Assembly: GCA_041658125.1 (NCBI GenBank)
Contig: JBBAAS010000003.1
Coordinates: 10,830-74,829 of the forward strand
Direction of reading: 5' to 3'
Length of the DNA stretch: 64,000 nt
Source: Candidatus Shapirobacteria bacterium
GTDB lineage: Bacteria; Patescibacteriota; Microgenomatia; UBA12405
In this document: in pieces, positions 1 through 64,000 of the stretch
How positions within the stretch are numbered: the stretch's first letter is position 1
Layout of the letters: each line of letters begins with the position of its first letter
Position numbers and translations under genes: made by a program
The notes under the pieces: generated by a model
The model's input: the letters and a program-made list of their open reading frames with translations, nothing else
Told to the model about the DNA's origin: nothing
The model's database searches: none

Positions 1-240
1 ATTTCTATTACTTTATTAGCTGCCACCGAAGCACCTGCTCCTGATCCGCAAACCAGTATTCCTTTAGTTTTTTCCCTTGCCACTAATTCAGCCAATTTAA
101 AAGTAATATCAGGGTAATCATCTTCTTTATCATATTCATTTGCCCCCAAATCCCGATACTCATAATGCTCTGTTTCCAGCCATTTTTTTATTTCCTCTTT
201 TAATCTAAACCCCCGATGATCCGCCCCAATATAAACCATA
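1..240 (-). CDS. rpiB: ribose-5-phosphate isomerase B, N-terminal part; the gene runs off the left edge of the window
   Basis: The reverse-strand translation begins MVYIGADHRGFRLKEEIKKWLETEHYEYRDLGANEYDKEDDYPDI...GILVCGSGAGASVAANK. This matches the RpiB/LacAB N-terminus (GADHxG and CGSGxG motifs). The ATG is at 238-240. Confidence 0.7.
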
Positions 241-262
241 TATACTATTATACTATCACCTT

Positions 263-964
263 ATGCCTACCATTTCCCTTGGCGGTCAAAAATTTTCCTA
301 TTCTATCAAAAAAAAGATCATTGACTCGCTTTCCTTGCGGCTAAAATCTACCAACTCTTTTTTAGTTACTTGTCCTTTTTTTGTTACTTCGTCATCGATT
401 GATCGCTTTATTCAAAATCATTCTTCATGGGTTATCAAAAATTCCGGTAAACTTGCTCCCCCCAAAAAACTAGCTTCGCTTAAAACAGTCTCCATTCTTG
501 GCAAAGGCTATCAAATAACGATAAGAAAAACGACTAGGGATTCAATGGTTATCTTTGAAAACGAACAAACAATTTATGCAAATTCTATTTTGCTGACCGA
601 AGCACACCTCCGCCATCTTTTTGACACTAAATTTCGGCCTCTGGCTCAAAAATTAATTAAGTCCGAACTTCATCAGCTTCAGTTCCAATTCGGTTTTCCT
701 TTTAAAAAAATCACTGTCAAAAATCAGTCATCCCTTTTTGGTTCCTGCTCTTCTGTCGGTAACCTCAATTTTAATTGGCAAATCATTTTTTTTTCACCCG
801 CTCAATTCCGCCATATTCTTTTACATGAACTAACCCATCTTTCAGTTAAGAATCATTCTCACCTATTTTGGCAAACCTTGTCAAAATACGATCCAAACTG
901 GCGTCAAAACCGTCTTTGGCTTAAAAAAGAAGGTTCCCGCCATTTTCTTATTTCCCACAAATAG
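263..964 (+). CDS. YgjP-like (DUF45/M48-like) zinc-dependent hydrolase
   Basis: HExxH motif in LLHELTHLSVKNHSHLFWQTL, which is typical of the YgjP/SprT-like family; about 230 aa. Confidence 0.55.
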   Translation: MPTISLGGQKFSYSIKKKIIDSLSLRLKSTNSFLVTCPFFVTSSSIDRFIQNHSSWVIKNSGKLAPPKKLASLKTVSILGKGYQITIRKTTRDSMVIFENEQTIYANSILLTEAHLRHLFDTKFRPLAQKLIKSELHQLQFQFGFPFKKITVKNQSSLFGSCSSVGNLNFNWQIIFFSPAQFRHILLHELTHLSVKNHSHLFWQTLSKYDPNWRQNRLWLKKEGSRHFLISHK

Positions 965-978
965 ATTAAAATCATCGC

Positions 979-1776
979 ATGAAAACTAAGACTTCCATTC
1001 TTATCCTTACTTTTTTCCTTTTAATTTATTTTGTTCCCAACCACCTTATCCACACCTTACCTTCACTCAATCACATTCTTTCTCTTGCTGGTCAATACGC
1101 CAATCCTAATCTTTCCGACTCTTCTTATCCCGACGATCTTGTGATCGCTCTTAATCAAGGTAACTTATCAATAAACCGTCCTTCTCCTTTTTGTCTTATT
1201 CTTGACCCTAAAACCAACTCCGGTCTAGTTTTTGACCAAAATGCCTCCCCTGATCCTTCTTCATATACTTCCAATAATTTTTATCCGAACCTTTGTCGAC
1301 CGTTTTTTCTTTTTGGTAAAAATTTTATCGTTTACCCCCAAGATCAAACTTTTATAGTTATTCAAAACCCTTCCTTTTATAATTTTTCTCTTAAAAAGTC
1401 GGATCTTCCAAAACTTATTCCTTTTTTAATTAAAGTCAGTCGGATTGTTTTTTACACGATACCCTTTTGGGGGACTTTTCTTGCTTTACTTTTTCTTCTT
1501 CTTAACAATTACTGGTACGCCTTTATCGCTTCCACTGCCTCAAAGATTTTTAAAATCGACACCACTGCGTCGATCAAAAAATATTATGGTTTAACCTTGT
1601 TTCTCTTTACTCTTTTAATTATTTTTGATTTGGTTATTATTGCCGCTCTTGAGACCATTTTTTCTACTAAGATTATTTATCCCTTTCCTCTCCGCAACAC
1701 CATTTTAATCACCGTATACACTCTTTACCGCCAGTCCAAAACGAAAACCCCTCCGCCACCGCCCATTTCTTCCTAA
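979..1776 (+). CDS. hypothetical membrane protein with a Pro-rich C-terminus
   Basis: ORF of 265 aa with several hydrophobic segments and a PPPPPISS tail; no recognisable family. Confidence 0.4.
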   Translation: MKTKTSILILTFFLLIYFVPNHLIHTLPSLNHILSLAGQYANPNLSDSSYPDDLVIALNQGNLSINRPSPFCLILDPKTNSGLVFDQNASPDPSSYTSNNFYPNLCRPFFLFGKNFIVYPQDQTFIVIQNPSFYNFSLKKSDLPKLIPFLIKVSRIVFYTIPFWGTFLALLFLLLNNYWYAFIASTASKIFKIDTTASIKKYYGLTLFLFTLLIIFDLVIIAALETIFSTKIIYPFPLRNTILITVYTLYRQSKTKTPPPPPISS

Positions 1777-2540
1777 ATTTCTATCTCTATTCCAATCGGA
1801 CAATGATCACTCCCGGTTACTTCCGGTAAAATAAACGCTTCTTTAACCTGATATTTTAAGCTCTCATCCACAAATACATAATCAATTCTCCAGCCGACAT
1901 TCCTTTTTCTGGCTCCGCCTCTTTGGCTCCACCACGAATATTGCACCTTGTTGCCATTTATTAGCCGATAAGTATCGACCCACCCGTTTTTGACGAGTAT
2001 GTCAATCCAGTCTCTTTCAACTTCCAAAAACCCCGAGATATTTTCATTTGCTTCCGGCCTGGCCAAATCTATGGCTTCATGGGCCGTATTTACATCTCCG
2101 GTAAATATCACTTTTTCTCCTCTTTCCCGTAGTTTATTAATATATTTCAAAAAATAATCGTAAAATTCCATTTTATATTGCAGCCTGCCCTTGTCTTTTT
2201 TACCATTGGGAAAATATACATTTAACAACGTAAATTCATCAAATTTAGTTATTAACACTCTGCCTTCGTCATCCCAATCGTTATCCCTGTCCCCGACAAT
2301 AACTTTTTTCGGTTCTATTTTTGTTAAAGTCATTACTCCGGCATACCCCGCTTTTTTGGCCGCGTTCCAATAGGGGAGATAACCGCTTGGGCACTCAATC
2401 ATCGGTATCTGTTCCGGAAAAGCCTTAACTTCCTGAAAACAATAAATTTCGGCTTTATCTTTTTTTACAAAATCCCATAATCCCTTTTTTATCGCCGCCC
2501 TCATCCCCGCCACGTTCCAGGAAATTATTCTTACTTTCAT
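1773..2540 (-). CDS. xth: exodeoxyribonuclease III / AP endonuclease
   Basis: MKVRIISWNVAGMRAAIKKG...CFQEVK...FTGDVNTAHEAIDL...GSDHCPIGIEIEI carries the ExoIII/EEP family motifs. Confidence 0.85.
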   Translation of the reverse strand: MKVRIISWNVAGMRAAIKKGLWDFVKKDKAEIYCFQEVKAFPEQIPMIECPSGYLPYWNAAKKAGYAGVMTLTKIEPKKVIVGDRDNDWDDEGRVLITKFDEFTLLNVYFPNGKKDKGRLQYKMEFYDYFLKYINKLRERGEKVIFTGDVNTAHEAIDLARPEANENISGFLEVERDWIDILVKNGWVDTYRLINGNKVQYSWWSQRGGARKRNVGWRIDYVFVDESLKYQVKEAFILPEVTGSDHCPIGIEIEI

Positions 2541-2561
2541 AACTAATTATATAATTCTTCT

Positions 2562-2996
2562 ATGGACCATGTCGCTATCATGAAAAAATCCTGGGGTCTT
2601 TTACCGAAAATCAAAACTGGTCAAAAAACTATTGAATCTCGTTGGTATCAAAACAAACACTTACCTTGGGACAAAATTACGATAGGGGATACTGTCTATT
2701 TCAAAGACTCCGGCTCTTTAATTACCACTAAGGCTATTGTCCAAAAAGTTCTTCAATTTGCCAACTTAACTCCTCAAAAAGTCACCGAAATTATTTATCA
2801 ATATGGCTCGCAAGATGGTTTAGCCACCAAAGATTATCCCCAATATATCGACTTATTTAAAAATAAAAACTATTGCCTTTTAATTTTTCTTCAAAATCCA
2901 CAAGAAGTTAATCCTTTTGATGTCGACAAAACCGGTTTTGGCGCCATGTCCGCCTGGATCACCATCCCCAATATTGACACTATAAAAAAACCTTAA
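2562..2996 (+). CDS. ASCH (PUA-like) domain protein
   Basis: 144 aa ORF with LLPKIKTGQKTIESRWY and ITIGDTVYFKDSG, an ASCH-like pattern. Confidence 0.4.
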   Translation: MDHVAIMKKSWGLLPKIKTGQKTIESRWYQNKHLPWDKITIGDTVYFKDSGSLITTKAIVQKVLQFANLTPQKVTEIIYQYGSQDGLATKDYPQYIDLFKNKNYCLLIFLQNPQEVNPFDVDKTGFGAMSAWITIPNIDTIKKP

Positions 2997-3010
2997 AACC
3001 ACTTATCTCT

Positions 3011-3019
3011 GGTATAATT
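3011..3019 (+). promoter_or_regulatory. putative extended -10 promoter (TGgTATAAT) upstream of the 3097 gene and tRNA-Tyr
   Basis: The sequence is ctcTGgTATAATttc, about 80 nt upstream of the ATG at 3097. Confidence 0.3.
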
Positions 3020-3096
3020 TCATCACTTCAGTAAAAAGAAACTAAATAAGGCGACAAACCAATTTAAATTGGTAATAAACGGTGTAGCATACCGTT

Positions 3097-3480
3097 ATGA
3101 AGTTCTTTAAAAATACCAAAAAGCAAGGAGATATGGGACTCGGAATGGCTATTTGCTATTTCACCAATATCGGATACACAGTAGGAATACCGCTAACGGA
3201 CAGCCAGGACTATGATTTAATCATTGATGACGGAAAAAGCCTCAAAAGAGTCCAAGTCAAAACATGTAGTTATAAAAGAAGAGCTTACGAAGTAAATTTA
3301 TCGATAAAAGGCGGGAATAGAACCAGTAGGGGAAAAATTAAACGTTTCGATAATACCAAATGTGTTTTTATTTTTATAGTAACCGAAACCCTTGAAAAAT
3401 ATCTCATTCCCAGTAAGGAACTTAAAGCCAGATCTAATTTGGTTTTAGGACCGAAATACAAAAAATATTTATTAAAATAA
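3097..3480 (+). CDS. YraN/Hjc-like PD-(D/E)XK family nuclease (UPF0102-like)
   Basis: GDMGLGMAICYFTNIGYTVGIPLTDSQDYDLIIDDGKSLKRVQVKT fits the D...D/E-x-K pattern and the spacing seen in YraN/Hjc-type resolvase-like nucleases; 127 aa. Confidence 0.35.
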   Translation: MKFFKNTKKQGDMGLGMAICYFTNIGYTVGIPLTDSQDYDLIIDDGKSLKRVQVKTCSYKRRAYEVNLSIKGGNRTSRGKIKRFDNTKCVFIFIVTETLEKYLIPSKELKARSNLVLGPKYKKYLLK

Positions 3481-3555
3481 CCAGCGGTGACCGAACGGTT
3501 AGGTGATGGTCTGTAAAACCATTTTGAGCAGGTTCGACTCCTGCCCGCTGGACCA
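3481..3555 (+). tRNA. tRNA-Tyr (anticodon GUA) with encoded CCA, of class I (short variable arm) design
   Basis: Acceptor stem CCAGCGG/CCGCTGG, anticodon stem ATGGT/ACCAT, anticodon loop CTGTAAA, 5-nt variable loop, T-arm GCAGG-TTCGACT-CCTGC, then A73 and CCA. The first pair is C1:G72. Confidence 0.8.
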
Positions 3556-3763
3556 AATGTCTCAACCTGATATCCATTCACCTTTTTCAGTTTCTAAAGC
3601 CCCTTCTGAGTCTGATTATTATCGTGCCAATAGTCAATGCCTTTGTGACATTTGTCAAAAACCATACTGGAGGCATTCTTTCGAAACGGACCCTAAGTAT
3701 CTAGATAATAATCAACAACCATTTCTAATCAGATTGTGTAATGGTGATTTAGTGAAACTTTAG

Positions 3764-4687
3764 CTATCCGATAAACCCCTCAATCAATTCCGCCACTTCC
3801 CTCGGCTTTTCTACTGTCACTATATGTCCCGCTTCTTCTATTTCCACAAACCCATAATCTCCTAAATCTTTTAAAGCCATTTTGGCTTGACCACAACTAC
3901 ACAACTTGTCGTGTTTTCCAAAAATAAACAATATTGGCCTTTGGTTGCCGACAATCATTTCTTCAATTTTTTGCCTGGCGATATCCGCCCCCATCTGCAC
4001 ATAAGCCTCTTTTGATGCTTTTTTTCTCCCTACAGTTCCATAGTTTTTAATAAGTTCCTTGTCAAATTTATACATATTTACATATTTTGAAGTCAAATAG
4101 GCATACCAGTTTTTATCCACCACTTTTTTTGCTACGGTTTTTAGTCTGTCTCTTTTGTCCAAAAAATTATAAAACTTTTCCGTTACTTTCATCCCTCTTT
4201 CTTTGTTTCCGTTTTTTACCACCGCTCCTACCAATATTGCCCCCGTTGCTTTTTTTGGATGATTTTTCAAAAAATCGGATACTATAAATGTTCCCATCGA
4301 ATGGCCCAAAATATAAAAATTTTTCAGTTTTAACTCATCAATAAACTTATTCACATATTCCGCTAAAATTTTTACCGAATATTTTGGTAATCTGTCGCTG
4401 TCGCCATACCCCGGCAAATCCATCAGTATCACTCTGTGTTTTTTCATCAGTTCCACCCCAAGCGGAATAAACCCCATCCAATTATTGGTCCAGCCATGGA
4501 TGCAAACGATTGTTGGTCCTTCGGTTATTCTGGTCTTGGTTTCAGCATAGTTTACGGCGACATTTCCTACTTTTATTTTTTTTTCACAAAAGTTTTCACT
4601 TCCGGAAACTTTCGTGTTATCTTTAGCCATCATCCTATGTATCTTACCAAACTCACTCTGGACAATTTCCGCTCTTATCGGAGTCAA
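3764..4687 (-). CDS. alpha/beta-fold hydrolase
   Basis: GHSMGT nucleophile elbow (GxSxG) and an HGW oxyanion-region motif. The likely true start is the internal MMAKD at about 4636, so the gene would not overlap recF. Confidence 0.65.
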   Translation of the reverse strand: MTPIRAEIVQSEFGKIHRMMAKDNTKVSGSENFCEKKIKVGNVAVNYAETKTRITEGPTIVCIHGWTNNWMGFIPLGVELMKKHRVILMDLPGYGDSDRLPKYSVKILAEYVNKFIDELKLKNFYILGHSMGTFIVSDFLKNHPKKATGAILVGAVVKNGNKERGMKVTEKFYNFLDKRDRLKTVAKKVVDKNWYAYLTSKYVNMYKFDKELIKNYGTVGRKKASKEAYVQMGADIARQKIEEMIVGNQRPILFIFGKHDKLCSCGQAKMALKDLGDYGFVEIEEAGHIVTVEKPREVAELIEGFIG

Positions 4688-5698
4688 AGTTTTGATCTTG
4701 ATCCCAAAATTAACCTAATTATCGGCCCCAATGGCTCCGGGAAAAGCAATATTCTTGAGTCAATTTATCTTTTGGCCTCCGGGAAAAGTTTTCGCTCCTC
4801 ATCACTTTCTAAATTAGTCAATTGGAATTCCTCCTTTTCTCTGATCCGGGGGGTCTTGTTGAAAAATAACGAAAATATTAATCTCGAAGTTCAATTAACT
4901 AAAGATCCGGCCAAGGCTAGTACTCTCCGCCGTTTTCTAATTGAGTCTGTTCCTAAAACCAGGGCCAAATACCTTGGTGTTCTCAAAACCGTTATTTTTC
5001 ACCCTGAAGATATCCGTTTGGTTACCGGTTCTCCTTCCCGTCGCCGCGAATTTTTGGACAGCATTTTTCAAACCTCACAATGGCGCTACACTTCCGCTCT
5101 TTCCCAATATAATCGGGCTCTTAAGCATCGAAACGAGCTATTGGATCAAATTCGTCTTGGTAAAAATCAAAAATCCGAAACTTTTTACTGGGACCAGTCG
5201 CTTGTTAAAAATTCTGAAATTATTCATCAGCATCGGCAGGATTTCATCGAATCTGTTAATTATTTTTTTACCACTCATCCCAACTCTGAAATTTCTACCA
5301 TTTCCATAAACTATTATCCCTCCATTCTCACTCCCGAAAAACTTCAAAACAATTTTGCTCACGATCTTGATCGGGGCTACACCCAGTTTGGTCCCCATCG
5401 GGATGATTTCACTTTTGACAATTCAGTTTTTCCTTCAGCCGATAAAAATTTAGCTTTTTGGGGCAGTCGTGGCCAGCAACGGTTGGCTACTTTGGCTCTT
5501 CGTTTGGCTCAAATCGATTATTTCCATCGCACCTATTCAGAAAGCCCCATTCTTCTTCTTGATGATATTTTTTCCGAGCTTGATTATCACCATCGTAATT
5601 TAGTCACCAAAGTTTGTCAAAAATATCAAACGATTTTCACTTCTTCCGAAGAAGGTATCATTTCCATTCTTCCCAAAGCCCATGTTATCCGTCTATAA
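4637..5698 (+). CDS. recF: DNA replication and repair protein RecF
   Basis: MYLTKLTLDNFRSYRSQSFDLDPKINLIIGPNGSGKSNILESIYLL (Walker A) and a C-terminal LLLDDIFSELD. The upstream part of the longer track ORF is frame read-through. Confidence 0.85.
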   Translation: MYLTKLTLDNFRSYRSQSFDLDPKINLIIGPNGSGKSNILESIYLLASGKSFRSSSLSKLVNWNSSFSLIRGVLLKNNENINLEVQLTKDPAKASTLRRFLIESVPKTRAKYLGVLKTVIFHPEDIRLVTGSPSRRREFLDSIFQTSQWRYTSALSQYNRALKHRNELLDQIRLGKNQKSETFYWDQSLVKNSEIIHQHRQDFIESVNYFFTTHPNSEISTISINYYPSILTPEKLQNNFAHDLDRGYTQFGPHRDDFTFDNSVFPSADKNLAFWGSRGQQRLATLALRLAQIDYFHRTYSESPILLLDDIFSELDYHHRNLVTKVCQKYQTIFTSSEEGIISILPKAHVIRL

Positions 5699-5707
5699 TA
5701 ATTAAAG

Positions 5708-6145
5708 ATGTTAACCCAAAGCGAAATTCAAAATTTAATTAAAACCGCCAAACTTACTCGTCGTCATACTTTTAGCCATGTTTCTAATCATAAAATTGGC
5801 GCCAGTGTTCTCACTGCTGACGGTTTTTACTTCGGTGGTTGCATTACTAAGGGTTTTATCTCCGGCCTTGGTATTTGTGCCGAACGCTCGGCCATCAATC
5901 ATGCCGTTGTTCACGGCCACTACCAATTCCAGGCTCTCTGTGTTGTTGACACCAGTCTTACTTATCCTTGCGGTGCCTGTCTTCAGTTTTTAATGCAATT
6001 TTACCAGGTTGATTATCGGGATATCGATATTATTATTGCCGATATTCACGGTAAATATAAAGTTACTTCTCTTCTTGAACTTCTGCCACACGGCTATCAA
6101 ACCACCAAAAACCTCCGCCGCATCAAAAAATACCAAAAGTTCTAA
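5708..6145 (+). CDS. cdd: cytidine deaminase
   Basis: CAERSAI and PCGACLQF zinc-binding motifs of the CDA family; 145 aa. Confidence 0.75.
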   Translation: MLTQSEIQNLIKTAKLTRRHTFSHVSNHKIGASVLTADGFYFGGCITKGFISGLGICAERSAINHAVVHGHYQFQALCVVDTSLTYPCGACLQFLMQFYQVDYRDIDIIIADIHGKYKVTSLLELLPHGYQTTKNLRRIKKYQKF

Positions 6146-6175
6146 GCTATCTTCCTAGTGTATTTTTTCCCATCT

Positions 6176-6187
6176 TGTACTATAATA
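6176..6187 (+). promoter_or_regulatory. putative -10 region (TATAAT) of the rRNA promoter
   Basis: cttgtacTATAATact lies about 140 nt upstream of the mature 16S 5' end; no convincing -35 box. Confidence 0.25.
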
Positions 6188-6252
6188 CTTCTACTTTCCG
6201 CCAAGGGCGGATTTTTGATCATTAACAATCAGCGTTCTTGAAGTCATGGTTG

Positions 6253-6266
6253 TCAGTGCCAGAAGA
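6253..6266 (+). promoter_or_regulatory. 5' half of the pre-16S processing stem; it pairs with 7842-7855
   Basis: Leader gtcagtgccagaag is complementary to trailer cttctggtactgac (one G:U), a typical RNase III processing helix flanking 16S. Confidence 0.45.
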
Positions 6267-6327
6267 TGACACCGATAATTTCGGTTTTCATTTTCATTTT
6301 TTCCCGATTGTATCGGGATTCGTACTA

Positions 6328-7796
6328 AGAGTTTGATCGTGGCTCAGGGTGAACGCTGGCGGTGTGCCTAAGACATGCAAGTTGAACGGTCCCGATGATC
6401 CCCGCAAGGGGGCTATCGGGACAGTGGCGAACGGGTGAGTAATGGATAGGAACGTACCTCCCAGAGGGACATAGCCCCGCGAAAGCGGGGGTAATTTCCC
6501 ATATTCCCGCAAGGGGAAAGATGCAAATCACTGGAAGAGCGGCCTATTTGCTACCAGCTAGTTGGTGGGGTAATGGCCTACCAAGGCGATGACGGCTAAC
6601 GGCTCTTAGCGGAGAGTCCGTCACAATGGGACTGAGACACGGCCCATACACCTACGGGTGGCAGCAGTTAGGAATTTTGCGCAATGGACGAAAGTCTGAC
6701 GCAGCGACACCGCGTGGAGGATGACAGCCCTCGGGTTGTAAACTCCTTTTCTTTGATATTACTTTCAGAGGAATAAGTAGCTACTAACTACGTGCCAGCA
6801 GTCGCGGTAATACGTAGGCTACAAGCGTTACCCGGTTTTATTGGGTGTAAAGGGTCTGTAGGTGGTTTTTTAAGTCTTGTTTCAAAGACTCCGACTCAAT
6901 CGGAGGAAGGGGCAGGATACTGGGAAACTAGAGTTATATCGGAGTTACTGGAATTTGTAGTGTAGGGGTAAAATCCGTGGATACTACAAAGAACACCAAG
7001 CGCGAAGGCGGGTAACTAGGTATTTACTGACACTTAAAGACGAAAGCTAGGGGATCAAATCAGATTAGAGACCTGAGTAGTCCTAGCCGTAAACTATGTC
7101 TGTTAATTTTTCTCGGCTTTTGCCGGGGGAGGTGTAAGCTAACGCGTTAAACAGACCACCTGGGGAGTATAGCCGCAAGGCCGAAACTCAAACGAATTGG
7201 CGGGGAGGCGCACAACCAGTGGAGCATGTGGTTCAATTCGATACTAAGCGATGAACCTTACCTGGGTTTGAAATCCTGCTGCAAGCCCGCAGAAACGCGG
7301 GCCCCCTTCGAGGGTGCAGGACAGGTGTTGCATGGCTGTCGTCAGCTCGTGACGTGAGTTGTTCTCTTAAGTGAGGTAACGAGCGCAACCCCCATCCGGT
7401 GTTACTGTGTCACCGGAGACTGCCCAGCATTATTTTTGTTGGGAGGAAGGAGGGGACGACGTCAAGTCAGCATGATCCTTATGTCCAGGGCTACACACAT
7501 CCTACAATGGGCTTTACAAAGGGTTGCTAAACCGCGAGGTCAAGCTAATCCCTAAAAGAGCCCCCAGTTGGGACTGCAGGCTGAAACTCGCCTGCACGAA
7601 CTCGGAATTGGTAGTAATCGCACATCAGCAGCGTGCGGTGAATACGTTCTCGCCTCTTGCACACACTGCCCGTCAAATCAGCAAAGTTGAAGGTACCCAA
7701 AACTTCCGTTTATTCGGGAACTAAGGTAAAGTCAGCGATGAGGGTTAAGTCGTAACAAGGTATCCGTACTGGAAGGTGCGGATGGATCACCTCCTT
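6328..7796 (+). rRNA. rrs: 16S ribosomal RNA, about 1.47 kb, not followed by a 23S gene
   Basis: Begins AGAGTTTGATCgTGGCTCAG and ends GGATCACCTCCTT. Internal landmarks GTGCCAGCAGtCGCGGTAA and GcACACACtGCCCGTCA are present. It is a bacterial type with primer-site mismatches. Confidence 0.9.
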
Positions 7797-7870
7797 TGAG
7801 GATTTGTCCCGATCGAAAGATTGGGACCATGAATCGAACTCTTCTGGTACTGACAATCTGACTTCAAACA

Positions 7871-7898
7871 AAAAACTCCCGTAATGGGAGTTTTTTTG
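7871..7898. terminator. intrinsic terminator immediately after 16S; possibly bidirectional, also serving the minus gene that ends at 7917
   Basis: aaaaaACTCCCgtaatGGGAGTttttttt: a GC stem of 6 bp followed by a T-run, with an A-run on the other side. Confidence 0.55.
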
Positions 7899-7916
7899 GT
7901 GTTGAAAAAAAGTAAA

Positions 7917-8642
7917 TCAAGGCAATATTTTCTCGATTCGGGAAAAAATAGCCGAAACAGTCGACATTTCCTCAGAACCTTTTTCTGCATAATAGCTGAT
8001 AGAAATATCAACTATCGCTCCTGCTTTCACATTATATGAAGTATAGTCACGGGTAAGGGTACCTGCGGGTTTAAAATAACCATCGCCTACATAATATTTA
8101 TTACCATTAAACTTTTTAGCCACAACAGTCTGAGGATTCTCTAATATATTGCATCCCCAATCGCTACACTGGGCTTCTACCTCATTTTTTCCTACTTTCA
8201 AACTATTCAGCCATTTTTTCCAATTATCCAAATCCACTATCCATTCAGAGCCTTCGTATGCACTCTTAAACTTATCCCCTAATTCATATTTGTAAACATT
8301 AACCCGAAGAGTAATCGGCTTCGACAAATCAGTTATAATTTTTGACAAATCAACATTTCCGCTATGATAAATATCCACTTCATCCAGTTTTCCGTTGTAA
8401 ACAATATTACCCTCGCCGATAGCCTTAAATAAATCTTCAATCATCAATAAGCTGTTTATTGAAACAGTTGGCAACGCTTCTTTTTGGACAATAGTCGGCT
8501 CAATAATTGTTGACGTTGGGCCACAATCAATAATTTCCAATTTTCTGATAACATTTTGTTGCCAAAAATATACTCCGCCTCCGCCCACCACCACTGCCGC
8601 TACCAGACTGACAATATAAGGAATTAGATACTTCTTACTCAT
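7917..8642 (-). CDS. hypothetical secreted or membrane-anchored protein
   Basis: N-terminal TM segment (IVSLVAAVVVGGGGVYFW); no recognisable domain. Confidence 0.45.
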   Translation of the reverse strand: MSKKYLIPYIVSLVAAVVVGGGGVYFWQQNVIRKLEIIDCGPTSTIIEPTIVQKEALPTVSINSLLMIEDLFKAIGEGNIVYNGKLDEVDIYHSGNVDLSKIITDLSKPITLRVNVYKYELGDKFKSAYEGSEWIVDLDNWKKWLNSLKVGKNEVEAQCSDWGCNILENPQTVVAKKFNGNKYYVGDGYFKPAGTLTRDYTSYNVKAGAIVDISISYYAEKGSEEMSTVSAIFSRIEKILP

Positions 8643-8953
8643 AGTATCGTCACTCCCAGCACCACTTCCACAATCTGCACAATAAAATAGCTCACAAAAA
8701 TAATCAAAAACCCGATCAATCCTGCTGTTATTTTTCCGTATCCTTCCTTAATTTTATTTTGGTCTCCTGCCGAAGTCATCAATGTCAGTCCTCCCGACAC
8801 CAGCACTACCAACAAGCACAACCCTGCTAATCCATAAACATACGGCAACAATTGTGACACCAAAAGACCGACATTTCTGAATCTGCCGGCCACCGGATCA
8901 GCAATAAAAATATCATCCATTATTCCTTGTGCCAATACTTTTTTAATAAACAT
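8639..8953 (-). CDS. small two-helix membrane protein, pilin-like (TrbC/VirB2-type architecture)
   Basis: 104 aa with a hydrophobic helix, a short charged loop (SAGDQNKIKEGYGK) and a second hydrophobic helix to the C-terminus. It is a paralogue of the next gene. Confidence 0.35.
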   Translation of the reverse strand: MFIKKVLAQGIMDDIFIADPVAGRFRNVGLLVSQLLPYVYGLAGLCLLVVLVSGGLTLMTSAGDQNKIKEGYGKITAGLIGFLIIFVSYFIVQIVEVVLGVTIL

Positions 8954-8954
8954 C

Positions 8955-9368
8955 TTAAAATCCCGGAATTTTTAATATATCTCTCCCAATCAAGCTTAGC
9001 AAAAACAACGATCCGATACATATTACCAGCCCCGTAATTGCCGACGTTACCGTTTCCTTTGCGCCCTGAACTACTTTTGGATCGCCTTTCGACATCGACA
9101 TTTGGATAAATCCATAAATCATCAGCAATAGTGCAATTCCTCCGGTGATTCCAAATAATTTTGGTAGTAACCACAGCATAAAATCTTTCATCTGTACCGG
9201 GACACAACCCAACGCCGTATACACTCTTGGAAAATTTAAATCAGGCGCTCCGGATGGATTTCCCGATGCATCGCAAAAAGTACTCGTCGCCAAACTTATT
9301 TTCGTCAGGCTAAAAAACACCGCTGGTGCAGTCAAAAAACCGGTTAATTTTCCCCACTTCATCCCCAA
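8955..9368 (-). CDS. small secreted two-helix membrane protein, pilin-like
   Basis: Signal-peptide-like N-terminus, then helix, loop (SMSKGDPKVVQGAKE) and a helix running to the C-terminus. Confidence 0.35.
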   Translation of the reverse strand: MGMKWGKLTGFLTAPAVFFSLTKISLATSTFCDASGNPSGAPDLNFPRVYTALGCVPVQMKDFMLWLLPKLFGITGGIALLLMIYGFIQMSMSKGDPKVVQGAKETVTSAITGLVICIGSLFLLSLIGRDILKIPGF

Positions 9369-9394
9369 AGTATATCAAATGTTAGAATTAATTT

Positions 9395-11146
9395 GTGTCC
9401 AAATCCCTCCGGGTCATCTTGCTCTCCTTATTCTTTCTTTTTATATTCCTCCCATGCCTGCCCCCGGGGGGTCAAGGGGAGGTGTCCCGGTTATTGGGAC
9501 GGAGGGGTTTTGTCTTTGCCAAAACCATCGACGAAGAAATCGCCGACGTCGTCAAACAGATCAGTGATCTTGAAAAGGCTATGGCTCCCCTTAAAACCGA
9601 GTCCAAAGATCTTCAAAGTAAAATCACTCTGGCCAAAATACAAATTGCCTCCACCGAAAAACAGATCGTCAATCTCGGCCAACTTTTGATCGACAAAGAA
9701 GCTGATCTTGAAGTTCAAAAAATTCTTTTGGGCGAACGTGTCCGTCGCTACTATATCAATAGTAAAAAATTTGATCCTTATTTAGTCTTTTTTTCCAACA
9801 GTCAAAATTCCAGCCTTATTCAGGAATATTCCTGGTATCAATCGATCATCGCCCGCGACCGCAACACCATTTCCCAATATGTTACCGATATTACTAATTT
9901 AAATCTCAACAAAACCAAGCTTGAAGTCGAAAAAGTTAAGCTGGCCGCTCTCAAGAAAAATTTTGAAAATCGTTTTGGTTTTCTGGCTACCGAAATCAAA
10001 AAAGCCGAAAATTATAAAAATATTCTTTCCGCCAAACAGCAGTCTCTTATTGCCGAAAAAACCGCCATGTTCAACACTTCCGTCGGTGACGTTTCCACTT
10101 CTGACGATCCCGCCTCCCGTGCCGATTACAACCCCGGTTTCTCTCCCGCCTTTGCCGCTTTCTCTTTTGGCGCACCTCACCGCAAAGGCATGTCCCAATT
10201 TGGCGCTTTTGGCCGCTCCAAAGCCGGTCAGAATTACGAAACTATTCTTCGTGCTTATTACGGCGATATTAAAATTGAAAAAATTAATACCGATGGTTCG
10301 ATCAAAACCACTATCGGTAGTTTGCCTTTTGAAAGCAATTATCTAGTCGGTATTGCCGAAATGCCGGCCGGTTGGGGCGATCAGGGCGGTTACGAAGCGC
10401 TCAAAGCCCAGGCTATTGCCGCCCGCACTTACGCTCTTAACTCTACCGGCAATCTTTCCGGTACTATTTGTGTTACCGAAGCCTGTCAGGTTTATAAAAA
10501 ATCCCGCTTTGAATCACCCGGTCGGTGGAAACAGGCCGTCGAGGATACCCGCGGCATGGTTATCAAAAGTAATAAAACCGGCAATATTTTTTCCACTATG
10601 TATGCCTCCACTGCCGGTGGTGCTACTTATGGCTATTCTTCCGCCGATCACTCTACTCCCCAGCTTTGGGACACCACCTGCGGCAATCAGGGTTGCTGGC
10701 CCAATGACTCCTATGAAAAACAGGCTGGTTCGTCTTGGTATTACAAAGGTTGGTACAAAACCCGTAGCAATGCCGCCTACGGTCGTTCTCACCCGTGGCT
10801 CACCAACGATGAGTTTTCCGACATTATCAACGCTGTTTTATATTTTTCCAATAGTAACGACTCTTCCCATCTTTCCCAAATTCAAAATTGTATCGGTTCC
10901 TGTGACTCCAATGCCTGGTCCCGCGACGAGCTTCGTCGGCAGGTAGGAGACAAAGGTGGTCCGGTCTCTTCCGTCAATTCGATCTCCGTCGATTATTCCA
11001 CCGGCGGTTATACTCAAAAAGTCCGCGTCTCCACCGACAAAGGCGATTTTAGTTTTGATGGCGGTGCCTTCAAAGACATCTTCACCCTTCGTTCTCCCGG
11101 CGCGATTACCCTCAAATCAAGTTTATTTAACATAGAAAAAAAATAA
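9395..11146 (+). CDS. SpoIID/LytB-domain protein with an N-terminal signal peptide and coiled-coil
   Basis: EALKAQAIAARTYAL is the SpoIID/LytB signature, and the N-terminal half is coiled-coil-like. An in-frame GC-rich repeat encodes PCLPPGGQGEVSR. Confidence 0.65.
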   Translation: MSKSLRVILLSLFFLFIFLPCLPPGGQGEVSRLLGRRGFVFAKTIDEEIADVVKQISDLEKAMAPLKTESKDLQSKITLAKIQIASTEKQIVNLGQLLIDKEADLEVQKILLGERVRRYYINSKKFDPYLVFFSNSQNSSLIQEYSWYQSIIARDRNTISQYVTDITNLNLNKTKLEVEKVKLAALKKNFENRFGFLATEIKKAENYKNILSAKQQSLIAEKTAMFNTSVGDVSTSDDPASRADYNPGFSPAFAAFSFGAPHRKGMSQFGAFGRSKAGQNYETILRAYYGDIKIEKINTDGSIKTTIGSLPFESNYLVGIAEMPAGWGDQGGYEALKAQAIAARTYALNSTGNLSGTICVTEACQVYKKSRFESPGRWKQAVEDTRGMVIKSNKTGNIFSTMYASTAGGATYGYSSADHSTPQLWDTTCGNQGCWPNDSYEKQAGSSWYYKGWYKTRSNAAYGRSHPWLTNDEFSDIINAVLYFSNSNDSSHLSQIQNCIGSCDSNAWSRDELRRQVGDKGGPVSSVNSISVDYSTGGYTQKVRVSTDKGDFSFDGGAFKDIFTLRSPGAITLKSSLFNIEKK

Positions 11147-11152
11147 CCATAT

Positions 11153-11653
11153 ATGAAAAATATTATTGGTCACAAAGTTATTCTTAAACCGTTAAGTTCC
11201 AAAAATCGGATACAAATTGATCAATGGAATCAAGATCCGCTAGTTTCCCAATTTCGCGAAATTGGTACTAAGCCTAAATCAAAAAATATTAATTTGGCGA
11301 TATTTGACCTTTCTTCCAATAAATTAATTGGTGATGTCGGTATTAATTCTATTGATTTGGTTAATCACCATGCCGAAATCGGCTTAGCCATTGGCGACAA
11401 GAACTACTGGGGTAAAGGTTATGGCACTGATGTTATCAAAACTGCTTTGGATTATTGTTTTGATCAATTAAAACTAAATAAGGTTTATCTTGATGTTTGG
11501 CAGGAAAACCAAAAAGCCATTAATTGTTATCTCAAATGTGGTTTTAAGCAGGACGGTATTTTAAGACAACATGTAAAAAATAAAGATGGTTACCATGACA
11601 AATTAGTTATGAGTATTCTAAAATCCGAGCATATTAATATCGAAAAAAAATAA
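11153..11653 (+). CDS. GNAT family N-acetyltransferase (RimJ/RimL-like)
   Basis: LAIGDKNYWGKGYGTDVIKTALDYCFDQLKLNKVYLDVWQENQKAINCYLKCGF is an acetyl-CoA binding motif A/B pattern. Confidence 0.7.
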   Translation: MKNIIGHKVILKPLSSKNRIQIDQWNQDPLVSQFREIGTKPKSKNINLAIFDLSSNKLIGDVGINSIDLVNHHAEIGLAIGDKNYWGKGYGTDVIKTALDYCFDQLKLNKVYLDVWQENQKAINCYLKCGFKQDGILRQHVKNKDGYHDKLVMSILKSEHINIEKK

Positions 11654-12090
11654 TGAAAATTTTATTAAAAAATTTAATACGGTCTTCGTTTATTTGTTTT
11701 CTAATTGCCGCCATTATTGAATTATTTTGGCAGTATTTACTTAATCAAGAAACCAAAAACGGAGGTGAAATCAGTATTTTTTCCAGGTTTCTAATTCCTG
11801 GTTTTTTTCTAGCTTATTGGCTTTTTTTCTGGCCTCTAATCCAAACTTTCTTGATGATCCGTTTCTACGGTTTTAAAAGTTTAGTTATCCGTTTATTTAC
11901 CTATATTCTTTTGTCGGTATCGATGCCTATGGGTTGGGCTGGTTTTTTCGGAATTTTCAAATTTTTTACCGGCGAGTCTAGCACGAATATCACTCTTGCC
12001 TCTGAGTTTGGCATGTATTTGTCCATTTTATTCACTCAGTTCGCTCTCTTTTTTTTGTTTGTCAAAGATAGTCATATCGAAAAAAAGTGA
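11653..12090 (+). CDS. hypothetical integral membrane protein
   Basis: Four predicted TM helices; no family recognised. Confidence 0.4.
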   Translation: MKILLKNLIRSSFICFLIAAIIELFWQYLLNQETKNGGEISIFSRFLIPGFFLAYWLFFWPLIQTFLMIRFYGFKSLVIRLFTYILLSVSMPMGWAGFFGIFKFFTGESSTNITLASEFGMYLSILFTQFALFFLFVKDSHIEKK

Positions 12091-12644
12091 TCCTTATTTA
12101 TGCCTTTTCCAATCCTTGGGGTACCAACATTTCCCGCCGTGTCCTCCTCGAACTTCAAAAACAATTAAGTCTCCCTTTCCTCAAAGGGAGAAGCCCCGAT
12201 GAGACTTTAGTCGACATCGGGAAGAGGGATTTTGCCCTAATTCACGGTCACCCCCGCCCATTCTTCCAAACTCATATTGAACACAAAATTTACTCAATTA
12301 TCATCGGCCTTGGTGATGGCTCCAAATTTATCTCCAAAATCAAAATCGAAACCCGCGCCAAAAATGTCTATTTAGACAAAGAAATTTATCCCTTTTCTCC
12401 GATATTTCTCGATCTTAACCTTCCCGTTGTCGACAACTTTGATTCGGATTATTTCCAAATCGGCTCCAATATGGGTACCTACAACTGCAACTACATGGCC
12501 TATCAAACCCAGCTTCACCTCAATCAAAAAAGTCCGCAAACTAAGCATTTATTTCTCCATCTTCCCCAAAAATCCAACGCTACCGATCTAGCCTCTCGAA
12601 TTCTTTGCCTTTTTCAAGACAATCAAGTATTGAATAAACCGTAA
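12087..12644 (+). CDS. hypothetical protein carrying an in-frame repeat copy
   Basis: GTG start overlaps the previous stop. Contains a short palindromic repeat that encodes QLSLPFLKGRSP. Confidence 0.4.
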   Translation: MILIYAFSNPWGTNISRRVLLELQKQLSLPFLKGRSPDETLVDIGKRDFALIHGHPRPFFQTHIEHKIYSIIIGLGDGSKFISKIKIETRAKNVYLDKEIYPFSPIFLDLNLPVVDNFDSDYFQIGSNMGTYNCNYMAYQTQLHLNQKSPQTKHLFLHLPQKSNATDLASRILCLFQDNQVLNKP

Positions 12645-12649
12645 ATTAC

Positions 12650-12678
12650 TTGAAAATAGCCTAAAATTGTTATATAAT
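12650..12678 (+). promoter_or_regulatory. sigma-70-type promoter: TTGAAA, 17 nt spacer, TATAAT
   Basis: TTGAAA at 12650-12655 and TATAAT at 12673-12678, just upstream of the ATG at 12686. Confidence 0.45.
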
Positions 12679-12685
12679 ATATTAT

Positions 12686-13165
12686 ATGAGTCAGTCTTCA
12701 GAAGTAGTACCTTATCCCCAAGTTCCTGTTTTACCTCTTTCTGTTTATGCCTCTTTAGAAGCAAATTTTAGTTTAAACCAATTCAACGCCTCTCGGTTAA
12801 GACATGACCTTGATGCTTATTCTGTCCATGCTCATTTGAGCACTGCATCAGGATATGTACAAGCCAAAGAATACAGACAACAATCCCTGGTCCCTTCTAT
12901 TTCCGCTAATATTCTTCGGGTTGCAGCCGAACAAATGGAAAAGTTAATAATGGCCGAAGACACAGCCCTGCTTAAAAGAATATACGATGGTCGCTATACT
13001 CAATTAGACGTTATCGTCGGCCTTATCGATTTAAATGGTCAGCTTGTCCCTCGTCGTTTTCGAATTGGTAAAAATCCGTCATCTCCTATGCTTCTCGATC
13101 TTCGTCAATATGTCCAATTTGATGCTCGTCATCCTGCCGTTTCTGGACTAAGAATAGATCTATAA
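12686..13165 (+). CDS. hypothetical protein
   Basis: 159 aa ORF preceded by a good promoter; no recognisable domain. Confidence 0.4.
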   Translation: MSQSSEVVPYPQVPVLPLSVYASLEANFSLNQFNASRLRHDLDAYSVHAHLSTASGYVQAKEYRQQSLVPSISANILRVAAEQMEKLIMAEDTALLKRIYDGRYTQLDVIVGLIDLNGQLVPRRFRIGKNPSSPMLLDLRQYVQFDARHPAVSGLRIDL

Positions 13166-13198
13166 TAATTGTTCTCGCCTTTTTGTTAAAATACTCCT

Positions 13199-13996
13199 AT
13201 GCCGCGTGCCAAGGATCTCGACACTATCGCTCCCGATGATATGGTCTCTGCCATCCCGTCGGTTTCTGTCCCCAAACTCAAAAAACACAAAAAAGCTCGA
13301 TCACATTCTGTAGAGACGCAGCGTGATGCGTCTCTCCCTCTCAACCCCTCGTCTCCTCTTAAAATCGCGCCCCTGCCCTCAAGATCTGCCGATCTCAAAT
13401 ACCGCCAAAAAGTTTACGAGCTTATTAAGGACAAAACCGCCTGGCCCCTTTCCGCTTTTTTAGCCCGCCCCAAAGTTTTCAATTTTGATGGTCAAAACGA
13501 AGACGAGGAAATTTTACTGGTTCTTCGCCGCCATTGGTTTACCAATCTTCACTGGATTTTTTTGACTATCGTTATGCTGGTTGGTCCCATGTTTCTTAAA
13601 TATGTGCCCTTACTTAGCTCTTTTTCTGCCAAATATCAATTTGTTTTTATCCTTTTTTGGTATCTTCTCACTTTCGCCATTACCTTCGAACATTTTCTTT
13701 CCTGGTACTTTAATGTTTTTATTATTACCGAAGAACGGGTCATCGACATCGATTTTTACAATCTTTTGGACAAAAAATATTCCGAGGCCGAACTGGCCAT
13801 GATTCAGGATGTAACTTCGAAGCAAGGCGGTGTCAGTCAAACCGTTTTTGACTATGGTGATGTTTTGATCCAAACTGCCGCCGAAATTCCGGTTATCAAA
13901 ATCGATCAAATTCCCAATCCCAATCTTATAGTTCAAATTCTTCAGCAAATGCGTGGTGAAGAACGTCAGGAAGAGCTCGAAGGGAGGCAAAAATAA
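13199..13996 (+). CDS. membrane protein with a bacterial PH-like (bPH_2/YdbT-like) domain
   Basis: Two TM helices followed by EERVIDIDFYNL...GDVLIQTAAEIPVIKIDQIPNP, a YdbS/YdbT-like pattern. Confidence 0.4.
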   Translation: MPRAKDLDTIAPDDMVSAIPSVSVPKLKKHKKARSHSVETQRDASLPLNPSSPLKIAPLPSRSADLKYRQKVYELIKDKTAWPLSAFLARPKVFNFDGQNEDEEILLVLRRHWFTNLHWIFLTIVMLVGPMFLKYVPLLSSFSAKYQFVFILFWYLLTFAITFEHFLSWYFNVFIITEERVIDIDFYNLLDKKYSEAELAMIQDVTSKQGGVSQTVFDYGDVLIQTAAEIPVIKIDQIPNPNLIVQILQQMRGEERQEELEGRQK

Positions 13997-14211
13997 TGAC
14001 CGAAATCAAGCGCTGGCTTGAGCTTGTGGAAAAAATCTGCGTTATTATCGGCACATTGGTCTATCTTGTTTTTGCCGTTGTCATTGTCCGTCAGGTCAAC
14101 TCCATGTCCAAAATCGTTCACGACAAGTTCAATCTTATTCTTATTGTTTTTTCCTATTTTCATCTGGCCTTTGCCATTCTTTTGTTGATCTTGGCAATTC
14201 TTCTTCTTTAG
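13996..14211 (+). CDS. small hydrophobic protein
   Basis: 71 aa with two TM segments; start overlaps the previous stop. Confidence 0.3.
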   Translation: MTEIKRWLELVEKICVIIGTLVYLVFAVVIVRQVNSMSKIVHDKFNLILIVFSYFHLAFAILLLILAILLL

Positions 14212-14276
14212 GTTGGCGTAGGGCTCCAACATTGGTCTGGCCCAAATGTGGTTTTCAAATTAGTGTCAGTTTATGA

Positions 14277-15788
14277 TTAAAAATTCAGCTTAGTTTCGAT
14301 ATGGTTTTCAGGCAAATAAAGCTTCTGGTCAACTGACAGTTCATCAATAAACTTCAAGTTATGAGAAACGATCAACATAGCTCCGTGGTATTCCTTAAGA
14401 GACTCTAAAATCAATCTTTGTGACAGCGGATCTAGGTATGTAGTAGGTTCGTCTAGAACAAGAAAATTGAAGTTTTGGGCTAGCAATCTGGCAATTGACA
14501 ATCTAGTTTTTTCTCCCCCTGACAAACTAGCTATCTTTTGGAATACTTTGTCACCGACAAAAAGCATTCGACCCAAAAGAGCCCTAAGTTGACCCTCGGT
14601 AAGATTGCTTTCCAGCTTTTTTATCGTTGCTATTAAAGTTAGATCCGGATCTAAATCAGATAATTCTTGGCAGTAATAGCCCCAACTTAATTTATAATCA
14701 CGAACAACTTCTCCTTCGTCTGGAACTAGTTCGCCCAATATTATTTTAATAAGAGTGGATTTGCCGGCACCGTTTGGACCCAGAAGAGCGGTTTTTTGGC
14801 CTCTTTTAACGGTTAAATTAACCTGACTTAAAACTTTTTTGTGGCCGAAAGATTTACTGATATTTTTGACATAAACCGGGATTTCGCCGACGCGAGTGGG
14901 ATCGGGCAAAATGAGCTTCATTTTTTTGGCTTCGGGGGGCATAGTCGGCATATTTTCCTCGAGCTTTTCGACCCGTCTCCGAACCATCAATTTGATGCGG
15001 ATACCTTTTTTAGATTTAAAATGAGACATTTTTAATAAACCTTTTTTCATTTGTTTTAAATGTTTTTGTTCGGTTTCTATTTTTCTTTTCAACAAAGCTT
15101 CTTTTTCGGTTTTGAGTTTTAAAAAATTTTGATAATTACCGCCATAGATATCAATATTTTTAGTTTGAGGGTTAATGTAAAAAATTTTATCTAGTTTTTC
15201 ACCCAACAACTCCAAATCATGAGAAATTAGTAATAGAGTTCCTTCGAAATGACACATAAAATTAGTAACCCATTTTTTACCTTCTTCATCTAAAAAATTG
15301 GTTGGTTCATCTAAAAACAATACGTCAGCCTGACTTAAAATGGCTCTGGCTAAGGCCAGTCGGGTTTTTTGGCCACCGCTTAAAATTTGAGGTGAAATAT
15401 TTAGGCTTATATCCTTTAGTCCTAATCCGGCCAAAACCCGATTAATTTCATGGTCAGGAATGTTAGAAAAAACATTTAAATAATCAGTAATGTCTTTGGC
15501 TTTATCCATGATTAAATCGGCCTTGACTTCCTGAGGAACAAAGGCAATTTTACCTTGTACAAGAACATGACCACCATCGGCTTGTTCTAGACCGGATAAG
15601 ATTTTGAACAACGTTGTTTTACCGGAACCGTTTACTCCAACCAATCCAACCTTTTCATGATTGCTAACTGAAAAATTTACCCCAGAAAAAAGAGGCTGAT
15701 TGGTCCAGGTAAAGAATAAATCGTCAACTTTAATCATTTTGTCATATTTTAAGATAAATTTTTCACTTGGTGTAGGCCTAATTGACAT
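14277..15788 (-). CDS. ABC-F family ATPase (tandem ABC domains)
   Basis: Two Walker A sites (GVNGSGKTT, GPNGAGKST) and two signature motifs (LSGGQKTRL, LSGGEKTRL). The start is taken at the internal MSIRPTP, because the track ORF would overlap the divergent gene. Confidence 0.7.
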   Translation of the reverse strand: MSIRPTPSEKFILKYDKMIKVDDLFFTWTNQPLFSGVNFSVSNHEKVGLVGVNGSGKTTLFKILSGLEQADGGHVLVQGKIAFVPQEVKADLIMDKAKDITDYLNVFSNIPDHEINRVLAGLGLKDISLNISPQILSGGQKTRLALARAILSQADVLFLDEPTNFLDEEGKKWVTNFMCHFEGTLLLISHDLELLGEKLDKIFYINPQTKNIDIYGGNYQNFLKLKTEKEALLKRKIETEQKHLKQMKKGLLKMSHFKSKKGIRIKLMVRRRVEKLEENMPTMPPEAKKMKLILPDPTRVGEIPVYVKNISKSFGHKKVLSQVNLTVKRGQKTALLGPNGAGKSTLIKIILGELVPDEGEVVRDYKLSWGYYCQELSDLDPDLTLIATIKKLESNLTEGQLRALLGRMLFVGDKVFQKIASLSGGEKTRLSIARLLAQNFNFLVLDEPTTYLDPLSQRLILESLKEYHGAMLIVSHNLKFIDELSVDQKLYLPENHIETKLNF

Positions 15789-15889
15789 GTCGAGACAAAT
15801 TAACAGGGTATTTTGGCTAAAATATTTTAAAAAATAAGCTTCGTTTTTCAGCCTTTTATCCGTCAATAGTTGTTTACAACAAGGAGTAT

Positions 15890-17629
15890 ATGTCTTATAA
15901 TATACACATGGCAAAAGAAAGGAATCCTATGGCGAAAACCGCCGAAAACGGAGAGTCTGACTCTAGAAAATTTGTTGCCTCCATAAAGGATGTTGTTTTT
16001 TCAACTTATGATCGTGTTTTGTTTTACGATGTAAATTTTATTCTTCATCGAGGTGATACTGTGGCGGTAACCGGTCAAAGTGGTTCGGGCAAAACGGTGT
16101 TACTAAAAATATTAATGGGTTCAGAACAGCCGGATACGGGTGAAGTTAATATAGCGAAAAATACAAGAATAAGTTATGTTCCTCAGGAAATGGAGGATTT
16201 AGAAGTGAGCGAAGACATTTCTGTTAAAGAATTATTTTTTAAAGCAAGAGGCTTGGATCAAATAGAAGTTAGGTTAAGACACATTGAGGCTCAAATGTGC
16301 CGAAGTGATCTGAACAGAAACGAGATGGATAAAGTTTTGGGTGAGTATGATCGTATCCAGGACGAATTTCAGAGAAGAGGTGGTTATCTTGCAGAAACAG
16401 AAATGGATTTAATACTTGAAGGGTTGGGAGTCGATGAAAGAACTAGCGGACACATAAATCACGAAACAAAATTGTCTGAAGTAAGTAGTGGACAAAGAAC
16501 CAGATTACTTTTAGGCCAGGCATTGTTCGCTGATAGTAACCTGTTAGTTCTGGATAACCCGACTGCTCATTTGGATGTAAAAGCTGTCGGGTGGTTGGCA
16601 TCTTTTGTTAGGGATAGTAATAAAGCAATATTGATTGCCACGCAGGACACCGCCTTTGCTGAAGCTGGTTGTAATAGAATTGTTGAAATTACTGATTTCG
16701 GAAGAGTATTAACGTTTGAGGGAAATTATTCTGAATTTGCCTTAAAAAGAGATGTAATATTGGAGGCTGAAAGAAGAGCAGCAGAAACTGCAAAAGAAAA
16801 ATTAGCAAAGCTTCAAGAAACCTATAACAAATTTAAAGGGGAAGGTGTGTTCAGAAGAAGCGCCGATATGGCTCAGGTAGGCAGAGCTTTAGAGTCAAGG
16901 ATAAATCGGATGCAAGAAGACTTGGAAAATATGCCGGGAATCATACCAACATTTAGGGATAACAGAGCGAAAGAAATGGTTTTTACTTCAAGGGGAAAGG
17001 GAGGGACAATAAGCTTTGAAGGATTAGCAAAAAGTTACGACGGATATGAGGCGATTGACATTGGGGAACTGGATTTAATAGTAAAAAGAGGACAGATATT
17101 GCATATCTCTGGTGAAAACGGAAGTGGTAAAAGTACGCTTGTAAGAATGATCGCCGATAAGGCTGGCTTGGTTTCTTTTAAGCCTGATAGAGGTGAAATA
17201 AAAATAGGTGAAGATATGGTAGTGGGATACTATGCCCCTGATAGGTTGGGGATATCTAGGAAGGGATTGCTTTTTAGTGAAATCCTTGATGCTATGTTGA
17301 TAAGAAATGAGGGCGAAGCTTCGGTGATACTACAATTTTTCGGTTTTCCCCCTCAGGGATTAAGAGAAAGAAGGATAGAAACACTAAGCGGTGGAGAGAA
17401 AAAACAATTGGCGTTAGCAAAAATTATGGCTATAAGGCCGAATATTTTATTGTTGGATGAACCCACGGATGGATTAAAACAAACTATCAAAAAAAGGGTG
17501 GCTTCGGCCCTTAAGGAATTTGAAGGGGCGGCGGTAATAGTATCACACGATTCAGAATTTATTAACGATTTAAATCCTGATTTAGAGCTATCTCTCCCGG
17601 ACAATAAAGTCAAGGTCAAAAAAAATTAA
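15890..17629 (+). CDS. ABC-F family ATPase (tandem ABC domains)
   Basis: GQSGSGKT and GENGSGKST Walker A sites; VSSGQRTRL and LSGGEKKQL signatures. Alternative starts at 15908 or 15929. Confidence 0.7.
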   Translation: MSYNIHMAKERNPMAKTAENGESDSRKFVASIKDVVFSTYDRVLFYDVNFILHRGDTVAVTGQSGSGKTVLLKILMGSEQPDTGEVNIAKNTRISYVPQEMEDLEVSEDISVKELFFKARGLDQIEVRLRHIEAQMCRSDLNRNEMDKVLGEYDRIQDEFQRRGGYLAETEMDLILEGLGVDERTSGHINHETKLSEVSSGQRTRLLLGQALFADSNLLVLDNPTAHLDVKAVGWLASFVRDSNKAILIATQDTAFAEAGCNRIVEITDFGRVLTFEGNYSEFALKRDVILEAERRAAETAKEKLAKLQETYNKFKGEGVFRRSADMAQVGRALESRINRMQEDLENMPGIIPTFRDNRAKEMVFTSRGKGGTISFEGLAKSYDGYEAIDIGELDLIVKRGQILHISGENGSGKSTLVRMIADKAGLVSFKPDRGEIKIGEDMVVGYYAPDRLGISRKGLLFSEILDAMLIRNEGEASVILQFFGFPPQGLRERRIETLSGGEKKQLALAKIMAIRPNILLLDEPTDGLKQTIKKRVASALKEFEGAAVIVSHDSEFINDLNPDLELSLPDNKVKVKKN

Positions 17630-18744
17630 GTTAGGTGCCATTCTGTAATCAACTTTCGAAGTACAAAATTTTGTCCCTTGTTTCGAAATGCTGGTACGCT
17701 ATTTATGACGTTGTTTGGGGTTGATATGGAATTAGAAAATTTTTTCTGTAATTTATTATAAAGTGAACTGTCTTGAAGGACTTGAGAGGAAAGTTTTGAT
17801 GTAATAGCGATAGATTCTTTTTCTGTCATCTGGCTTAGCTTCCAGTCAAAAGGAAAATAATCTTCCCAGGAGAAGATATTATGAGCAGAGGCTTTGACTA
17901 TAGCAGTTTTAGACAGAGCCCATTGGCTTAAATTATGAGGAAGAAATATATTGAGATCTTTTTTCAAGTGAATACTTATAAACGTGACTCCCATACCGGC
18001 AGGCGTATAAATCTTGTGGCATTGTTTGATTTTGAGAATAAATTCATCAAAAGGAAAAGAGCCACAAGTAATTTTTTTGGTTATAAATCGATTAATATAG
18101 TCAGTAGAAGCTTTCCCGCCGGCAATAATGATTTCCTGCTCGGGATTAAAATGTGTATCGTTAATTAATCTGATTAGAAGATCCAAGTATTTTTCGGGAA
18201 TACCCGAGACCAGAGGGTTTTGGGTTCCGCCTAAATGGAAAACAATTGAGTTGTTTAAATTAACTTTTTTAACAAATTTAAAATCATCTGTAATTGGCGG
18301 AATATCAAAGTGATTTTTTCCGGGATATTTGACTTTGTTCAGTCCATTATAGAAATAATATTTTGCCAAGCTATATTCAGCCGGACGGTTTTGACGCCAA
18401 AACCATCCTAACGGATCAATTAACGCAGAGGAAGTATCTATATTGTAAGCTGCTTGGATCGCAAAACGGTTAAGACAACTAATGATCAAGGGATGATAAG
18501 TAAAACGTTGAAGAAAGAGTGTAATTTCTTCAATACTTCTTTGGTTGATTTCGTAAAAATTAAACTTATCTAGCTGATGTTGATTAAGAATTTCATTACA
18601 TAAACCACTGCTGGCAAAAATTAATTGGACGTTTTTAAGTGAGTCGTTAAATTTTTTGGCAATAGGAATTAGGGTTCCGGTTGGTCCATAACCAAAAGGA
18701 TTGGAAAAAAAAATTACAGTTTTTGGGTGTTGATAATTTATCAT
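17626..18744 (-). CDS. hypothetical protein, possibly a GT-B-fold glycosyltransferase-like protein
   Basis: 372 aa with weak Rossmann-like segments (IIIAGGKAS...TPAGMGV). Assignment is tentative and based on cluster context. Confidence 0.3.
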   Translation of the reverse strand: MINYQHPKTVIFFSNPFGYGPTGTLIPIAKKFNDSLKNVQLIFASSGLCNEILNQHQLDKFNFYEINQRSIEEITLFLQRFTYHPLIISCLNRFAIQAAYNIDTSSALIDPLGWFWRQNRPAEYSLAKYYFYNGLNKVKYPGKNHFDIPPITDDFKFVKKVNLNNSIVFHLGGTQNPLVSGIPEKYLDLLIRLINDTHFNPEQEIIIAGGKASTDYINRFITKKITCGSFPFDEFILKIKQCHKIYTPAGMGVTFISIHLKKDLNIFLPHNLSQWALSKTAIVKASAHNIFSWEDYFPFDWKLSQMTEKESIAITSKLSSQVLQDSSLYNKLQKKFSNSISTPNNVINSVPAFRNKGQNFVLRKLITEWHLT

Positions 18745-19658
18745 GCTATTTGAATTGTGGAATCGAATGGACTATTTGTAACTAATTTTATTAATTTTTT
18801 TAACGGGATAGTTTCAGTATTATTTTTACTTTTACCCATAACAAGGCCGTTTCTTCCCAAAACAATGGGGGTATAGAGGGTTTGAGGGTATTTGGCTTTG
18901 GAATTAAAAAAATCAATGAGTTTCTGACGAACGATAAAATCACCTTCGGAGTAGTGATCAGCGCCTGTGATGCAAAGATCAATATTGTAAATTTCTAAGC
19001 GGGGAATGGCCAGGGGTTTGTGGTAAAACCAGTATTCAAAGTCTTGGTATTTGCCTGTTGATTCTTGATAACAATTTTCGCATTTATGAATAATGTTGTT
19101 TCCCCTCACAAAAGTTGATCCCTTTGCTAAGTGACACTTTGGACAAATCGCCATCGCATATTGAACAGGTTGTTCCAATACGACTTTATCGGTGTATTTT
19201 CTGAAAACATCAGCTAAAAGTTCGGGGTGCTCTATTGTCTTAAGAAGACATCGTTTCATTAAAGGGTGGTTTTTCATCGAAGAATTTCGGACAGCTTTAA
19301 TAGTTATTTTAGGATAATATTTTTTTAATTGATTAACTCTCTTGAGAATAACAGGCTCCCAATAGTCAACAACTGTTTTTGAAGGATCTTCAACGCTGTA
19401 AGTAAACTGAAAAGTAGTTTTTTGTGGGTAAATATTAAAAATATAGGTTTTAGGATCAGGCCCGTCTAGCTTGTCTTGCTCCCAGTCATTGATAAAAATA
19501 TAAAAATTAAATTGTATTTGTTTTCCCAGTTTTTCCATCTGACGGCAGAGAAGAAGAGGATAAACGACAAAGGGCATCATGTTGCCTGCGTGAAAACCGT
19601 AAGGCCGAATACCTAAATAGATATTTTCTTTACCGGTTAAGTTTTGAGCGGCAGACAA
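18741..19658 (-). CDS. class I aminoacyl-tRNA-synthetase-like ligase (HxGN and KMSKS-like motifs plus a Cys4 ribbon)
   Basis: IYLGIRPYGFHAGN (HIGH-like) near the N-terminus, VMGKSKNN (KMSKS-like) near the C-terminus, and CPKCH...CENC between them. Embedded in a sugar-modification cluster. Confidence 0.4.
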   Translation of the reverse strand: MSAAQNLTGKENIYLGIRPYGFHAGNMMPFVVYPLLLCRQMEKLGKQIQFNFYIFINDWEQDKLDGPDPKTYIFNIYPQKTTFQFTYSVEDPSKTVVDYWEPVILKRVNQLKKYYPKITIKAVRNSSMKNHPLMKRCLLKTIEHPELLADVFRKYTDKVVLEQPVQYAMAICPKCHLAKGSTFVRGNNIIHKCENCYQESTGKYQDFEYWFYHKPLAIPRLEIYNIDLCITGADHYSEGDFIVRQKLIDFFNSKAKYPQTLYTPIVLGRNGLVMGKSKNNTETIPLKKLIKLVTNSPFDSTIQIA

Positions 19659-19684
19659 TAGTCCGTTGTAATAGAGATAAGGTT

Positions 19685-20611
19685 TTATATTTTTTTTATA
19701 AAAAAATTAAATTTAGATAACATATATGAATTAATCGGCTGAGGCACATGGGGAGGATTATTGTCTAAAATATCAGAAAAATAAGTACAAGCATCGGAAA
19801 GACAAGCAAAACATATCCATCGATAAAGGGTTGTATCTAGAGGATACTTAACGGAAGATCGAGAATTATAGGACTGGTAAAAGGTATCGAAAACATCAGC
19901 CCATGGCCCTTCAGCTCCATCCGGGTATGACCATTCGGCTAAAGCTAATCCCAAATCTTTTAAAAGAAAACCCGAACAAGACCAATCAAAATCTAAAATA
20001 GCCTCAATTCCTTCTTGATTAAAAAAAACGTTGTTGGGACGATAGTCGTTATGAATGATACCCTGAGGACTGGATTGTGATCTGGCCCAGTAAAGATATT
20101 CTTTTACCTTAGCAATAAATTCACGTCCATCTTTATAAGAAGAAAGAAATAATTTCTCATGAGATAAAATTCTTTCTAGTTCGGTATAGATAGTCCTGGC
20201 TCGACTATAAGTAATGTGTAATCGTTGGCCTTTTTGATGGAGATCAGCAAAAGCTTGAGCTACTAATGCAACTTTTTTTAGGTCTGGTTTACAATCTTTG
20301 TTAACTTCAAGGTGATGGCCAGAGACAAAGGGGAAAAGCGTGCCTATTTGCTCGTTATCCGTAATAAAATAAGGCCGATTATCCTGGGTGTAGACCGGAG
20401 GTATTACTTTGGCACCAAGTTGATAAAGTTGTGAAAGAACTTCTACTTCAAAATCGATATTATTTATTTGACGACGGCTTAAGCGTAATACTAGGGTTTT
20501 TGAATCAGTGATGATCTTAAAAACTTCGTTATCCGGCCCTTTCCTAATTAACTCGATTTGCGTTGGGGAGGTAAGATTATAGCGTTGCTGGAGTATTTGA
20601 TCGAGAGTCAT
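19685..20611 (-). CDS. APH/choline-kinase-family phosphotransferase
   Basis: IIHNDYRPNNVFF (Brenner HxDxxxxN) and ILDFDWS (DFD/DxD) motifs. Confidence 0.65.
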   Translation of the reverse strand: MTLDQILQQRYNLTSPTQIELIRKGPDNEVFKIITDSKTLVLRLSRRQINNIDFEVEVLSQLYQLGAKVIPPVYTQDNRPYFITDNEQIGTLFPFVSGHHLEVNKDCKPDLKKVALVAQAFADLHQKGQRLHITYSRARTIYTELERILSHEKLFLSSYKDGREFIAKVKEYLYWARSQSSPQGIIHNDYRPNNVFFNQEGIEAILDFDWSCSGFLLKDLGLALAEWSYPDGAEGPWADVFDTFYQSYNSRSSVKYPLDTTLYRWICFACLSDACTYFSDILDNNPPHVPQPINSYMLSKFNFFIKKI

Positions 20612-21803
20612 TTAGACGTAGAGAAACCAGTAATTTTTTGGTTAAACTGTTCCAGGAAGTGATAGTTTTTGACGGAGTAGAGGTTATTGTTTTAGTATAT
20701 ATTTTTAAGTGTTGTTGGGCGATATATTTCCAGTCAAAGTTTTTAATGTTGGCGGAGGCGTTGGCAATAATTTTTTTCCTTATATCTGGTTGATTTATGG
20801 CTAGTTCTAATAGGCCGGTTAATTCGTTAATATTTTGACTCTCAAAAATGAATCCTGTTTTTTTGTCTTTAATATATTCAGGAATTCCGCCGACATTACT
20901 TCCGATACTCAAACATGAGGCCGCTTGAGCTTCTAAATTAACGACTCCACCACCTTCTGCTCTTGATGGACAAACATGAGCAATTGCTCCTTTCATGTAT
21001 TCGAACACCTTGTCGGATGTTAGTTCGCCTAAAAATTGAACCCGGTTCAATAGGTTTAATTTCTTGGTTAAATTTATTAAATTATCCTTACCTTCCCCGG
21101 AACCAGCGATAATAAGTCTGAGTGGTGGATATTTGACAGATATTTTTGAAAAGGCTTGAATTAAGATATCAACGCCCTTGTCTGGGGTTAATCGCCTGGC
21201 GATGAAAATATAGGGGAAAAGGGATTTATGTTTCGGTGATTTTTTTATACGGTTTAGATCAACACCGGCAAAAATAAGGTTGATATGATTTAGCGTGGGA
21301 ATGGCCTTTCGAGCTAGGCATATAAGATCATTGGAAAAGGCAATGTGGCAATCCGCCTGGGTTACCGCTTTGGGAACAGTAGTTAAGCCATCTTGCCAAA
21401 GTTTTATGGTTTCGGGATCGTCAGAATTGGGAAGATCGCCGCCAGCAAAGCTAACAATAAAAGGAACTTGCCATAGACGACTGAGAAATAGTCCAATTAG
21501 GGGCATTGGTCTTCTAATACCAATAAGATGAATAATGTTTCCTGAAATGGTTTGCTTGTATTTATTAATAATCTTAAAAACATTAATAAAATCACCTAAT
21601 TGTTGGGGACGTGAGATACGTAAAATTGAAACACCGTCGACTGTTTCAAATTCGGGAAGATCGAAGGGAAACTTTTTAGTAAGAACAGCCGTTTTAATAC
21701 CCATTTTTTGGTAAAATCTTGCAAGATTGGCAATGCAAGTTTCCACTCCTCCGACATTGGGTTTGTAGACAGAAGCCATGAACAAAACTTTTTTAATAAC
21801 CAC
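20577..21803 (-). CDS. GT4-family glycosyltransferase
   Basis: N-terminal KPNVGGVETCIANLARF and C-terminal EGGGVVNLEAQAASCLSIGSNVGGIPEYI match the GT4 EX7E region. Confidence 0.75.
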   Translation of the reverse strand: MVIKKVLFMASVYKPNVGGVETCIANLARFYQKMGIKTAVLTKKFPFDLPEFETVDGVSILRISRPQQLGDFINVFKIINKYKQTISGNIIHLIGIRRPMPLIGLFLSRLWQVPFIVSFAGGDLPNSDDPETIKLWQDGLTTVPKAVTQADCHIAFSNDLICLARKAIPTLNHINLIFAGVDLNRIKKSPKHKSLFPYIFIARRLTPDKGVDILIQAFSKISVKYPPLRLIIAGSGEGKDNLINLTKKLNLLNRVQFLGELTSDKVFEYMKGAIAHVCPSRAEGGGVVNLEAQAASCLSIGSNVGGIPEYIKDKKTGFIFESQNINELTGLLELAINQPDIRKKIIANASANIKNFDWKYIAQQHLKIYTKTITSTPSKTITSWNSLTKKLLVSLRLNDSRSNTPATL

Positions 21804-22207
21804 TACTCACAAAATAAACTGTTAATAAGGTGGCAAGCTTCCTCTAAACTAGACAAACGAACATGAGAGTGGTAGTTTAGCCAGTAGTCGTTAAGGTGAG
21901 CATTACCAAAGATAATAATAATTTTTTCAAGCTGATAAGCATAAAAAACTTCCATTGCCGTACCGATCATGCTGGCGTTTGGTAAGGTGTCGTTGACCAG
22001 AAGAATACTAGCCCGACGAATGTCATCCTTGTCTCGAATTACGGCTCCCTTTGGATCAGGAAAAGTTTCTTTTTTTTCCCTACCCCGATAAGCATGCAGT
22101 ACTCTAAAATGAACCTCAAGAAGTTTTTTTGCCTTTTCCCTCCAGGCAATACCTTCAGCTCGGGAAATTCCTCTCATGGGACCGCTAAGAAAAACTATTC
22201 TTTTCAT
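21803..22207 (-). CDS. nucleoside 2-deoxyribosyltransferase-like protein
   Basis: MKRIVFLSGPMRG and the overall size resemble the NDT/YtoQ family; weak. Confidence 0.4.
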   Translation of the reverse strand: MKRIVFLSGPMRGISRAEGIAWREKAKKLLEVHFRVLHAYRGREKKETFPDPKGAVIRDKDDIRRASILLVNDTLPNASMIGTAMEVFYAYQLEKIIIIFGNAHLNDYWLNYHSHVRLSSLEEACHLINSLFCE

Positions 22208-23160
22208 ATTTTATAGAAAGATGCCCTTTCATCTCTCAATTTTTGATTGGGTAAAATAATTAAAAATGGTTTTTTAGAGATACTATTGGCTATTTCTTCT
22301 GAAGTATAAAGTAATTCTTTAACTTTTTCATTTTCCCTGGAACCAGTAAAAACTATGTCTATTTTTTTTGAAACACCACTTTTTTTAATAAGTTTTTTAG
22401 CCATTTGATAGATATTAAATTCGTGCATATTTAGCACAAATAGTTCTTGGCCATTCATAATACTGGCTGCTAATAACACGGAATTTACGGCTTTGGGAAT
22501 AGTAGTAAAAAAACGTTTCATTCGCTTATCAGTAACGGTCACGGGTTCGTTGTTTTTTATTTGTTCACGCCACAAAGGAATGACCGAACCACAAGAGTCC
22601 AAAACGTTTCCGAAACGAATTACTGAAAAAATTGTGTTAGAAGAGAGGTCCAAGGTATGAGGACCAATAAAAAGTCTTTCCATAACCAGCTTAGTCATAC
22701 CCATAAAAGTGGTCGGGTTAACAGCTTTATCGCTGGAAATGGCAATAACCTTGTTGATTTTATATTTAACTGCTAAGTCAAAAATGTTTTGGGAACCAAG
22801 GATATTGGTTTTAATTGCTTCCTGCGGGTTGTGTTCACAAACAGGAACGTGTTTAAGTCCAGCAGTGTGAAAAATAATATTGATACCCTCCATGACCGAT
22901 TCGAGGCGATCTTTATCCCTGATATCCCCGATACAATAATCTATAGCTGTAGAAGTTTTAAGGTGTTTTAGTCGACAATCTAATAAGAAATGCCGGTATT
23001 CGCTTCTGGCGTAGACTACAATTTTTTTAGGTTGATATTTTGTAAGCTGAACAACGATTTCAGAGCCAATAGATCCGGTCCCTCCGGTTACTAAAATATT
23101 CTTACCTTTAAAATTTTTCGAAAGTAAGGCAGCTAGGCTAGTTTCTTGATCGTATGACAT
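22204..23160 (-). CDS. NAD-dependent UDP-sugar 4,6-dehydratase (PseB/CapD/FlaA1-like)
   Basis: NILVTGGTGSIGSEIVVQL and a CapD-like core with YxxxK. Confidence 0.7.
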   Translation of the reverse strand: MSYDQETSLAALLSKNFKGKNILVTGGTGSIGSEIVVQLTKYQPKKIVVYARSEYRHFLLDCRLKHLKTSTAIDYCIGDIRDKDRLESVMEGINIIFHTAGLKHVPVCEHNPQEAIKTNILGSQNIFDLAVKYKINKVIAISSDKAVNPTTFMGMTKLVMERLFIGPHTLDLSSNTIFSVIRFGNVLDSCGSVIPLWREQIKNNEPVTVTDKRMKRFFTTIPKAVNSVLLAASIMNGQELFVLNMHEFNIYQMAKKLIKKSGVSKKIDIVFTGSRENEKVKELLYTSEEIANSISKKPFLIILPNQKLRDERASFYKI

Positions 23161-24233
23161 ATAAAACTAATTTGGTCTTCAGTAAGACCTATATAAAAGG
23201 GAAGAGCTAGGGTTTGTGATGAAATCTTTTCAGCAATAGGAAAATCGCCCGGTTTATATCCGAACATTTTTCTCATAAATGGTTGCAGATGAATTACTGG
23301 TAAATATGGCCGAGTGTTAATTCCCTTATTGGCTAAAAGTCGGATTAATTTATCTCTTTGACCATTGGTGATGCGGACGACATAAACAAACCAGGAATTA
23401 GTACGGTTTTTTCCTGTTTTCGGTGTAATAATTCGAGGGTGTCCTTTGAGTTCTTTTGTATATTGTTGAGCGATTTTGTTTTTCTGTCTGATCATCCAGT
23501 TTATTTTTGATAATTGAGTGATGCCTAAAGAGGCGCTTAAATCGTCCATCCGATAGTTATAACCGAGCGATTGATGAAGCATAAATTGATCGTCGAGAAT
23601 ACGGCCTTGATTTTTAAGACTCTGACAAGTCTGCCAAACAGATTTTGAGGAAGTGACAATCATTCCGCCCTCACCGGTAGTCATTTGCTTGTTCGGATAA
23701 AAGGCAAAAACGCCAATATCTCCAAAAGTGCCTGCCATTTTCCCCTGATATGTAGCTCCAACACTTTCACAAGCATCCTCAATTATTTTGAACTTATGTT
23801 TCCGGGCAATTTTTATTATTGGATCGTAATCTGGTGTTTGGCCAAAAATGTCTACAGTTAATAGTCCTTTCGTTTTAGGGGAAATGGCTTGAGATATTAA
23901 AGCCGGATCGATATTAAAGGTATTTTCTTCAATGTCAACAAAAACCGGTTTAAGGTCCTCAAATAGGAGACAATTACTAGAGGCGATAAAAGAGAATGGA
24001 GTGGTAATAACTTCGTCTCCTGCTTTGAAATCAAGTGCCCTCACTGCAAGATGTAATCCGGCAGTACCGTTACAGACAGTGCAGGCATATTTTGCCCCAA
24101 TAAATTGTGAAAAAGTTTTTTCAAAAAGTTGGTTTTTAGGACCACAAGCTAATTTTCCTGATTCGAGTGTTTGAACAACGCCATCAATGTCTTTTTGGTC
24201 AATATATGGTTTAGCCAAGGGAAGGCAGAGCAT
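23133..24233 (-). CDS. DegT/DnrJ/EryC1/StrS-family PLP-dependent sugar aminotransferase (PseC-like)
   Basis: Family-typical N-terminus (YIDQKDIDGVVQTLESGKL...CNGTAGLHLA) and C-terminal conservation. Confidence 0.8.
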   Translation of the reverse strand: MLCLPLAKPYIDQKDIDGVVQTLESGKLACGPKNQLFEKTFSQFIGAKYACTVCNGTAGLHLAVRALDFKAGDEVITTPFSFIASSNCLLFEDLKPVFVDIEENTFNIDPALISQAISPKTKGLLTVDIFGQTPDYDPIIKIARKHKFKIIEDACESVGATYQGKMAGTFGDIGVFAFYPNKQMTTGEGGMIVTSSKSVWQTCQSLKNQGRILDDQFMLHQSLGYNYRMDDLSASLGITQLSKINWMIRQKNKIAQQYTKELKGHPRIITPKTGKNRTNSWFVYVVRITNGQRDKLIRLLANKGINTRPYLPVIHLQPFMRKMFGYKPGDFPIAEKISSQTLALPFYIGLTEDQISFICHTIKKLA

Positions 24234-24909
24234 GATTATATGAAACTATTAACTGAAACGATTCGGCATATTTAAATCCTGATTGGATCCCCCGGTATTT
24301 TGCCAAAGATTTAACTCCTTGAGCCGAACGAGGATGGGGATAAGGTCTTATCTCGGTGCGACAAAGATTAAAAGCTTTAACCTTTTTCTCTATATAAGAA
24401 GAGATGTCGAAATAAGTATTCGGGTTAAAAGGATTATCCCTTGACCATTCGGTGGAAGACAAAACTTCGTATGAATAAACTTGATCAAGAAACGGTTTCC
24501 CCGGGCGTGTGACTACTTTTGTTGATTGATAAACCAGGATATGATCTAAATTGACATCAGTCGATGAATGAGTATAGATAATCGACGGTTTAATTTGATT
24601 AATTACATTCTCTAATTTTCTATTGATATCAATGTGGGCTATTGTGTCAAGCTTCATATCAGGAAAATCTAGGCGAATAAACTCTTTAATTCCTAAAAAT
24701 TTCTGAACTCTTAAAGTTTGTTGGTCTTTGGCCTGAGCTTTTTTTATATCTCCTTGATATTGAGAGCTCGAACCATCAGTGACTACACAAACATAAACGT
24801 TATCTTTTCTTGAGGTGTAGTATTGAATGACTCCACCGCAACCTAACACCTCATCGTCAGGATGAGCCGCTAAGATAAGTATGTTTTGACTATTCGTTGA
24901 GTATGTCAC
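24211..24909 (-). CDS. LmbE/PIG-L family N-deacetylase
   Basis: ILILAAHPDDEVLGCGG is the PIG-L signature. Confidence 0.7.
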   Translation of the reverse strand: MTYSTNSQNILILAAHPDDEVLGCGGVIQYYTSRKDNVYVCVVTDGSSSQYQGDIKKAQAKDQQTLRVQKFLGIKEFIRLDFPDMKLDTIAHIDINRKLENVINQIKPSIIYTHSSTDVNLDHILVYQSTKVVTRPGKPFLDQVYSYEVLSSTEWSRDNPFNPNTYFDISSYIEKKVKAFNLCRTEIRPYPHPRSAQGVKSLAKYRGIQSGFKYAESFQLIVSYNHALPSLG

Positions 24910-25837
24910 CGGTTTTGAATTGTTTTATAACCTGAACTAGTTTATTTTGAGAATTTATGATTTTCTTTAAACAAATTATCCGGCTCCCTGTAAGAATCCA
25001 TAGGCCTTTGTTTGTCACTTTGGCTATTTGGCCCGGAAAACCAGAAAATTGTGGAGCATTTTTTAGTATTTCTGAATCTTTGACGTAATAGGTTTGGCTA
25101 TTGTAAGAAAAGTTAGCCAAAGGATATATGTCGGTGACAGCTCTAATTAAATTTTGTATAGACAGGGCCGGATAATTAAAATTAATACGACTATGTTTTG
25201 GACGTCGGACAAGCAGATAAGTAGCTTGCGAGTTGTTTTGTTTTGTTGCTTTGGCTCTATTGTTAACAATGTCATCAAAATTATTGAGCAGTAATTTGGA
25301 AGCTAGTAACGTCATTTTTTTATAAAAACTTGAGGCATTGTCGGAATCTAAAATTTTAAATTTTTCTTGGTCAATTATCGGCCCGGAATCACATCCGGCA
25401 TCAAGATAAAAAAGCGTAACGCCGCCATATTTTTCTTGATTAATGAAGTGCCAGGCAATAGGAGCTCTGCCTCGGTTTTTGGGGAGAAGTGCTGGATGCA
25501 AACCAACACATCCATGTTTGGCAGTTTTTATTAAGGGTAAGGATAATAATTGAGACCAACCGTTTACTATAATTATATGAGGGCGGTATTTTTGGAGTAT
25601 TGGGAGAAGAACGTTAATTTTTTCAATATAATACAAGGATATATGGGATTTCTTGGCCATGGAAGAAAAGTCTTGATAGTCTGAGACATTGGCCGCTTTA
25701 CTAAAAGGAAGTGTCAGAATAGTGTCAATTTCTTTACCATGAGCAATAAGATCCTTAAGACAAATAAAACCATCTTTTGTCATTGACAAATAAATATTTT
25801 TGTCACTAAAAAAAGACCTTAAGATATCTTCATCCAT
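24890..25837 (-). CDS. formyltransferase (Fmt/ArnA-like sugar N-formyltransferase)
   Basis: IIVNGWSQLL...GCVGLHPALLPKNRGRAPIAWHFIN is the formyl-transferase catalytic motif. Confidence 0.65.
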   Translation of the reverse strand: MDEDILRSFFSDKNIYLSMTKDGFICLKDLIAHGKEIDTILTLPFSKAANVSDYQDFSSMAKKSHISLYYIEKINVLLPILQKYRPHIIIVNGWSQLLSLPLIKTAKHGCVGLHPALLPKNRGRAPIAWHFINQEKYGGVTLFYLDAGCDSGPIIDQEKFKILDSDNASSFYKKMTLLASKLLLNNFDDIVNNRAKATKQNNSQATYLLVRRPKHSRINFNYPALSIQNLIRAVTDIYPLANFSYNSQTYYVKDSEILKNAPQFSGFPGQIAKVTNKGLWILTGSRIICLKKIINSQNKLVQVIKQFKTGDILNE

Positions 25838-25918
25838 ACTCCGAGGTGATTATAGAATATATCACACAAAAAGGCAATAAACGATTATAGGTTGGTTAAA
25901 AAAATACATAACTGTTAT

Positions 25919-26509
25919 TTATTTAAAACCGCTATTTTGAAAAATTTTTTTCAAACTAGGAAGATAATACTGCTTGTATAAATCGTCCTTTTGCTGATGA
26001 GTTAAATTTGAAATTAAAGCAGGATATCCCTTGGGAATCATAAGGTAGTTGAAAAAATTTGTAATTGAAGGATTTGGTGTTAAAAGATCAGTGTTGAAGG
26101 TTACAGGTACAATTATTTTACAAATAAAATATTTATCCTTACAGGCAATACAATAATATTTAATAATTTTTCCTGTATTTATCTTATTTTTTATTATGTA
26201 TTGTCGCCAATAGTCGATTGGGCTGTTGATGTCAAAGTTCTTATTACGAATAACAGAACTGGGTTGTAAGTCTATGGAAAGGTGATCAAAGTAAACACCA
26301 GAGTCTTCAGAAATAATCGCTTTTTTAATTATGGAGTAATAGCACTTTGCTTTGATTAGACAATTTTCTTTTTCATTCTTTCCGTTTTCGTCGGGGGGCT
26401 TAATGTTGAACGAAACAATAGTTTTTATCTTTAGAGAAGGATTTAAGAGGCGGATTTGATAAGAAATATTTTTATATTTATCGATATTTGTGGTAGCTAT
26501 ATAAATCAT
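25919..26509 (-). CDS. Ham1/RdgB-like non-canonical NTP pyrophosphatase (divergent)
   Basis: MIYIATTNIDKY...ENCLIKAKCYYSIIKKAIISEDSGVYFDHL parallels the ITPase N-terminal and central motifs. Confidence 0.35.
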   Translation of the reverse strand: MIYIATTNIDKYKNISYQIRLLNPSLKIKTIVSFNIKPPDENGKNEKENCLIKAKCYYSIIKKAIISEDSGVYFDHLSIDLQPSSVIRNKNFDINSPIDYWRQYIIKNKINTGKIIKYYCIACKDKYFICKIIVPVTFNTDLLTPNPSITNFFNYLMIPKGYPALISNLTHQQKDDLYKQYYLPSLKKIFQNSGFK

Positions 26510-26535
26510 ATTGTAAGATATAATACTACGTACTT

Positions 26536-27267
26536 ATGTTGAATTCACAGGCTATATATGACGAGTTTGCTCCGTTTTATAGAAAATATTCGAAAGAAAA
26601 GAAAGAATATATCGACACTATCGATAAAATTATTAGCGACTATTGCGTAAAAAAAACTATCATAAAAATGATAGATCTGGGGTGTGGAGACGGGGTTAGG
26701 GGAAAAAGCTTGGCTCAAAAAATTAAACCTGAGGTGATTAAAATGGTTGACAACAGTGAAAAAATGATTGAACGGGCAAAAAAATTATGCGGAGTAAAAA
26801 TTGCTGAGGGTGATTTTTCTGAGAAAAGATGGCGGGAAAAAGATAGGTACGAAGTGGTGATCTGTCTGTGGAATGTATTAGGACATATTTCTTCATATAA
26901 AAAAAGGCTTTGGGCTTTAAAAAACATTCGATCAGTTTTAGCCGAAGAAGGAGTGGCGTTTGTGGATCTAAGTAATAGGTATAACGTAAAATATTATGGG
27001 TGGAGTAAGGTGTGGAAAAATATAAAAGAAGATTTAAAAAGACCTAGCTATAAGAACGGCAATTTCAAATATTTGATTGATGTTGGTTTAAAAAAAATAC
27101 CTTCAGTATGTCATTTTTTTAATCCATGGGAAATGGAAAAAATGATAAGAGAAGCAGGTCTAAAAATCAAAAAAAGATATTTTATCAATTATGAAAACGG
27201 TAAAATTGAAAAATATTTTTGGTCTGGCCATATATTCTCTATATTAGAAAAACAGGCAAAAGTATAA
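26536..27267 (+). CDS. class I SAM-dependent methyltransferase
   Basis: MIDLGCGDGVRG (motif I) followed by an acidic residue after beta-2. Confidence 0.65.
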   Translation: MLNSQAIYDEFAPFYRKYSKEKKEYIDTIDKIISDYCVKKTIIKMIDLGCGDGVRGKSLAQKIKPEVIKMVDNSEKMIERAKKLCGVKIAEGDFSEKRWREKDRYEVVICLWNVLGHISSYKKRLWALKNIRSVLAEEGVAFVDLSNRYNVKYYGWSKVWKNIKEDLKRPSYKNGNFKYLIDVGLKKIPSVCHFFNPWEMEKMIREAGLKIKKRYFINYENGKIEKYFWSGHIFSILEKQAKV

Positions 27268-27306
27268 TCTGAAGTAACAAAAAACAGAGTGATTATTTTG
27301 AAATTT

Positions 27307-28413
27307 CTATAAACCTGATCTAACTATTGTTTCTAATTCTGAAATAGTTAGATCTTTATCTTGCATTGAAAATGAGTTTCTCACTCTCGTGGAAATATCT
27401 TTAGCCTTTTTGGAGGAGATTTCTAATCCAAAATATTTTCTTGAAATTTCTATAAGTGCATCAGCGCTAAATAATTCTCCTATTACATAATTAGGAATAA
27501 AACCAAAGCTTTTTGGTTTTACTGTTTGAAATTTATTATTTTCTATCACTCTCTTAATGTGGCTTGCCGCAACATGTCCAAACGCTGATGGGCTGAGAGG
27601 ATCTCTGTTAAAGGACGCTTTAAGGGGAAAGATTAAAGATAAAAGATCCTTGTAGAAGTTAATCCGATACCTCTTTTTTGTATCCTTCTCTTCCGAGACA
27701 GACACAACTGACAGAACATCTCCATACGATAGTATCCCATTCCTTTCTCCCATCCCGGACACAGATACTGCAAATAAAATGTCCCTATGCGTTTTTTTTG
27801 CTAATTTGTAAACTGTATAAAAATTCGCTGCTGCTAGTCCTTGGTCGTTATGAAAATGAAATTCGATAGGAATTTTTTTCATGATTGAATTGTGAATGTG
27901 TTGAAAAAAAATGCCCACAATTTCAGGTGTTGCGCAACCATTCGAATCAGCAAAACAGATATGGCTGACTACTTTATGTTTACAAATTTTCTTACATACT
28001 CTACAAATAATATCCTTATCTATTTGAAAGGAATTTTCTATGCTAAGTCTTAACTTAATGTTATTTTTTTGAGCCCAGTTGATTATTTTTAAAGCTTGCC
28101 TCATTATGATTTGTTCATTATTGCCGATTAAAGAGGTACTTACGTTTTTTACGCCTATTTTTTGCAGGAGTGTCAAATCCTTGTCGTTTATTCTAGAGTA
28201 AGTAAAAATTTTTAAATTCGTCTTTAATTTAACAACTTTTTGATATTCGTTGAGAAAATTTGTAGAAATGTATGGATGCATAATTTCCATATATTCGACC
28301 CCCATTTTGTCTATGATTTGGACGTATCGTCTTGCTTTGCCAAGAAGCATTCTGTTCGAAGAACTTTGTTTCCCTTCCCTAAAGGTTGAATCGATTAGGT
28401 GAATATATTTCAT
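27307..28413 (-). CDS. HMGL-like (DRE-TIM) metallolyase, homocitrate/isopropylmalate-synthase-like
   Basis: IDSTFREGKQ (DTTLRDGEQ-like) and HFHNDQGLAAAN (HxHNDxGxAxAN). Confidence 0.55.
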   Translation of the reverse strand: MKYIHLIDSTFREGKQSSSNRMLLGKARRYVQIIDKMGVEYMEIMHPYISTNFLNEYQKVVKLKTNLKIFTYSRINDKDLTLLQKIGVKNVSTSLIGNNEQIIMRQALKIINWAQKNNIKLRLSIENSFQIDKDIICRVCKKICKHKVVSHICFADSNGCATPEIVGIFFQHIHNSIMKKIPIEFHFHNDQGLAAANFYTVYKLAKKTHRDILFAVSVSGMGERNGILSYGDVLSVVSVSEEKDTKKRYRINFYKDLLSLIFPLKASFNRDPLSPSAFGHVAASHIKRVIENNKFQTVKPKSFGFIPNYVIGELFSADALIEISRKYFGLEISSKKAKDISTRVRNSFSMQDKDLTISELETIVRSGL

Positions 28414-28467
28414 AAATATCGGATACTTGTTTCAAGTATATCAATATGCTCTGCTCCGGTAAATAGG

Positions 28468-28531
28468 AATGGGCATGACTTTTGTCCGTATAAACAATAA
28501 CGTTTAGTTATAACTACAGGTTTTAGAACTA
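28468..28531 (+). repeat. family-2 cassette-boundary repeat R0 (degenerate; ends GGTTTTAGAACT)
   Basis: ...gtttagttataactacaggttttagaact shares its terminal module with the repeats at 29.9-34.5 kb. Confidence 0.4.
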
Positions 28532-28569
28532 GCTCATGCTAAAAAAATATTTAATCTATAATCACAACA

Positions 28570-29007
28570 ATGGGTAATCCTCTTCAGGTAATTTCAGTAA
28601 TATTAGTCATTAGGTGCCAAGGTAAATTTTTGTTGGTGCAAAGATCGGAAAAAGATGATGTTTTCCCGGGATATTGGCAGAATATGGGCGGCAAAATTGA
28701 AATTGGTGAAACTGTAGAAAATGCAATTGCCCGAGAAATGGAAGAGGAAGTAGGGTTAAAACTAGATAAAACGCCGATATTTCTACACAGTTATTCATGG
28801 AAAAAGGATAATGATTCGCCAACTAAATTAGGATTAATTTTTTTAGTTGAGCTAAGCGGCAAAACGAAAGATCAAAAAGTGAGATTAAGTGATGAATTAG
28901 AAAGATACGGGTGGTATTCAATTGAGGAGGCAAAAGAAATAAAAACCATAGGGCCTGATAGTCCTACAGGGACACTTGGACAATTGAATAAAACACTTCA
29001 AGTTTAG
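28570..29007 (+). CDS. NUDIX hydrolase
   Basis: Nudix box GGKIEIGETVENAIAREMEEEVGL. Confidence 0.75.
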   Translation: MGNPLQVISVILVIRCQGKFLLVQRSEKDDVFPGYWQNMGGKIEIGETVENAIAREMEEEVGLKLDKTPIFLHSYSWKKDNDSPTKLGLIFLVELSGKTKDQKVRLSDELERYGWYSIEEAKEIKTIGPDSPTGTLGQLNKTLQV

Positions 29008-29057
29008 CTCTACTCTCCCTTAATCCACTTTTCAATTTCTGAAAAACTTAAACCCCT

Positions 29058-29876
29058 TTATTTTTGTCGATCTGGTTGTCTGGAAAAACGGCCTGGTAAG
29101 CCTCTGCCAATTGTCTGTGAACGGGTGTTAATATCTGGTCGGTGGTTATAGTCTGGCAATATTTCGTTTGGAACTCCAAATCTTACTCGATCTTTATTGA
29201 CCATAATCTCTTCAGGTGTTTTCGGTGGCTGAAGTAGAGTAAAAGCGTAGCTCCAACTACAGAGATAGTCTCTTACTATTGGATAAAATCCATGACCTCC
29301 GAGATTTGCCGGTATTGTTGCAGTTTCCGCAAAGGCATTTACATATCTGGCATAGGCTAAAAGAGCAATTCTGGTAGGATCTGATATCACCCAATTCTTT
29401 GACTTTTGTTGAGAAGTAAGAGAGGTATAACCAATCGAACAATAAACATTTTCCATATGTTTTTCTAATTCAGCTTCATAAGTTTTGTTCACCCTATCTC
29501 GACCTAATCTTCGTTTAGGATCAGTTGCGAGGTAAAGTTTCTCTTTTTCGATAAGTTCACCAATCGGAGAAAGCATTTTTTGAATCCAAGAAGTGGTTAC
29601 CTCCCAATCCACTGCTTCTGCCGGTAAATTTTTAGCTCGGACTACTCTACTTATTTGGTCTCTTGTTACAGACTGTAATGAGGTTGTGAGAGCACTAATA
29701 ATCGGACTTGGGTCTTGATACAAAATTCTGCTAGCCTGATTTCTACTAAGTTTTCTTAACACAATAAATTGTTCAAAAAAACCTTTACCGGCAACTTCTC
29801 CTCTTTTGTCTATTTGATGAATTTCACTATTGTAATCTAACTGCAAACTTAAGCCTTCGCCTTTGTCTTGAGCCAT
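29058..29876 (-). CDS. hypothetical protein
   Basis: 272 aa ORF; no family recognised. Confidence 0.45.
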   Translation of the reverse strand: MAQDKGEGLSLQLDYNSEIHQIDKRGEVAGKGFFEQFIVLRKLSRNQASRILYQDPSPIISALTTSLQSVTRDQISRVVRAKNLPAEAVDWEVTTSWIQKMLSPIGELIEKEKLYLATDPKRRLGRDRVNKTYEAELEKHMENVYCSIGYTSLTSQQKSKNWVISDPTRIALLAYARYVNAFAETATIPANLGGHGFYPIVRDYLCSWSYAFTLLQPPKTPEEIMVNKDRVRFGVPNEILPDYNHRPDINTRSQTIGRGLPGRFSRQPDRQK

Positions 29877-29910
29877 AAACTCATAATAACATACCTCCTC
29901 CCAAGCTTAG

Positions 29911-29980
29911 CCCACTTCGTGCCTGCCCTGAGTTTATCAAAAGGGGAACGCTCCCCCAAATTGGATAGGTTTTAGAACTT
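29911..29980 (+). repeat. family-2 repeat R1
   Basis: GCCTGCCCTGAGTTTATCAAAAGGGGAACGCTCCCCCAAATTGGATAGGTTTTAGAACT. Confidence 0.7.
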
Positions 29981-30068
29981 TCAATATAACTCACAATTAA
30001 AATATGGGTATTTAGTGATATACTTTGATACTCTAGGTAAAAATTTTGGTTTTACTTATAAATAAACT

Positions 30069-30719
30069 ATGCAAGAAAGAATCCGCAAATTACAAACGCT
30101 TAAAGAGGCAGAAGAAAGAGTTAGCGCTGTAGGAGTAGCCCAAAAAGATACGGCAATAAAAGCAGTCGATAAGGATAAGTTGGCAGATTGTGTTGCTGTG
30201 TTTGATATGTTGGGAATAAACCAAGGCTTAAACGAAATAAACCAGGAATTATTGCAGGGTCGGGGTCGGGTAATGCATAATTCGGGAATAAAAGAAGGAT
30301 CTTGGGAAAGGTCATTGGGTGATGGTGCTTATGAAAATGTATTTTATCGTTATGCAGAGGCGGGTGTTTGTCTTAAGTGGATCGATGGTAGATATATAGT
30401 CGTAAACATTACAACCGATGCCGAGAATGAAACTTACAAAGGTTATAGTTTAAAATTTTCTTATACTGGAGATTTGGGTGACTCAGAAGTTGTTTTAGAA
30501 TTTGATAGAGTCCGTGGAAAAGAACATCGAGTAACTGGCGGGGGTGTTGTTGAGTACTATAAACAAACCGAGTATACAACTGAGGAACTGAAAGAAGCAT
30601 GCCTTAACAAACTGGCTTCAATATGTCTTTCCATGCAAGAAGGGGGACTGTTTACACATCAAAGGGTAGAAACGAAACCCGAACCTCCAAGAAAAAGAAA
30701 AGGATTTTTTGGACTTTAG
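30069..30719 (+). CDS. hypothetical protein
   Basis: 216 aa ORF flanked by family-2 repeats. Confidence 0.45.
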   Translation: MQERIRKLQTLKEAEERVSAVGVAQKDTAIKAVDKDKLADCVAVFDMLGINQGLNEINQELLQGRGRVMHNSGIKEGSWERSLGDGAYENVFYRYAEAGVCLKWIDGRYIVVNITTDAENETYKGYSLKFSYTGDLGDSEVVLEFDRVRGKEHRVTGGGVVEYYKQTEYTTEELKEACLNKLASICLSMQEGGLFTHQRVETKPEPPRKRKGFFGL

Positions 30720-30786
30720 CAAATCACTGCTACTTAATCATAGTATATAAACATATATTGCGTATATATAGGATATATTTGAGATG

Positions 30787-30857
30787 CTCGCCTCGCGCCT
30801 GCCCTGAGTTTATCAAAAACGGACAGGCTTGCCTGCCGGCAGGCGGGTTTTATAACT
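30787..30857 (+). repeat. family-2 repeat R2 (variant with a GCCTGCCGGCAGGC palindrome)
   Basis: GCCTGCCCTGAGTTTATCAAAAACGGACAGGCTTGCCTGCCGGCAGGCGGGTTTTATAACT. Confidence 0.7.
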
Positions 30858-30876
30858 AATATTATATAATTACCAC

Positions 30877-31542
30877 GTGGAACAAGATTTTAGGCCAGGA
30901 TTAATGGCCTCTGTAAGAAAAGCTATAGAAAGGGGTACAACCGCCGCTCAAGATGAACAAGCAGGATATGTATGGACCCAATCCTGGAATTCTGATGTTT
31001 TTGAATACAGATGTGTTTTTGGTTCCGTTTTTTCAATATGGTTTAATGACTTTCTCGACAAACGGAGAAATGAGGGTAAAGTTTATGCATTAGATCTCAT
31101 GAGTACTTCTGCGATGTTAACTGGTTTGAAAATAGATGGTGGCGTTGCTGTTGGTTTAGGAAATATAACAAATGAATTATCTGAAGAACAAATGAGGGAA
31201 AGAAACATTACTTACATAGCAGGGAATCTGTTGAAAATACAACCCTGGAATAGTATTAAGGATTGGCTTGGGAGAAACAATGCAGACGGATTCGATCTAA
31301 TTACTTGCCGGGCAAATTTATCAGGTTGTCATAGCGAATATGTTCCCCGTTTTCCTTCAGTTTATTACGCCCTTCTAGACAGGGCGTGGAATTTATTAAA
31401 TAAGAATGGCGGAGTACTTTTAGTTGACGCCCCTTGGCTTATACACCTTGAAGGTGGTATTCCAAGGGAACTAGTTAATGATTGGCTCAAGAGACTGAAA
31501 CAAGCCAATGTTGAATGTCTTTACAAGGAAGGCACCAATTAA
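30877..31542 (+). CDS. hypothetical protein
   Basis: 221 aa ORF; no family recognised. Confidence 0.45.
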   Translation: MEQDFRPGLMASVRKAIERGTTAAQDEQAGYVWTQSWNSDVFEYRCVFGSVFSIWFNDFLDKRRNEGKVYALDLMSTSAMLTGLKIDGGVAVGLGNITNELSEEQMRERNITYIAGNLLKIQPWNSIKDWLGRNNADGFDLITCRANLSGCHSEYVPRFPSVYYALLDRAWNLLNKNGGVLLVDAPWLIHLEGGIPRELVNDWLKRLKQANVECLYKEGTN

Positions 31543-31599
31543 GTTTGTAAAAAAATCTGATTCTTCAAAACATTTACCAACCTGACGTTTTAGTATTTG

Positions 31600-31645
31600 T
31601 GTTGTTAAAGCCTTGCCCGGCGAGTGGAACGATTTTAAAACTTTA
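31600..31645 (+). repeat. family-2 repeat R3 (degenerate)
   Basis: gccttgcccggcgagtGGAACGATTTTAAAACTtt. Confidence 0.4.
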
Positions 31646-31891
31646 CAAACTAACTTTGACTGCCCCATCTCTTAAAGGACAGCCGGTGGGACTAACAGCC
31701 GTGATATTCCGACAGCCCCAAGTAATACGTGCTGTTATCATAGTATCAATATCAATATCACATCTTGCCTTACCAACACCCTGTTCAAATTGTTCAATTT
31801 CAACCACTGGGGTTCCTTGAGCCGCACCAACCAGCCCTTTTTGGATTGCTGGACAACTCTCTCTAATAGCTTCAAGCGATGGATAGCACAT
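31643..31891 (-). CDS. small Cys-containing ORFan lying between two repeat copies; coding status uncertain
   Basis: 82 aa ORF with GC-richer composition, bracketed by R3 and R4. Confidence 0.25.
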   Translation of the reverse strand: MCYPSLEAIRESCPAIQKGLVGAAQGTPVVEIEQFEQGVGKARCDIDIDTMITARITWGCRNITAVSPTGCPLRDGAVKVSL

Positions 31892-31933
31892 TTGGTAAAG
31901 TTTACCCTACACAGTCATATATATCAAACAGAC

Positions 31934-31985
31934 TCAGGGCTCGAAGAATGGAACGATCCCTCAAACTGGACAGGTTTTAAAACTG
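31934..31985 (+). repeat. family-2 repeat R4 (first module inverted: ACTCAGGGC)
   Basis: actcagggctcgaagaatGGAACGATCCCTCAAACTGGACAGGTTTTAAAACT. Confidence 0.65.
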
Positions 31986-32029
31986 CTAAAATAGACATTA
32001 TTAAGTAGAAGTTTTTATTGAAAAGATAA

Positions 32030-32800
32030 ATGAATAATATTAGGTTTAAGGATAAAATTGCTCTAATTACCGGAGCTAGTCGAGGGATGGGAAAAGCAAC
32101 TGCACTGGCATTTGCCAAAGAAGGCGCAATTGTAATAATTGATTATTTTGTTTCTGATTTCGAACCCGATGCAGAATCTAATGCAAAAGAAGTTGTCAGG
32201 CTGATCGAGGAAATGGGGTCAAAAGCAATGGCGATAGAGGCAGACGTGTCTAATGAAGATATGGTGAAAGATATGGTTGAAAAAGTAATGTCCGTTTATG
32301 GAAAAATCGACATTTTGGTTAATAATGCAGGGATTGCAATTGATCTACCGCTGGAACAAAGAACGGTAGAACACTGGAAACATACTTTGGATGTCAATCT
32401 GATCGGAGAATATATCTGTGCAAAAAATGTAATCCCGCATATGATCAAAAACGGGAAAGGAGTCGTGGTTAATATTGCTTCCAGCAGTGGCTCAAAATGT
32501 TTCAGTCCGGAAAGTATTGATTATGATAGTTCCAAAGCCGGAGTAATCTCATTGACAAAAAATTTAGCAAAAGAGTACGCACTAAAAAATATAAGAGTTA
32601 ACGCTGTTGCTCCGGGTTGGATAAACACTCCGCTGAATAAAGATCTGCCTTTGGAATTTGTAAAATCTGAAACCGATAGGATCTATCTGAAAAGATTTGG
32701 GGAACCGGAAGAAGTTGCAAATTTGACATTATTTTTAGCTTCTGATGAGGCAAGTTACATCAATGGAGAAGTTGTCACAATTGACGGCGGTTACGAGTAA
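32030..32800 (+). CDS. short-chain dehydrogenase/reductase (FabG-like)
   Basis: TGASRGMGKATALAFAKEGA (TGxxxGxG), NNAG, and S...YxxxK present. Confidence 0.8.
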   Translation: MNNIRFKDKIALITGASRGMGKATALAFAKEGAIVIIDYFVSDFEPDAESNAKEVVRLIEEMGSKAMAIEADVSNEDMVKDMVEKVMSVYGKIDILVNNAGIAIDLPLEQRTVEHWKHTLDVNLIGEYICAKNVIPHMIKNGKGVVVNIASSSGSKCFSPESIDYDSSKAGVISLTKNLAKEYALKNIRVNAVAPGWINTPLNKDLPLEFVKSETDRIYLKRFGEPEEVANLTLFLASDEASYINGEVVTIDGGYE

Positions 32801-32809
32801 ATTTTGGTG

Positions 32810-32885
32810 AAACACTCCCAAACTGGACAGGCATGCCCTGAGTTTGTCGAATGGGCTTGCCTGCCTGCAGGCGGGTTTTAGAACT
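32810..32885 (+). repeat. family-2 repeat R5 (variant with a GCCTGCAGGC palindrome)
   Basis: cccaaactggacaggcaTGCCCTGAGTTTGTCGAAtgggctTGCCTGCCTGCAGGCGGGTTTTAGAACT. Confidence 0.7.
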
Positions 32886-32963
32886 ATCTAAAAAATTTTT
32901 TTACTATATTAGCCAGGCTCGGATAATCTTCATAATCGTGAGTGTCGTTATTTGAATTTTTTA

Positions 32964-33314
32964 TCAGTTGGTAATTTGCTGGCGATAATTCTTTTTCGGT
33001 AAACCAACTTCTTTGGCTAATAAATAAGGGTGACCACACAAAATTATTTTTTGAGGATTAGTAGCCTTTTCGTAAATAGTTTTTAAGGCAAGGATTGCCC
33101 CAACTGATTTAGCAAAGATGTAATAATTATTTTGGGTTTTTACTAATTCGGCAAGTTTTTTAGATTTGGCCCCAAAATCTATAAATTTTTTTCCATTAGT
33201 CCAGTGATCGTAATTAAGAATAGTTCCGGTAGAAAATATGTCAAATTCTGACTTTACTTTTTCAATCCAAGTTTTGTTGTTTAAACTATTCCCGGCTAGA
33301 TAAATAATGTTCAT
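32964..33314 (-). CDS. hypothetical protein
   Basis: Likely start at the internal MNIIYLAGN; the upstream part of the track ORF runs into repeat R6. Confidence 0.4.
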   Translation of the reverse strand: MNIIYLAGNSLNNKTWIEKVKSEFDIFSTGTILNYDHWTNGKKFIDFGAKSKKLAELVKTQNNYYIFAKSVGAILALKTIYEKATNPQKIILCGHPYLLAKEVGLPKKNYRQQITN

Positions 33315-33343
33315 ATAGCTGATTTTACCAAAGTTTATAAAAT

Positions 33344-33395
33344 GCCTTTGCCACCTTAACGGAACGATCCCCAAGGGGACAAGTTTTAGAAATAG
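33344..33395 (+). repeat. family-2 repeat R6 (short form)
   Basis: cttaacGGAACGATCCCCAAGGGGACAAGTTTTAGAAAT. Confidence 0.6.
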
Positions 33396-33447
33396 CTCCT
33401 CCCGCTGGGATAGTACTCGGATAGAAAAGTGGGTTAGGAATTATTTA

Positions 33448-34326
33448 TTAAATCCCAATTTTCCAAACATTCTTTTCCAAAAAAGCTTCGATGGTTTGAC
33501 GACCGGCTTTGTTTAGAAGATTGGGATGAGAAAGTTTATTGGTTTTGGCAAAATCACTAAGGGTGACAATTTTTTTACCCTCCAGATAGGCTAATCGTTT
33601 ATGATAACTGTTGGTTAGTGCTTTACCGACCATTTCTTCCATGACGGTTGTTATTTCCTTTGCATCAAATTCTTTAAATGCATCATAGTATTTTTTTCGA
33701 TCAATAAATTTGATGTTTATGGGAACAAAACCTTCTCGGATAAGTAGATAATTATTGATAACTCGGCCAATACGACCATTACCGTCAACAAAAGGGTGAA
33801 TATATTCAAAGGTTAAATGTAAACGAGCAATACGCTTGATAATATTTTCATGGCTGGAAGCATTGTATTGAGATAACATTTTTTCAAGCCTCTCAATAAC
33901 TTCTTTGGGGGTTGGAGCAATGTGACTGCCAACCCGAACAAACTCGCCATCTTTTCTAAATCTGCCCGCTACGTCATCACGAATATTGGAAATTAACATT
34001 TGGTGCAGAGTTAAAATCACACCAAGAGTGAGTTCCTGTTCTTTGGCTTTTTTATCAATATAGGAAACAACCCGGGCAAGATTTTTTGTTTCAAAAATTT
34101 CTCGTTCAGTAATAAATCGATCAAGATCAATCTGTAGAAGAATCTTTTCGGTTTCTTCGAGAGTCAGGGTGCTGTTTTCAATGGCGTTGGAATTGTAAAC
34201 TTGCTCAGCAATTTCAGCTTCACTAATTAGTTGAATAAGAGCCTCTTTGCCGGTGGATGCTTGGTAATACCGTTGACGAAGACTACTGATTTTACTAAAG
34301 ACATTTAATATATTAGTCATATCCAT
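33448..34326 (-). CDS. Fic/Doc (Fido) family protein
   Basis: HPFVDGNGRIGRVINNYLL is the Fic motif HPFx[DE]GNGR. Confidence 0.8.
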   Translation of the reverse strand: MDMTNILNVFSKISSLRQRYYQASTGKEALIQLISEAEIAEQVYNSNAIENSTLTLEETEKILLQIDLDRFITEREIFETKNLARVVSYIDKKAKEQELTLGVILTLHQMLISNIRDDVAGRFRKDGEFVRVGSHIAPTPKEVIERLEKMLSQYNASSHENIIKRIARLHLTFEYIHPFVDGNGRIGRVINNYLLIREGFVPINIKFIDRKKYYDAFKEFDAKEITTVMEEMVGKALTNSYHKRLAYLEGKKIVTLSDFAKTNKLSHPNLLNKAGRQTIEAFLEKNVWKIGI

Positions 34327-34425
34327 TATTATAGTCTATTTCACGTTTTTGTCAACATAATCGTGAATAACTGGTTATTTTTGATGTATTTTCACGGTTT
34401 TGAAGGTATTTTTCATGGAATATCG

Positions 34426-34493
34426 GCTCGCTTGGTGCCTGCCCTGAGTTTGTCGAAGTGGAACGATCCCCCAAAACGGACAGGTTTTAGAAC
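34426..34493 (+). repeat. family-2 repeat R7
   Basis: GCCTGCCCTGAGTTTGTCGAAGTGGAACGATCCCCCAAAACGGACAGGTTTTAGAACT. Confidence 0.7.
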
Positions 34494-34630
34494 TAATACC
34501 CGAACCCTAAAAAAGCGAAAAATTGTTTAAAGTGTTAAAGTAAAGATATGAAGAGACAATCAGGTACAGTAAGTGTCGTATCGGGATTCTTTATTATTGT
34601 GCAACTGGCTGAAAATCTTAATTTCTTAAT

Positions 34631-35161
34631 ATGCAACAAGCACCCATGAAAGAGGAAAGTGAAGAAATAGAATTCCACCCAAGTAGAATTGTAACATTGT
34701 GCCTGAGTTTGTTAGTGTTTACTTTTATGTGTCTTTTTTCGACCCTACTTGTTTACCTATCTACCAGAAATGTTTTGCTTGCGGGAATATGTTTTTTGAT
34801 AACCTCTGTTTTGTCGATTTTTATTATTTCTAAAATGGCAAAACCGAAGTTAACACTGTCTCAGAAGGGAATATTTTATCGGGATAAATTTTATGACTGG
34901 AACGAAATTGTGTCGATGTCCCGTAACGTTGACGAGGGCATTTACTATAGGGTTAAAACAAAGAACGGAGACGTAATAACTTTTAACGGCATCTTTTTTT
35001 CGACACAATTTGAGAAGCTAGTAGTTGCTAATGCCTCCTTTGAGGAAGTACCTGTTGGCAAGTATTTTTATTTTAAACGCTGGAAGAAGATTGGCGGTGA
35101 ATATGAATATACCGGATTTTGGGATAAATTAGTCGATATTCTGCAAAAAAAGATTTTCTAA
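34631..35161 (+). CDS. hypothetical membrane protein
   Basis: Two N-terminal TM helices and a soluble C-terminal domain. Confidence 0.45.
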   Translation: MQQAPMKEESEEIEFHPSRIVTLCLSLLVFTFMCLFSTLLVYLSTRNVLLAGICFLITSVLSIFIISKMAKPKLTLSQKGIFYRDKFYDWNEIVSMSRNVDEGIYYRVKTKNGDVITFNGIFFSTQFEKLVVANASFEEVPVGKYFYFKRWKKIGGEYEYTGFWDKLVDILQKKIF

Positions 35162-35370
35162 AGAAGTTATTTCTGCGGCAGAGAGATTGTAGTTTCAGGA
35201 CAGCTCCGATTATGACTTGTAACCAAGTTACTAAGCGTTGTTTTGAATTTTGGCAGGCTTGAAAAAACCATAAAGCTTAATGGATTACTTTTTTTTGATT
35301 CGCCCAAACAACTTGTTAATCTTGAAAAACTTTTGACATCTTCTAACTTGCCAAAAAGTGAATCATTTTA

Positions 35371-35889
35371 TTACTTAAATTTTCCGAATATAAAGCCTTC
35401 AAAAATTAATGCCAGAATGAAATAGGCGATATAGCAAAGTATGTCTAATCCTATTACCATAAATATTTTCGTTCCTATCGAGCGGGATTCTTTTCTAATT
35501 ATCTTTAAGCTGAAAATCCACCCAATGGCACCCACGGCACCTCCAATAAAACCTCCCGTTATTAACAAAACGAAAGCCGGTAAAACTGCTAACCATTCGT
35601 ACCATTTTAAGTTTTTAAAATTAAAAGAACCTTTTACTTTTTCCGGTTGTATTTGAGAGACCGTTTGCTCTGATAAAAGATGATCATTTTCCCGTAAAGC
35701 TTGATCGGCCGGATTGGATATTTTATTTGTTTCCGGTGTTATGGGCCTTACTTCATTTAGCAAACTTTTGATGGTAATATCAACAAAACCATAATTGGCT
35801 AATTTAGTTTTAATAATGTCTTCTGTTTCTCCGGCGGCAAACCATTCCTTAATGTAAATTTTGGCTTGATCTTGGGTAATAAAGTCCAT
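35371..35889 (-). CDS. hypothetical membrane protein
   Basis: Soluble N-terminal domain with two TM helices at the C-terminus. Confidence 0.45.
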   Translation of the reverse strand: MDFITQDQAKIYIKEWFAAGETEDIIKTKLANYGFVDITIKSLLNEVRPITPETNKISNPADQALRENDHLLSEQTVSQIQPEKVKGSFNFKNLKWYEWLAVLPAFVLLITGGFIGGAVGAIGWIFSLKIIRKESRSIGTKIFMVIGLDILCYIAYFILALIFEGFIFGKFK

Positions 35890-35907
35890 CTAAGTAAATT
35901 TAGACTT

Positions 35908-35968
35908 TTAACAATGGTTTGTCAAACAAATAGCTCGATGAGTGAAGTGGTTTAGAACTTTAGTTCCT
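35908..35968 (+). repeat. family-2 repeat R8 (degenerate)
   Basis: tttgtcaaacaaatagctcgatgagtgaagtGGTTTAGAACTTtagttcc. Confidence 0.35.
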
Positions 35969-36038
35969 AATTTTCACCGTACTCTATCCATTCAAAAATT
36001 TCCCCATAATATCACTTACGGGGTAAAATGAAGTTGCA

Positions 36039-36347
36039 ATGATCATTACCATTAACGGGAAAATTGTTAAGCCGGGAAAAGAATCCAAGAAAAAACCACG
36101 AATGAGTCCGTGGTTCAAAAAATGGTTATTGGTAATCGGAGGAACATTGCTGTTGATGACGGTCCCGGCCTCGTTTTTGGGATTTGACGAAGACTTAGGG
36201 TCGGCTTGGCTTTTTCTTATTTTGTTAGTATTAATAATACTTTTTGCAGTGGTGATATTATCGGCAATAGTTACTTGGATAAAAAATATTTTGAAATTTA
36301 AAATGGTGATTTACACTGTTGAAAAACCTAAAACAGTAAAAGGTTAG
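36039..36347 (+). CDS. small membrane protein
   Basis: 102 aa with two TM helices. Confidence 0.4.
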   Translation: MIITINGKIVKPGKESKKKPRMSPWFKKWLLVIGGTLLLMTVPASFLGFDEDLGSAWLFLILLVLIILFAVVILSAIVTWIKNILKFKMVIYTVEKPKTVKG

Positions 36348-36607
36348 TCAAACTTGCGGGAGGTTTGACAGTAACTACAAAATTCACAATCAGGATGGGG
36401 CTCCAGCTGTACCGAAAAATTCGGACGTTTTTCAAAGCCGTAAGGTAAGGCGCGGCGGTGGGGGACGCCACGCCGATCAATTATTTTTTGTGGGCGTGAT
36501 TTTTAAAATTTTTTGGCTCCCCGTAGTGCGCAAACTTCGCAACTGGTTCACTGAGAGTTCGCTCCCGGCTCTCCCTTTGAAGTTTGCTTTCAAAACTGTT
36601 ATTTAAA
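36348..36607. other. GC-rich structured intergenic region: strong hairpins with a T-run, repeat-like fragments; candidate ncRNA or array boundary
   Basis: GTCAAACttgcgggaggTTTGAC, GGCGCGGCGgtgggggaCGCCACGCC followed by ttatttttt, and GCAAACTTC...GAAGTTTGC. Confidence 0.3.
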
Positions 36608-37378
36608 TTATTTATTCCCGGCTATTTTTTCGACATCCACATAACCCTTACCCTTGTCATCCTTTTTCGTGTAGGGAATTTTATCAGGCGATATGCCAAA
36701 GTGTATAAAAAATTCTGACAATACTTCAAAGGTAACATATTTTGAGTCATAAATTGCGTCTGAAACATCGGCATTAATTTTTTCATAAAAATCTTTAGTT
36801 ACATATACTATGGACGCGTCATCAAAATCCGACTTGTAGAATAAGTCTTGCACCTCCTTCGGTTTTAAAAATAGTTTTTTTCCTTCCCATAAACTTGCGT
36901 TTTTAATACCAACATTAAACTTGACTTTTTTTACCTTGGGGATATGGGTCAACATCTTTTTGTAAAGTTCCACAAACTCATAAACATACTCCACAATAGC
37001 CAAACTATTAAGTTGTGGGTATTCAACAAATTTATTATGGTCTTGACCCCATCCCAAAAAACTGTCGTCAGTGTATGCTATGGCGACTAAAGAGCCATCC
37101 CGATACAATCGAATTGTTTTTCTATCTCCGTTTTTTACCTCCCAGCACTTACCATCTTTGATTCTTGGCCAGTCGAGTGTGAGTAGGTTCCAGCCAGAGT
37201 ATCTTAAATATGGCGGGTTTTTTAACATGTCACGCAAAGGGTTGTTTTCCTCAGCAAAAAAGTTATCAAGATTGATTTTCTCTTGTGGTTCTACTCCTAA
37301 AACAACTAAAGGTGGAATATAGGTATTATTGTTTGTTTCCATAAATTGTCTCTTCAATTTTTGCCGGAATACTGTCAA
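36608..37378 (-). CDS. hypothetical protein, last gene of the restriction-modification-linked operon
   Basis: 256 aa; start overlaps the upstream gene; no family recognised. Confidence 0.45.
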   Translation of the reverse strand: MTVFRQKLKRQFMETNNNTYIPPLVVLGVEPQEKINLDNFFAEENNPLRDMLKNPPYLRYSGWNLLTLDWPRIKDGKCWEVKNGDRKTIRLYRDGSLVAIAYTDDSFLGWGQDHNKFVEYPQLNSLAIVEYVYEFVELYKKMLTHIPKVKKVKFNVGIKNASLWEGKKLFLKPKEVQDLFYKSDFDDASIVYVTKDFYEKINADVSDAIYDSKYVTFEVLSEFFIHFGISPDKIPYTKKDDKGKGYVDVEKIAGNK

Positions 37379-38045
37379 TGTCGATTGCCGGCACTAATGT
37401 AATTATTGAAATCTTCTCCTTTACTTCGTCCATCTGGTTAGACAGACTTTGGTGAAATTCCTGTAGGCTATTAGGTGAGCGCTTAGATAACTTGTGCAGT
37501 TCTTGAACCGTAAGCCAAGTAATGTCATCGTCAGTTCTAATAGGAATCCCAAAAAACTCCTTTGTAGATTCACTCTCCACTTTGGTAATTTTTATGATGA
37601 AGTATTTTTTGCCTTCATCTTGGGGTAAAATAGATATTACTCCTAAACCTAAAGACGCATCACCACTACTCGCACACCAATCAACTTTAATATCTAATCG
37701 AGGGTAAACATTGGTAATGATTATTCCGTTAATTTGTTTTCCATCATAGAAGTCAATTTTTGACATTAAATCAAGCGCTGTAACATAATCGTGCGGAGAA
37801 TTGGCTCGTTTTTCTGTGGACAAACCACAAATAATATAACCGCCACCACCGTTGGCAAAGCTGACAACATCTTTTATAAGTTCAATAATTGCCTTTCGTT
37901 TGGGTAAGTCGTAGGGGTGTTTCTGCTTTGCTTCAAATACACCAGACTCTCTTTGAGAAATCAATTTATCGAAATCGCTATTTTTTAATATTTCGGCGAT
38001 TTCTTCGAATGTAAGTGTTTCGTCTTTATTTGTTAGATTGCTCAT
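37326..38045 (-). CDS. AlbA_2 / Schlafen-like divergent-AAA (putative DNA-binding) domain protein
   Basis: ESGVFEAKQK...IKDVVSFANGGGGYIICGL matches the E..EFK...AFAN..GG.L.IGV pattern of AlbA_2 domains. Confidence 0.45.
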   Translation of the reverse strand: MSNLTNKDETLTFEEIAEILKNSDFDKLISQRESGVFEAKQKHPYDLPKRKAIIELIKDVVSFANGGGGYIICGLSTEKRANSPHDYVTALDLMSKIDFYDGKQINGIIITNVYPRLDIKVDWCASSGDASLGLGVISILPQDEGKKYFIIKITKVESESTKEFFGIPIRTDDDITWLTVQELHKLSKRSPNSLQEFHQSLSNQMDEVKEKISIITLVPAIDIDSIPAKIEETIYGNKQ

Positions 38046-38701
38046 TTTGGTTGCTCGATGTGTGGATTAGTAAATTTCCATTTCAACCGGTACCAACTCA
38101 ACAAAACCATTTCAGAATATTTTCGGTAACAAACATACATTTTTCCAATAATATTTAATTTTTTCGCGGGAAACATTTTTAAGCCACCAAAACCTGTTTC
38201 GACTCTGGAATAATAGTAATTTCCTTCGGCGTTTCTGAAGGTCAACAACAAACCTATCCTGTCTCTTTTATGTTCTGCTTCGGGGTCAAGATGAAAAATT
38301 ATAAATTCGGCCATATCTGCGGTCACCCCGTTACTTGTTGATTCAATTTTCAAGTCCCTTTCTTCATCGGGAACGAGTATGTTGGTTCCAGTCATTGATA
38401 AATCCAACCTCCAAACTTTTTGAATGTCTCTGACGATATTTACAAATGATTCAATCTTGATGTCGTAAGCGGGACTTTTGCCAATATTTCTGATTCTTAT
38501 TTTTCTATCTTTCATGGCAATACCCTTAAAATAAACTGCTAACAATGGCATCAATTGAAGTTCGTTTGCTTTATTCGCGGTCTTCCAGGAAAAGTAAGCA
38601 ACAAGAGCCGTTGTAAAAATTAACACTATATTCAATAGACTTAAAGCCTGAGGAAAATATGGCTGTTGAGATAACTCGATAAACTTTTGCCAGTAATCCA
38701 T
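38042..38701 (-). CDS. hypothetical protein with an N-terminal TM anchor
   Basis: 219 aa; overlaps the downstream gene by 4 nt (operonic). Confidence 0.45.
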   Translation of the reverse strand: MDYWQKFIELSQQPYFPQALSLLNIVLIFTTALVAYFSWKTANKANELQLMPLLAVYFKGIAMKDRKIRIRNIGKSPAYDIKIESFVNIVRDIQKVWRLDLSMTGTNILVPDEERDLKIESTSNGVTADMAEFIIFHLDPEAEHKRDRIGLLLTFRNAEGNYYYSRVETGFGGLKMFPAKKLNIIGKMYVCYRKYSEMVLLSWYRLKWKFTNPHIEQPK

Positions 38702-38767
38702 ATTAATTCACCAATTCCTCTCCAAACGCCTTAGCTAAAATTGATTGGGTTAATTTTTCGTATTTAT

Positions 38768-41700
38768 TCATATTCGTGTGTAATATTTATTCTTTACACA
38801 GGCGGATTTAACAAAACTTGTATCAGAAACCTTATCTTTAGGAATATCAATATTGAAATAAAGGCAAAAAACTAGGTCGTCAATGTGATTCTTTATCGCT
38901 TGCTGTTTATCAAAATCGATTACCGGTAAAGACATTAACTCAGATAAAGCAATTATTTTTTTGTCTAACCCAAGCCCTTCCTTGTTGTAGTTTGCTTCGA
39001 TGACTTTGCTTACCAGGGAGGAATTTCTCTTGATTGGTAACCTTATCTTTTCTCCCTCTTTTTCCATGACTAATTTGCGATTTTCAACGTAAACTCTATC
39101 AAACTTTTGAATCATTATTTTCGATAAATCTACGAAACTTAAGATGGTTTTGTCTTTTAAAGCCAATACTTCTTCAACTCGTTTAATACTTTCTTTTTTT
39201 ATTGATTCATTATTTTTGCCAATTATTGGGGGACGTATTAGATCTTTAATTACTTTTAGACTTACCAATATTTTATTGGTATCCTCATTTTCAGCGCTAG
39301 CAACATTTTTCAAAATCCATTTTGTAACTTTTGAGTTTAGAAGAGCAAATAAATAAAATATCTCTTGTTTATTATCAGAGGAAATAGTCATATATTTATT
39401 TGTTTCTAACAATATTTTTCGGTTTGTGAAGCAAAAGTTTTTTGTATTTTTTGTTCGCCATATTAGTTTGTTTTCTTGTTTAAATGTCTGAATACCTTGG
39501 CTTCCTTGTGGGAAATTAATTTTCTTGTTTGAAGGGTAATATCTTTTTCCTTTTGGAACTAAATAGTTTACTTCGTCAAGTTCGTCAACTATTTCGTAAT
39601 AATCGTCAACGCTGTTAGTAATATATTTTTCATCTATCAAAGCTCCACCATCGAAGTAAAATTTATTCCCAAACTCGACACTAGATAAAACATGATCTGA
39701 ATAAATTGCGATTCCAATACTATTTCTTATATATTCTTCATAAAGACATTCTGTAATTATGTTAAATTTAATAAAATTCCAATTACCGACATTTTGTAAT
39801 AATTTATTTTGTAGGACTAATTTTTTTATAACTTTTTTACCATGAGAAATGTTTTTAAGACATGTATCGATGTCATCGTTTTTATCTTTATATTTAAGAA
39901 TTTCTACTCTGTGTATAATTGCTGGAATTTCCCTTGAAACTATAAAGATTAAACTTGAGGTTGGAATAGGTTTATTACTTTTTAATCCTCGACCGATAAA
40001 CATTTTTCCGCTAAATATAATAATTTTCTTAATTGTGGTAAATCTCGAAAGATGATAGCGTAGTACGTCAAAATCAGGATTTATTAGAATTGTTTGGGGT
40101 ATGATATAGCATAGTTTCCCCTTATCTTTAAGTAGAGCCAAGCCAAGCGCTATAAAAAATGCAAATAGATTCGGTTTAGGCGCATATTTTTTTTTATTTT
40201 CAGGTGTGCTGTGTAGGTTAACACCGTAAATATCACTTAATTTGGCTTTCTTATTTTTCATAAGTTCGAAACTAAGTAGCCTTTGTTTAATACAATCGTT
40301 ATATCTAATGTATGGGGGGTTACCGATAACATAATCAAAACGTTTCCTTAGGGTTTCGGTGTGATTTTCGAGACTTGTTTTCATTTCTTTCAAATCATCT
40401 TCATCTCGGACATAACTTGAATAACCCAAATTTAGTTTTTCAGTAAATAGACCCATCTGGCCCTTGCTTTTTTGGTAGGCTATATCTATATCATTAACTG
40501 TATTCTTCAGAGCAGTGTCCATGAATTCAGAAATGGAATCATTTGTCTTAAAAACTTTGATTTTTTTGTCTATCGGATTGTTATATTTCTCGTTAATAAT
40601 CAATGAAAGCATACGCATCAGAATACTCATTTCGGCAAGATAAAGAGGAAATTCCTCAATATCAAGTCCAAAGATACCATTTGTTACCGCTTCCTCAATT
40701 TTCTTTGAAGCTTCTTCGCTACCGTTTTTAAAACCCTTAACTATGACGTCTGTGGCAGAATAAAGGAATGTGCCACTACCACAAGAAGGATCAATGATTG
40801 AGATACTATCTTTGTCAAGTTCATATCTTTTGGAAACTGTCTCGGGGGTAAAGCCAACTTGCTCTAACATGAAGTTAACTACTGCCGGGTCGGTAAAATA
40901 TTGGCCTTTTTTGCTTTCGTCGTAAAGTTCTTTTAAGTAGTTTTCGTAAATATAGCCAAATATTTCATTTCTAACATTGGCATAATTATATTTTTTAATA
41001 AAAATAAAAATATCCAACCAGGGAGAAATGTCAGAAAGATTGTTCTCGAGACTGTGGTAGAGTTCTAGAATCTTGTCTTTAATAAACTCCTGTTCTTTTA
41101 TAAAAGGACGATAAATATTTTTCGATATTCTTGCTGAAATGCCCTCAATAATACCGAGAATGTCTTTGTACCTCCCAACTTTTAGAGATTCATGAATTCT
41201 TTTGACTATGGTTTCAAATTCGTTAGCAAAATCATCAAAATCGTTATCGACCAGTGTTTTGTAAAGTATGAACTGAATGACATAGGCGTAGGTAAGTTCA
41301 ATTGCCCGTTTTCCCCTCTCCTTATCGTTTGATGCTTCAAGATATCCCTCAATTTGTAATTTGTTTTTGAATGATTGGATGAGCTTAGTGATGTCTTCAA
41401 AAAAGAGTTGACGATTATTTTCTACGCGGAGTTTTGTTTCTTCAATAAGTGCCAATTGTCCGGTTTTCTCAAAAAATGATAGATAGTAAAATTCGGGTTT
41501 GACGTATTCCTTCCAAAAGGTGAGAAATAATTGGGTGTTGGTTAATAAGTCTTCTAGGGTAAAAACTTTAAAAATGTTGTTATTGTAAAATCGCCAGGTA
41601 TATCCGTCGGTTAAAATGCCATAATGTTTGTCAAAATCTTTCTGGTAGTTAAATAATTGGCTTTCTCCGGTTTTGATATTCCCATAACACTCAACCTCTA

Positions 41701-41953
41701 CTGGTATAGCTATCTCGGAATTAATATAGATATAAAAATCGGCTTTTCTTTTCTCTTTGGCTTTTTTTTCATAAATAAATTCATTTTTGCGATTTTCCAA
41801 TTTAGCTGAAAGATTACCTTCTCTTAGGTCAAACAATTCAGATTCGAAAACTTGTTTAACAAAACTTTGGACTCCAGTTCCAACCTCGGTGGTGCGATAA
41901 TATTCTTTATCTTTTTGCCATAAGGCGTGAAGTGGGTTTAATGTGTTTTTCAT
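38768..41953 (-). CDS. type IIG restriction-modification enzyme (N-terminal PD-(D/E)XK nuclease, gamma-class N6-adenine methyltransferase, target-recognition domain)
   Basis: IDPSCGSGTFLYSA (motif I) and GNPPYIRYN (motif IV, NPPY). N-terminal D...EVECYGNIK nuclease-like motif. 1061 aa, an Eco57I/MmeI-like architecture. Confidence 0.7.
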   Translation of the reverse strand: MKNTLNPLHALWQKDKEYYRTTEVGTGVQSFVKQVFESELFDLREGNLSAKLENRKNEFIYEKKAKEKRKADFYIYINSEIAIPVEVECYGNIKTGESQLFNYQKDFDKHYGILTDGYTWRFYNNNIFKVFTLEDLLTNTQLFLTFWKEYVKPEFYYLSFFEKTGQLALIEETKLRVENNRQLFFEDITKLIQSFKNKLQIEGYLEASNDKERGKRAIELTYAYVIQFILYKTLVDNDFDDFANEFETIVKRIHESLKVGRYKDILGIIEGISARISKNIYRPFIKEQEFIKDKILELYHSLENNLSDISPWLDIFIFIKKYNYANVRNEIFGYIYENYLKELYDESKKGQYFTDPAVVNFMLEQVGFTPETVSKRYELDKDSISIIDPSCGSGTFLYSATDVIVKGFKNGSEEASKKIEEAVTNGIFGLDIEEFPLYLAEMSILMRMLSLIINEKYNNPIDKKIKVFKTNDSISEFMDTALKNTVNDIDIAYQKSKGQMGLFTEKLNLGYSSYVRDEDDLKEMKTSLENHTETLRKRFDYVIGNPPYIRYNDCIKQRLLSFELMKNKKAKLSDIYGVNLHSTPENKKKYAPKPNLFAFFIALGLALLKDKGKLCYIIPQTILINPDFDVLRYHLSRFTTIKKIIIFSGKMFIGRGLKSNKPIPTSSLIFIVSREIPAIIHRVEILKYKDKNDDIDTCLKNISHGKKVIKKLVLQNKLLQNVGNWNFIKFNIITECLYEEYIRNSIGIAIYSDHVLSSVEFGNKFYFDGGALIDEKYITNSVDDYYEIVDELDEVNYLVPKGKRYYPSNKKINFPQGSQGIQTFKQENKLIWRTKNTKNFCFTNRKILLETNKYMTISSDNKQEIFYLFALLNSKVTKWILKNVASAENEDTNKILVSLKVIKDLIRPPIIGKNNESIKKESIKRVEEVLALKDKTILSFVDLSKIMIQKFDRVYVENRKLVMEKEGEKIRLPIKRNSSLVSKVIEANYNKEGLGLDKKIIALSELMSLPVIDFDKQQAIKNHIDDLVFCLYFNIDIPKDKVSDTSFVKSACVKNKYYTRI

Positions 41954-42134
41954 AGACTTTCTAACGATAAGAGTATTATATCCCAGTATTTTTCAATACT
42001 AATGGTAATTAAATTGTTCGTCTTTCCATATAAATTTTTTGTTTTCCGACCGAGCTTCTTATAGAGATCTATTCCTCTACGCTGAAAATTTTTCCTCCCT
42101 TTACTTTCCCTCCCAAATTGTGTAATTTTAACCA

Positions 42135-42482
42135 ATGTGGATCATATTGTTGGCCGGAGCGGTTGGAGGAATCCTAAGAGGCGTTCTTGGAATCGCCAAG
42201 GACCTGATCACTAAAAAAGAACTGACGATCAATTGGGTCTGGTTTGGGGTCACGGTTTTAATTGCGGCCATACTCGGGATGGTGGTTGCCAGCTTTTTTG
42301 CCGAAGATCCAAGGATCGCGATTCTTGGGGGTTACAGCGGTTCGGATCTGGTTGATGGCATCATGAAGTTGAAGCTAAACGAATTATTTAAGACAAAAAA
42401 AGTAGTGGTAGAGGAGAAAAAATACGGGAGCTTTGAGGGCTTGATTAAGACCGACGGGAAGCCGGCAAAAGAGAAATCCTAA
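42135..42482 (+). CDS. small two-TM membrane protein (holin-like?)
   Basis: 115 aa with two TM helices and a charged C-terminus. Confidence 0.3.
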   Translation: MWIILLAGAVGGILRGVLGIAKDLITKKELTINWVWFGVTVLIAAILGMVVASFFAEDPRIAILGGYSGSDLVDGIMKLKLNELFKTKKVVVEEKKYGSFEGLIKTDGKPAKEKS

Positions 42483-42837
42483 TAAACGGTTTGGCTGTCG
42501 CCAGTGGTTTTAGCGCGGCATTTAAATCAGCCGGCAGTTTTTTCAAATCGTAGGCCGAAGCCAGCCGGGTGATATCAATCGTTTTGAATTGAGTGGTGAT
42601 GTCAAAAGATTTTAAAATTTGCTCCAGCTCTTTGCGTTTCGGATCGGATTTGGACGGGAAAACGGTTTTGGTTTTTTGAACCACGGTCAGGATCTGATCC
42701 CTAAAAGTTAGTGACCGTTTTTTATTTTGCCGGCAATAATCGGCCAGTTCCTGCTCGACTTGGGAAAGATCGGATTCAAGCTTGGCTTTTTTTAAGCGAA
42801 GATCAAGATATTTGGCAACGGTGTCGTTGATTAGCAT
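42445..42837 (-). CDS. hypothetical protein
   Basis: 130 aa, coiled-coil-like. Confidence 0.35.
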   Translation of the reverse strand: MLINDTVAKYLDLRLKKAKLESDLSQVEQELADYCRQNKKRSLTFRDQILTVVQKTKTVFPSKSDPKRKELEQILKSFDITTQFKTIDITRLASAYDLKKLPADLNAALKPLATAKPFIRISLLPASRRS

Positions 42838-42850
42838 ATTTTTATATTTA

Positions 42851-43693
42851 TTATTTTATAGATTTTCTTTTTGAAAGATAATTTTTACTGGTAACAATTG
42901 GTTTGCCGATTTCTTTCTCAAGCTCTTTTCTCGCATTTCCGGCAACCCTCCCGCCCCGGTTAGCATCCTGTTTTAGTTTTGGCACTCCCTTTGATTTTTC
43001 CTGACGGTGGATTTCAGTGGTTGATCTTTCACCCAACATGGTAAAAATTAGTTCAAAATCATCCATATGGTCACGTAAATTTTCTCTTTTGAGGCCTTTT
43101 AACTTTTTGTATTCGGCCGGGGTGACCCCAAAAGTAGCTTTGGAAATTTCGGCGGTTAAAATCTCGTAATCTATTTGTTTTTCTGCCCCTCGTTTTTGCC
43201 ACTCATCGGTTAATTCTTCGCGGATGGCAATGCCCCGCATCCGTTTTTCAATCCAATCTTCCGGATAACCCTTGAGCTTATAAAGTACCCGGGTTCTTTT
43301 GGTGGCCAACTCCGGATTTTCAATTTCCTGTACCCGTTCGTAGCCGACTTTGGCTAACCATCTTTTAAAAGGTTCGGCTTTGGGAGAGGGGATCGATTGA
43401 ATAATGCGAAAAATATTTTCAGTATCGGCGCAGTCTGTTTCATACTTTTTCCCGTCAGTTGATTCTAATTTCAGTTGTCGACAAATTGTCGACAACTCAA
43501 TTCCATCCTCACTTTTTACCCGAATTTTCATTTTAAACCAATAATCGCGGGCATTAACGCTATCTGTCAGCGCCTCAATTACATCGACAACTGAAAACCA
43601 CCATTCGTTTAAATATATTATTCTTCTGATTTTTTTGCCTTTGAAAATGGCCAGATGGTTGTCATTCATACTAAAATAATACTCAAGTAACAC
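42851..43693 (-). CDS. DinD-like DNA-damage-inducible protein with a Bro-N domain
   Basis: N-terminal IRRIIYLNEWWFSVVDVIEALT (Bro-N) and C-terminal KKLKGLKRENLRDHMDDFELIFTMLGERSTTE, which resembles E. coli DinD. Confidence 0.6.
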   Translation of the reverse strand: MLLEYYFSMNDNHLAIFKGKKIRRIIYLNEWWFSVVDVIEALTDSVNARDYWFKMKIRVKSEDGIELSTICRQLKLESTDGKKYETDCADTENIFRIIQSIPSPKAEPFKRWLAKVGYERVQEIENPELATKRTRVLYKLKGYPEDWIEKRMRGIAIREELTDEWQKRGAEKQIDYEILTAEISKATFGVTPAEYKKLKGLKRENLRDHMDDFELIFTMLGERSTTEIHRQEKSKGVPKLKQDANRGGRVAGNARKELEKEIGKPIVTSKNYLSKRKSIK

Positions 43694-43735
43694 CTCAAGT
43701 CAATAAGCAAAACCGAAGAAAAGGCGAAAGATAAT

Positions 43736-44407
43736 TTAGTAAGTCTTGGTGTAACAATTCACCGCTTTGGTAAAGCCGGCCTTGACTGCTTCTTTTTCTG
43801 AACAAAACCATTGATCGCCCTGATCAAGCTCCAAAGCCACATTACTATAGTTGCCGCAACCGGAAAAAAAGTAAGTTTTTTTACCTTCACGGACATTGCC
43901 CTTGATATCGCACTTGGAACTATCGGGATTAGTCTTCTGATAACACTTCGGGCTAAAAACACCCAAGTTATCGACTTTTGCCGATTGAAAGGCCGCCTTT
44001 AATTTTTCCGATTCGATTGAAGCGGTTGATGTAAATCGCGCCCAGCCGGACAGAATCATTTGCTCATTTATTAATTGGTCATCAACATAAACCAAAGCCA
44101 AAAACCGGCCAAAGTGGTCATTAAGCTCACCAACAAGCCGGACTTTTTTCCCGGTTAGAAGACGGGTAAGTAAGGCCGTCGCCTCATCGGCTCCGCACAA
44201 ACCCTCTTCAGGCGCATTAACACTCATTAATCTAATTTGCCGGCCATCATCAACAATAAAAGTATCGCCATCTATAATTCTTTGGACTGAGTATTGGGTC
44301 GGGGCAGGGGTCTTGGTCTTAATCAGAAATATACCTAAAAGCAAATTAAAAATAATTGACAAGGTCAAAAATATTTTAGTCAATAAAAGTAGTTTATACT
44401 TAATCAA
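43736..44407 (-). CDS. secreted thermonuclease (SNase-like)
   Basis: VQRIIDGDTFIVDDGRQIRLMSVNAPE is the staphylococcal nuclease motif; N-terminal TM or signal segment. Confidence 0.7.
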   Translation of the reverse strand: MIKYKLLLLTKIFLTLSIIFNLLLGIFLIKTKTPAPTQYSVQRIIDGDTFIVDDGRQIRLMSVNAPEEGLCGADEATALLTRLLTGKKVRLVGELNDHFGRFLALVYVDDQLINEQMILSGWARFTSTASIESEKLKAAFQSAKVDNLGVFSPKCYQKTNPDSSKCDIKGNVREGKKTYFFSGCGNYSNVALELDQGDQWFCSEKEAVKAGFTKAVNCYTKTY

Positions 44408-46176
44408 TGCACTTTACCTGTCGGACCTTTATCGGCAAACATAGCCCTCAAAGTTGGTCCCAATATTGGGAAAAGGAGGATTCTCTTTTTGGCCTTATCA
44501 ATCTCACTTCCGACGATCCGGCTTCCGATCTTGTCGCTCTTGGTCATTCCCTGATTGATAAAATTAACCAGGCTTTTTCTGTTTCTACTCTTTCGGAAAT
44601 TCTTTCTCAAATTACCTCCGAATATCAAGCTTCCGCCGTCAAAATCAATCTTTCTTTGGTTACCATTTCTGACAATCAGCTTACTTTACTGAATCTTGGC
44701 CAAAATCAGGCTTATCTTCGCCGCGGTCTTCGGATTGCCCCGCTTCTTTCTGCCTCACCCGCTGTTCCCATTACCGGCCAGCTGGCCGCAAACGACCAAA
44801 TTTTTCTTACCACGGAACCTTTTTTTGACGGTTTTGGTTTCGACCGGATCAAGCAGTTTCTTTCCCTTGGCAGTCTTCAGGACATCGAAGAAAATTTTCT
44901 TACCTATCTCAATACATTGGATGTTCAGGACAATCTTGCCGCCGTTTTGATCCAAGCCGAATCCGATGACACCGGTAGTACTTTATTTTCTCCTCTTCCG
45001 GTTTCCGCCCCGCCCCCTCCCGGGGGGCCAAAAGTTTCTCTTTTTTCCCAAATTTCCAAAGCTTTTCCCCGCCGGCAGTCGCTTTATGTTTCTTCCCAGG
45101 ACTTAAACCAAACCAAGCGCCACAAACAGCAAAACGTCATTTTGGCCCTTATTCTTCTTCTGGCTCTTGGCGTCAGTTCCTTTTTTGGTTATCAAAAAAA
45201 TCGTGCCTCCGCTATCGAATCCAAGTACCAAACCATAAAATCGGCTCTTCAGGAAAAATTGACAAATGCCCAAACTGTTAAAAATCTGGATCTTGAATCT
45301 GCCCAAAATTTGGCCAAAGAAGCCCAAGTTCTGCTCAAAGACCTCTCGGCTTTGAAAGTTCATCCTGATGAAGTTTCTGGTTTTGAGTCCCAAATCTCCA
45401 CTTTTCTTTCTCAAACCGGCTCCAAAAGTGACTTTCTCCCCGAAGTTTTTTATGATACCGGTATGATAAAAAATGGTCCGAAATTTAACCATATATTTTA
45501 TTCTAATAAAAATATATTTCTCTTTGACCCGGGGGATGGTCGCCTCACCAGCCTTGATGAAAACCGGAAAATCGACACTATTTCCTCCGCCGACGGACTA
45601 AAAAACCTCCAATTTATCAGTCTCAACAATGGTAAATTTTATGGCGTTTTGGATCAAAAAGTTTTTCTCATTACCAAAACCTCTTTGGATCCGGTTATCG
45701 AGCTTGCTGTTGATCCGGTTAGTCTTCAGTCATGGAATCAGGCCTTTTATCTTTTAAGCTCCGATGCTATTACCAAATTTGCTCCCAATTCTACCGGCTT
45801 TTCCAAAGGCACCCCTTGGCTTCAGGACGGCCAGTCGCTCCCCCAAAACCCCTCTTCTTTGGCCATTAACGGTCAGCTTTGGGTTCTTTCGGCAAATGGT
45901 CAAATTACTGCCTACGATCGCGGTCAAAAGGCCGTTTTTAAACCAAGCCAGCTCGTTGATACCACTGGCGCCAAGAATTTGGTTACTACTGAAAATAGCC
46001 AAATTTTGGCCTTTAACGATTCCCAAAATCAGGTTTATGTCTATCAAAAAAATGGCACCATGCTCGCCAAGTACAATTTCAATACCCTTTCTGTTCTAAG
46101 TCTGGCTCTGAACGTTGACAAAAACCTCCTCTACGTCCTTTGCTCCGACCAAAAGATCTACAAAATTTCTCTCTAG
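44407..46176 (+). CDS. hypothetical protein, carries an in-frame repeat fragment
   Basis: 589 aa with a central TM helix and a Ser/Asn-rich beta-rich C-terminus. ccgccccgccccctcccggggggcc at 45006-45035 encodes SAPPPPGGP. Confidence 0.45.
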   Translation: MHFTCRTFIGKHSPQSWSQYWEKEDSLFGLINLTSDDPASDLVALGHSLIDKINQAFSVSTLSEILSQITSEYQASAVKINLSLVTISDNQLTLLNLGQNQAYLRRGLRIAPLLSASPAVPITGQLAANDQIFLTTEPFFDGFGFDRIKQFLSLGSLQDIEENFLTYLNTLDVQDNLAAVLIQAESDDTGSTLFSPLPVSAPPPPGGPKVSLFSQISKAFPRRQSLYVSSQDLNQTKRHKQQNVILALILLLALGVSSFFGYQKNRASAIESKYQTIKSALQEKLTNAQTVKNLDLESAQNLAKEAQVLLKDLSALKVHPDEVSGFESQISTFLSQTGSKSDFLPEVFYDTGMIKNGPKFNHIFYSNKNIFLFDPGDGRLTSLDENRKIDTISSADGLKNLQFISLNNGKFYGVLDQKVFLITKTSLDPVIELAVDPVSLQSWNQAFYLLSSDAITKFAPNSTGFSKGTPWLQDGQSLPQNPSSLAINGQLWVLSANGQITAYDRGQKAVFKPSQLVDTTGAKNLVTTENSQILAFNDSQNQVYVYQKNGTMLAKYNFNTLSVLSLALNVDKNLLYVLCSDQKIYKISL

Positions 46177-46247
46177 TCTCCCTTTCTTCAAAGGGAGAAG
46201 CGGCAACTTGTCCCGATCGAAGTATCGGGAAGCCGAGAGGGATTTTA
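46177..46247 (+). repeat. family-1 palindromic repeat (hairpin CTCCCTTTcttcAAAGGGAG plus CCCGATcgaagtATCGGG)
   Basis: gtctccctttcttcaaagggagaagcggcaacttgtcccgatcgaagtatcgggaag...gggatttt, upstream of smpB. Confidence 0.6.
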
Positions 46248-46265
46248 TGAGATAATTTCACTACC

Positions 46266-46679
46266 ATGCGTCATTTTAATCGCGATTCCCTCGATTACCA
46301 CTTTATCGATAAGCTCGAAGCCGGGCTGGTTTTAACCGGTGCCGACGCCAAATCTCTTCGTACCCAACCCGCCCAATTTCAAAATTCCCAGGTCATTATT
46401 ACCAACGGCATTCCGGAAGTTATCAATCTCAAAATTCCTCTCTACAAATACTCTCAAGGCCAGCTGATCGACACCACCCGCTCCCGCGCTCTTCTTCTCG
46501 CCGAAAAACAAATCGCCAAATTACAAAGCTACCGTCATCAAAAATATATGCTCATCCCCATTGCCATTTATTCCAAAGGCAAATTTTTCAAGCTTGAAGT
46601 CGGTATCGGCCGCAAATTCCGTCAGTATGAAAAAAGGGAGAAAATCAAGGCCAAAGAACTTCGCCAATCACTCGTTTAA
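46266..46679 (+). CDS. smpB: SsrA-binding protein SmpB
   Basis: EAGLVLTGADAKSLR, RSRALLL and KLEVGIGRKFRQYEKREKIKAKE match SmpB conserved blocks. Confidence 0.85.
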   Translation: MRHFNRDSLDYHFIDKLEAGLVLTGADAKSLRTQPAQFQNSQVIITNGIPEVINLKIPLYKYSQGQLIDTTRSRALLLAEKQIAKLQSYRHQKYMLIPIAIYSKGKFFKLEVGIGRKFRQYEKREKIKAKELRQSLV

Positions 46680-46689
46680 AATCTCGATT

Positions 46690-46757
46690 CCCCTGCCCTG
46701 CTTGCCCCTGGGGGGCTTGCCCCTTTGGGGTCAAGGGAAGGGGTAGGGGAAGGGTTT
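46690..46757 (+). repeat. family-1 palindromic repeat (type B)
   Basis: cccctgccctgcttgcccctggggggcttgcccctttggggtcaagggaaggggtaggggaagggttt. Confidence 0.65.
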
Positions 46758-46763
46758 AACAGA

Positions 46764-47206
46764 GGAGATGCCCACTAACGAAGCGGGGTCCAAAGTTGAC
46801 TGAAAAAGACGTCTACAAGCTTAAGATAATTTTCTCCTACACTCTCACTGGCTAAAATTAACAAAAGGCAGTGAAATGCCGATTGGTGAGGGCATTACCC
46901 CTCGCTTGTCTTTTTAGAAAATCGGGATCCTAAAAATAGCATTTCGGTTTAGTTAACACTGATTAATCTTCTCCGAAATAGGGGACTAATCAATGACTAG
47001 CGGCTTACGCCAAAGCGTAAACGGCTTGGCTGGCGGGTTGACTTGCGAAAACCGAACCAGTTACTTCACGAGCCTGATTAAGGGCTGTTCGAAGAGCATT
47101 ACCAATTTTGTTGGCATTATATTTTTGGTCCTTGTTTAGCGACTCTAGAACCAAAGTCGGCTTGCAGTCTTTTAAGGTACAAACTCTGTCGATTCAATTC
47201 ATCTCC
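46764..47206 (-). ncRNA. ssrA: candidate tmRNA (ssrA); boundaries are tentative
   Basis: On the minus strand the 5' end is GGAGAUG-AAUUGAAUCGACAGAG (tmRNA-like D-analog), and the 3' end is GGAC-CCCGC-UUCGUUA-GUGGG-CAUCUCC (T-arm plus a 7-bp acceptor complementary to the 5' end). An internal reading frame ends ...ASQAVYALA-UAA. Adjacent to smpB. Confidence 0.4.
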
Positions 47207-47248
47207 AGTGTTCTCATTGTAGCAAAAATCGCCCCAATTTACCAGTAT

Positions 47249-48292
47249 CTAATGTCCCTCCCTTTTTAGCCTTGTCAGCCCGTTGTACACCGCTACCGAC
47301 AAAGCTAGTCCGAAAATCCCCGAAAACTGCTCAAAATAAAATCTAAATACCGATGCCAAAAAGATATTTACTAAAAGTCCGTATTGGAAAAAATTTATCC
47401 CCCTTTTTCTTCTTTTTCTTAATACCCAAAATATCCCGACGCCAAACATTATTGAAGTTAGCAAGTCAGCAATTGCCTTAAGACTAAACATCGAAATATC
47501 CGTTCTGGTCAATAAATCCTTTCCGTAAAGCCAAAAATCCCAAAGTTCATTTTGTTTAAATCTGGTCCACAAAATGGCCGTGTCTGCTAACCCCACTACC
47601 ACATAGCCGACGGCCACCATTATCAAAATCGACAAAGTTATTTTTTTGCTGAAAATCGCATATCCCCAGCTTTTTAATGTCTGCCAAATCTTTTCATTCA
47701 GGTTGTTTTTGTCGTCAATATATTTCGATCTTACCACCAACTTATACAAATCCCCGGCCAATCTTTTTTCCTGTTCACCCCCTCTTTTCATCACTATTTT
47801 TAGGTCCGATATCAACTCTTTTCTCTCACTTTTTTCCAAATCATCCACCACCACTTCTTCCAGCCGGTCAATGGCGTTATATAAAAGTTCTTTTGTCGTT
47901 TTGGGTTGTATTTTTTCCAAATACCGGTACAAAATAAAAAACAAAACAAAGAAAATATAAATAAAAATAATCGCCGGTCGGAAAAAATAATTATAATCCA
48001 TTGTCAAAAGTTTGCCAATTTCATCGATAAACCACCCCAGTCCAAACCCAAATATTCCGGCCGCTATTTTTTTTGACCGGTTGCCCCAAAAAACCATGTC
48101 CCATATCATCCCGGCGGTCATAATCATCCCTCCAAACAAAGCATGCGACACATGCCATATCCCTCTGCCGATTTTTGGATAGCCCGTTAATTCCAAAAAA
48201 AGCCGTGATAAAAGTAGGCTGGCCACTCCCCAAATCATTACAATCAGCACCATTTCACTGGCGTTTTCTCTTTTAATCAAATTCCACTTCAT
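47249..48292 (-). CDS. hypothetical polytopic membrane protein
   Basis: 347 aa with at least 8 predicted TM helices. Confidence 0.45.
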   Translation of the reverse strand: MKWNLIKRENASEMVLIVMIWGVASLLLSRLFLELTGYPKIGRGIWHVSHALFGGMIMTAGMIWDMVFWGNRSKKIAAGIFGFGLGWFIDEIGKLLTMDYNYFFRPAIIFIYIFFVLFFILYRYLEKIQPKTTKELLYNAIDRLEEVVVDDLEKSERKELISDLKIVMKRGGEQEKRLAGDLYKLVVRSKYIDDKNNLNEKIWQTLKSWGYAIFSKKITLSILIMVAVGYVVVGLADTAILWTRFKQNELWDFWLYGKDLLTRTDISMFSLKAIADLLTSIMFGVGIFWVLRKRRKRGINFFQYGLLVNIFLASVFRFYFEQFSGIFGLALSVAVYNGLTRLKREGH

Positions 48293-48381
48293 TTCTCTTA
48301 TTCTATCTTAATTTTCCTATGCCTAATATTGTAGAGACGACCAATCTGGGCGTCTCTATTGTTGTGATTATTGTGTTTATT

Positions 48382-48456
48382 GTAGGGAACGGTTTAAAAT
48401 CGTTCCCCGGGTAGGGGCGTATTGCAATACGCCCCTACAAAAAGGTAGGGTGGGTT
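48382..48456 (+). repeat. double-hairpin GC-rich repeat variant (GGGAACGgtttaaaatCGTTCCC plus GTAGGGGCGTATTGCAATACGCCCCTAC)
   Basis: Two perfect palindromes followed by GGTAGGGTGGGTTT. It shares GGAACG and GTTTAAAA with family 2 and GTAGGG..GGGTTT with family 1. Confidence 0.55.
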
Positions 48457-48468
48457 TAATATTAATCT

Positions 48469-49134
48469 ATGTCTCTTCTTCTCGATCTGCTTTTCCCTCC
48501 CCGTTGTTGCGGTTGCGGCCGGCTAGGAGGCTATCTTTGTCCTGTTTGCCAAAATACTCTCATTCCTCTTTCCGTCAAACCTTCTTCCGATCCCCACCTT
48601 CAGGGCACTCTTTCTCTTTTTAAATATCACGGTTGCTTAAAAGACATTCTTAAGGAACTCAAATTCAATTTTGTTACTGACGTTGCTGATACCATCTCTT
48701 CTTTGGCCGTTTCGAGCCTTAAACAGAACTATCCTCATCTTTTACGGTTTTGGCAACAGTCTTCCTTTGTTTTTGTCCCCATTCCCCTTCATTTTTTTCG
48801 TCAAAATTGGCGCGGCTTCAACCAGGCCTCACTTTTAGGCCGATCTATCGCCAAAAAACTAAATCTTCCCTGTGTCGATGATCTCCTCATTCGTTCCCGC
48901 CACACTCCGCCCCAAACCTCCCAAAAAGACAAATCTTTTCGCCTGCAAAACCTTTCCTCCGCCTTTAAAATCAATCAACGGGGTTGGAATCCTGACTCCA
49001 AGTCGGGATTTAATAACCCCGCCCAAAATATTCTTCTTTTTGACGACGTTTTAACCACCGGTGCTACTCTCAAAAATGCCGCCTCGTGTTTTCCTAAAAC
49101 CACTAACTTCTGGTTTTTAACCATCGCCGGCTAG
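48469..49134 (+). CDS. comFC: ComF-family protein (double zinc ribbon plus phosphoribosyltransferase domain)
   Basis: CCGCGRLGGYLCPVCQ zinc ribbon and ILLFDDVLTTGATL PRTase motif. Confidence 0.7.
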   Translation: MSLLLDLLFPPRCCGCGRLGGYLCPVCQNTLIPLSVKPSSDPHLQGTLSLFKYHGCLKDILKELKFNFVTDVADTISSLAVSSLKQNYPHLLRFWQQSSFVFVPIPLHFFRQNWRGFNQASLLGRSIAKKLNLPCVDDLLIRSRHTPPQTSQKDKSFRLQNLSSAFKINQRGWNPDSKSGFNNPAQNILLFDDVLTTGATLKNAASCFPKTTNFWFLTIAG

Positions 49135-49160
49135 AAGTCAAAACCCTCTTTTTATTAAAG

Positions 49161-49212
49161 CCTCCCCTGCCCTGTCAGGGGAAGGGGTAGGGGAAGGGTT
49201 TGGATTTAGACG
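49161..49212 (+). repeat. family-1 palindromic repeat (type B, short)
   Basis: cctcccctgccctgtcaggggaaggggtaggggaagggtttggattt. Confidence 0.6.
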
Positions 49213-49880
49213 TCTTTTCTCACCATGTTCCCCGAAATTACTCTTTCCGTTTTGATTTCTTCAGCCGATTTTAGGCTGTCCCCGTTTTCCACTTTTACTT
49301 CATCACCAAAGCTACCTTCAATTGGGGTCAGTGAGCTTAAATAAAAATTTTCTACATCTAGCCCGTGTCCTTCCAGCGATTCCTTTAATTCCTGCTTAAT
49401 TTCTTCTTCAATCATGTTTCTATCGGTTGATAGGGCATTTGCTAAAGTGTGTCCGGTCAGCACTCTTCGGATCCGGCTTCTGGTTACCGGTCTGACCACC
49501 TTGGAAACGAAGTTTTCGCCGATATTTTGCCATATTTCCGGCAATCTTTGTGTATCCAGCTTAATCAGGACTGTTGCCTCCACCGCTACAAACTTATTGT
49601 CCGATGATACCGCGTTTATTAGCTCATCACCCATTATTTCCTTGTTATCCTTTAACACTACGTCTTTGGCGATGGTATATTCGATCAATTGGGCGTTAAA
49701 AAGCTTCACCCGGTGAATTATCGGTAGCTTAAAATGCATCCCCGGATACCAGACATTTTTCAAAACACCCCGAAATATGCTGTAAATACAGCCTACATGT
49801 CCCGGCGGCACCGTCACTAAAAACCCGCCGACAACTTCATCTACGAACAGTGATACCAGTAAATTATCTATCGAGGCCAT
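49206..49880 (-). CDS. SPFH/band-7 domain protein
   Basis: Prohibitin/stomatin-like core (IEYTIAKDVVLKDNKEIMGDELINAVSSDNKFVAVEATVLIKLD). Confidence 0.55.
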   Translation of the reverse strand: MASIDNLLVSLFVDEVVGGFLVTVPPGHVGCIYSIFRGVLKNVWYPGMHFKLPIIHRVKLFNAQLIEYTIAKDVVLKDNKEIMGDELINAVSSDNKFVAVEATVLIKLDTQRLPEIWQNIGENFVSKVVRPVTRSRIRRVLTGHTLANALSTDRNMIEEEIKQELKESLEGHGLDVENFYLSSLTPIEGSFGDEVKVENGDSLKSAEEIKTERVISGNMVRKDV

Positions 49881-49889
49881 ATCTAAAGA

Positions 49890-50546
49890 TTATACCATCT
49901 TAAATCCGCTGGCAAGTTCCGACAGTTCTTTTTCCTGGTCGCCTGCTTTGACCACGTCTGTCGCTACCAAAATGCCCTTTGCTCCCATTTTCAAGGCTAC
50001 CAGTACATCTTCCTTAGAATGAACCCCGGCTCCGGCCAGCGTCGGAATTACCCCGTATTTTTCCGCTATTTTTTTGATTATTTCCGGTTTTTCCGTCGCT
50101 ACCGACTTTTCTCTGTTTCCGATCAGATATTTTGGTTCATAGGCAACCATCGTTGGTTTGATGTTTTTTGCCCAACCTTCCATCTGCCCGATGGTTTGCA
50201 GACAAACCACACTCTCAAACCCCTCCGGCCAGTTACTAAGCATTTTTTTAATCGTTCCCGGCTTTACTCTTTGTTCCGAATGGTTTATTAGGGCTCCGTC
50301 GGCTCCGGCCTCTTTGGCCGCTTTTACCGAAATACTTCCGGTTTTAGCTCCGTCCTCATACTCCGACACCGCTTGGATATAAACTTTTATTCCCAATTCT
50401 TTTTTGATTCTGTAGACATCTAATGCCGATACTACCGGTATTATTACCACTTTTGTTTTTTCCATGACTCTTTTACATACCTCTGCCAACCTCATTGCCC
50501 CTTCCCCAAACGTTTCTTTATAAATTTTAAAATTTACTAATATCAT
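49890..50546 (-). CDS. tpiA: triosephosphate isomerase, short archaeal-type
   Basis: 218 aa. ILVNFKIYKE, LINHSEQR and AYEPKYLIGN follow the archaeal TIM pattern (NHSE[RK]R, EPPELIG) rather than the bacterial GHSERR, which occurs at about 250 aa. Confidence 0.75.
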   Translation of the reverse strand: MILVNFKIYKETFGEGAMRLAEVCKRVMEKTKVVIIPVVSALDVYRIKKELGIKVYIQAVSEYEDGAKTGSISVKAAKEAGADGALINHSEQRVKPGTIKKMLSNWPEGFESVVCLQTIGQMEGWAKNIKPTMVAYEPKYLIGNREKSVATEKPEIIKKIAEKYGVIPTLAGAGVHSKEDVLVALKMGAKGILVATDVVKAGDQEKELSELASGFKMV

Positions 50547-50620
50547 AAATATATTATAGCCCTTCTTTCCTCAAAGCCTACCCGCTTATCTACTTGCCTC
50601 CGATGAACAAAGAGACTAAT

Positions 50621-50662
50621 GCTCCTCCTTTCGTCAAAGGAGGAGTTAGAGGTAGATTTTGC
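50621..50662 (+). repeat. family-1 palindromic repeat (type A)
   Basis: gCTCCTCCTTTCGTCAAAGGAGGAGttagaggtagattttg. Confidence 0.65.
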
Positions 50663-52204
50663 TTATTTTAACTGATACTTAACCCTTACCTGTTCAATTC
50701 CGTTTCTCAAGCTTACCATCAATTTTTCCGAGTCAAAACTGTTTTTAATCATCCCGTTAATCGCATCGGCAAAATACTGGCTCATTTCATCATTTATACC
50801 CTTATCATCCCAGGTTCTGGAGCACAGATACCAGCTTTCCGCTTGGTTGGCCACTGTTGCAAACGGCTTCAGTAGTTTATTTTCACTGATCTTAGCCGCC
50901 ATACTTTTTCGCGGATATATTTCCCCAAAGGCTCTTACTTGCGAGGCTGTCAAATACATTTTTTCCAGTCCCTCTTTTGACGCCAAATATTCCAAAAATT
51001 GCCAGGCTTCTTTTTGATTTTTGCTCTTTGAGTTGACTCCTTCTACCCAGTAACTCGCCCAATGAATATTAGTCAAAGAACCTTCTCCTATCGGTTCGTT
51101 TCTATTTTGGCTTTCCAGTGTTTGTAACTGTGGTACCGGGATAATTTCATATTTCAAATTCGGATACCGCTCATTAAGCTCAAATGCCCGCCACGATGGC
51201 GCAAAATAAAAGGCCAATTTTCCACTGCCAAAAGCCGAAGTTGAATTCGGCATGGTTTCATCCCACACCCTGTCCGCCCCTGTTCCAAATTGGCTATAAA
51301 ACTTCAACGCGTCCAATAGTGACCCATTATTAGTTTGATCATTTTTAAAAAAATCAGTCCCATTTTGTTTGCCCAAAACTCCGACAATATCACTGAAGTG
51401 ATCGACATTATCAGTCAGCCCCATGGCCACTCCGGCCACTTTTATTTTTCCCGTTTCGTCTTTTACCGTTAGTTTTTTTGCCGCCTCTTTTAAGTCCCAC
51501 CACGATTTTGGTAGCGTCACCCCTGCCGCCGTAATCAGGTCTTTATTGTAATAAAGGCTTAAACCGTCGTACATCAATGGTATGGCCACAAAGTTGCCTC
51601 CTGACTTTAGGTCATTTTTATACACATCAAAAAAATCCGTTTCCAGTTCCAATGTTTGGGCTGTTTGGGCCGGTACCGGCGCTAAATATTCCAAAAAGTT
51701 TGGCAACCACGTCTGATGAATTCTATAAATATCCGGGCCTTCGTCCTTTGCCAACCTCGATAAAAGTATTGTTCGGTAATTATCCTTGTCCTGTTTCGTG
51801 TAATTAATTTTAATATTTGGATTTTTGGCCTCAAAGTCGGCAATTATTCCATCCAGCACATTTTTTTCCTCCCACATTCCGGAGTAATTAATAGTGATAA
51901 TTTCCTGTTTTCCCGTAATCTTTGGGAGTATTACCTTGAAAATTAAAAACAAAATCACCCCTACTCCTAAAACTATCCCCAGCGGAATCAATATTTTACT
52001 GAAGTTAAAAACTTTTTTTGGTTCTGCCGCCGGTACCGTTTCTGGTTTATCTGTCGTAACAGGCTCGCTTGTCCCTGGGGAGGGGTTTGCCCCTGAGGGA
52101 TTTATCCCCGATGAGGGGTTTGGATTTGTATCCGTTTCTTCTTTTTCCACTTCCATCCTAAAATTTCTTGGCGGCAGTGGCGACTTGATTTCGTCTAAAT
52201 TCAC
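50663..52204 (-). CDS. ABC transporter extracellular solute-binding protein (family 1, sugar-type) with an N-terminal TM anchor
   Basis: 513 aa with a Pro/Ser-rich N-terminal linker, a TM segment, then an SBP-like fold. Confidence 0.6.
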   Translation of the reverse strand: MNLDEIKSPLPPRNFRMEVEKEETDTNPNPSSGINPSGANPSPGTSEPVTTDKPETVPAAEPKKVFNFSKILIPLGIVLGVGVILFLIFKVILPKITGKQEIITINYSGMWEEKNVLDGIIADFEAKNPNIKINYTKQDKDNYRTILLSRLAKDEGPDIYRIHQTWLPNFLEYLAPVPAQTAQTLELETDFFDVYKNDLKSGGNFVAIPLMYDGLSLYYNKDLITAAGVTLPKSWWDLKEAAKKLTVKDETGKIKVAGVAMGLTDNVDHFSDIVGVLGKQNGTDFFKNDQTNNGSLLDALKFYSQFGTGADRVWDETMPNSTSAFGSGKLAFYFAPSWRAFELNERYPNLKYEIIPVPQLQTLESQNRNEPIGEGSLTNIHWASYWVEGVNSKSKNQKEAWQFLEYLASKEGLEKMYLTASQVRAFGEIYPRKSMAAKISENKLLKPFATVANQAESWYLCSRTWDDKGINDEMSQYFADAINGMIKNSFDSEKLMVSLRNGIEQVRVKYQLK

Positions 52205-52241
52205 ACTTATATCATAACAAAACTTTTGCTAAACTTGCCAT

Positions 52242-52658
52242 ATGATCCTTCATGTTTACACTGATGGCGGTGCCCGCGGCAATCCCGGTCCGGCCGGTTA
52301 CGGCCTTGTTGTTTCGGACCAAAATCAGCAAATTCTTTATCAGGAATCCAAATATCTTGGTGTTCAAACCAATAATGTTGCCGAATATTCCGCTCTTCTT
52401 GCCGCCACCAGTTGGGTCGTCAAAAATTTATCGAATTTATCACTTTCCAAAATCATTTTTTATTCCGACTCCCAACTTCTGATTCGTCAGGTGGAAGGCT
52501 CTTACAAAGTCAAAGCCGTTCATCTCAAGCCGCTTCATTCTGCCGTTACCGCTCTGCTTTCATCTTTGACCGTGCCTTATCAGTTTAAAAATATTCCTCG
52601 GGAAAAAAATCAACTTGCCGATGAATTGGCTAATCTTGCCATGGATCGAAAGTTATGA
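52242..52658 (+). CDS. rnhA: ribonuclease HI
   Basis: MILHVYTDGGARGNPGPAGYGLVV matches the RNase H N-terminus with its DEDD residues. Confidence 0.8.
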   Translation: MILHVYTDGGARGNPGPAGYGLVVSDQNQQILYQESKYLGVQTNNVAEYSALLAATSWVVKNLSNLSLSKIIFYSDSQLLIRQVEGSYKVKAVHLKPLHSAVTALLSSLTVPYQFKNIPREKNQLADELANLAMDRKL

Positions 52659-54370
52659 AAGTTAAAATCTTAATTTTTATTATTATCGCCATCTTTTTAT
52701 CCTCTGCTGTTCTTCTTTTTCCTTTAATTAAAAATTACGGTAAAACCGCCAAAAACACCTTTTTGTTAGGTAACGATTATTCCACCCTTTCCCGTGAGCA
52801 AATAGTTCAAAAGCTTTCCGCCGATTTTCCTTTTCCTTCTTCCCTTAAATTAACCACTGCCGATCAAAATTACGATCTCAAATTGGCCTCTATATCAGCA
52901 GAAATTAATCTTTCTAAAACCGCCGGCAACCTCTTGTACCGCCGGCTAACCGAGGGCGTTTTAGTTTACATTAAAAACTTTTTTGCTCCCAAAAATTTTA
53001 TTCTCCAAATTAACTATAATGACGAACAACTTAACCAATATTTAACCGATCTTTCGGCTCAAGTTAATCGCCCCTTTGTCCCCTCCGAACTGGAGCTCGA
53101 AGAAACCAACGTTACCCTCAAGTCTGGCCAAATCGGTCAGGAAATTGATATTGCCGTCCTTAAGGCCGACATCCTTACCGCTCTTCAATATGCCAATTTT
53201 TCTTCTCCGATTGCCATTCAAACCCATCCCGTCGGCTCTCTTCCTGACGATAGCCAAGTCACTGCCGCCCTTGCCCGTGGTCAAAAATTAATTAGCAAAT
53301 CACTTACCTTGAATTATGACGTTACTAACCTAGTTTTAGACGACAAAACTTTGGTGGGTTGGCTTGATTTTAACAATAGTTTCAACCTTGCCGACCTTGG
53401 TGACTATGTCAAAGTAGTTTCTCAAAGTCTTAATCGTAGTCCGGTCGATGCCATTTTAAAATTTGAAAACAACAAAGTTTCCGATTTTCGTCCGGCCACA
53501 AATGGCGTCGTTGTCAAAGAAGCTGATCTTACCGGACTTTTAAATTCCACTTTGGAAAATTTAATTACTTCGGATCAAAAAAATCTTTCCGTTACAGTCC
53601 CGGTCGATACCGTTAAGCCGGCTGTTGCGACAAATGACGTCAATAATTTTGGCATCCGTGAGCTTTTAGGTCGGGGCAGTTCCACCTTCAAGCATTCCAA
53701 CACCATCCGCAACTTCAACATTGAAAAAGGCGCCTCTGTCATCAACCGCATTTTGGTTGCTCCCGGCGAAACTTTCTCATTTATTAAAAATCTTGGCGAA
53801 GTTACCATTGAATCCGGTTTTAAAAAAGCCTATATCATCCGCGCCGGCAAAACCGAACTTGATATTGGCGGTGGTATTTGTCAGGTTTCTACCACTCTTT
53901 TTCGGGCTATGTTAAATTCCGGGCTTGATATTACCGAGCGTCAGAATCACGCCTATCGCGTTGGCTATTACGAGGAGGATATGCCTCCGGGTTACGATGC
54001 CACCGTTTTTATTCCTAGCCCCGATCTAAAGTTTGTCAACGATACCGGTCATCACGTTTTGATCCAAAATATTTACGATGGCAAAAACAAAAAATTAACT
54101 TATGAAATCTATGGCACTTCCGATGGCCGTCAGGTTGATATCAGCAATTATCGCCGCTGGGATGCCACTCCCGCACCTCCCGACGTCTATATCGATGATC
54201 CTACCCTTCCTCCGGGAAAAGTCGTTCAGGACGAACACCGCATTGCCGGTCTCAAAACCGCTTTCGATTGGAAAGTTACCCGCGATGGTCAAATCCTTCA
54301 TCAAAAAACTTTTCAAAGTAACTTTGTTCCCTGGGCCGCCGTCTATCGTCGTGGCTTGCCCCAGCCCTAA
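52655..54370 (+). CDS. VanW-family protein with an N-terminal TM anchor
   Basis: GGGICQVSTTLFRAMLNSGLDITERQNHAY is the VanW signature. Confidence 0.65.
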   Translation: MKVKILIFIIIAIFLSSAVLLFPLIKNYGKTAKNTFLLGNDYSTLSREQIVQKLSADFPFPSSLKLTTADQNYDLKLASISAEINLSKTAGNLLYRRLTEGVLVYIKNFFAPKNFILQINYNDEQLNQYLTDLSAQVNRPFVPSELELEETNVTLKSGQIGQEIDIAVLKADILTALQYANFSSPIAIQTHPVGSLPDDSQVTAALARGQKLISKSLTLNYDVTNLVLDDKTLVGWLDFNNSFNLADLGDYVKVVSQSLNRSPVDAILKFENNKVSDFRPATNGVVVKEADLTGLLNSTLENLITSDQKNLSVTVPVDTVKPAVATNDVNNFGIRELLGRGSSTFKHSNTIRNFNIEKGASVINRILVAPGETFSFIKNLGEVTIESGFKKAYIIRAGKTELDIGGGICQVSTTLFRAMLNSGLDITERQNHAYRVGYYEEDMPPGYDATVFIPSPDLKFVNDTGHHVLIQNIYDGKNKKLTYEIYGTSDGRQVDISNYRRWDATPAPPDVYIDDPTLPPGKVVQDEHRIAGLKTAFDWKVTRDGQILHQKTFQSNFVPWAAVYRRGLPQP

Positions 54371-54393
54371 CGTCGGCATGTGGGCATTCAACC

Positions 54394-55488
54394 TTAATCT
54401 AACTCCCAGCGGGGAAGTCTATCCAGTTTTTCAATCTCTTCCACAAACTCTCCTCTCATTGCCTTGTAATACCCCGCCACTCCGATCATCGCCGCGTTAT
54501 CGGTATTTAGCCATTTTTTCGCCGGCATATAAATCGGCAGTTTCATTTCTTTTGCCAATTTTCTTAATCTTTTTCTCAAAGTCATATTCGCCAGTACTCC
54601 GCCCGAGGCCAGCAATGTTTTTGGTTGATATTTTTCTATCGCCAGTTTAAATTTTCTTGTCAAATGCTCAAAGACCGCCTCCTGAAAACTGGCCGCCAAA
54701 TCAGCCAAATGCTCGTTCACTTTTTCTTTCGGCCAGTCTTTTATTTTGTAATAAAAACTGGTCTTAAGTCCGGAAAAACTAAAATCCATTATTTTTTTAT
54801 CTTGGAGTGGTTTTGGCAATTCTAAAAATTTAGGGTCGCCTTTCATGGCCACTCTTTCAATCACCGGTCCTCCCGGATATCCCAATCCTAATAATTTTGC
54901 CGCCTTATCCAGTGCCTCTCCCGCTGCGTCATCCAGCGTCTCGCCGACCGTTTCATACTCTCCAATCTTTTTTATTATTACTATTTTAGAATGACCACCT
55001 GATACAGTTAGCGCTAGTGCTGGAAAGCCTATTTCCCTACTTGGTAAATTGTTCTTATTCTTTACCCAATTAGATAAAATATGTCCCTCAATATGGTTAA
55101 CAGCAACAAGTCTTTTATTATACTTCTTGGCCAACTCTTTGGCCATGTTTACTCCCACTCCCAGCGCCGGTGCCAACCCCGGTCCCACCGTCACCGCGAT
55201 CACATCTATGTCTCTTATCATTTCTTTTATCTCCCTTGCCCTGCTTGCCCCTGTGGGGTCAAGGGAAAGGGTAGGGTTAGGGTTTTGTTTTTTTGCTCTT
55301 TTCAGCGCTTCCATTATCACCGGTCCGATTCTTTCCTGATGAGCGCGTTTAGCAATATCCGGTACCACTCCGCCCCATTTTTTATGCAGGTCTATCTGTG
55401 ACGAAATCACCGACGACAATACTCTGTCGTCCTCCAGCACCGCCGCACAAGTGTCGTCACAACTGGTTTCTATCGCCAATATTTTCAT
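54394..55488 (-). CDS. tsaD: tRNA N6-adenosine threonylcarbamoyltransferase TsaD (Kae1/Gcp)
   Basis: MKILAIETSCDDTCAAVL and VTVGPGLAPALGVGVNMAKELA, plus a C-terminal metal site. Contains an in-frame repeat encoding KQNPNPTLSLDPTGASRAR. Confidence 0.85.
   Translation of the reverse strand: MKILAIETSCDDTCAAVLEDDRVLSSVISSQIDLHKKWGGVVPDIAKRAHQERIGPVIMEALKRAKKQNPNPTLSLDPTGASRAREIKEMIRDIDVIAVTVGPGLAPALGVGVNMAKELAKKYNKRLVAVNHIEGHILSNWVKNKNNLPSREIGFPALALTVSGGHSKIVIIKKIGEYETVGETLDDAAGEALDKAAKLLGLGYPGGPVIERVAMKGDPKFLELPKPLQDKKIMDFSFSGLKTSFYYKIKDWPKEKVNEHLADLAASFQEAVFEHLTRKFKLAIEKYQPKTLLASGGVLANMTLRKRLRKLAKEMKLPIYMPAKKWLNTDNAAMIGVAGYYKAMRGEFVEEIEKLDRLPRWELD
55230..55287 (+). repeat. family-1 repeat (type B) inserted in-frame in tsaD
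   Basis: tctcccttgccctgcttgcccctgtggggtcaagggaaagggtagggttagggttttg. Confidence 0.7.
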
Positions 55489-55500
55489 TCTCGTATTTTA

Positions 55501-55556
55501 CTCCCCTCCTTTCCTCAAAGGAGGGGTCAGGGGGTAGATTTTGACGGGAAGGGTTT
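55501..55556 (+). repeat. family-1 repeat (type A) in the tsaD/HIT divergent intergenic region
   Basis: CTCCCCTCCTTTCCTCAAAGGAGGGGtcagggggtagattttgacgggaagggttt, followed by TATAAT 7 nt before the HIT ATG. Confidence 0.7.
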
Positions 55557-55568
55557 ATAATTACTCAT

Positions 55569-56048
55569 ATGTCACCTTGTCTTTTTTGCCAAATCGCCGA
55601 CGGTTCCATTCCCAGTTTTAAAATTTGGGAAGACGACCACCATTTTGCTTTTTTGGATATTTTTCCGAATTGCCTTGGTCAAACCGTTGTTATTTCCAAA
55701 AAGCATTTTAGTAGCTATTTTGCCGACCTCCCGAGCCGCAACCTTTCTTCTCTTATCGTTGCCGCCAAAAAAGTTGGGAAAATTCTGGATGCCGCCTTCG
55801 CCGATGTCTCCCGTACCGCTTTGGTTTTTGAAGGCTTTGGTGTCAATCATATTCACGCCAAGCTTTATCCGCTCCATGGCACCGGTGATCTTTTGGAGTT
55901 TCAGGCCATTGAAAAAAATCGTCAAAAAGACGTCCAAAAACAGTTTTTCGACCGCTATCAGGGCTACATCGCTTCCTATTCTTACGACCGCATGTCCGAC
56001 CAAAAGCTTAAGTCTATTGCCGATATGATTATTAATTCCCAAAAATAA
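55569..56048 (+). CDS. HIT-family (histidine triad) hydrolase
   Basis: CLFCQIADGSIPSFKIWEDDHHFAFLDIFPNCLGQTVVISKKHF and NHIHAKL (His-triad region). Confidence 0.7.
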   Translation: MSPCLFCQIADGSIPSFKIWEDDHHFAFLDIFPNCLGQTVVISKKHFSSYFADLPSRNLSSLIVAAKKVGKILDAAFADVSRTALVFEGFGVNHIHAKLYPLHGTGDLLEFQAIEKNRQKDVQKQFFDRYQGYIASYSYDRMSDQKLKSIADMIINSQK

Positions 56049-56217
56049 ATTATTAGTCTATAACTAAACCAATATGAAACCAATTCTTCTCATCCTCATC
56101 GGCATCATTGCCGTTTTGATTTGATTCCCAATTTGGTCAAGTGGCGGCGGTTTTAAAAGTGGTGGTGGGGGATTTGGTGGCGGTTCTTCCGGCGGCGGTG
56201 CCTCCGGCAGTTGGTAG

Positions 56218-57396
56218 CTAGATTTCGTAACTTATCTTTCTTGTCGTCTCATCCACATATTCAAATTTCACCATTACCGTCTTAGCCATTTCTTTTAATT
56301 TTTCCAAATTTTCTTTTCCCATATTTTCCGGCCATTCAATACAAGCAATGGTCTTTGGACTAAATTGCTCCCAAAATTTTATTTCTTTAAATTCAAATTG
56401 GTTTTCAATTCTATACAAATCAAAATGCAAAAATTTATTTATTGCGTAAGTCTCCCTTGCTTGCCCCTGTGGGGCTTGCCCCTTTGGGGTCAAAGGGAGA
56501 TTTAGAGGGATTTCATATTCATTCATCACCACAAACGTTGGGCTGGTTATTCTTTCTCTTATCCCCAAAGCTTTTCCCACCGCTCTGGCAAATACTGTTT
56601 TTCCGCACCCCAAATCCCCAGTCAATAAAAAAATTATTGGTTTAAAGATAAAGTCTCCCTTGCTTGCCCCTGAGGGGCTTGCCCCTGTGGGGTCAAAGGG
56701 AGATTTAGAGGGATTTTGATTGAGGGTTTTTTTTAATATAAACCCCGCCACCTTTCCCGTTTCTTTTTCCGATTTTGATATCAGGCTCTTGGTTCCGCTG
56801 GTTATCAAGTCTCCTCTTCTTAATACTTTCAATTCCGGTTCGGTGGTATCAATTACAGTTGACGGTAAATTCTTCGGCAGTTTGCCCGCATCTACCACCA
56901 TGTCAATCATCTCCGTTTTCTTTTTCGACAATGTTTTCAAAAAACTCCCGATCGAATAATGCGGTGTTTTCCCCGATAAATTAGCCGACGTTGCCGTTAC
57001 CGGTCCGCCAACTGCCAATACTAAATCTTTTATATTTTTATTCTCCGGGATTCTTATCCCGAGTGTTCCGTTTTCTGCCTCTATGCCTTTGGCTACTTTA
57101 TGTTTTCCTTGGCTTATGACGGTAAATGGTCCGGGTAACAAATTTGCATAAACATTTTTTCCATTTTCCGATAGTTTCACATATTCCTCCGCCATATTTT
57201 GGTCTAAAACCGCAATCGATATTGCCTTCCCGTGCCATCTGTTTTTAAACAAAAGTAGTTTCTCTACCGCCGATTGATTAGTCGGATCAACCATCAGTCC
57301 GTACACCGTGTCGCTGGGGAACACCACTAATCCGCCTTCTCTTATTACTTTGGCCGCTAAATCTATTGATTTTTGACTCAATTTTACAATTTTCAT
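56218..57396 (-). CDS. tsaC-tsaE: fused TsaC/Sua5 (YrdC domain) and TsaE (YjeE P-loop) t6A biosynthesis protein
   Basis: N-terminal VVFPSDTVYGL...IRIPEN (YrdC). C-terminal LLTGDLGCGKT, SPTF and HFDLYR (TsaE). Two in-frame repeats encode SKSPFDPTGASPSGASKGD and LNLPLTPKGQAPQGQARE. Confidence 0.7.
   Translation of the reverse strand: MKIVKLSQKSIDLAAKVIREGGLVVFPSDTVYGLMVDPTNQSAVEKLLLFKNRWHGKAISIAVLDQNMAEEYVKLSENGKNVYANLLPGPFTVISQGKHKVAKGIEAENGTLGIRIPENKNIKDLVLAVGGPVTATSANLSGKTPHYSIGSFLKTLSKKKTEMIDMVVDAGKLPKNLPSTVIDTTEPELKVLRRGDLITSGTKSLISKSEKETGKVAGFILKKTLNQNPSKSPFDPTGASPSGASKGDFIFKPIIFLLTGDLGCGKTVFARAVGKALGIRERITSPTFVVMNEYEIPLNLPLTPKGQAPQGQARETYAINKFLHFDLYRIENQFEFKEIKFWEQFSPKTIACIEWPENMGKENLEKLKEMAKTVMVKFEYVDETTRKISYEI
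56450..56514 (+). repeat. family-1 repeat (type B) in-frame in the TsaE part
   Basis: agtctcccttgcttgcccctgtggggcttgcccctttggggtcaaagggagatttagagggatttc. Confidence 0.7.
56652..56718 (+). repeat. family-1 repeat (type B) in-frame at the TsaC-TsaE linker
   Basis: agtctcccttgcttgcccctgaggggcttgcccctgtggggtcaaagggagatttagagggattttg. Confidence 0.7.
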
Positions 57397-57426
57397 TCCC
57401 GCAATTTTATCATTTTGTCTGTTTAT

Positions 57427-57575
57427 GCCCTCCTTTCGTCAAAGGAGGGTGCCCGAAGGGCGGGTGGATTTTGCTTTCATCCCTCCTTTTTCAAGGGAGG
57501 GTAGGGTGGGTTTTGATAAGTCTCCCTTGCCTGTCCGCCTCTGCAGGATCAAAGGGAGATTTAGAGGGATTTCGG
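57427..57575 (+). repeat. three tandem family-1 repeat units (A, A' and B) between tsaC-tsaE and valS
   Basis: gCCCTCCTTTCGTCAAAGGAGGGtgcccgaagggcgggtggattttg; CCCTCCTTTTTCAAGGGAGGGtagggtgggttttg; tctcccttgcctgtccgcctctgcaggatcaaagggagatttagagggatttcg. A TATAAT follows 9 nt before the valS ATG. Confidence 0.7.
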
Positions 57576-57588
57576 TTATAATATTCCC

Positions 57589-59913
57589 ATGGACAAGGCA
57601 TACGAGCCTTCTGGCGAAGAACATATTTACAAGCTTTGGGAAGACTCCGGTATTTTCACTCCCAAAATCGACCCTAAAAAACAGCCTTTCTCTATCATTT
57701 TGCCTCTCCCTAATGCCAACGACCCGATGCACATCGGTCATGCTCTTTTTACCATTCAGGATATTCTGATCCGTTACCACCGCATGCTTGGCGAGTCTAC
57801 TCTTTGGCTTCCCGGCTCCGATCACGCTGGTATTGAAACTCAATACGTTTTTGAAAAAAAACTAGCCAAGGAGGACAAGTCCCGCTTTGATTTTGACCGC
57901 GATACTCTCTACAAAATGATCTGGGATTTTGTCGAAGAAAATCGCGAGCTTAACGTTGCTCAAATGCGCAAGCTTGGTTTTTCTATGGATTGGACCCGCT
58001 ATCACTATAGCCTCGAACCCAAAATTATCGACAATGTTTTGGCTACTTTCAAAAAGCTTTATCACGACGGTCTAATTTATCGGGCTGAAAAAATTGTCAA
58101 TTACTGCACTCACTGCGGCACGGCTTTTTCCAATCTTGAAGTTGATTATGTCGATGAAGTTACTAGCCTCTACTACATGAAATATGGTCCGTTTACTTTG
58201 GCTACCACCCGTCCCGAAACCAAGTTTGGCGACACCGCCGTAGCCGTTAATCCCAAAGACATTCGCTACCAGCAGTATGTTGGCCAGGACATTACTGTCG
58301 ACGGTCTCCTTGGCCCCTTTAAGGTCCGGGTTATTGCCGACGATATGGTTGATATGGAGTTTGGTACCGGTGTCGTCAAAATCACTCCCGCCCACGACCC
58401 CGACGATTTTGAAGCCGGTCTTCGTCACCATTTGCTCATCAAACGCGTTATTGGTTTTGATGGCCGACTCAACGAATTAACCGGTAAATATGCCGGCCTG
58501 ACTGTTGCTCAAGCTCGGATTAAAGTGGTTGAGGATATGAAGGCAAGTGGTATGCTTGTCAAAATCGACGATAATTATAATCATCGCATTGGCCGTTGTT
58601 ACCGTTGTAAACATATTATCGAGCCCATGGTTATGCCCCAGTGGTTTGTCAAAATCGATGCTCTGGCCAAGCCCGCCCTCAAAGCCGCCCGCGATGGCCA
58701 AGTCAAGTTTTTCCCTCTCCGTTTCAAAAAAGAATTTACCGATTGGATGGAAAATATCCGCGACTGGAACATCAGTCGTCAAATTGTTTGGGGCCCCCGC
58801 ATTCCGGCTTGGTATTGTCTTGACTGTCATCCGGGCATCAAGCTCAATTTTTTAACCAAAGACAAAAAAGTCGTTACCGGTCTTTATGTCGATCTTAAGG
58901 ACAAATATTCTTTTGATGAAATCCGTTCCGGTCTTCAGTCCCTAAGCGCTCCTGTCGGCTCTATTTTTTATGTCGACTCGCCCGATTCCTGCCCCAAATG
59001 TCACTCCAAAAATCTTTTGCAGGAAACCGACACTTTCGACACCTGGTTTCTTAGCGGCCAGTGGCCCTTGTCTACTCTTGGTTACAATGTTGCCGATCCT
59101 ACCAAAAGCTCTCCCGATTTCGCCTATTTTTACCCCACTTCCGTCATGGATACTCTTTGGGACATTCTCTTCTTTTGGGTTGCCCGGATGATGATGTTTG
59201 GTCTTTATTTAACCAAAGAAGTTCCGTTTAAAACTATTCACCTTCACGCTCGGGTGGTCGATAAAAACGGTCAGAAAATGAGCAAATCCAAGGCCAATGT
59301 TGTCGATCCGCTCTCCATGACTGCCAAATACGGCACCGACGCTCTTCGTTTTTCCCTTGTTTACGGCATTGCTCCCGCTTCCGATATCGTCGTTTCCGAG
59401 GACAAAATCCGCGCCCACCGCAATTTCGTCAACAAAATCTGGAACGCCGCCCGTTTTATCGAAATGCTTATCGAACGTCAGCAAGAAAAGTCTCCCTTGC
59501 TTGCCCCTGTGGGGTCAAAGGGAGATTTAGAGGGATTTAAGGATCTCAAAGGCAAGGGGGATTTGGATCCCGCCGACTTGGCCATTCTCCAAAAGCTCAA
59601 CTCTCTCATCACCTCTACTACCAAAAACCTCAACACTTTTCATTTCGGTCAGGCTTCCGAAGATTTGTACCAATTCTTCTGGCACGAATTTTGTGATGTT
59701 TATATCGAATCCACCAAAAATAGGCCAGCTCAAAACGAGGGGGGAGTCGATGCTCTTCCCGTTCTTGTCCATATTTTGTTAACCTCTCTTAAGCTTCTTC
59801 ACCCTTTTATTCCCTTTGTTACCGAAACTATTTATCAAAACTTAAAAGCTCAGCTCGGCTGGACCGATCCATTCTTAGCCGCCGCCCCCTGGCCGACTGT
59901 AAATGAAATATAA
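57589..59913 (+). CDS. valS: valyl-tRNA synthetase, short form lacking the C-terminal coiled-coil
   Basis: PNANDPMHIGHA (HIGH), GSDHAGIETQ, and KMSKSKANVVDP (KMSKS). Collinear with ValRS blocks. An in-frame repeat encodes SPLLAPVGSKGDLEGF. Confidence 0.8.
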   Translation: MDKAYEPSGEEHIYKLWEDSGIFTPKIDPKKQPFSIILPLPNANDPMHIGHALFTIQDILIRYHRMLGESTLWLPGSDHAGIETQYVFEKKLAKEDKSRFDFDRDTLYKMIWDFVEENRELNVAQMRKLGFSMDWTRYHYSLEPKIIDNVLATFKKLYHDGLIYRAEKIVNYCTHCGTAFSNLEVDYVDEVTSLYYMKYGPFTLATTRPETKFGDTAVAVNPKDIRYQQYVGQDITVDGLLGPFKVRVIADDMVDMEFGTGVVKITPAHDPDDFEAGLRHHLLIKRVIGFDGRLNELTGKYAGLTVAQARIKVVEDMKASGMLVKIDDNYNHRIGRCYRCKHIIEPMVMPQWFVKIDALAKPALKAARDGQVKFFPLRFKKEFTDWMENIRDWNISRQIVWGPRIPAWYCLDCHPGIKLNFLTKDKKVVTGLYVDLKDKYSFDEIRSGLQSLSAPVGSIFYVDSPDSCPKCHSKNLLQETDTFDTWFLSGQWPLSTLGYNVADPTKSSPDFAYFYPTSVMDTLWDILFFWVARMMMFGLYLTKEVPFKTIHLHARVVDKNGQKMSKSKANVVDPLSMTAKYGTDALRFSLVYGIAPASDIVVSEDKIRAHRNFVNKIWNAARFIEMLIERQQEKSPLLAPVGSKGDLEGFKDLKGKGDLDPADLAILQKLNSLITSTTKNLNTFHFGQASEDLYQFFWHEFCDVYIESTKNRPAQNEGGVDALPVLVHILLTSLKLLHPFIPFVTETIYQNLKAQLGWTDPFLAAAPWPTVNEI
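59489..59538 (+). repeat. family-1 repeat (type B, single inner hairpin) in-frame in valS
   Basis: agtctcccttgcttgcccctgtggggtcaaagggagatttagagggattt. Confidence 0.7.
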
Positions 59914-60271
59914 AAAATTGATTATTGGCTTGTTATTAATCTCTCTTTTTATTAATCTCTATCTTTCTTTTCTTGCTCTTAATCCTATCTCTCAAGCCAA
60001 AATTAAATCCGTTCTTTCGTTGTCTTCCGGCACCCGCTATTTTTACTCGCTTGAGGCTGACCGTTTGGCACACTACCCGGAAACCATTAAAAAAACCCTC
60101 AATTCTCTTATTGTTAAAAGTCCCAAAACCCCCGATGATTGGATTGAAATTACTAAAATTTATTTACAATTAAACAACCCAACCGAAGCTAAAAAGGCTA
60201 TCTTACAGGCTCAAAAACTCGACCTGATCCGCTCCGACATTGAAAAAATCTATTTTAATCTCAATCGCTGA
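59903..60271 (+). CDS. hypothetical TM-anchored protein (TPR-like)
   Basis: 122 aa with an N-terminal TM helix; overlaps the valS stop. Confidence 0.35.
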   Translation: MKYKKLIIGLLLISLFINLYLSFLALNPISQAKIKSVLSLSSGTRYFYSLEADRLAHYPETIKKTLNSLIVKSPKTPDDWIEITKIYLQLNNPTEAKKAILQAQKLDLIRSDIEKIYFNLNR

Positions 60272-60970
60272 TTATTTTTTCTCTTTCTCTTCTTTTTCCT
60301 TCTCTTCTTTTCTCTGGGTTTCAGCCGCCGCTTTTTCTTCCGGAGTTTTTTGTTCGGTTGCCGGGACATCGACCGGAGCTACTGTTTCGGCTACCACCGG
60401 TTCTTCTTCAACTTTTGGTTCTTCTGTCTTAAGGATCACTTGGTCCGCGTGAGTTTTTATTTCTATTTTTGCCTTATCTACTACCAAATCGGCTACTGTA
60501 ATTACCATTCCGGCTTCAGTTAGTGTGGATATATCCACCGTAATATTTTCCGGTAAATCTGCTGGTAGTGCTTCCACTTCAACTTCGTTACTAATTTCTA
60601 CGAGTACATTTCCAAATTTTACCGCTGACGATTCGCCGGTCAGCACAATCGGCACCATGGTCACAATCTTTTCTTTCAAATTAACCTTGTAGCAGTCGAT
60701 ATGTAAAAGTTTCCCGTCTACCGGATGATATTGAGGATTTCTAAAAATTATCGGCCAAGTATTTTCTCCGACGACCAAATCAACCAATCCTGATTCGCCT
60801 ACTTCCTTAAAAACCTTAGCCATCTCCCTGTTATCAATCTGAATCGAAACAGCCTCAAAACCTTTACCGTACACTGTCGATGGCAATTTATCCTGTTTTC
60901 GTATCTGTTTTACTTTTTTTCCGACAATAGTTCTAACCTCTGCCTTCAATTTCAAATTTACTTTTGCCAT
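60272..60970 (-). CDS. rplY: 50S ribosomal protein bL25 (Ctc form) with a Lys/Glu-rich C-terminal tail
   Basis: MAKVNLKLKAEVRTIVGKK...LPSTVYGKG...HIDCYKVNL matches the L25/Ctc N-domain and beta-barrel. Confidence 0.75.
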   Translation of the reverse strand: MAKVNLKLKAEVRTIVGKKVKQIRKQDKLPSTVYGKGFEAVSIQIDNREMAKVFKEVGESGLVDLVVGENTWPIIFRNPQYHPVDGKLLHIDCYKVNLKEKIVTMVPIVLTGESSAVKFGNVLVEISNEVEVEALPADLPENITVDISTLTEAGMVITVADLVVDKAKIEIKTHADQVILKTEEPKVEEEPVVAETVAPVDVPATEQKTPEEKAAAETQRKEEKEKEEKEKK

Positions 60971-61074
60971 TTTTATTTTTTTGCCTGCTGGGCCTTTAGC
61001 TTTCGCCTACCTCCCCTCGGCTCTTATAATTTGTGAAGGAATTATACACTATTCTTTCTTTTTTTATATCTTTA

Positions 61075-61114
61075 CCCCTCCTTTCGTCAAAGGAGGGGTA
61101 GGGGTAGATTTTGA
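61075..61114 (+). repeat. family-1 repeat (type A) upstream of trpS
   Basis: CCCCTCCTTTCGTCAAAGGAGGGGtaggggtagattttga. Confidence 0.7.
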
Positions 61115-61135
61115 TGTTACAATTTAGTCAATCTT

Positions 61136-62146
61136 ATGAATCAATCTAAACCCCGCATTCTTACCGGCGACCGGCCCACCGGCCCGCTTCACCTCGGCCA
61201 TTATTTTGGCGCCTTAAAAAATCGGGTTGAGCTTCAGGATCAATACGATACCTTTATTATTATTGCCGATGTTCAGGCTTTAACTGATAACTTTTTAACC
61301 CCCAAAAAAGTCCGCGACAATGTTACCGAGGTGGTTATGGACAACCTCGCCGTTGGTATCGATCCTCAAAAATCGACCATTTTTATTCAGTCTCTTATTC
61401 CCGAAATTGCCGAATTAACCGTTTTTTATTCTAATTTAGTTACCGTCGCCAGGCTTGGCCGCAATCCTACCACCAAAGAGGAGTTAAAACAAAAAGAAAA
61501 ATTGTTCAAGAACAACATTACTTTCGGATTCTTAGGCTATCCTGTTAGTCAGGCCGCCGATATTACTGCTTTTCAGGCGGCGCTTGTTCCGGTCGGCGAA
61601 GATCAGGTTCCCCACGTCGAATTAACCCGGGAAATTGTTCACAAATTTAACGAAATCTACGGCCAAACTTTAGTTGAGCCCCAGGCCAAAGTCGGTACTT
61701 TTCCCCGTGTCAAAGGTTTAGACGGCAATTCCAAAATGGGTAAAAGCCTGAATAACGCTATTTATCTCAAGGATTCTCCCGAAATTATCCGCCAAAAAGT
61801 CAAAATGGCCTACACCGATCCTTTGAAAATCCGCCTTACCGATCCGGGCCATCCGGGCGATTGTATGGTTTTTTATTATCATCAAATGTTTACCGACCCT
61901 ACGGATTTAAAAATTGTCGAATCCGAATGTAAATCCGGTGCCCGGGGCTGTGTTGCCTGTAAAAATCAGTTAGCCGACAATATCATCAAATTTTTAGCTC
62001 CGATCCAGGAAAAACGCCACTACTACGAATCTCATCCGGAAATTGTTCAGCAAATTATATTGGAAGGTACCAAAAAAGCCCGTCTCATCGCCGCCGAAAC
62101 CCTCAAGCAGGTCAAAGCAAAAATGTTTTTAAATTACTTTGATTAA
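61136..62146 (+). CDS. trpS: tryptophanyl-tRNA synthetase
   Basis: ILTGDRPTGPLHLGHYFGAL (HIGH region) and SKMGKSLNNAIYL (KMSKS). Confidence 0.85.
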   Translation: MNQSKPRILTGDRPTGPLHLGHYFGALKNRVELQDQYDTFIIIADVQALTDNFLTPKKVRDNVTEVVMDNLAVGIDPQKSTIFIQSLIPEIAELTVFYSNLVTVARLGRNPTTKEELKQKEKLFKNNITFGFLGYPVSQAADITAFQAALVPVGEDQVPHVELTREIVHKFNEIYGQTLVEPQAKVGTFPRVKGLDGNSKMGKSLNNAIYLKDSPEIIRQKVKMAYTDPLKIRLTDPGHPGDCMVFYYHQMFTDPTDLKIVESECKSGARGCVACKNQLADNIIKFLAPIQEKRHYYESHPEIVQQIILEGTKKARLIAAETLKQVKAKMFLNYFD

Positions 62147-62149
62147 AGA

Positions 62150-62225
62150 CAGGTGGATTTTGATTTACCCCTGCCCTGTCAAGGGAAGGGGTAGGGGAAG
62201 GGTTTGAAGGGTTGGTGGATTTTTC
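62150..62225 (+). repeat. family-1 repeat (type B) downstream of trpS
   Basis: ggtggattttgatttacccctgccctgtcaagggaaggggtaggggaagggtttgaagggttggtggatttt. Confidence 0.65.
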
Positions 62226-62489
62226 TTAAAACGGAAACTTTTCCAGGTTTATATACGTTCCGATTGCATTTCCGGCCGAATAAGCCACAATAATCAAAAA
62301 ATCACTTCCTCTGATGTTGTTTACGATTTGAAAAATAATCCAAAAAGCAATCAGGCTCTCAAAAAATACTAAGAGGGCCGCAGCGATAGACTTTCCCTTT
62401 GAAATCCAATAAGTTCTTTGGGTGGCCAAAAACATTTCCAAAAAGCCGACCCCAAAGTATCCAGCGACTTTTAGTACCTCGTTGATCAT
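62226..62489 (-). CDS. small membrane protein (hypothetical)
   Basis: 87 aa with two TM helices. Confidence 0.3.
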   Translation of the reverse strand: MINEVLKVAGYFGVGFLEMFLATQRTYWISKGKSIAAALLVFFESLIAFWIIFQIVNNIRGSDFLIIVAYSAGNAIGTYINLEKFPF

Positions 62490-62665
62490 ATGCTTTTTGT
62501 AAATTTTTAACCTTATTTTCCCCGCCAGGTTCTGACAAAGGATCGACTACTTCTTGTTTCATTTTTATCTTCAGGTTCCCCCAAGACCCCTAATTATACC
62601 ACAATTATAGGATAAAATCATCATCTCTTGTCTCAGAATACCAGCCTGTCTTTCCGTTTAATCTG

Positions 62666-62739
62666 TGGGCATGCATGGATTCGGACCATGGACCACCGAC
62701 TTATAAGATCGGTGCTCTAACCAACTGAGCTACATGCCC
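62666..62739 (-). tRNA. tRNA-Ile (anticodon UAU)
   Basis: Minus-strand GGGCATG-TA-GCTCAGTTGGTTAGAGC-A-CCGAT-CTTATAA-GTCGG-TGGTC-CATGG-TCCGAAT-CCATG-CATGCCC-A. Anticodon TAT; no encoded CCA. Confidence 0.75.
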
Positions 62740-62748
62740 ATTTTCTTT

Positions 62749-62785
62749 CCCTCCTTTTTCAAGGGAGGGATTAAGGGTGGGTTTG
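62749..62785 (+). repeat. family-1 repeat (type A) between two tRNA genes
   Basis: CCCTCCTTTTTCAAGGGAGGGattaagggtgggtttg. Confidence 0.65.
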
Positions 62786-62787
62786 TG

Positions 62788-62859
62788 TAGCAGGGGTGGG
62801 AATCGGACCCACAACCTATCGCTTATGAAACGATCGCTCCACCGTTGAGCTACCCTGCC
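62788..62859 (-). tRNA. tRNA-Met (anticodon CAU; elongator or possibly lysidine-Ile2)
   Basis: Minus-strand GGCAGGG-TA-GCTC-AACGGTG-GAGC-G-ATCGT-TTCATAA-GCGAT-AGGTT-GTGGG-TCCGATT-CCCAC-CCCTGCT-A. Confidence 0.75.
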
Positions 62860-62919
62860 AATGGCTGGATTATACCAAAAAAGCCGCCATTCCTGGCAGC
62901 TTTCTGTTAACACCCTGGG

Positions 62920-62989
62920 TTGCGGGGTCAGGAGTTGAACCTGATCTGTGAGATTATGAGCCTCACGTGCAGCCGTACACTACCCCGCA
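62920..62989 (-). tRNA. tRNA-Met (anticodon CAU), initiator-like acceptor stem
   Basis: Minus-strand TGCGGGG-TA-GTGT-ACGGCT-GCAC-G-TGAGG-CTCATAA-TCTCA-CAGA-TCAGG-TTCAACT-CCTGA-CCCCGCA-A. The acceptor GCGGGG/CCCCGC plus A73 matches bacterial fMet, but position 1 is U, paired with A72. Confidence 0.7.
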
Positions 62990-63024
62990 CGACTTCAGAC
63001 CTCCGAATTGTAACACAAACCTAT

Positions 63025-63390
63025 TTATCGAGTAAACCAGTCCGCCCACTGCCTTAACACTGCTGGTTTTTCTGTCTCTTTTACCTCCGGCGATACTTCT
63101 GCCATGTTTTCCTCCCCAATCTCAATCCAATAGTCATTCTTTGTGCCCAACCCCAGCTTGTCTCTGGCCGCCTGTTCCAGGTATGCACTGCTTGTCGCCC
63201 ATTTGATTTTTTTCTCTAAAATGTCTATATTCTGTCTCAAGTTATCAATATTTTCCCCGATTTTTTGGTTTCTTTTTTGTGCTTCCGCTATTAACCGCCA
63301 CTGGTTAAAAATATTTCTCAAAGAGGATATAATTAAAAGACTACCAATAATAACTATTATTCCTTGCTTAAGCCTTTTTTTAAAATGCAT
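63025..63390 (-). CDS. FtsB/DivIC-like septum formation initiator
   Basis: N-terminal TM helix, a coiled-coil, and YLEQAARDKLGLGTKNDYWIEI, which matches the DivIC/FtsB C-terminal motif. Confidence 0.55.
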   Translation of the reverse strand: MHFKKRLKQGIIVIIGSLLIISSLRNIFNQWRLIAEAQKRNQKIGENIDNLRQNIDILEKKIKWATSSAYLEQAARDKLGLGTKNDYWIEIGEENMAEVSPEVKETEKPAVLRQWADWFTR

Positions 63391-63457
63391 AGATTATTTG
63401 TGTATTATCCTAAATTATGTTACTATAAGCTACATTTTGGCTTTAGAAATCAAATTT

Positions 63458-64000
63458 TATGACTGATCTATCATTTATCACTGCCTTAGGCCTTTTCACT
63501 TCGGCCCTTATTAAAAAAGGCAAGTCAACCAACACTATTGTAGCCTATAAAGGCGACATCAATCAGCTGGCAAGTTTTTTGGCTTCCCAAGCTCAAATAA
63601 CCACTATTGATCTTGCCAAAACCGTTAATCTTGAGGATTTTAAAAAAGATTTGACAAAAAACGGTTATACCGCCAAATCTGTCTCCCGCAAGCTTAATTC
63701 CATCAAAAACTTCTTTTCTTTCCTTAAAAACGAAAATATCATCGAAATCGACCCGTCCGCCGACATCAAGCATCCCAAATACGAAAACGAAATCCCAAAA
63801 ATTCTCAAGCCTATCGAATACCGTTCTTTGCGCGACGCCTGCCGCAACGACATTCGGGCTACCGCCATTGTCGAACTGATGCTTCAGGCTGGTTTACGTA
63901 TTAAGGAAATTGAAAATCTTAAGACCGACAACGTTCACGACAACGACATTTACGTCGAAGCTAATGAAAGTCATCTTTCCCGTACCGTTCCGCTCAACAA
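63458..64000 (+). CDS. xerC: tyrosine recombinase XerC/XerD-like, N-terminal 181 aa; continues beyond the window
   Basis: Translation MTDLSFITALGLF...GKSTNTIVAYKGDINQLASFL...SIKNFFSFL...RDACRNDIRATAIVELMLQAGLRIKE shows the core-binding domain and the start of the catalytic domain with its Arg-I region. Confidence 0.8.

Follow-up and report, generated by a model that had tools for sequence, protein, structure and literature searches.

The 64,000-nt stretch of DNA analysed here (the window) belongs to a member of Candidatus Shapirobacteria (Patescibacteria group, Microgenomates group; CPR). Its sequence is contained, for example, in assembly GCA_041645395.1, and the organism is represented by two MAGs, so that three of the window proteins, whose exact matches in NCBI are records named 'Candidatus Shapirobacteria bacterium', each carry one MFA4827xxx and one MFA5795xxx accession. 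The host is bacterial: a full bacterial SSU (16S) rRNA gene (6321-7797), a tmRNA gene (46763-47206) and ordinary bacterial genes lie on the contig. Near the left end of the window, a tRNA-Tyr(GUA) gene (3481..3555, plus strand) directly follows a small PD-(D/E)XK endonuclease gene (3097..3480, plus strand), as the initial annotation had stated. The TAA stop codon of the nuclease occupies positions 3478-3480 and abuts tRNA position 1, with a spacing of 0 nt.

The tRNA gene was recognized by several means. Of the four tRNAs that ARAGORN found in the window, the plus-strand one at 3481-3555 is tRNA-Tyr (anticodon gta); the Rfam tRNA model RF00005 matched positions 3481-3552 with 58.9 bits (E 3.6e-10); and the cloverleaf fold of 3481-3555 had an energy of -28.7 kcal/mol (z = -2.5). 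Reading the bases directly, the acceptor stem CCAGCGG/CCGCUGG yields C1:G72 as first pair, the discriminator is A73 followed by an encoded CCA, and the anticodon loop is CUGUAAA. The variable region (UUUGA) has only 5 nt and there is no long variable arm, giving the tRNA a class I shape and a full length of 75 nt including CCA. The tyrosine anticodon, the C1:G72 pair, A73 and the 5-nt variable loop that had been read from the sequence at the outset were all confirmed by ARAGORN, Rfam, the fold and the bases themselves. An ORF that overlaps the tRNA gene (3503-3763) was treated as spurious in its long form, since its only similarity across loci was in the stretch overlapping the tRNA.

Relatives of this tRNA were collected from JGI metagenome contigs with a pattern consisting of the D-arm motif, the anticodon loop and a fixed 15-nt spacing to the T loop, leaving the acceptor stem unconstrained. 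The search retrieved 26 loci with 23 class I tRNA-Tyr genes, all of which (23/23) have C1:G72 and A73; because the pattern demanded a short variable region, these 23 short-arm relatives are no fair sample of arm length. The acceptor stem varies among the relatives in a compensatory manner (CCAGTGG/CCACTGG, CCTGAGG/CCTCAGG, CCAACGG/CCGTTGG). The stems of the 19 distinct homologues align without indels; pairing is complete (100%) in the acceptor, anticodon and T stems, and in 10 stem pairs both partners have changed, values that were reached in none of 500 shuffles. Shifting the pairing partners along the alignment abolished this covariation signal. The pairs C1:G72 and C2:G71 were present in 19 of the 19 sequences, and the D-stem pair 10:25, as read from the alignment, covaries between A:U (4 sequences) and G:C (the rest). 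The same class I tRNA-Tyr pattern gave no match in 2.9 million viral contigs.

Examination of the surrounding genes revealed that the tRNA occupies a conserved site. The order YgjP-like gene, exonuclease III (ExoIII, on the opposite strand), a variable gap, tRNA-Tyr and RecF is kept in at least 12 related metagenome loci. The upstream anchor in the window is an exonuclease III-type gene (1773..2540, minus strand; PF03372, E 2.9e-28), homologues of which (65-72% identical) precede the tRNA in 11 metagenome loci, with a partial match in L109. The downstream anchor is a RecF-like gene (4637..5698, plus strand), assigned by the gene call with SMC_N/AAA Pfam matches in locus L001; its homologues, 46-64% identical, lie downstream of the tRNA in 9 loci. 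Since this order is kept in at least 12 loci in which ExoIII is just 65-72% identical, the chromosomal position of the tRNA-Tyr gene is an old one. The conserved site, the invariant C1:G72 pair and the compensatory stem changes therefore point to a resident tRNA and not to an accessory copy.

What differs between loci is the content of the gap between ExoIII and the tRNA. In four of them (L099, L104, L095 and L102) the gap spans 41-82 nt and holds no gene, and other gap contents among the metagenome loci are a 250-260-aa ORF and a 173-aa ORF. In the window, the gap holds the nuclease gene together with a second variable insert, a 144-aa ORF (2562..2996, plus strand) that had no Pfam or NCBIfam match; among the other loci, L096 alone has a homologue (48% identical) in the corresponding place, immediately preceding the tRNA. 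NCBIfam gave no matches to the nuclease and two neighbouring small ORFs, and a scan of 2400-3900 for promoters and terminators found sites no more frequently than in shuffled sequence.

The initial annotation had proposed that the tRNA is part of an archaeal-like tyrosine decoding system or was acquired horizontally, and had suggested a look at the synthetase; we therefore searched for the tyrosyl-tRNA synthetase (TyrRS) of the genome. Within the window, tblastn with M. jannaschii and E. coli TyrRS sequences retrieved a single ORF (61136..62146, plus strand), which was rejected as a TyrRS, being a bacterial-type TrpRS by NCBIfam (TIGR00233, 280 bits) and PDB (1yi8, Deinococcus TrpRS II, E 1.7e-99). 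Judging from this protein, the tryptophan system of the genome is not archaeal-type. There was no TyrRS in the contig flanks that other assemblies provide beyond the window. Among the 120 matches listed in a protein search with M. jannaschii TyrRS, all were methanogens or engineered variants. A scan of a genome collection with a human and methanogen TyrRS profile gave, among the matches listed, no Shapirobacteria; these matches were DPANN archaea, methanogens and a single B2-TyrRS fusion from Dojkabacteria.

The metagenome loci provided the way in. In four of them (L097, L110, L092 and L108) a gene for an archaeal-type TyrRS adjoins the tRNA-Tyr gene, encoding proteins 33-36% identical to M. 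jannaschii TyrRS and giving no match with E. coli TyrRS. A profile of these four proteins, then a Shapirobacteria-only profile, which retrieved many proteins named Shapirobacteria, and then NCBI accession blocks led to a TyrRS of 361 aa, here called P0309 (MFA4827078.1, MFA5796039.1). The same accession blocks contain the window nuclease (MFA4827347.1/MFA5795776.1) and the window TrpRS (MFA4827449.1/MFA5795837.1), with the P0309 accessions lying within about 270 of those of the nuclease in both MAGs, and ENA assemblies ERZ27249422 and ERZ27247322 hold both P0309 and the window TrpRS. P0309 is thus assigned to the genome of the window by MAG binning, through accession blocks and assemblies in common, and not by lying with it on one contig. 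In a 949-kb single-contig Shapirobacteria genome (Ga0172380_10000001), probably that of a near-complete relative, the tRNA (L104) occurs together with a TyrRS (P0222) that is 76% identical to P0309.

Sequence comparison places P0309 among archaeal-type enzymes. It scored 381.6 bits with the archaeal-type NCBIfam model NF006330 (cut-off 220) and 104.7 bits with the bacterial tyrS model TIGR00234, under the cut-off of 113.8. Its best PDB match is Pyrococcus horikoshii TyrRS (2cyc, E 1.3e-108), followed by other archaeal/eukaryal TyrRS, with no bacterial TyrRS among its PDB matches. In bacterial TyrRS, an S4-like C-terminal domain binds the long variable arm of the tRNA; P0309 is free of such a domain, as it has 361 aa and its sole recorded Pfam family is the catalytic core (PF00579). 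In an alignment with M. jannaschii TyrRS, to which P0309 is 39% identical, Phe261 and Asp286, which read G34, have conserved counterparts in P0309, as do Tyr32 and Asp158 of the tyrosine pocket. The equivalents of R132, R174 and K175 are kept as well; in M. jannaschii TyrRS these residues (Arg132, Arg174, Lys175) read C1 and G72 (Tsunoda et al. 2007; PMC1934993).

The neighbours of the P0309 gene are bacterial, encoding GreA, a sortase, RelA/SpoT, UvrC, UvrA, UvrB, an AspRS-type (class IIb) synthetase and SerRS. The predicted TyrRS of this genome is thus an archaeal-type enzyme in an ordinary bacterial gene neighbourhood. One TyrRS of the same clade is filed in NCBI as 'Candidatus Methanoperedens sp.'. 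The proposal of an archaeal-like tyrosine system accordingly gained support from both of its partners, a TyrRS of archaeal type with the C1:G72-reading residues in place and without the S4-like domain, and a short-arm tRNA with C1:G72 and A73 in the same genome. An archaeal-type TIM, to which the same proposal had appealed, does lie in the window (49890-50546, minus strand); it is 33% identical to Pyrococcus woesei TIM, and the E. coli TIM query gave no match.

If these assignments are correct, P0309 would charge the tRNA-Tyr of the window, and the two would form the only tyrosine pair of the cell. The tRNA body itself may be of bacterial ancestry. The D arm of the window tRNA-Tyr reads CCGAACGG...GG, as compared to CCGAGCGG in E. 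coli tRNA-Tyr and GUUCAGCCUGG in that of M. jannaschii. Because this D arm resembles those of bacterial class II (long-arm) tRNAs, the body could have come from a bacterial long-arm tRNA-Tyr that lost its arm and in which the first base pair was flipped. The likeness, a qualitative one judged against these E. coli and M. jannaschii sequences, would fit a bacterial tRNA body. For a comparison of origins, no tRNA-Tyr genes were present near the archaeal TyrRS loci L006-L085.

The resulting pair is in many respects like that of M. jannaschii: both combine a tRNA-Tyr with C1:G72, A73, a GUA anticodon and a short variable loop with a TyrRS devoid of the S4 domain, and P0309 has retained the counterparts of R132/R174/K175 and F261/D286. 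The acceptor stems (CCAGCGG in the window, CCGGCGG in M. jannaschii) match in 6 of 7 pairs. However, P0309 is of the longer, Pyrococcus-like form, with 361 aa as compared to the 306 aa of M. jannaschii TyrRS and an insertion before KMSKS, and, unlike in archaeal tRNA-Tyr, the D arm resembles that of bacterial class II tRNAs and the host is a bacterium.

Such a system in this lineage has already been published. In their 2017 study [quoted passage not shown] (Life 7:8; PMC5370408), Mukai, Reynolds, Crnkovic and Soll described C1-G72 tRNA-Tyr together with archaea/eukarya-type TyrRS in CPR bacteria, and the legend of their Figure 2 lists Shapirobacteria among the main bacterial groups with such TyrRS. 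The pair described here comes from a newer MAG of the same lineage and differs in nothing essential from those CPR pairs, C1-G72 tRNA-Tyr being combined with an archaeal-type TyrRS in both. Mukai et al. viewed the CPR C1-G72 tRNA-Tyr genes as derived from bacterial ones, and found that many of them keep the long arm while some do not (PMC5370408); loss of the arm is therefore not obligatory for the system. All 23 relatives retrieved here are, in contrast, short-armed, as the search required a short variable region.

We then turned to the nuclease gene beside the tRNA. The protein encoded at 3097-3480 matched PF11645 with 61.2 bits (E 1.4e-16; cut-off 26.1), and its sole solved sequence relative is I-Ssp6803I (2ost, E 0.0018). 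NCBI names it 'group I intron-associated PD-(D/E)XK endonuclease', and the YDL...VQVK (D...QVK) catalytic signature is kept across its homologues in CPR bacteria and phages. The label 'YraN/Hjc-like' that the gene had initially been given was imprecise: Pfam and the 2ost match place it in the PF11645/I-Ssp6803I family, and it is not a YraN. Intron models applied to 1700-4800 found no group I intron or remnant even at E <= 1, and nothing interrupts the tRNA gene. With no detectable intron and an intact tRNA gene, the nuclease gene is therefore free-standing.

Across the 13 loci with enough upstream sequence, the nuclease lies directly at tRNA-Tyr in three (the window, L105 and L100), and the same tRNA occurs without it in the other 10. 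The L105 and L100 nucleases are 72-77% identical to that of the window; the L105 ORF runs 12 nt into the tRNA and the L100 ORF stops 14 nt before it, with too little upstream sequence in L100 to see ExoIII. The nuclease is thus sporadically present at one conserved site among related genomes, which is the signature of homing. In some Shapirobacteria, this homing-type endonuclease gene has become lodged immediately at the 5' end of the tRNA gene. Nuclease and tRNA are probably transcribed together, in which case RNase P cleavage of the tRNA would form the 3' end of the nuclease mRNA.

A scan of viral contigs with the nuclease retrieved 33 loci at 41-56% identity, every one of which (33/33) lies in a phage tRNA cluster; in 22 of these loci the ORF stop falls at -10 to +6 nt relative to the first base of a tRNA on the same strand. 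Among GenBank phages, 53 had a nuclease match, and eight of these were inspected. The nuclease abuts tRNA-Pro in Vibrio phage River4 (gap 0), tRNA-Tyr in Acinetobacter phage CP14 (gap 1), an unannotated tRNA-Tyr in Klebsiella phage K54_rec4 (gap 0), tRNA-Ser in Escherichia phage SelmaRatti (gap 2), tRNA-Lys in Mycobacterium phage Wilder (gap 11) and tRNA-Ser in Bacillus phage BCP12 (gap 14); Mycobacterium phage Stubby has a degenerate copy just after tRNA-Tyr, and Escherichia phage WPEC5 carries the nuclease without a nearby tRNA. Since the phage homologues likewise abut tRNAs, the adjacency seen in the window reflects a habit of the nuclease family and is not a property of the archaeal-style tRNA. 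The phage tRNA-Tyr genes beside the nuclease homologues are ordinary G1:C72 long-arm tRNAs.

Over phage arrays and Shapirobacteria, the ORF ends at most about 14 nt, and often 0-2 nt, from the first base of the same-strand tRNA. The hosts of the phages showing this pattern are Vibrio, Escherichia, Klebsiella, Acinetobacter, Bacillus and Mycobacterium. Counting roughly independent lineages by eye, tRNA-Tyr was the downstream partner in about 8 of 19, an approximate figure; with this by-eye count and an assumed 15 equally likely species, the binomial P for the excess is about 1.5e-5. We tentatively suggest, at somewhat less than even confidence, that one clade of free-standing PF11645 (I-Ssp6803I-like) endonuclease genes is specialised for tRNA genes, with tRNA-Tyr over-represented as partner.

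Comparison with known endonucleases sets this placement in context. The gene for I-Ssp6803I, a homing endonuclease of the PD-(D/E)XK type, resides in a group I intron of cyanobacterial tRNA-fMet (PMC13011429), and the window nuclease shares with this Synechocystis enzyme (2ost) the PF11645 family, the D...QVK signature, a similar size and the association with a tRNA gene. However, I-Ssp6803I lies inside its intron, in the anticodon loop of tRNA-fMet, whereas the window nuclease is free-standing and upstream of an uninterrupted tRNA-Tyr gene. T4 SegB, a free-standing GIY-YIG endonuclease, cuts the tRNA-gene region of endonuclease-free phages (PMC2330249). SegB and the F-Tfl enzymes of T5, which are HNH endonucleases in a phage tRNA region, are the closest parallels described. 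Like them, the window nuclease represents a small selfish endonuclease among tRNA genes, sporadic among relatives; unlike them, it has a PD-(D/E)XK fold, its stop codon lies at or a few bases from the first base of the next tRNA, and one copy resides in a bacterial (CPR) chromosome. Cleavage has been demonstrated for SegB, whereas the window nuclease is a predicted endonuclease known from its sequence. Stand-alone PDDEXK_5 genes have been described in jumbo phages (PMC12880540), and in a limited literature search we found no description of a PF11645 gene lying directly against tRNA genes.

The presence of a mobile-type endonuclease gene against the tRNA, with relatives that sit in phage tRNA arrays and often beside tRNA-Tyr, could be taken to mean that the tRNA itself is an accessory or foreign gene delivered by a phage or mobile element, the working pair being a long-arm G1:C72 tRNA-Tyr and a bacterial TyrRS elsewhere in the genome. 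From the sequence covered (the window and about 45 kb of other contigs of this genome, together with the related loci), we consider this very unlikely: the position between ExoIII and RecF is common to at least 12 diverged loci, most of which have no nuclease; a class I tRNA-Tyr of this kind was absent from the 2.9 million viral contigs; where phages carry tRNA-Tyr beside a nuclease homologue, it has G1:C72 and a long arm, unlike that of the window; and the genome encodes a matching archaeal-type TyrRS. There is a negligible chance that the archaeal features reflect an assembly or binning artefact, with DNA of a DPANN archaeon in a bacterial bin. CPR and DPANN organisms do co-occur, bins are known to suffer from cross-contamination (as PMC5370408 points out), and the 'Candidatus Methanoperedens sp.' entry among the TyrRS relatives might be read in this direction. 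Yet the tRNA-Tyr gene shares its contig with bacterial 16S rRNA, tmRNA and other bacterial genes, the TyrRS gene is flanked by those for GreA, RelA/SpoT, UvrABC and sortase, and independent assemblies (NCBI, ENA, JGI and Logan) reproduce this arrangement; the 949-kb Shapirobacteria contig carrying both parts effectively refutes an artefact. The synteny, the absence of viral matches and this single contig thus make both a foreign tRNA and contamination unlikely.

A functional tie between nuclease and tRNA, in which the nuclease processes or targets the tRNA or the two are the remnant of an intron-containing tRNA gene, might be suspected from the zero-nucleotide spacing in the window, from the adjacency kept in L105 and L100, and from the location of the gene for the prototype, I-Ssp6803I, within a tRNA-fMet group I intron (PMC13011429). 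It is nevertheless extremely improbable, as 10 of the 13 loci that could be judged carry the same tRNA without nuclease, the 1700-4800 region has no group I intron at E <= 1 and an uninterrupted tRNA gene, and the phage homologues abut tRNAs for Pro, Ser, Lys, Asp, Gln, Phe, Thr and Ile. Given that many tRNA species are abutted in phages, a selfish DNA endonuclease fits better than a tRNA-Tyr-specific factor. The nuclease is a sporadic insertion, incidental to tyrosine decoding. We regard it as very probable that the tRNA-Tyr gene is resident and vertically inherited, and that this lineage has swapped the bacterial tyrosine identity system for an archaeal-type one.

These results indicate once more that an archaeal-type TyrRS/tRNA-Tyr pair can serve a bacterium, and that the rules of tRNA identity are not bound to domains of life. 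As the same was published for this lineage in 2017, the main finding adds another genome and no new idea. The Shapirobacteria do offer a large set of naturally occurring C1:G72 tRNA-Tyr genes, short-armed and bacterial-looking in their bodies, along with matching Pyrococcus-like TyrRS genes, and this set could interest engineers of orthogonal pairs. Possibly the sole fresh lead is the placement of the nuclease family directly against tRNA genes. If this pattern is true, the nuclease would be a homing element that recognises tRNA-gene DNA and whose mRNA 3' end is made by RNase P, and it would have been exchanged between phages and CPR bacteria despite the difference between G1:C72 long-arm and C1:G72 short-loop tRNA-Tyr. 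Such placement could also explain small 'hypothetical' ORFs wedged between phage tRNA genes and, if confirmed, would define a testable family of homing endonucleases targeting tRNA genes across phages and CPR bacteria.

The interval between the ExoIII gene and tRNA-Tyr (2541-3480 in the window, with counterparts in the metagenome loci L086, L091, L094, L096, L107, L109 and L111) is a hotspot of variable cargo. In four loci it carries no cargo and spans 41-82 nt, and in the remaining loci it is filled by a 250-260-aa ORF with a hydrophobic segment at its N-terminal end, a 173-aa ORF, a 144-152-aa ORF, or the PF11645 nuclease. A second small nuclease gene, unrelated to PF11645, may occupy the same place in L101, a relative without synteny to the window tRNA-Tyr locus. 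Here, an 86-aa ORF (L101 3189-3449) starts with a GIY-YIG-like motif, recognized by eye from MYFVYVL...ELYVGYT, and ends 20 nt upstream of a tRNA-Tyr (3470-3542) of the same kind as that of the window.

In phages, homologues of the PF11645 endonuclease lie among clustered tRNA genes: all 33 IMG/VR viral loci (L115-L147) place them in such an array, as do seven of the eight GenBank phages inspected (L148-L155). The stop codon of the homologue usually lies -10 to +14 nt from where the following tRNA gene begins, as measured for the window gene (3097-3480, + strand), the metagenome loci L105 and L100, and the viral and phage loci, and this downstream gene is often a tRNA-Tyr. In GenBank, all of these array-borne phage homologues are labelled "hypothetical protein".

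The CCA 3' end is encoded by the gene itself in the window tRNA-Tyr (3553-3555) and in the metagenome locus L092; in most Shapirobacteria relatives the tRNA-Tyr gene encodes C74 alone, and these tRNAs therefore need CCA addition. Directly 3' of the window gene lies a small Cys-rich ORF of ~68 aa (3557-3763, + strand), for which a search for a family match retrieved none. A longer, 86-aa reading of this ORF that overlaps the tRNA-Tyr is probably spurious, since its sole similarity across loci is the tRNA sequence itself.

The archaeal-type TyrRS varies in length. In some Shapirobacteria it measures ~520 aa as compared to ~365 aa, and six of these long proteins (P0212, P0281, P0298, P0300, P0331 and P0333) additionally bear PF04073, a Pfam domain of the YbaK/prolyl-tRNA editing type; P0257, P0342 and P0344 have the same length, the PF04073 count covering the other six proteins. 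We found no mention of a PF04073-TyrRS fusion in Mukai et al. (PMC5370408), who described the B2-domain-TyrRS fusion type to which a fusion on a Dojkabacteria contig (L012 376-1875) belongs. One TyrRS deposited as "Candidatus Methanoperedens sp." (HWS49098.1) is 81% identical to the Shapirobacteria enzymes and shares the P0193 90% cluster with a Shapirobacteria MAG protein, and it probably reflects a binning error that placed a CPR contig in an archaeal MAG. Among the matches listed, many DPANN TyrRS (Woesearchaeota, Micrarchaeia, Nanoarchaeota; L006-L045) are 44-62% identical to human TyrRS, which is much closer to them than to the methanogen enzymes (~40%).

Near the far end of the window, a tRNA-Ile with the anticodon TAT (UAU; 62665-62739, - strand) adjoins two tRNA-Met(CAT) genes (62787-62859 and 62918-62989). 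An isoleucine tRNA with UAU is uncommon in bacteria, where AUA is usually decoded by a lysidine-modified CAU tRNA.

The initial annotation had noted an archaeal-type triosephosphate isomerase in the window, and the searches agree with this: the ORF at 49890-50546 (- strand) matches the Pyrococcus woesei enzyme (33% identity, E = 4e-26), and the E. coli enzyme, used as a query against the whole window, gave no match. The TrpRS (61136-62146, + strand) is bacterial-type, with Deinococcus TrpRS II as its closest match; the archaeal replacement here therefore lies in the tyrosine system and not in the tryptophan system.

Follow-up and report, generated by a model that had tools for sequence, protein, structure and literature searches.

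What are the short, hairpin-forming repeats that recur throughout this stretch of 64,000 nucleotides (the window) on a CPR contig from Candidatus Shapirobacteria? The initial annotation described one modular family with intergenic and in-frame copies, combining simple and nested hairpin types with a conserved 3' tail, and all of these are present. Our analysis confirmed that the family exists and showed that it had been under-counted; the window contains 17 complete copies and one chimeric copy. Twelve of the 13 places originally listed carry the repeat as described; the thirteenth, 45006-45035, was rejected as a member because it lacks the pyrimidine, purine and mirror arms defined below, and its DNA fold z-score is -0.87. 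Four full copies were missing from that list, at 55230-55287 (TsaD), 56448-56515 and 56651-56718 (both Sua5-TsaE) and 59488-59540 (ValRS), while the supposed fragments in the SpoIID-like gene and in the ORF starting at 12087 turned out to be complete elements. The copy at 48382-48458 is a chimera.

Three-arm architecture of the elements

Each element reads, 5' to 3' on one strand, as a pyrimidine arm (Y), a loop, a homopurine arm (R) that is Watson-Crick complementary to Y, a second loop and a third arm (RH) in mirror image to R, and it closes with TTT(T)G. The mirror rule holds in the RH of every copy, G standing opposite G and either A or T opposite A. The "conserved 3' tail" mirrors the purine arm, a relation that the initial annotation had not noticed and that accounts for the modular build. 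The window's copies are listed below.

9448-9512, +, full element, in frame and sense in the SpoIID-like gene (9395-11146), aa 19-40; Y CCTCCCATG, R AAGGGGAGG, RH GGAGGGGTT; hairpins in both loops
12167-12234, +, full element, in frame and sense in the Pcp-like ORF (12087-12644), aa 28-50; R AAAGGGAGAAG, RH GAAGAGGGATT; loop 2 is a 27-nt hairpin
46175-46247, +, intergenic, between the ORF 44407-46176 and smpB; R AAAGGGAGAA, RH GAGAGGGATT; a nested hairpin of 35 nt forms loop 2
46690-46758, +, intergenic, between smpB (+) and the tmRNA gene (-); R AAGGGAAGGGG, RH GGGGAAGGGTT; two GC hairpins inside loop 1
48382-48458, +, chimeric copy: two unrelated hairpins, then an orphan third-arm tail, GGTAGGGTGGGTTTA; its part at 48411-48438 is a REP-like hairpin, GTAGGGGCGTATTGCAATACGCCCCTAC
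49164-49202, +, between convergent genes; R AGGGGAAGGG, RH GGGAAGGGTT; both loops short
50622-50661, +, between two - strand genes, TIM and solute-binding protein; R AAAGGAGGAG, RH GAGGTAGATT
55230-55287, +, full element, antisense in TsaD (54394-55488, -), aa 68-86 (QNPNPTLSLDPTGASRARE); R AAGGGAAAGGG, RH GGGTTAGGGTT
55503-55543, +, intergenic, between divergent TsaD and HIT; adjoined by an orphan third-arm module, ACGGGAAGGGTTTA (55544-55557), whose final base starts the HIT -10 box
56448-56515, +, full element, antisense in the TsaE part of Sua5-TsaE (56218-57396, -), aa 293-316
56651-56718, +, full element, antisense in the Sua5-TsaE linker, aa 226-248
57427-57473, 57480-57515 and 57518-57574, +, tandem trio, each member of a different subtype, lying between the -10 boxes of the divergent genes Sua5-TsaE and valS
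59488-59540, +, full element, in frame and sense in ValRS (57589-59913), aa 634-652 (KSPLLAPVGSKGDLEGFKD)
61075-61113, +, between divergent L25 and trpS; Y CCCCTCCTTT, R AAAGGAGGGG, RH GGGGTAGATT
62168-62206, +, intergenic, between convergent trpS and the DUF5698 gene; with an orphan third-arm module on either side, CAGGTGGATTTTG (62150-62162) and AAGGGTTGGTGGATTTTT (62207-62224)
62748-62785, +, between tRNA-Ile and tRNA-Met, both on -; R AAGGGAGGGA, RH AGGGTGGGTT

Complete copies span 36-73 nt and reach a density of about one per 1.3 kb across 44-63 kb of the window. A repeat search sorted the copies into families D1-D4, and four copies share 85-100% identity over 41 nt. The type A hairpin, CCCTCCTTTCGTCAAAGGAGGG, gave 4 matches at ≤3 mismatches versus 0 in 100 shuffles. 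A finder for the three-arm (class II) order Y-R-RH recovered all 17 complete copies and returned 18 + strand hits, compared with a mean of 0.33 per window (maximum 4) in 100 composition-matched simulations. The family thus greatly exceeds what chance would produce.

Over the 17 copies, with arms of 9-11 nt in each, Watson-Crick Y/R pairs occupy 148 of 166 positions and the third arm is compatible at 161 of 166 (88 G·G, 33 A·A and 40 T·A), two mismatches occurring in some Y arms. There are seven distinct R arms, each with its own mirror RH, and Y, R and RH covary between subtypes and between genomes, so the similarity is not low-complexity GC bias alone. DNA folding left RH unpaired in every copy and turned the long loops into hairpins; small GC hairpins can occupy either loop, and 10 of the 17 copies have a loop of 12-35 nt. 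Such loops exceed those by which intrastrand-triplex motifs are defined, 1-6 nt (ITxF) or 0-10 nt (Hoyne), and together with the Y-arm mismatches they count against a triplex.

Alternatively, an intramolecular G-quadruplex might form from the G tracts in the purine arm and tail, and subtype B (46690, 49164 and 62168), with the form GGG(G)AAGGGGTAGGGGAAGGG, does have four G runs of ≥3. Yet the commonest subtype, AAAGGGAGA...AGAGGGATTT, offers just two G3 runs and several others fall short of the number needed, and a quadruplex would leave the conserved pyrimidine arm, the mirror A/T positions and the A-to-T rule unexplained. We therefore regard this explanation as highly improbable. Internal A-to-T changes in RH, such as GGGTGGG and GGGTTAGGG, fit reverse-Hoogsteen T·A-T triads on the element strand, and not a pyrimidine-motif fold on the complement.

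Copies inside genes and turnover in relatives

Six of the 17 complete copies lie within ORFs, translated in frame within five genes, and they are read in sense in valS and the SpoIID-like and Pcp-like genes and in antisense in TsaD and Sua5-TsaE. The SpoIID-like insert directly follows the N-terminal hydrophobic helix. In the predicted structure of ValRS, the insert lies in a loop of low confidence, bounded by helices 604-634 and 661-682; its segment is the sole long one to drop under a pLDDT of 50. In-gene copies may persist only as in-frame, stop-free inserts in tolerant loops or linkers.

Comparison with relatives revealed that copies come and go between related species, orthologous sites being empty or differently filled. 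The TsaD orthologue of L006 is without the aa 68-86 insertion. In Sua5-TsaE, L127 carries the 56448-56515 element minus the two nested loop hairpins and is 10 aa shorter, and the 56651-56718 element is missing from the L004 and L006 orthologues, L127 having a different element at that position. Other Shapirobacteria ValRS proteins are insert-free or have different element types at the same site. Likewise, the orthologous Sua5-valS spacer is empty in L006 (47 nt) and holds one element in L004, and the hairpin of 48411-48438 recurs upstream of valS in L127.

The initial annotation had favoured regulation at the RNA level, through promoter capture for leaderless genes, sequestration of an SD-like AAGGAGG, terminators or processed small RNAs. 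Several intergenic copies do stop 10-60 nt upstream of + strand starts, the hairpins fold stably, type A includes AAAGGAGG, and a TATAAT after two of the copies stands 6-9 nt ahead of the HIT and valS ATG, compatible with leaderless transcripts. However, of the 67 gene starts in the window, about 27 are closely preceded by a TATAAT-like hexamer, with or without a neighbouring repeat, start-adjacent TATAAT being a genome-wide feature, and the repeat-free L006 spacer retains both divergent -10 boxes. Consensus promoter and terminator scans of 44-64 kb were near background, and the T run lies 12-16 nt away from the hairpin. Promoter capture is not borne out. Nor is SD sequestration, as SD-like motifs precede only about 4 of 67 starts and AAGGAGG occurs in one subtype only, where it follows from the homopurine arm. 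Moreover, copies lie in both senses relative to transcription, also within ORFs, and the mirror-image third arm is inexplicable by Watson-Crick RNA pairing. BoxC/PIT, a related motif discussed below, showed no promoter or terminator activity, and RNA is reported not to form purine-motif triplexes (PMC4666352). We consider an RNA-level role quite improbable. The in-gene copies in both senses, the divergent, convergent and tandem gene contexts of the intergenic copies and the absence of any match in an Rfam search rather suggest that the constraint acts on DNA, not RNA.

Strand polarity and occurrence in other genomes

All 17 complete copies found by the window scan lie on the + strand; the - strand has no copy. 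Third-codon GC skew ranges from -0.3 to -0.6 where the copies lie, for genes of both strands, and every copy occupies the C-rich strand whatever the gene direction. In a pattern-based census of 12 other Shapirobacteria genomes, the purine and C-rich strands coincided in 24 of 25 occurrences, the lone exception being a 241-nt locus, a length at which skew is not meaningful. At strong-skew loci the query type split 38:7 and other types 28:7, and polarity is broken on one Parcubacteria contig (L010/L062). ORF orientation was uninformative for leading/lagging assignment (168 vs 164), and the C-rich strand carries the 16S gene; our assignment is based on the leading strand being usually G-rich. Homopurine triplex-forming strands on the lagging-strand template are known to cause fork stalling and to undergo deletion, and fork stalling at H-DNA-type repeats depends on which strand templates lagging synthesis, a dependence that would explain the polarity of the elements. 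The one-way orientation may then reflect replication, the folding strand being retained in the leading-strand template and avoided in the lagging-strand one.

The family is not restricted to the window. One subtype pattern matched at least 117 stretches, spread over 83 or more species-representative genomes of many phyla, with a chance expectation, by our own estimate, of <1 in 596 Gb. For other subtypes with asymmetric R, matched loci had an exact mirror-only RH in 49 cases versus a direct-repeat-only one in 2, across 25 distinct R/RH combinations among the matches listed. RH lay downstream in 190 cases and upstream in 3, again among the matches listed.

Strict polarity, high density and placement in both coding and non-coding DNA are also expected of DNA uptake or polar recognition sequences (DUS/USS-, KOPS- or Chi-like) that a host protein reads as duplex, and some tails contain GGGNAGGG-like octamers, which we take to resemble E. 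coli KOPS. This is the least probable of the explanations we weighed. The window has seven different sequences with the three-arm geometry alone in common; proteins recognize direct or inverted repeats rather than mirror ones; the G-rich leading strand is where KOPS and Chi are found, the C-rich strand where the window elements are; and the same motif in many unrelated phyla defeats self-recognition.

A more serious alternative is a miniature element (REP/BIME- or MITE-like) mobilized by a transposase, for example a HUH/RAYT-type single-strand DNA transposase. The enzyme would recognize the folded Y-R-RH strand, with the mirror arm as recognition feature, and insert it strand-specifically into single-stranded fork DNA, so that polarity would come from insertion, not selection. 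This is compatible with a triplex-like fold and differs as to why the fold is conserved and why the copies are polar. Presence or absence at orthologous sites, different subtypes at the same sites, near-identical copies at four sites, mosaic elements, orphan modules and the recurrence in L127 of the REP-like GTAG hairpin all speak for it, as does the strict polarity, for which IS200/IS605 single-strand transposons, inserting with replication polarity, provide a precedent. However, the active strand of IS608-type elements comes to lie on the lagging-strand template, a placement opposite to that suggested by the skew here. The 40 window ORFs scanned contain no transposase, Y1/HUH or integrase domain, the sole nearby integrase being a XerC/D-like gene outside the window; terminal inverted repeats or target duplications were not evident at the filled and empty sites compared; a search of 2.9 million viral contigs gave one hit only; and the BoxC literature reports no link to mobile elements (PMC4666352). 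We thus hold mobilization by a transposase to be possible but rather unlikely, and our analysis found no partner protein or mechanism of spread for the elements.

Proposed intrastrand triplex DNA and related systems

The explanation we favour, with a probability of about 0.6, is that the copies are short dispersed "potential intrastrand triplex" DNA repeats of the class II purine motif, selfish or neutral, acting at the DNA level and polar with respect to replication. In the single-stranded state, Y and R would form a hairpin and RH would fold back antiparallel to R in the major groove, giving G·G-C, A·A-T and T·A-T triads.

The closest known system is BoxC/PIT/TMECO, an intrastrand triplex motif that occurs in proteobacteria including E. 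coli (PMC4666352, Holder et al. 2015, NAR 43:10126, which also summarizes the BoxC/PIT work of Hoyne and Maher 2000). The single-strand triplex was demonstrated in vitro on the isolated strand of E. coli BoxC/TMECO, while in vivo DMS footprinting of TMECO did not detect it (PMC4666352). Both families are multi-copy and dispersed, share the order Y, loop, R, loop and G/A/T third arm, a similar size (35-40 nt for copies with short loops) and arms more conserved than loops, and have T in place of A at third-arm positions (GGGAGAGGG / GGGTGAGGG). They differ in arm sequence, in host, here CPR, and in the loops, which in the window reach 12-35 nt and fold on themselves. In addition, the window arms are asymmetric, unlike those of BoxC/TMECO, so mirror and direct repeats can be distinguished. 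The TMECO consensus does not occur in the window, and at two loci TMECO-pattern copies accompany the family described here. E. coli oriC lies near 3.92 Mb and ter near 1.59 Mb; with these positions, the single TMECO copies fall 8 leading versus 5 lagging, indicative of no polarity (our own calculation from PMC4666352 Table 1). TMECO is always intergenic without strand bias (PMC4666352), in contrast to the window elements.

Other systems share individual features. Rickettsia palindromic elements (RPEs) are also short structured repeats in frame in unrelated housekeeping genes, where the inserts add a peptide segment tolerated by the protein (PMC10969869), as in ValRS, TsaD, Sua5-TsaE and the SpoIID-like and Pcp-like genes here. 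Yet RPEs measure about 100-150 bp, occur in Rickettsia only and encode a conserved peptide, whereas the elements described here are shorter, read in either sense, defined by three-arm DNA geometry and found in many phyla. RAYT-mobilized REP/BIME repeats are likewise short GC-rich intergenic palindromes in mosaic tandem clusters, comparable to 57427-57574, and the module at 48411-48438 has a GTAG-headed hairpin; in the window, however, the palindrome is strictly pyrimidine/purine with a mirror third arm, there are no inverted pairs, copies also lie in ORFs and no RAYT was seen. H-DNA and homopurine mirror repeats such as (GAA)n share homopurine/homopyrimidine mirror symmetry and purine-motif triads, but are long simple tracts that fold from supercoiled duplex, while a single strand suffices for the compact three-arm elements.

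Relative to BoxC, three aspects are new: the strict C-rich-strand orientation in Shapirobacteria; the presence of in-frame copies within essential genes, sense and antisense, at sites that are empty or differently filled in relatives; and the structured loops. In this uncultured CPR bacterium, the elements would be structured DNA of a selfish or neutral kind and not regulators of genes.

Three-arm architecture of the window repeats

The initial annotation described one repeat family in many copies, and an unbiased repeat search, which sorts the copies into families, bears this out. The window holds 17 complete copies plus one chimeric copy (48382-48458), including four that had not been listed (near 55230, 56448, 56651 and 59488). 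The type A hairpin described there likewise recurs, with four matches at no more than three mismatches against none in shuffled sequences. The segment 45006-45035, which had been counted as an in-frame member, drops out, as the family features are all absent and its fold is no better than that of shuffles (z = -0.87). Scanning for the TCA loop end, a purine arm and a complementary upstream arm recovered true copies on the + strand only. Two ENA assemblies and one Logan assembly carry DNA 100% identical to the window, and in these contigs (L001-L003) no copy was found in the 7-8 kb past the window end.

The "conserved 3' tail" described earlier is indeed present in each copy, but it has no single fixed sequence and instead mirrors the copy's own purine arm. 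Reading 5' to 3' on one strand, we denote the pyrimidine arm Y, the purine arm R and the third arm RH. RH is the mirror of the R arm of the same copy, with G opposite G and A or T opposite A, and is followed by TTT(T)G. Four arm pairs read:

R AAAGGGAGA, RH AGAGGGATT
R AAAGGAGGG, RH GGGTGGATT
R AAGGGAAAGGG, RH GGGTTAGGGTT
R AAGGGGAGG, RH GGAGGGGTT

The block order is 5' pyrimidine-rich, purine-rich, reverse-Hoogsteen 3' in 17 of 17 copies. The arms are 9-11 nt long; over the 17 copies, Y and R form Watson-Crick pairs at 148 of 166 positions, and RH is compatible at 161 of 166 (88 G·G, 33 A·A and 40 T·A). Two mismatches in the Y arm occur in five copies, where the ITxF/Hoyne stem definition (6-15 nt) allows one at most; overall, the stems fit that definition. 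DNA folding with Watson-Crick pairs only gave the Y-R hairpin in every copy, with RH left unpaired. Both loops are at most 6 nt in 7 of 17 copies; the published limits of 1-6 nt (ITxF) and 0-10 nt (Hoyne) are exceeded in the ten copies with one self-folding loop of 12-35 nt, and the long loops are predicted by DNA folding to form small GC hairpins of their own. A three-arm finder recovered all 17 copies, giving 18 + strand matches against a mean of 0.33 and a maximum of 4 in composition-matched simulations. Across the window and the fetched loci, the mirror arm lies downstream in 190 cases versus upstream in 3. Judged by sequence, the arm order, pairing and triads of the window repeats satisfy the rules for a class II purine-motif intrastrand triplex.

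Mirror rule, spread across genomes and known systems

One subtype served as the query pattern, CTCCCTT N2-32 CAAAGGGAGA N0-30 GAGGGATTT, for which our own estimate of the chance expectation is less than one match in 596 Gb. Among species-representative genomes it matched at least 117 stretches from at least 83 genomes, so that the family is not confined to the window. The positive genomes comprise Shapirobacteria, other Patescibacteria, Dehalococcoidia/Chloroflexi, low-GC "uncultured Gammaproteobacteria", Verrucomicrobia, Omnitrophota, Ignavibacteria, several Deltaproteobacteria-type groups and one Acinetobacter. Among the matches listed, loop 2 either reads TTTA/TTGA or forms a variable GC hairpin in which the changes compensate each other. 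The flanks of these loci hold many other subtypes (AAAGGGGGA, AAAGAGGGG, AAAGGAAGGGGG, GGAGAGGGGG), each owning a mirror arm on one side of the hairpin only.

A looser comparison of mirror and direct repeat, with the register set on G positions only, discriminated weakly (82% versus 73% A/T opposite A) and was replaced by an exact-match test because tandem copies and quasi-periodic arms confound it. Applied to asymmetric, non-query purine arms, the exact test compared arms that have a perfect mirror but no direct repeat in the 30 nt downstream with the reverse case, and returned 49 mirror-only against 2 direct-repeat-only arms (25 distinct arm pairs). Since these arms are asymmetric, a mirror can be distinguished from a direct repeat, which the near-symmetric E. 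coli motif does not permit. We know of no copying mechanism that yields a reversed sequence, and for that reason the three-arm geometry itself appears to be under selection. The internal A-to-T changes in RH fit reverse-Hoogsteen T·A-T triads on the folding strand and are at odds with a pyrimidine-motif fold on the complementary strand.

Repeats with intrastrand triplex potential have reportedly been known since 2000, and to our knowledge no function, orientation rule or coding-region copies have been reported for the E. coli prototype. This nearest known system, BoxC (also PIT or TMECO), has the class II arm order, and its isolated strand forms a triple helix in vitro (PMC4666352). The TMECO consensus (CCCTCNCCC N3-6 GGGNGAGGG N3 GGGNGAGGG) has no match in the window and two in the fetched loci, one in a Dehalococcoidales MAG (L089, 7838-7872) and one in the sole viral contig with a CTCCCTT-type element (L126, 7004-7038). 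Phage carriage is unsupported, because the scan of viral contigs gave only one match. In contrast to TMECO/BoxC, which is always intergenic and strand-unbiased, 6 of the 17 window copies lie in ORFs and all 17 on one strand. With the consensus absent and the copies strand-biased and not exclusively intergenic, the window repeats were rejected as TMECO/BoxC proper.

Rickettsia palindromic elements (RPEs) invade ORFs in frame (PMC10969869), and the window repeats are likewise inserted in frame in ORFs and absent from orthologues (ValRS, TsaD, Sua5-TsaE). They differ from RPEs in size and host range, and are defined by their three-arm geometry. No transposase domain was found in the 40 window ORFs scanned. 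REP/BIME elements have GTAG 5' of an imperfect palindrome, inverted pairs and a RAYT gene, whereas the window copies are all co-oriented; this assignment was rejected, as there are no inverted pairs and a GTAG start occurs only in the chimeric hairpin at 48411-48438. No Y1 transposase was detected among the same 40 ORFs. G-quadruplex motifs were rejected as a family, as were intrinsic terminators, since the U run does not directly follow the GC hairpin.

The hairpin at 48411-48438 is a 28-nt GTAG-headed palindrome, GTAGGGGCGTATTGCAATACGCCCCTAC, with an identical copy upstream of valS in a relative's locus (L127). The two sites are non-orthologous and intergenic, and in both organisms a G-rich third-arm-like tail comes next. 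On its sequence, the palindrome is a REP-like module.

In the searchable literature, whose coverage is incomplete, searches for palindromic repeats of CPR bacteria or for Patescibacteria triplex motifs gave nothing specific, and we found neither coding copies nor replication polarity described for such elements, nor any account of them in CPR. Literal element sequences returned only primers and irrelevant matches.

Strand orientation

All 17 window copies lie on the + strand. Third-codon GC skew is -0.3 to -0.6 in genes of both strands at 1-14 kb and 44-64 kb, and as it is the same for genes on both strands, it is a property of the strand and not of coding. In a pattern-based census of 12 other Shapirobacteria genomes, the purine strand was the C-rich strand in 24 of 25 occurrences, the lone exception being a 241-nt locus too short for meaningful skew. 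The C-rich-strand rule also holds for low-GC "Gammaproteobacteria" MAGs and for most other Patescibacteria. A finder allowing one RH mismatch produced false matches opposite palindromic hairpins (6 in the window, 17 in the loci), and the exact finder was used instead for the orientation split. With this finder, at loci with an absolute skew above 0.1, query-type elements split 38:7 and other types 28:7, with one Parcubacteria contig supplying 4 of the 14 exceptions.

With respect to transcription, three genes carry copies in sense and two in antisense orientation, and the genes that flank intergenic copies are divergent, convergent or tandem. Given this mixed orientation, the polarity is a property of the DNA strand. 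For E. coli K-12, Table 1 of PMC4666352 gives 13 single TMECO copies; sorted by replichore on the positions of oriC and ter, they split into 8 leading and 5 lagging, so TMECO in E. coli is without polarity. Gene orientation gives no leading-strand signal (168 versus 164 ORFs), and the 16S gene is located on the C-rich strand. The leading strand is usually the G-rich one. Under this rule, the folding strand in Shapirobacteria would be the leading-strand template, which would be the placement with the least single-strand exposure of homopurine triplex-forming strands.

The RNA genes include:

6321-7797, + strand, 16S gene
46763-47206, - strand, tmRNA gene

There are also four tRNA genes in the window, one of them called tRNA-Ile with anticodon UAU (62665-62739). 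No 23S rRNA match was found anywhere in the window and opposite-strand ORFs directly follow the 16S gene, so the rRNA genes appear to be unlinked.

The block at about 15000-43500 has the opposite third-codon GC skew (+0.1 to +0.46, genes of both strands), a lower GC content (0.31-0.39) and polysaccharide-synthesis genes (glycosyltransferase, PseB-like and DegT-type), and no triplex-type element was found within it. Its features resemble those of a surface-polysaccharide island that was inverted or acquired. At 42094-42113 stands a pyrimidine mirror tract, CCTCCCTTT-AC-TTTCCCTCC, without a complementary purine arm, whose purine strand is the - strand, the C-rich strand of this block; it is an H-DNA-type mirror repeat and possibly a remnant element. 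A second, unrelated repeat family occupies spacers of the polysaccharide-gene region between 29910 and 34494 (near 29910, 30786, 31949, 32831 and 34426); its modules are GCTCGCYTSGYGCCTGCCCTGAGTTTRTCRAA, GGAACGATCCCCCAAANNGGACAGGTTTTAGAACT and GGCTTGCCTGCCNGCAGGCGGGTTTTA, and every copy lies on the + strand, upstream of gene starts.

Copies in genes, turnover and significance

The window comes from an uncultured Candidatus Shapirobacteria bacterium (Patescibacteria/CPR), a name that the closest ValRS homologues, at 62-82% identity, also bear in NCBI records. The repeats sit among ordinary housekeeping genes. Their neighbours are:

smpB, TIM, solute-binding protein
RNase H, VanW-like protein
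TsaD, HIT, Sua5-TsaE fusion
ValRS, L25, TrpRS

Six copies lie within five ORFs with the frame kept, and their intactness equals that of the intergenic copies. They encode:

SpoIID-like gene, aa 19-40
Pcp-like ORF, aa 28-50
TsaD, aa 68-86
Sua5-TsaE, aa 226-248 and aa 293-316
ValRS, aa 634-652

Comparison with relatives revealed both empty and differently filled sites. In L006, a relative's locus whose ValRS is 78-79% identical, the Sua5-valS spacer is 47 nt and element-free, with the two divergent -10 boxes in place; between the same -10 boxes stand three elements in the window and one in the relative L004. No target duplication or terminal repeats were visible between filled and empty Sua5-valS spacers. 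The TsaD insert is absent from L006, and the Sua5-TsaE linker insert from L004 and L006, while L127, the one useful relative from a metagenome scan with a Sua5-TsaE query, has a different element there. At the TsaE site, L127 has the same element minus the two nested loop hairpins and is exactly 10 codons shorter; loop hairpins are therefore gained or lost as modules. Homologues have at the ValRS site either no insert or other subtypes, encoding for instance PFLKGG..GGF, LPLFKGRNGEAERDL or SPLSKGELEGF. In an AlphaFold model of ValRS (mean pLDDT 85.7), two helices flank the insert, which falls in the one long stretch of low confidence (642-656). Thus the elements are gained, lost and replaced over species-divergence time. 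Four window copies are 85-100% identical over 41 nt, which suggests recent spread.

Other features were noticed in the same genes. The L004 TsaD orthologue (4897-6117, 406 aa) has two more in-frame inserts, not of the triplex type, reading ...KFQILRQGRTSLRFANKSQIANF... and ...IPSFPSKDGLRFASQFSKNKKINF... with the common motif LRFA(N/S), which suggests another ORF-invading repeat family in L004. A small ORF (59903-60271) overlaps the valS end by about 10 nt. Its position is conserved in all relatives (L004 12259-12654, L006 12279-12728, L007 3165-3635), with 122-156 aa in the window and relatives and no Pfam hit; it may be a split-off C-terminal domain, because the present ValRS falls about 100 aa short of the usual bacterial length. 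Upstream of valS in L007 (600-847) are three copies of a hairpin repeat, GATCCGCCTYTGGYGG...GAGATTTTTGATC, whose core resembles the loop hairpin CCGCCTCTGCAGG of the window copy 57518-57574 and of another fetched locus, L120.

The regulatory roles first proposed for the repeats fared less well. About 27 of 67 ORFs carry a TATAAT-like hexamer 5-9 nt ahead of their start codon, and -10 boxes also stand at the empty L006 site; such boxes are thus genome-typical, which argues against promoter capture by the repeats. The start-adjacent TATAAT behind the idea of leaderless transcripts does hold, but not its tie to the repeats: in this genome, leaderless or near-leaderless expression looks like a rule that is independent of them, and the gene starts suggest that mRNAs of the organism are mostly leaderless or have very short leaders. 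Sequestration of a Shine-Dalgarno sequence finds no footing either: AAGGAGG occurs in one subtype only, as a consequence of its homopurine arm, and SD-like motifs precede about 4 of 67 ORFs. Nor do the elements look like intrinsic terminators, since the third arm stands between hairpin and T run and most elements are not among the terminator-like sites, of which 44-64 kb contains 34 against 24.4 +/- 4.9 in shuffles. Terminator-like sites and consensus promoter matches in 44-64 kb were both close to shuffle level, and the T-rich tail was rejected as a -35 box, the hexamers at the right spacing (GGGAGA/GGTAGA) being unlike TTGACA. Rfam 15 matched no element at gathering scores and gave only chance-level matches at E up to 10. 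We have largely set aside the regulatory interpretation.

On the best-supported reading, these repeats would be a variant of intrastrand triplex-type DNA repeats that is widely distributed and CPR-rich. Single-stranded DNA would be the level at which the constraint acts, the orientation rule would be linked to replication, and protein loops would tolerate the elements in the manner of RPEs. A bolder proposal, which we regard as rather unlikely, is that the three-arm fold, far from a by-product, is the working part of a self-propagating DNA element of a kind not yet described, its triplex-like single-stranded structure being recognised or generated in copying; a structure-specific nuclease, a transposase or template switching at the fork would be candidate agents. 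If true, this would explain why Shapirobacteria and related CPR lineages show strict replication polarity, how the element spread over many phyla with geometry conserved and sequence free to vary, and why the same permissive loops in essential proteins have repeatedly gained new peptide segments.

For the intrastrand triplex-type repeats themselves, the asymmetric arms offer natural covariation evidence for selection on the three-arm geometry. Their all-or-none orientation relative to strand skew points to replication as the process that senses the structure, and with this rule the long-standing question of folding in vivo could be addressed by looking for orientation-dependent stalling or instability. 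CPR genomes are streamlined and their spacers tiny, and in-frame copies have been repeatedly tolerated there in essential proteins such as ValRS and the t6A synthesis enzymes; the elements thereby give rise to lineage-specific protein insertions, as well as to annotation and alignment artefacts in CPR proteomes.

Follow-up and report, generated by a model that had tools for sequence, protein, structure and literature searches.

The question raised by this locus is what a Candidatus Shapirobacteria bacterium, an ultra-small member of the CPR/Patescibacteria, might assemble with a dense run of sugar-tailoring, nucleoside-handling and ligase-like genes. Within the window (the whole stretch of 64,000 nucleotides analyzed), ORF coordinates and domain searches identified 13 intact, tightly packed genes at 17626-29007 (Table 1). 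Ten of these form a minus-strand run from 26509 to 17626, each overlapping or abutting the next, in the order Ham1-like, formyltransferase, LmbE, DegT, PseB-like, NDTl, GT4, APH, aaRSl and U372, and the methyltransferase, HMGL-like and NUDIX genes make up the remaining three. Two genes for ABC-F ATPases of the ribosome-protection type, at 14277-17629, are also part of the unit. An earlier note had described eleven tightly packed genes; the packing and the domain calls were borne out, but the count is 13, and the gene for U372 as well as the flanking ABC-F genes had been left undescribed. The block of DNA that holds the cluster is low in GC (0.35 vs 0.39-0.43), all of the cluster proteins are predicted to be soluble, and no exporter is visible within the window.

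Table 1. Genes of the cluster and the adjoining ABC-F genes, with positions in the window.
Feature	Position	Strand	Basis
ABC-F ATPase 'a' (ARE-like)	14277..15914	-	Two ABC domains and ABC_tran_Xtn, no TM segment
ABC-F ATPase 'b'	15890..17629	+	Domain search; 4-bp overlap with end of U372 gene
U372 (372 aa), GT-B (GT1-type) glycosyltransferase	17626..18744	-	Distant relative of cytosylglucuronate (CGA) synthase BlsD/MilC
aaRSl, truncated class I lysyl-tRNA-synthetase-like, catalytic core only	18741..19658	-	Weak PF01921 match; hhalign
APH-family kinase	19685..20611	-	PF01636, 88 bits
GT4 glycosyltransferase	20577..21803	-	PF00534, 133 bits
NDTl (134 aa), nucleoside 2-deoxyribosyltransferase fold, MilB/BcmB/DNPH1-like	21803..22207	-	AF2 model and Foldseek
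PseB/CapD-like short NDP-HexNAc 4,6-dehydratase, accessory, variant A only	22204..23160	-	PF02719 (Polysacc_synt_2), 313.8 bits
DegT/PseC-like PLP sugar aminotransferase, core	23133..24233	-	PF01041, 385 bits
LmbE/PIG-L family N-deacetylase, accessory, variant A	24211..24909	-	PF02585, 92 bits
N-formyltransferase with Fmt/ArnA-type C-terminal domain, accessory, variant A	24890..25837	-	PF00551 and PF02911
Divergent Ham1/ITPase-like protein	25919..26509	-	PF01725, 33.7 bits, residues 2-78 only (N-terminal half)
SAM-dependent methyltransferase	26536..27267	+	Methyltransf_25/23/12
HMGL-like (DRE-TIM) homocitrate/isopropylmalate-synthase-like C-C bond enzyme, accessory	27307..28413	-	PF00682, 109 bits
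NUDIX hydrolase, peripheral, membership uncertain	28570..29007	+	PF00293, 76.5 bits

Comparison with other genomes gave 27 non-redundant loci, mostly from CPR bacteria (Shapiro-, Beckwith-, Sacchari-, Paceibacterota, Nomura- and Staskawiczbacteria MAGs), in which gene orders differ while the core genes stay linked despite rearrangement. The linked set consists of NDTl, U372, aaRSl and DegT, usually together with APH, GT4 and the methyltransferase, and this clustering far exceeds chance. Since clustering is conserved across relatives, the genes are not the scattered homologues that the earlier note had named as the outcome that would refute it. Besides the window, the syntenic loci come from other species and are patchily distributed, with 26 loci among 185,579 species genomes, which together with the low-GC block fits an accessory, exchangeable cluster.

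Two of the core proteins resemble enzymes that build the nucleoside core of blasticidin-type antibiotics. NDTl, with a median identity of 60% the most conserved protein of the cluster, has no Pfam match, but its AF2 model (pLDDT 93.7) gave NDTs, MilB (20-21% identity, TM 0.7), DNPH1 and BcmB as top Foldseek matches, the CMP N-glycosidase MilB having the highest identity among them. The best PDB match of the family profile was the CMP N-glycosidase BcmB (E 0.012), in an alignment pairing FLxxPxxG, an Asp and GTxxE, the conserved nucleophile motif containing the catalytic Glu. We therefore propose that NDTl may act as a CMP-type nucleotide N-glycosidase that frees the base. The CGA synthase model was matched by 29 of 30 aligned members of the U372 family, far under the equivalog cutoffs and with only 18.5 bits for the U372 of the window itself, and the closest folds were small-molecule GT1 enzymes; U372 is proposed to be an N-glycosyltransferase joining a base to an NDP-sugar. 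Moreover, the sister variants L009 and L011, which carry two DegT genes, encode a radical SAM enzyme that fits TIGR04466 (BlsE, the cytosylglucuronate decarboxylase) better by far than any other model (191 and 168 bits, far under the equivalog cutoff, compared to about 90 bits for MoaA); the variant in the window is without it. Taken together, these findings indicate that four nucleoside-core enzymes of the blasticidin/mildiomycin pathways are represented in the cluster family.

The third constant partner, aaRSl, is a discrete family with 114 representatives at 50% identity, and all 22 members tested matched PF01921. By hhalign, it aligned to residues 33-301 of a class I LysRS-like protein of canonical length (535 aa) with a probability of 97.9% (E 4e-13), FHAGN pairing with HFGN and MGKSKNN with KMSSSKGN, and the four-Cys ribbon being aligned as well. 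Thus, aaRSl lacks the anticodon-binding domain but has kept the Zn ribbon of class I LysRS and its two ATP motifs (HIGH-like and KMSKS-like), all invariant in the family alignment. We propose an ATP-dependent amino-acid ligase acting on the amine of a sugar-nucleoside, a role filled by the ATP-grasp enzyme BlsI in blasticidin S and by the CysRS-like MshC in mycothiol; no sequence link between aaRSl and known natural-product ligases was found.

The sugar-tailoring genes are less constant. DegT was found in 23 loci and scored 298 bits against TIGR03588 (cutoff 423.5), while the PseB-like dehydratase scored 257.7 bits against TIGR03589 PseB (cutoff 407.75) and had clear counterparts only in L012 and L015 (272 and 294 bits), with weak SDR matches of 32-44 bits in L026 and L028. 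LmbE (best NCBIfam match BshB1) and the formyltransferase (ArnA-type formyltransferases), both under cutoffs, also recur in L012 and L015. Because PseB, LmbE and the formyltransferase are seen in only three of the 27 loci, we regard them as accessory. The common seven-gene variant encodes no enzyme making the keto group that DegT needs, which would thus have to arise elsewhere in the genome. The methyltransferase, present in 19 loci, is fused to DegT in a 619-aa protein of L030 and likewise in L029, which ties methylation to the new amine and suggests N-methylation of an amino sugar. GT4, syntenic in 18 loci and missing from the radical SAM variants, had every NCBIfam match far under cutoff and is a candidate for a second glycosyl transfer. 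Among solved structures, APH, syntenic in 16 loci, is closest to 2ppq, a type II homoserine kinase (1.3e-9), and to an aminoglycoside phosphotransferase; it may phosphorylate the product or an intermediate for self-protection, or be a sugar kinase, and L009 and L011 have a second APH type.

The TxNxxK and EDSG motifs of the Ham1-like protein, syntenic in L003, L007-L009 and L012, align with the Methanocaldococcus jannaschii pyrophosphatase 1b78, and it may convert NTP to NMP to feed the N-glycosidase, or detoxify analogue nucleotides. The HMGL-like protein had homocitrate synthase 3ivs as best PDB match (1.2e-34), all NCBIfam matches being under cutoffs, and adjoins the cluster in L005/L020, L012, L023 and L030. 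NudI/MutT-like matches of the NUDIX protein were likewise under cutoffs; among the other loci a NUDIX gene is nearby only in L003, and L031 has a Peptidase_S51-NUDIX fusion.

ABC-F proteins also serve as housekeeping translation factors. ABC-F 'a' reached the cutoff of the 'ribosomal protection-like ABC-F' model NF000355 (380.3 bits, cutoff 380), as did its counterparts, and its nearest solved relative was the ARE factor PoxtA (261 bits, compared to 209 for YheS, 206 for Uup and 191 for EttA); ribosome protection or self-resistance is therefore its proposed role. ABC-F 'b' remained under the cutoff (274.6 bits), with YbiT and EttA as nearest solved relatives, and L007, L009, L010 and L014 have orthologues of it (388-584 bits) flanking the cluster. 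In 21 loci, the core has a full-length ABC-F gene no more than 1.8 kb away, and in 17 of them the distance is at most 120 bp; a truncated copy at the contig end of L008 brings the total to 22 of 27, with low identity between loci (24-32%). This linkage points to the ribosome, and the ABC-F protein Ard1, which is encoded in the cluster for the nucleoside antibiotic A201A and confers narrow self-resistance to nucleoside antibiotics (PMC10201436), provides a precedent for such an arrangement.

With a probability of about one half, we read the locus as directing the biosynthesis of an aminoacylated amino-hexopyranosyl nucleoside akin to blasticidin, gougerotin and amicetin, with self-protection by ABC-F and perhaps also by the kinase, the product and its target being deduced from the genes. 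While the enzyme families are those identified above, we infer what they act on and in which order. First, NTP would be trimmed to NMP by the Ham1-like and/or NUDIX enzyme, and NDTl would then cleave the N-glycosidic bond to give the free base, on the model of CMP hydrolysis by MilB/BlsM. The PseB-like dehydratase and DegT would convert UDP-HexNAc to UDP-4-amino-4,6-dideoxy-hexosamine, the amines of which could be re-decorated by the deacetylase, formyltransferase and methyltransferase. U372 would couple base and NDP-sugar to a hexopyranosyl nucleoside, GT4 would add a second sugar, and aaRSl would activate an amino acid with ATP and form an amide with the sugar amine. Finally, APH may phosphorylate the product or an intermediate, as self-protection or to give a pro-drug, and the ABC-F proteins would shield the producer's ribosome, implying a product that binds the peptidyl-transferase region of the large subunit.

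A cell-surface sugar was one of the options in the earlier note, which is borne out in its gene content and in the idea that one dedicated pathway makes a decorated amino sugar. For a pseudaminic/legionaminic-type nonulosonic acid or a bacillosamine-like glycan, the PseB-like and PseC-like enzymes would yield the 4-amino-4,6-dideoxy sugar, the formyltransferase would stand in for PseH, U372 would hydrolyze a UDP-sugar as PseG does, and the HMGL-like protein would be an aldolase in place of PseI. However, both Pse matches are well under equivalog cutoffs, and domain and membrane prediction found no NeuB/PseI, PseF or other cytidylyltransferase, PseH, polyprenyl-phosphate transferase, flippase, polymerase or membrane protein in the cluster. 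PseB, LmbE and the formyltransferase are also confined to three of the 27 loci and HMGL to about five, whereas the constant NDTl, aaRSl and ABC-F are left without a role and U372 sides with CGA synthase and small-molecule GT1 enzymes, making a surface glycan very unlikely. In contrast, the option of a nucleoside-linked sugar or small molecule, also raised in that note, is the only one of its options to fit the MilB/BcmB-like NDTl, the CGA-synthase-like U372 and the BlsE-like enzyme of the sister variants.

Another aminoacyl-glycoside pathway, leading as for mycothiol or bacillithiol to a low-molecular-weight thiol, compatible solute or redox buffer, appears unlikely. Here GT4 would act like MshA/BshA on a hydroxy-acid from the HMGL-like enzyme or on inositol phosphate, LmbE (MshB/BshB-like) or DegT would supply the free amine, and aaRSl would ligate the amino acid like MshC, which is itself a class I aaRS paralogue lacking an anticodon domain. 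The best matches of GT4 include BshA and MshA, that of LmbE is BshB1, and IMPase-family genes in the L003 and L013 clusters are reminiscent of the MshA2 step. Nevertheless, the BshA, MshA and BshB1 matches are all far under cutoffs, LmbE is confined to three loci, and the two most constant partners, the N-glycosidase and the CGA-synthase-like glycosyltransferase, have no place in the scheme, nor does it explain the BlsE-like enzyme and the ABC-F linkage. We also consider it improbable that an aminoacylated sugar modifies tRNA, rRNA or a factor such as EF-P, with aaRSl resembling GluQRS or EpmA, U372 the EF-P rhamnosyltransferase EarP, and ABC-F being a ribosomal partner and not a resistance factor. 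EarP ranks far below small-molecule GT1 enzymes for U372, no efp, tRNA or other target gene is linked in the loci examined, the patchy distribution is ill-matched to a core translation function, and the N-glycosidase, kinase, methyltransferase, second glycosyltransferase and BlsE-like enzyme suit small-molecule assembly. Least probable, and hardly credible, is that genes for nucleotide salvage or house-cleaning (NDT-like, Ham1, NUDIX) and ordinary sugar-modification genes are chance neighbors without a common product. CPR genomes are compact and salvage-dependent, and housekeeping proteins of the Ham1 and NUDIX families are common, but the synteny data already contradict this reading: the same set is linked over several CPR classes despite rearrangement and gene fusion, its most conserved member is NDTl, and the entire aaRSl family is restricted to the cluster context.

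In conclusion, the window is best read as holding one variant of a biosynthetic gene cluster that is conserved, occurs sporadically and is co-inherited with ABC-F ribosome-protection proteins, with a ligase type and a lineage that are both without precedent in the literature that could be searched. The product would be small and soluble, and related to the blasticidin S/mildiomycin/gougerotin/amicetin class. Given the likeness to blasticidin-type pathways and the neighboring ribosome-protection genes, it is probably a new nucleoside, decorated with an amino acid, that inhibits protein synthesis.

The genes described in the earlier note as an eleven-gene cluster do form one, but their number is higher, as thirteen intact ORFs lie within it: ten minus-strand genes, packed between 26509 and 17626 so closely that neighbours overlap or lie a few bases apart, followed by a methyltransferase gene on the plus strand, an HMGL-like gene on the minus strand and a NUDIX gene on the plus strand. 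Searches with Pfam and NCBIfam bore out the domains previously assigned, namely a PseB/CapD-like dehydratase, a DegT/PseC-like aminotransferase (PF01041, 385 bits), an LmbE/PIG-L deacetylase, a formyltransferase with both N- and C-terminal domains, a GT4 glycosyltransferase, an APH kinase, a SAM methyltransferase, an HMGL-like enzyme whose best solved relative is homocitrate synthase, and the NUDIX protein. In the Ham1-like protein only the N-terminal half was matched by Pfam, and the aaRS-like ligase matched class I LysRS weakly. None of the sugar enzymes reached an NCBIfam equivalog cutoff, indicating that they are family members and not orthologues of PseB and PseC. Absent from the previous description were the gene of a 372-aa protein without Pfam match (U372) and, immediately upstream of the cluster, a divergent pair of genes for ABC-F ATPases (ABC-F a and b). 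No hydrophobic segments were found in the thirteen cluster proteins or the two ABC-F proteins, which fits a cytosolic small-molecule pathway rather than a membrane-bound glycan assembly line; no exporter was visible in the window.

Positions of the cluster, its surroundings and related loci (L, locus in another genome or MAG)
Feature	Sequence	Positions	Strand	Length (aa)
16S rRNA gene (bacterial)	window	6321-7797		
Low-GC block	window	14000-42000		
ABC-F a	window	14277-15914	-	
ABC-F b	window	15890-17629	+	
Cluster	window	17626-29007		
U372	window	17626-18744	-	372
LysRS-like ligase	window	18741-19658	-	305
NDT-like protein	window	21803-22207	-	
Promoter-like site, TTGCCT-17-TATAAT	window	25849-25877	-	
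Three ORFs after the cluster	window	29058-31542		272, 216, 221
SDR gene	window	32030-32800		
Fic-domain gene	window	33448-34326		
tRNA-Ile (UAU) and two tRNA genes with CAU anticodon	window	62665-62989		
DegT-methyltransferase fusion	L029	6891-8747		
DegT-methyltransferase fusion	L030	6882-8741		619
Cluster relative	L031	3937-10963		
Truncated class I LysRS-like gene	L033	3092-4102		about 330
Truncated class I LysRS-like gene	L034	7645-8643		about 330

Scanning one genome for each species yielded 26 related loci, exact look-ups added four more, and every ORF of these loci was compared with the proteins of the window. Across 26 loci, the window excluded, the aaRS-like protein was present in 26 (median identity to the window protein 45%), U372 in 25 (29%), DegT in 23 (40%), the NDT-like protein in 21 (60%), the methyltransferase in 19 (35%), GT4 in 18 (40%) and APH in 16 (37%). 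These seven genes form a conserved block of variable order; clustering is thus conserved among the relatives, and the loci are clearly not scattered LPS genes. Three variants could be distinguished. In variant A (the window, L012 and L015) the block is extended by PseB-like dehydratase, LmbE and formyltransferase genes, and variant B, seen in most bins labelled as Saccharibacteria and Paceibacteria, consists of the seven genes alone with an ABC-F and encodes no enzyme that makes the keto sugar required by DegT. Variant C (L007-L009 and L011) is devoid of GT4 and the methyltransferase; a radical SAM enzyme and a FemAB-like GNAT take their place, the APH is a different one, and DegT is accompanied by another DegT-like protein. 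HMGL-like, Ham1-like, IMPase-like and histidine-phosphatase genes vary in presence, the constant parts being the NDT-like protein, U372, the aaRS-like protein, DegT, a kinase and ABC-F. DegT and the SAM methyltransferase are fused in two loci (Pfam-scanned in L030), tying N-methylation to the amination step.

Just 26 of the 185,579 species genomes were found to carry the cluster, and its GC content of 0.350 is close to that at 29-42 kb (0.357) and lower than at 1-14 kb (0.392) or 42-64 kb (0.427). Low GC and sparse occurrence are in keeping with an accessory cluster, which clusters of specialised metabolism usually are. The low-GC block of the window holds the cluster together with the hypothetical genes that follow it, and may be an acquired island. 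No relative was found in viral contigs, leaving carriage by phages unsupported. Several MAGs bear labels (Gammaproteobacteria, Rickettsiales, Bdellovibrionales, 'archaeon') that automated pipelines assigned and that may be wrong. One MAG whose label 'archaeon' may be such a case (L031) carries a further variant of the cluster, with genes for DegT, an SDR epimerase/dehydratase, a U372 homolog, an NDT-like protein, a radical SAM/SPASM enzyme and an aaRS-like protein. No ABC-F gene was found near the L031 cluster; to our knowledge, archaea have no ABC-F proteins.

The AF2 model of the NDT-like protein (pLDDT 93.7) was matched by Foldseek to NDTs, to the CMP N-glycosidases MilB and BcmB and to DNPH1 (probability 1.00, TM about 0.7), with MilB showing the highest identity among these matches (20-21%). 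BcmB was the best PDB sequence match of the family profile (E 0.012), and in the alignment with BcmB the N-terminal FLxxPxxG, a conserved Asp and the GTxxE nucleophile/catalytic motif coincided, all of them invariant in the family. The protein is therefore a predicted nucleotide N-glycosidase of the NDT fold, of the BlsM/MilB type. U372, whose fold is a GT1-type GT-B, gave no match in a PDB sequence search, and TIGR04467, the model of cytosylglucuronate (CGA) synthase, was the dominant match in 29 of 30 aligned family members (best E 8.5e-19; window protein 18.5 bits), with all scores far under the 300-bit cutoff. U372 is thus a distant relative of the CGA synthases BlsD/MilC and not an equivalog.

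Aligned by hhalign with residues 33-301 of a 535-aa class I LysRS-like protein of canonical length (probability 97.9%, E 4e-13), the aaRS-like protein has a HIGH-like FHAGN, a four-Cys ribbon and a KMSKS-like MGKSK in register. FHxGN and MGKSKGN are invariant in its family, which also keeps the four-Cys ribbon, and all 22 members tested matched PF01921 (class I LysRS). Full-length class I LysRS has about 520 aa; the window protein stops about 25 residues past the KMSKS-like motif and has no C-terminal anticodon-binding domain. Searches of the PDB with the single sequence and with the profile gave no match. More than 200 homologs of 315-340 aa, nearly all from CPR metagenome bins, were found, and when 1.84 billion representatives were searched with the profile, a discrete family of 114 emerged, beyond which only a few truncated LysRS-like proteins were retrieved. 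Since no named natural-product enzyme appeared in that search, kinship with the blasticidin leucyl-transferase BlsK/MilH is unsupported. A remote second group of truncated class I LysRS-like genes (L033 and L034) lies beside ribosomal protein genes, outside sugar clusters, on contigs that look archaeal by gene content. MshC, the Cys ligase of mycothiol, and GluQRS likewise keep a class I Rossmann core with its ATP motifs, have no anticodon-binding domain and pass the activated amino acid to a non-canonical acceptor, whereas their parents are CysRS and GluRS and that of the present protein is class I LysRS. By analogy with MshC, we infer an ATP-dependent amino-acid ligase with a non-tRNA acceptor.

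In 21 of the 27 non-redundant loci (the window and 26 others) a full-length ABC-F gene lies no more than 1.8 kb from the core, the distance being 120 bp or less in 17 of them; depending on the locus, the gene is on either side of the cluster or inside it. L008 has a truncated ABC-F at the contig end, and in three of the five loci without ABC-F the sequence breaks off on the side expected to hold the gene. Against NF000355, the model of ribosomal protection-like ABC-F proteins (cutoff 380), ABC-F a scored 380.3, its counterpart in L018 392.6 and that in L025 381, just at the cutoff, and ABC-F b stayed under it with 274.6. Among solved structures, ABC-F a is closest to the resistance factor PoxtA (261 bits), followed by YheS, Uup, VmlR and EttA; ABC-F b is more like YbiT/EttA. 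With two ABC domains joined by a linker and no transmembrane domain, ABC-F a fits the ARE ABC-F family and is a putative ribosome protection factor. Identity between the ABC-F proteins of different loci is low (24-32%), and ABC-F proteins can also be housekeeping factors.

Comparison with known systems places these proteins closest to nucleoside antibiotic pathways. With blasticidin S, mildiomycin and arginomycin of Streptomyces (pathway roles from PMC3715490; PMC11784345) the cluster has in common a predicted NDT-fold nucleotide N-glycosidase (BlsM/MilB-like), a DegT aminotransferase (BlsH/MilD-like) and, in outline, a methyltransferase and an amino acid on a sugar amine; the CGA-synthase-like GT1 U372 is a possible counterpart of BlsD/MilC. 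A BlsE/MilG-like radical SAM enzyme is shared by sister variants only: that of variant C matched TIGR04466 (BlsE) over its full length with 191 bits in L009 and 168 bits in L011 (cutoff 400), about twice the score of the next family, and a radical SAM/SPASM gene is also present in L031. The cluster family thus has distant counterparts of four enzymes of the blasticidin/mildiomycin nucleoside core. However, every similarity is distant and under the equivalog cutoffs, and the window variant, in which Pfam detected no radical SAM gene among the ORFs of 14277-34326, has a PseB-type 4,6-dehydratase route in place of BlsE. The ligase is a truncated class I LysRS-like protein here, whereas the blasticidin pathway uses the ATP-grasp amide ligase BlsI, or the tRNA-dependent BlsK/MilH serves; GT4, the APH kinase and the ABC-F proteins are additional, and the host is a CPR bacterium and not an actinomycete.

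Judged by their described steps, amicetin-type clusters, which lead to disaccharide pyrimidine nucleosides, would resemble the present one: an NDT-like hydrolase frees cytosine, two glycosyltransfers take place, an amino acid is attached through an amide, and a 4,6-dehydratase and a DegT protein produce a 4-amino-4,6-dideoxyhexose that is later N-methylated, to give a product that binds the ribosomal peptidyl-transferase centre. In contrast to these clusters, PABA/CoA-ligase and deoxygenation genes are missing here and the ligase is of another type. A201A and puromycin clusters share a DegT-type aminotransferase, NUDIX, an IMPase-type phosphatase, methyltransferases and amino-acid ligation. 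In those clusters the ribose of ATP is aminated and the natural N-glycosidic bond kept, whereas the N-glycosidase and CGA-synthase-like glycosyltransferase suggest a nucleoside rebuilt on a hexose. An ABC-F encoded in the cluster is a further common trait, and Ard1 of the A201A producer, which confers narrow-spectrum self-resistance to nucleoside antibiotics binding the peptidyl-transferase centre, is a direct precedent for an ABC-F within a nucleoside-antibiotic cluster (PMC10201436).

The earlier note had also considered a nonulosonic acid or surface glycan, but PseB, LmbE and the formyltransferase turned out to be accessory, and the required NeuB/PseI and cytidylyltransferase are missing: neither the NeuB family (PF03102) nor a cytidylyltransferase (PseF/LegF) was detected by Pfam in any ORF of 14277-34326, or in the ORFs of related loci with a Pfam scan or precomputed Pfam calls. 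Furthermore, the PseB and PseC equivalog models TIGR03589 and TIGR03588 gave 257.7 and 298.3 against cutoffs of 407.75 and 423.5, and we regard such a pathway as quite improbable. Slightly less so, although still unlikely, is a pathway like that of mycothiol or bacillithiol, which accounts for GT4, LmbE and the aaRS-like ligase but leaves no role for the N-glycosidase, the CGA-synthase-like glycosyltransferase, the BlsE-like enzyme or the ABC-F. In addition, the ligase is LysRS-like rather than CysRS-like, LmbE is missing from most loci, and scores for BshA (80 bits, cutoff 273.7), MshA (75.5, cutoff 462.5) and BshB1 (57.8, cutoff 182.5) were low.

Modification of tRNA or EF-P, by analogy with GluQRS, EpmA and EarP, would account for the ABC-F too, but the kinase, the second glycosyltransferase, the ranking of the fold matches and the patchy distribution fit it more poorly, making it about as doubtful as the thiol pathway. 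A mere chance neighbourhood, the least probable reading of all, is ruled out by synteny. Anti-phage defence was rejected since PADLOC gave no match for the NDT-like protein, the LysRS-like ligase, U372, GT4, Ham1 or HMGL; its matches in the cluster were generic ATPase, MTase and NUDIX ones.

Our preferred reading, to which we assign a probability of about one half, is that the cluster makes a nucleoside-sugar-amino-acid conjugate targeting the ribosome, inhibition of the peptidyl-transferase centre being suggested indirectly by the linkage with ABC-F; the narrower claim of a small-molecule nucleoside-sugar pathway is appreciably more secure and, in our judgement, probably correct. The enzyme families are established by the results; which substrates are used, and in what order the steps follow, we infer. 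The Ham1-like or NUDIX enzyme would convert an NTP to the NMP, from which the NDT-like N-glycosidase would free the base. In the window variant, the PseB-like and DegT enzymes would turn UDP-HexNAc into a 4-amino-4,6-dideoxy-hexosamine, whose amines LmbE (by de-N-acetylation), the formyltransferase and the methyltransferase would then modify. U372 would then join the base to the NDP-sugar by an N-glycosidic bond, GT4 would add a second sugar, the LysRS-like ligase would put an amino acid on a sugar amine and the kinase would phosphorylate the product or an intermediate, and the ABC-F proteins would clear the compound off the ribosome of the producer.

Several other features of the window were recorded. 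A scan for promoters and terminators gave counts not above shuffled expectation; one promoter-like site, in the 81-bp gap that precedes the formyltransferase gene, may mark the start of a nine-gene operon. Directly after the cluster, where the cassette array of the earlier note starts, lie three ORFs without Pfam match or homologs in the related loci, and past them SDR and Fic-domain genes. T4SS-pilin-like, DUF5657 and tmRNA genes are also present in the window. The 16S rRNA gene has no companions, as neither a 23S nor a 5S rRNA gene was detected in the 64 kb. A tRNA-Ile gene with the anticodon UAU, which is unusual for bacteria, adjoins two tRNA genes with CAU and may bear on AUA decoding in this lineage.

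Judged by sequence resemblance, the cluster would belong with hexopyranosyl peptidyl-nucleoside clusters, the type of ligase and the accessory chemistry being new and the lineage unexpected. CPR/Patescibacteria have minimal genomes and are generally believed to have very little secondary metabolism. As far as our incomplete coverage of the literature reaches, no such cluster has been described in CPR bacteria, nothing links these bacteria to nucleoside antibiotics or ABC-F-linked clusters, and no natural-product pathway uses a class I LysRS core as amide ligase. More tentatively, we speculate that CPR episymbionts, and possibly a DPANN-like archaeon, make a new family of ribosome-targeting aminoacyl hexopyranosyl-nucleoside antibiotics, with the amide formed by a class I LysRS core recruited to secondary metabolism and with dedicated ABC-F self-protection, aimed at host or competitor cells. 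If this is true, an aaRS core acting on a sugar amine would be a new enzyme solution for amide formation, the cluster-linked ABC-F proteins would form a new clade, the blasticidin/amicetin class would reach beyond actinomycetes, and CPR bacteria would gain a chemical weapon or a means of host manipulation together with protection against it.
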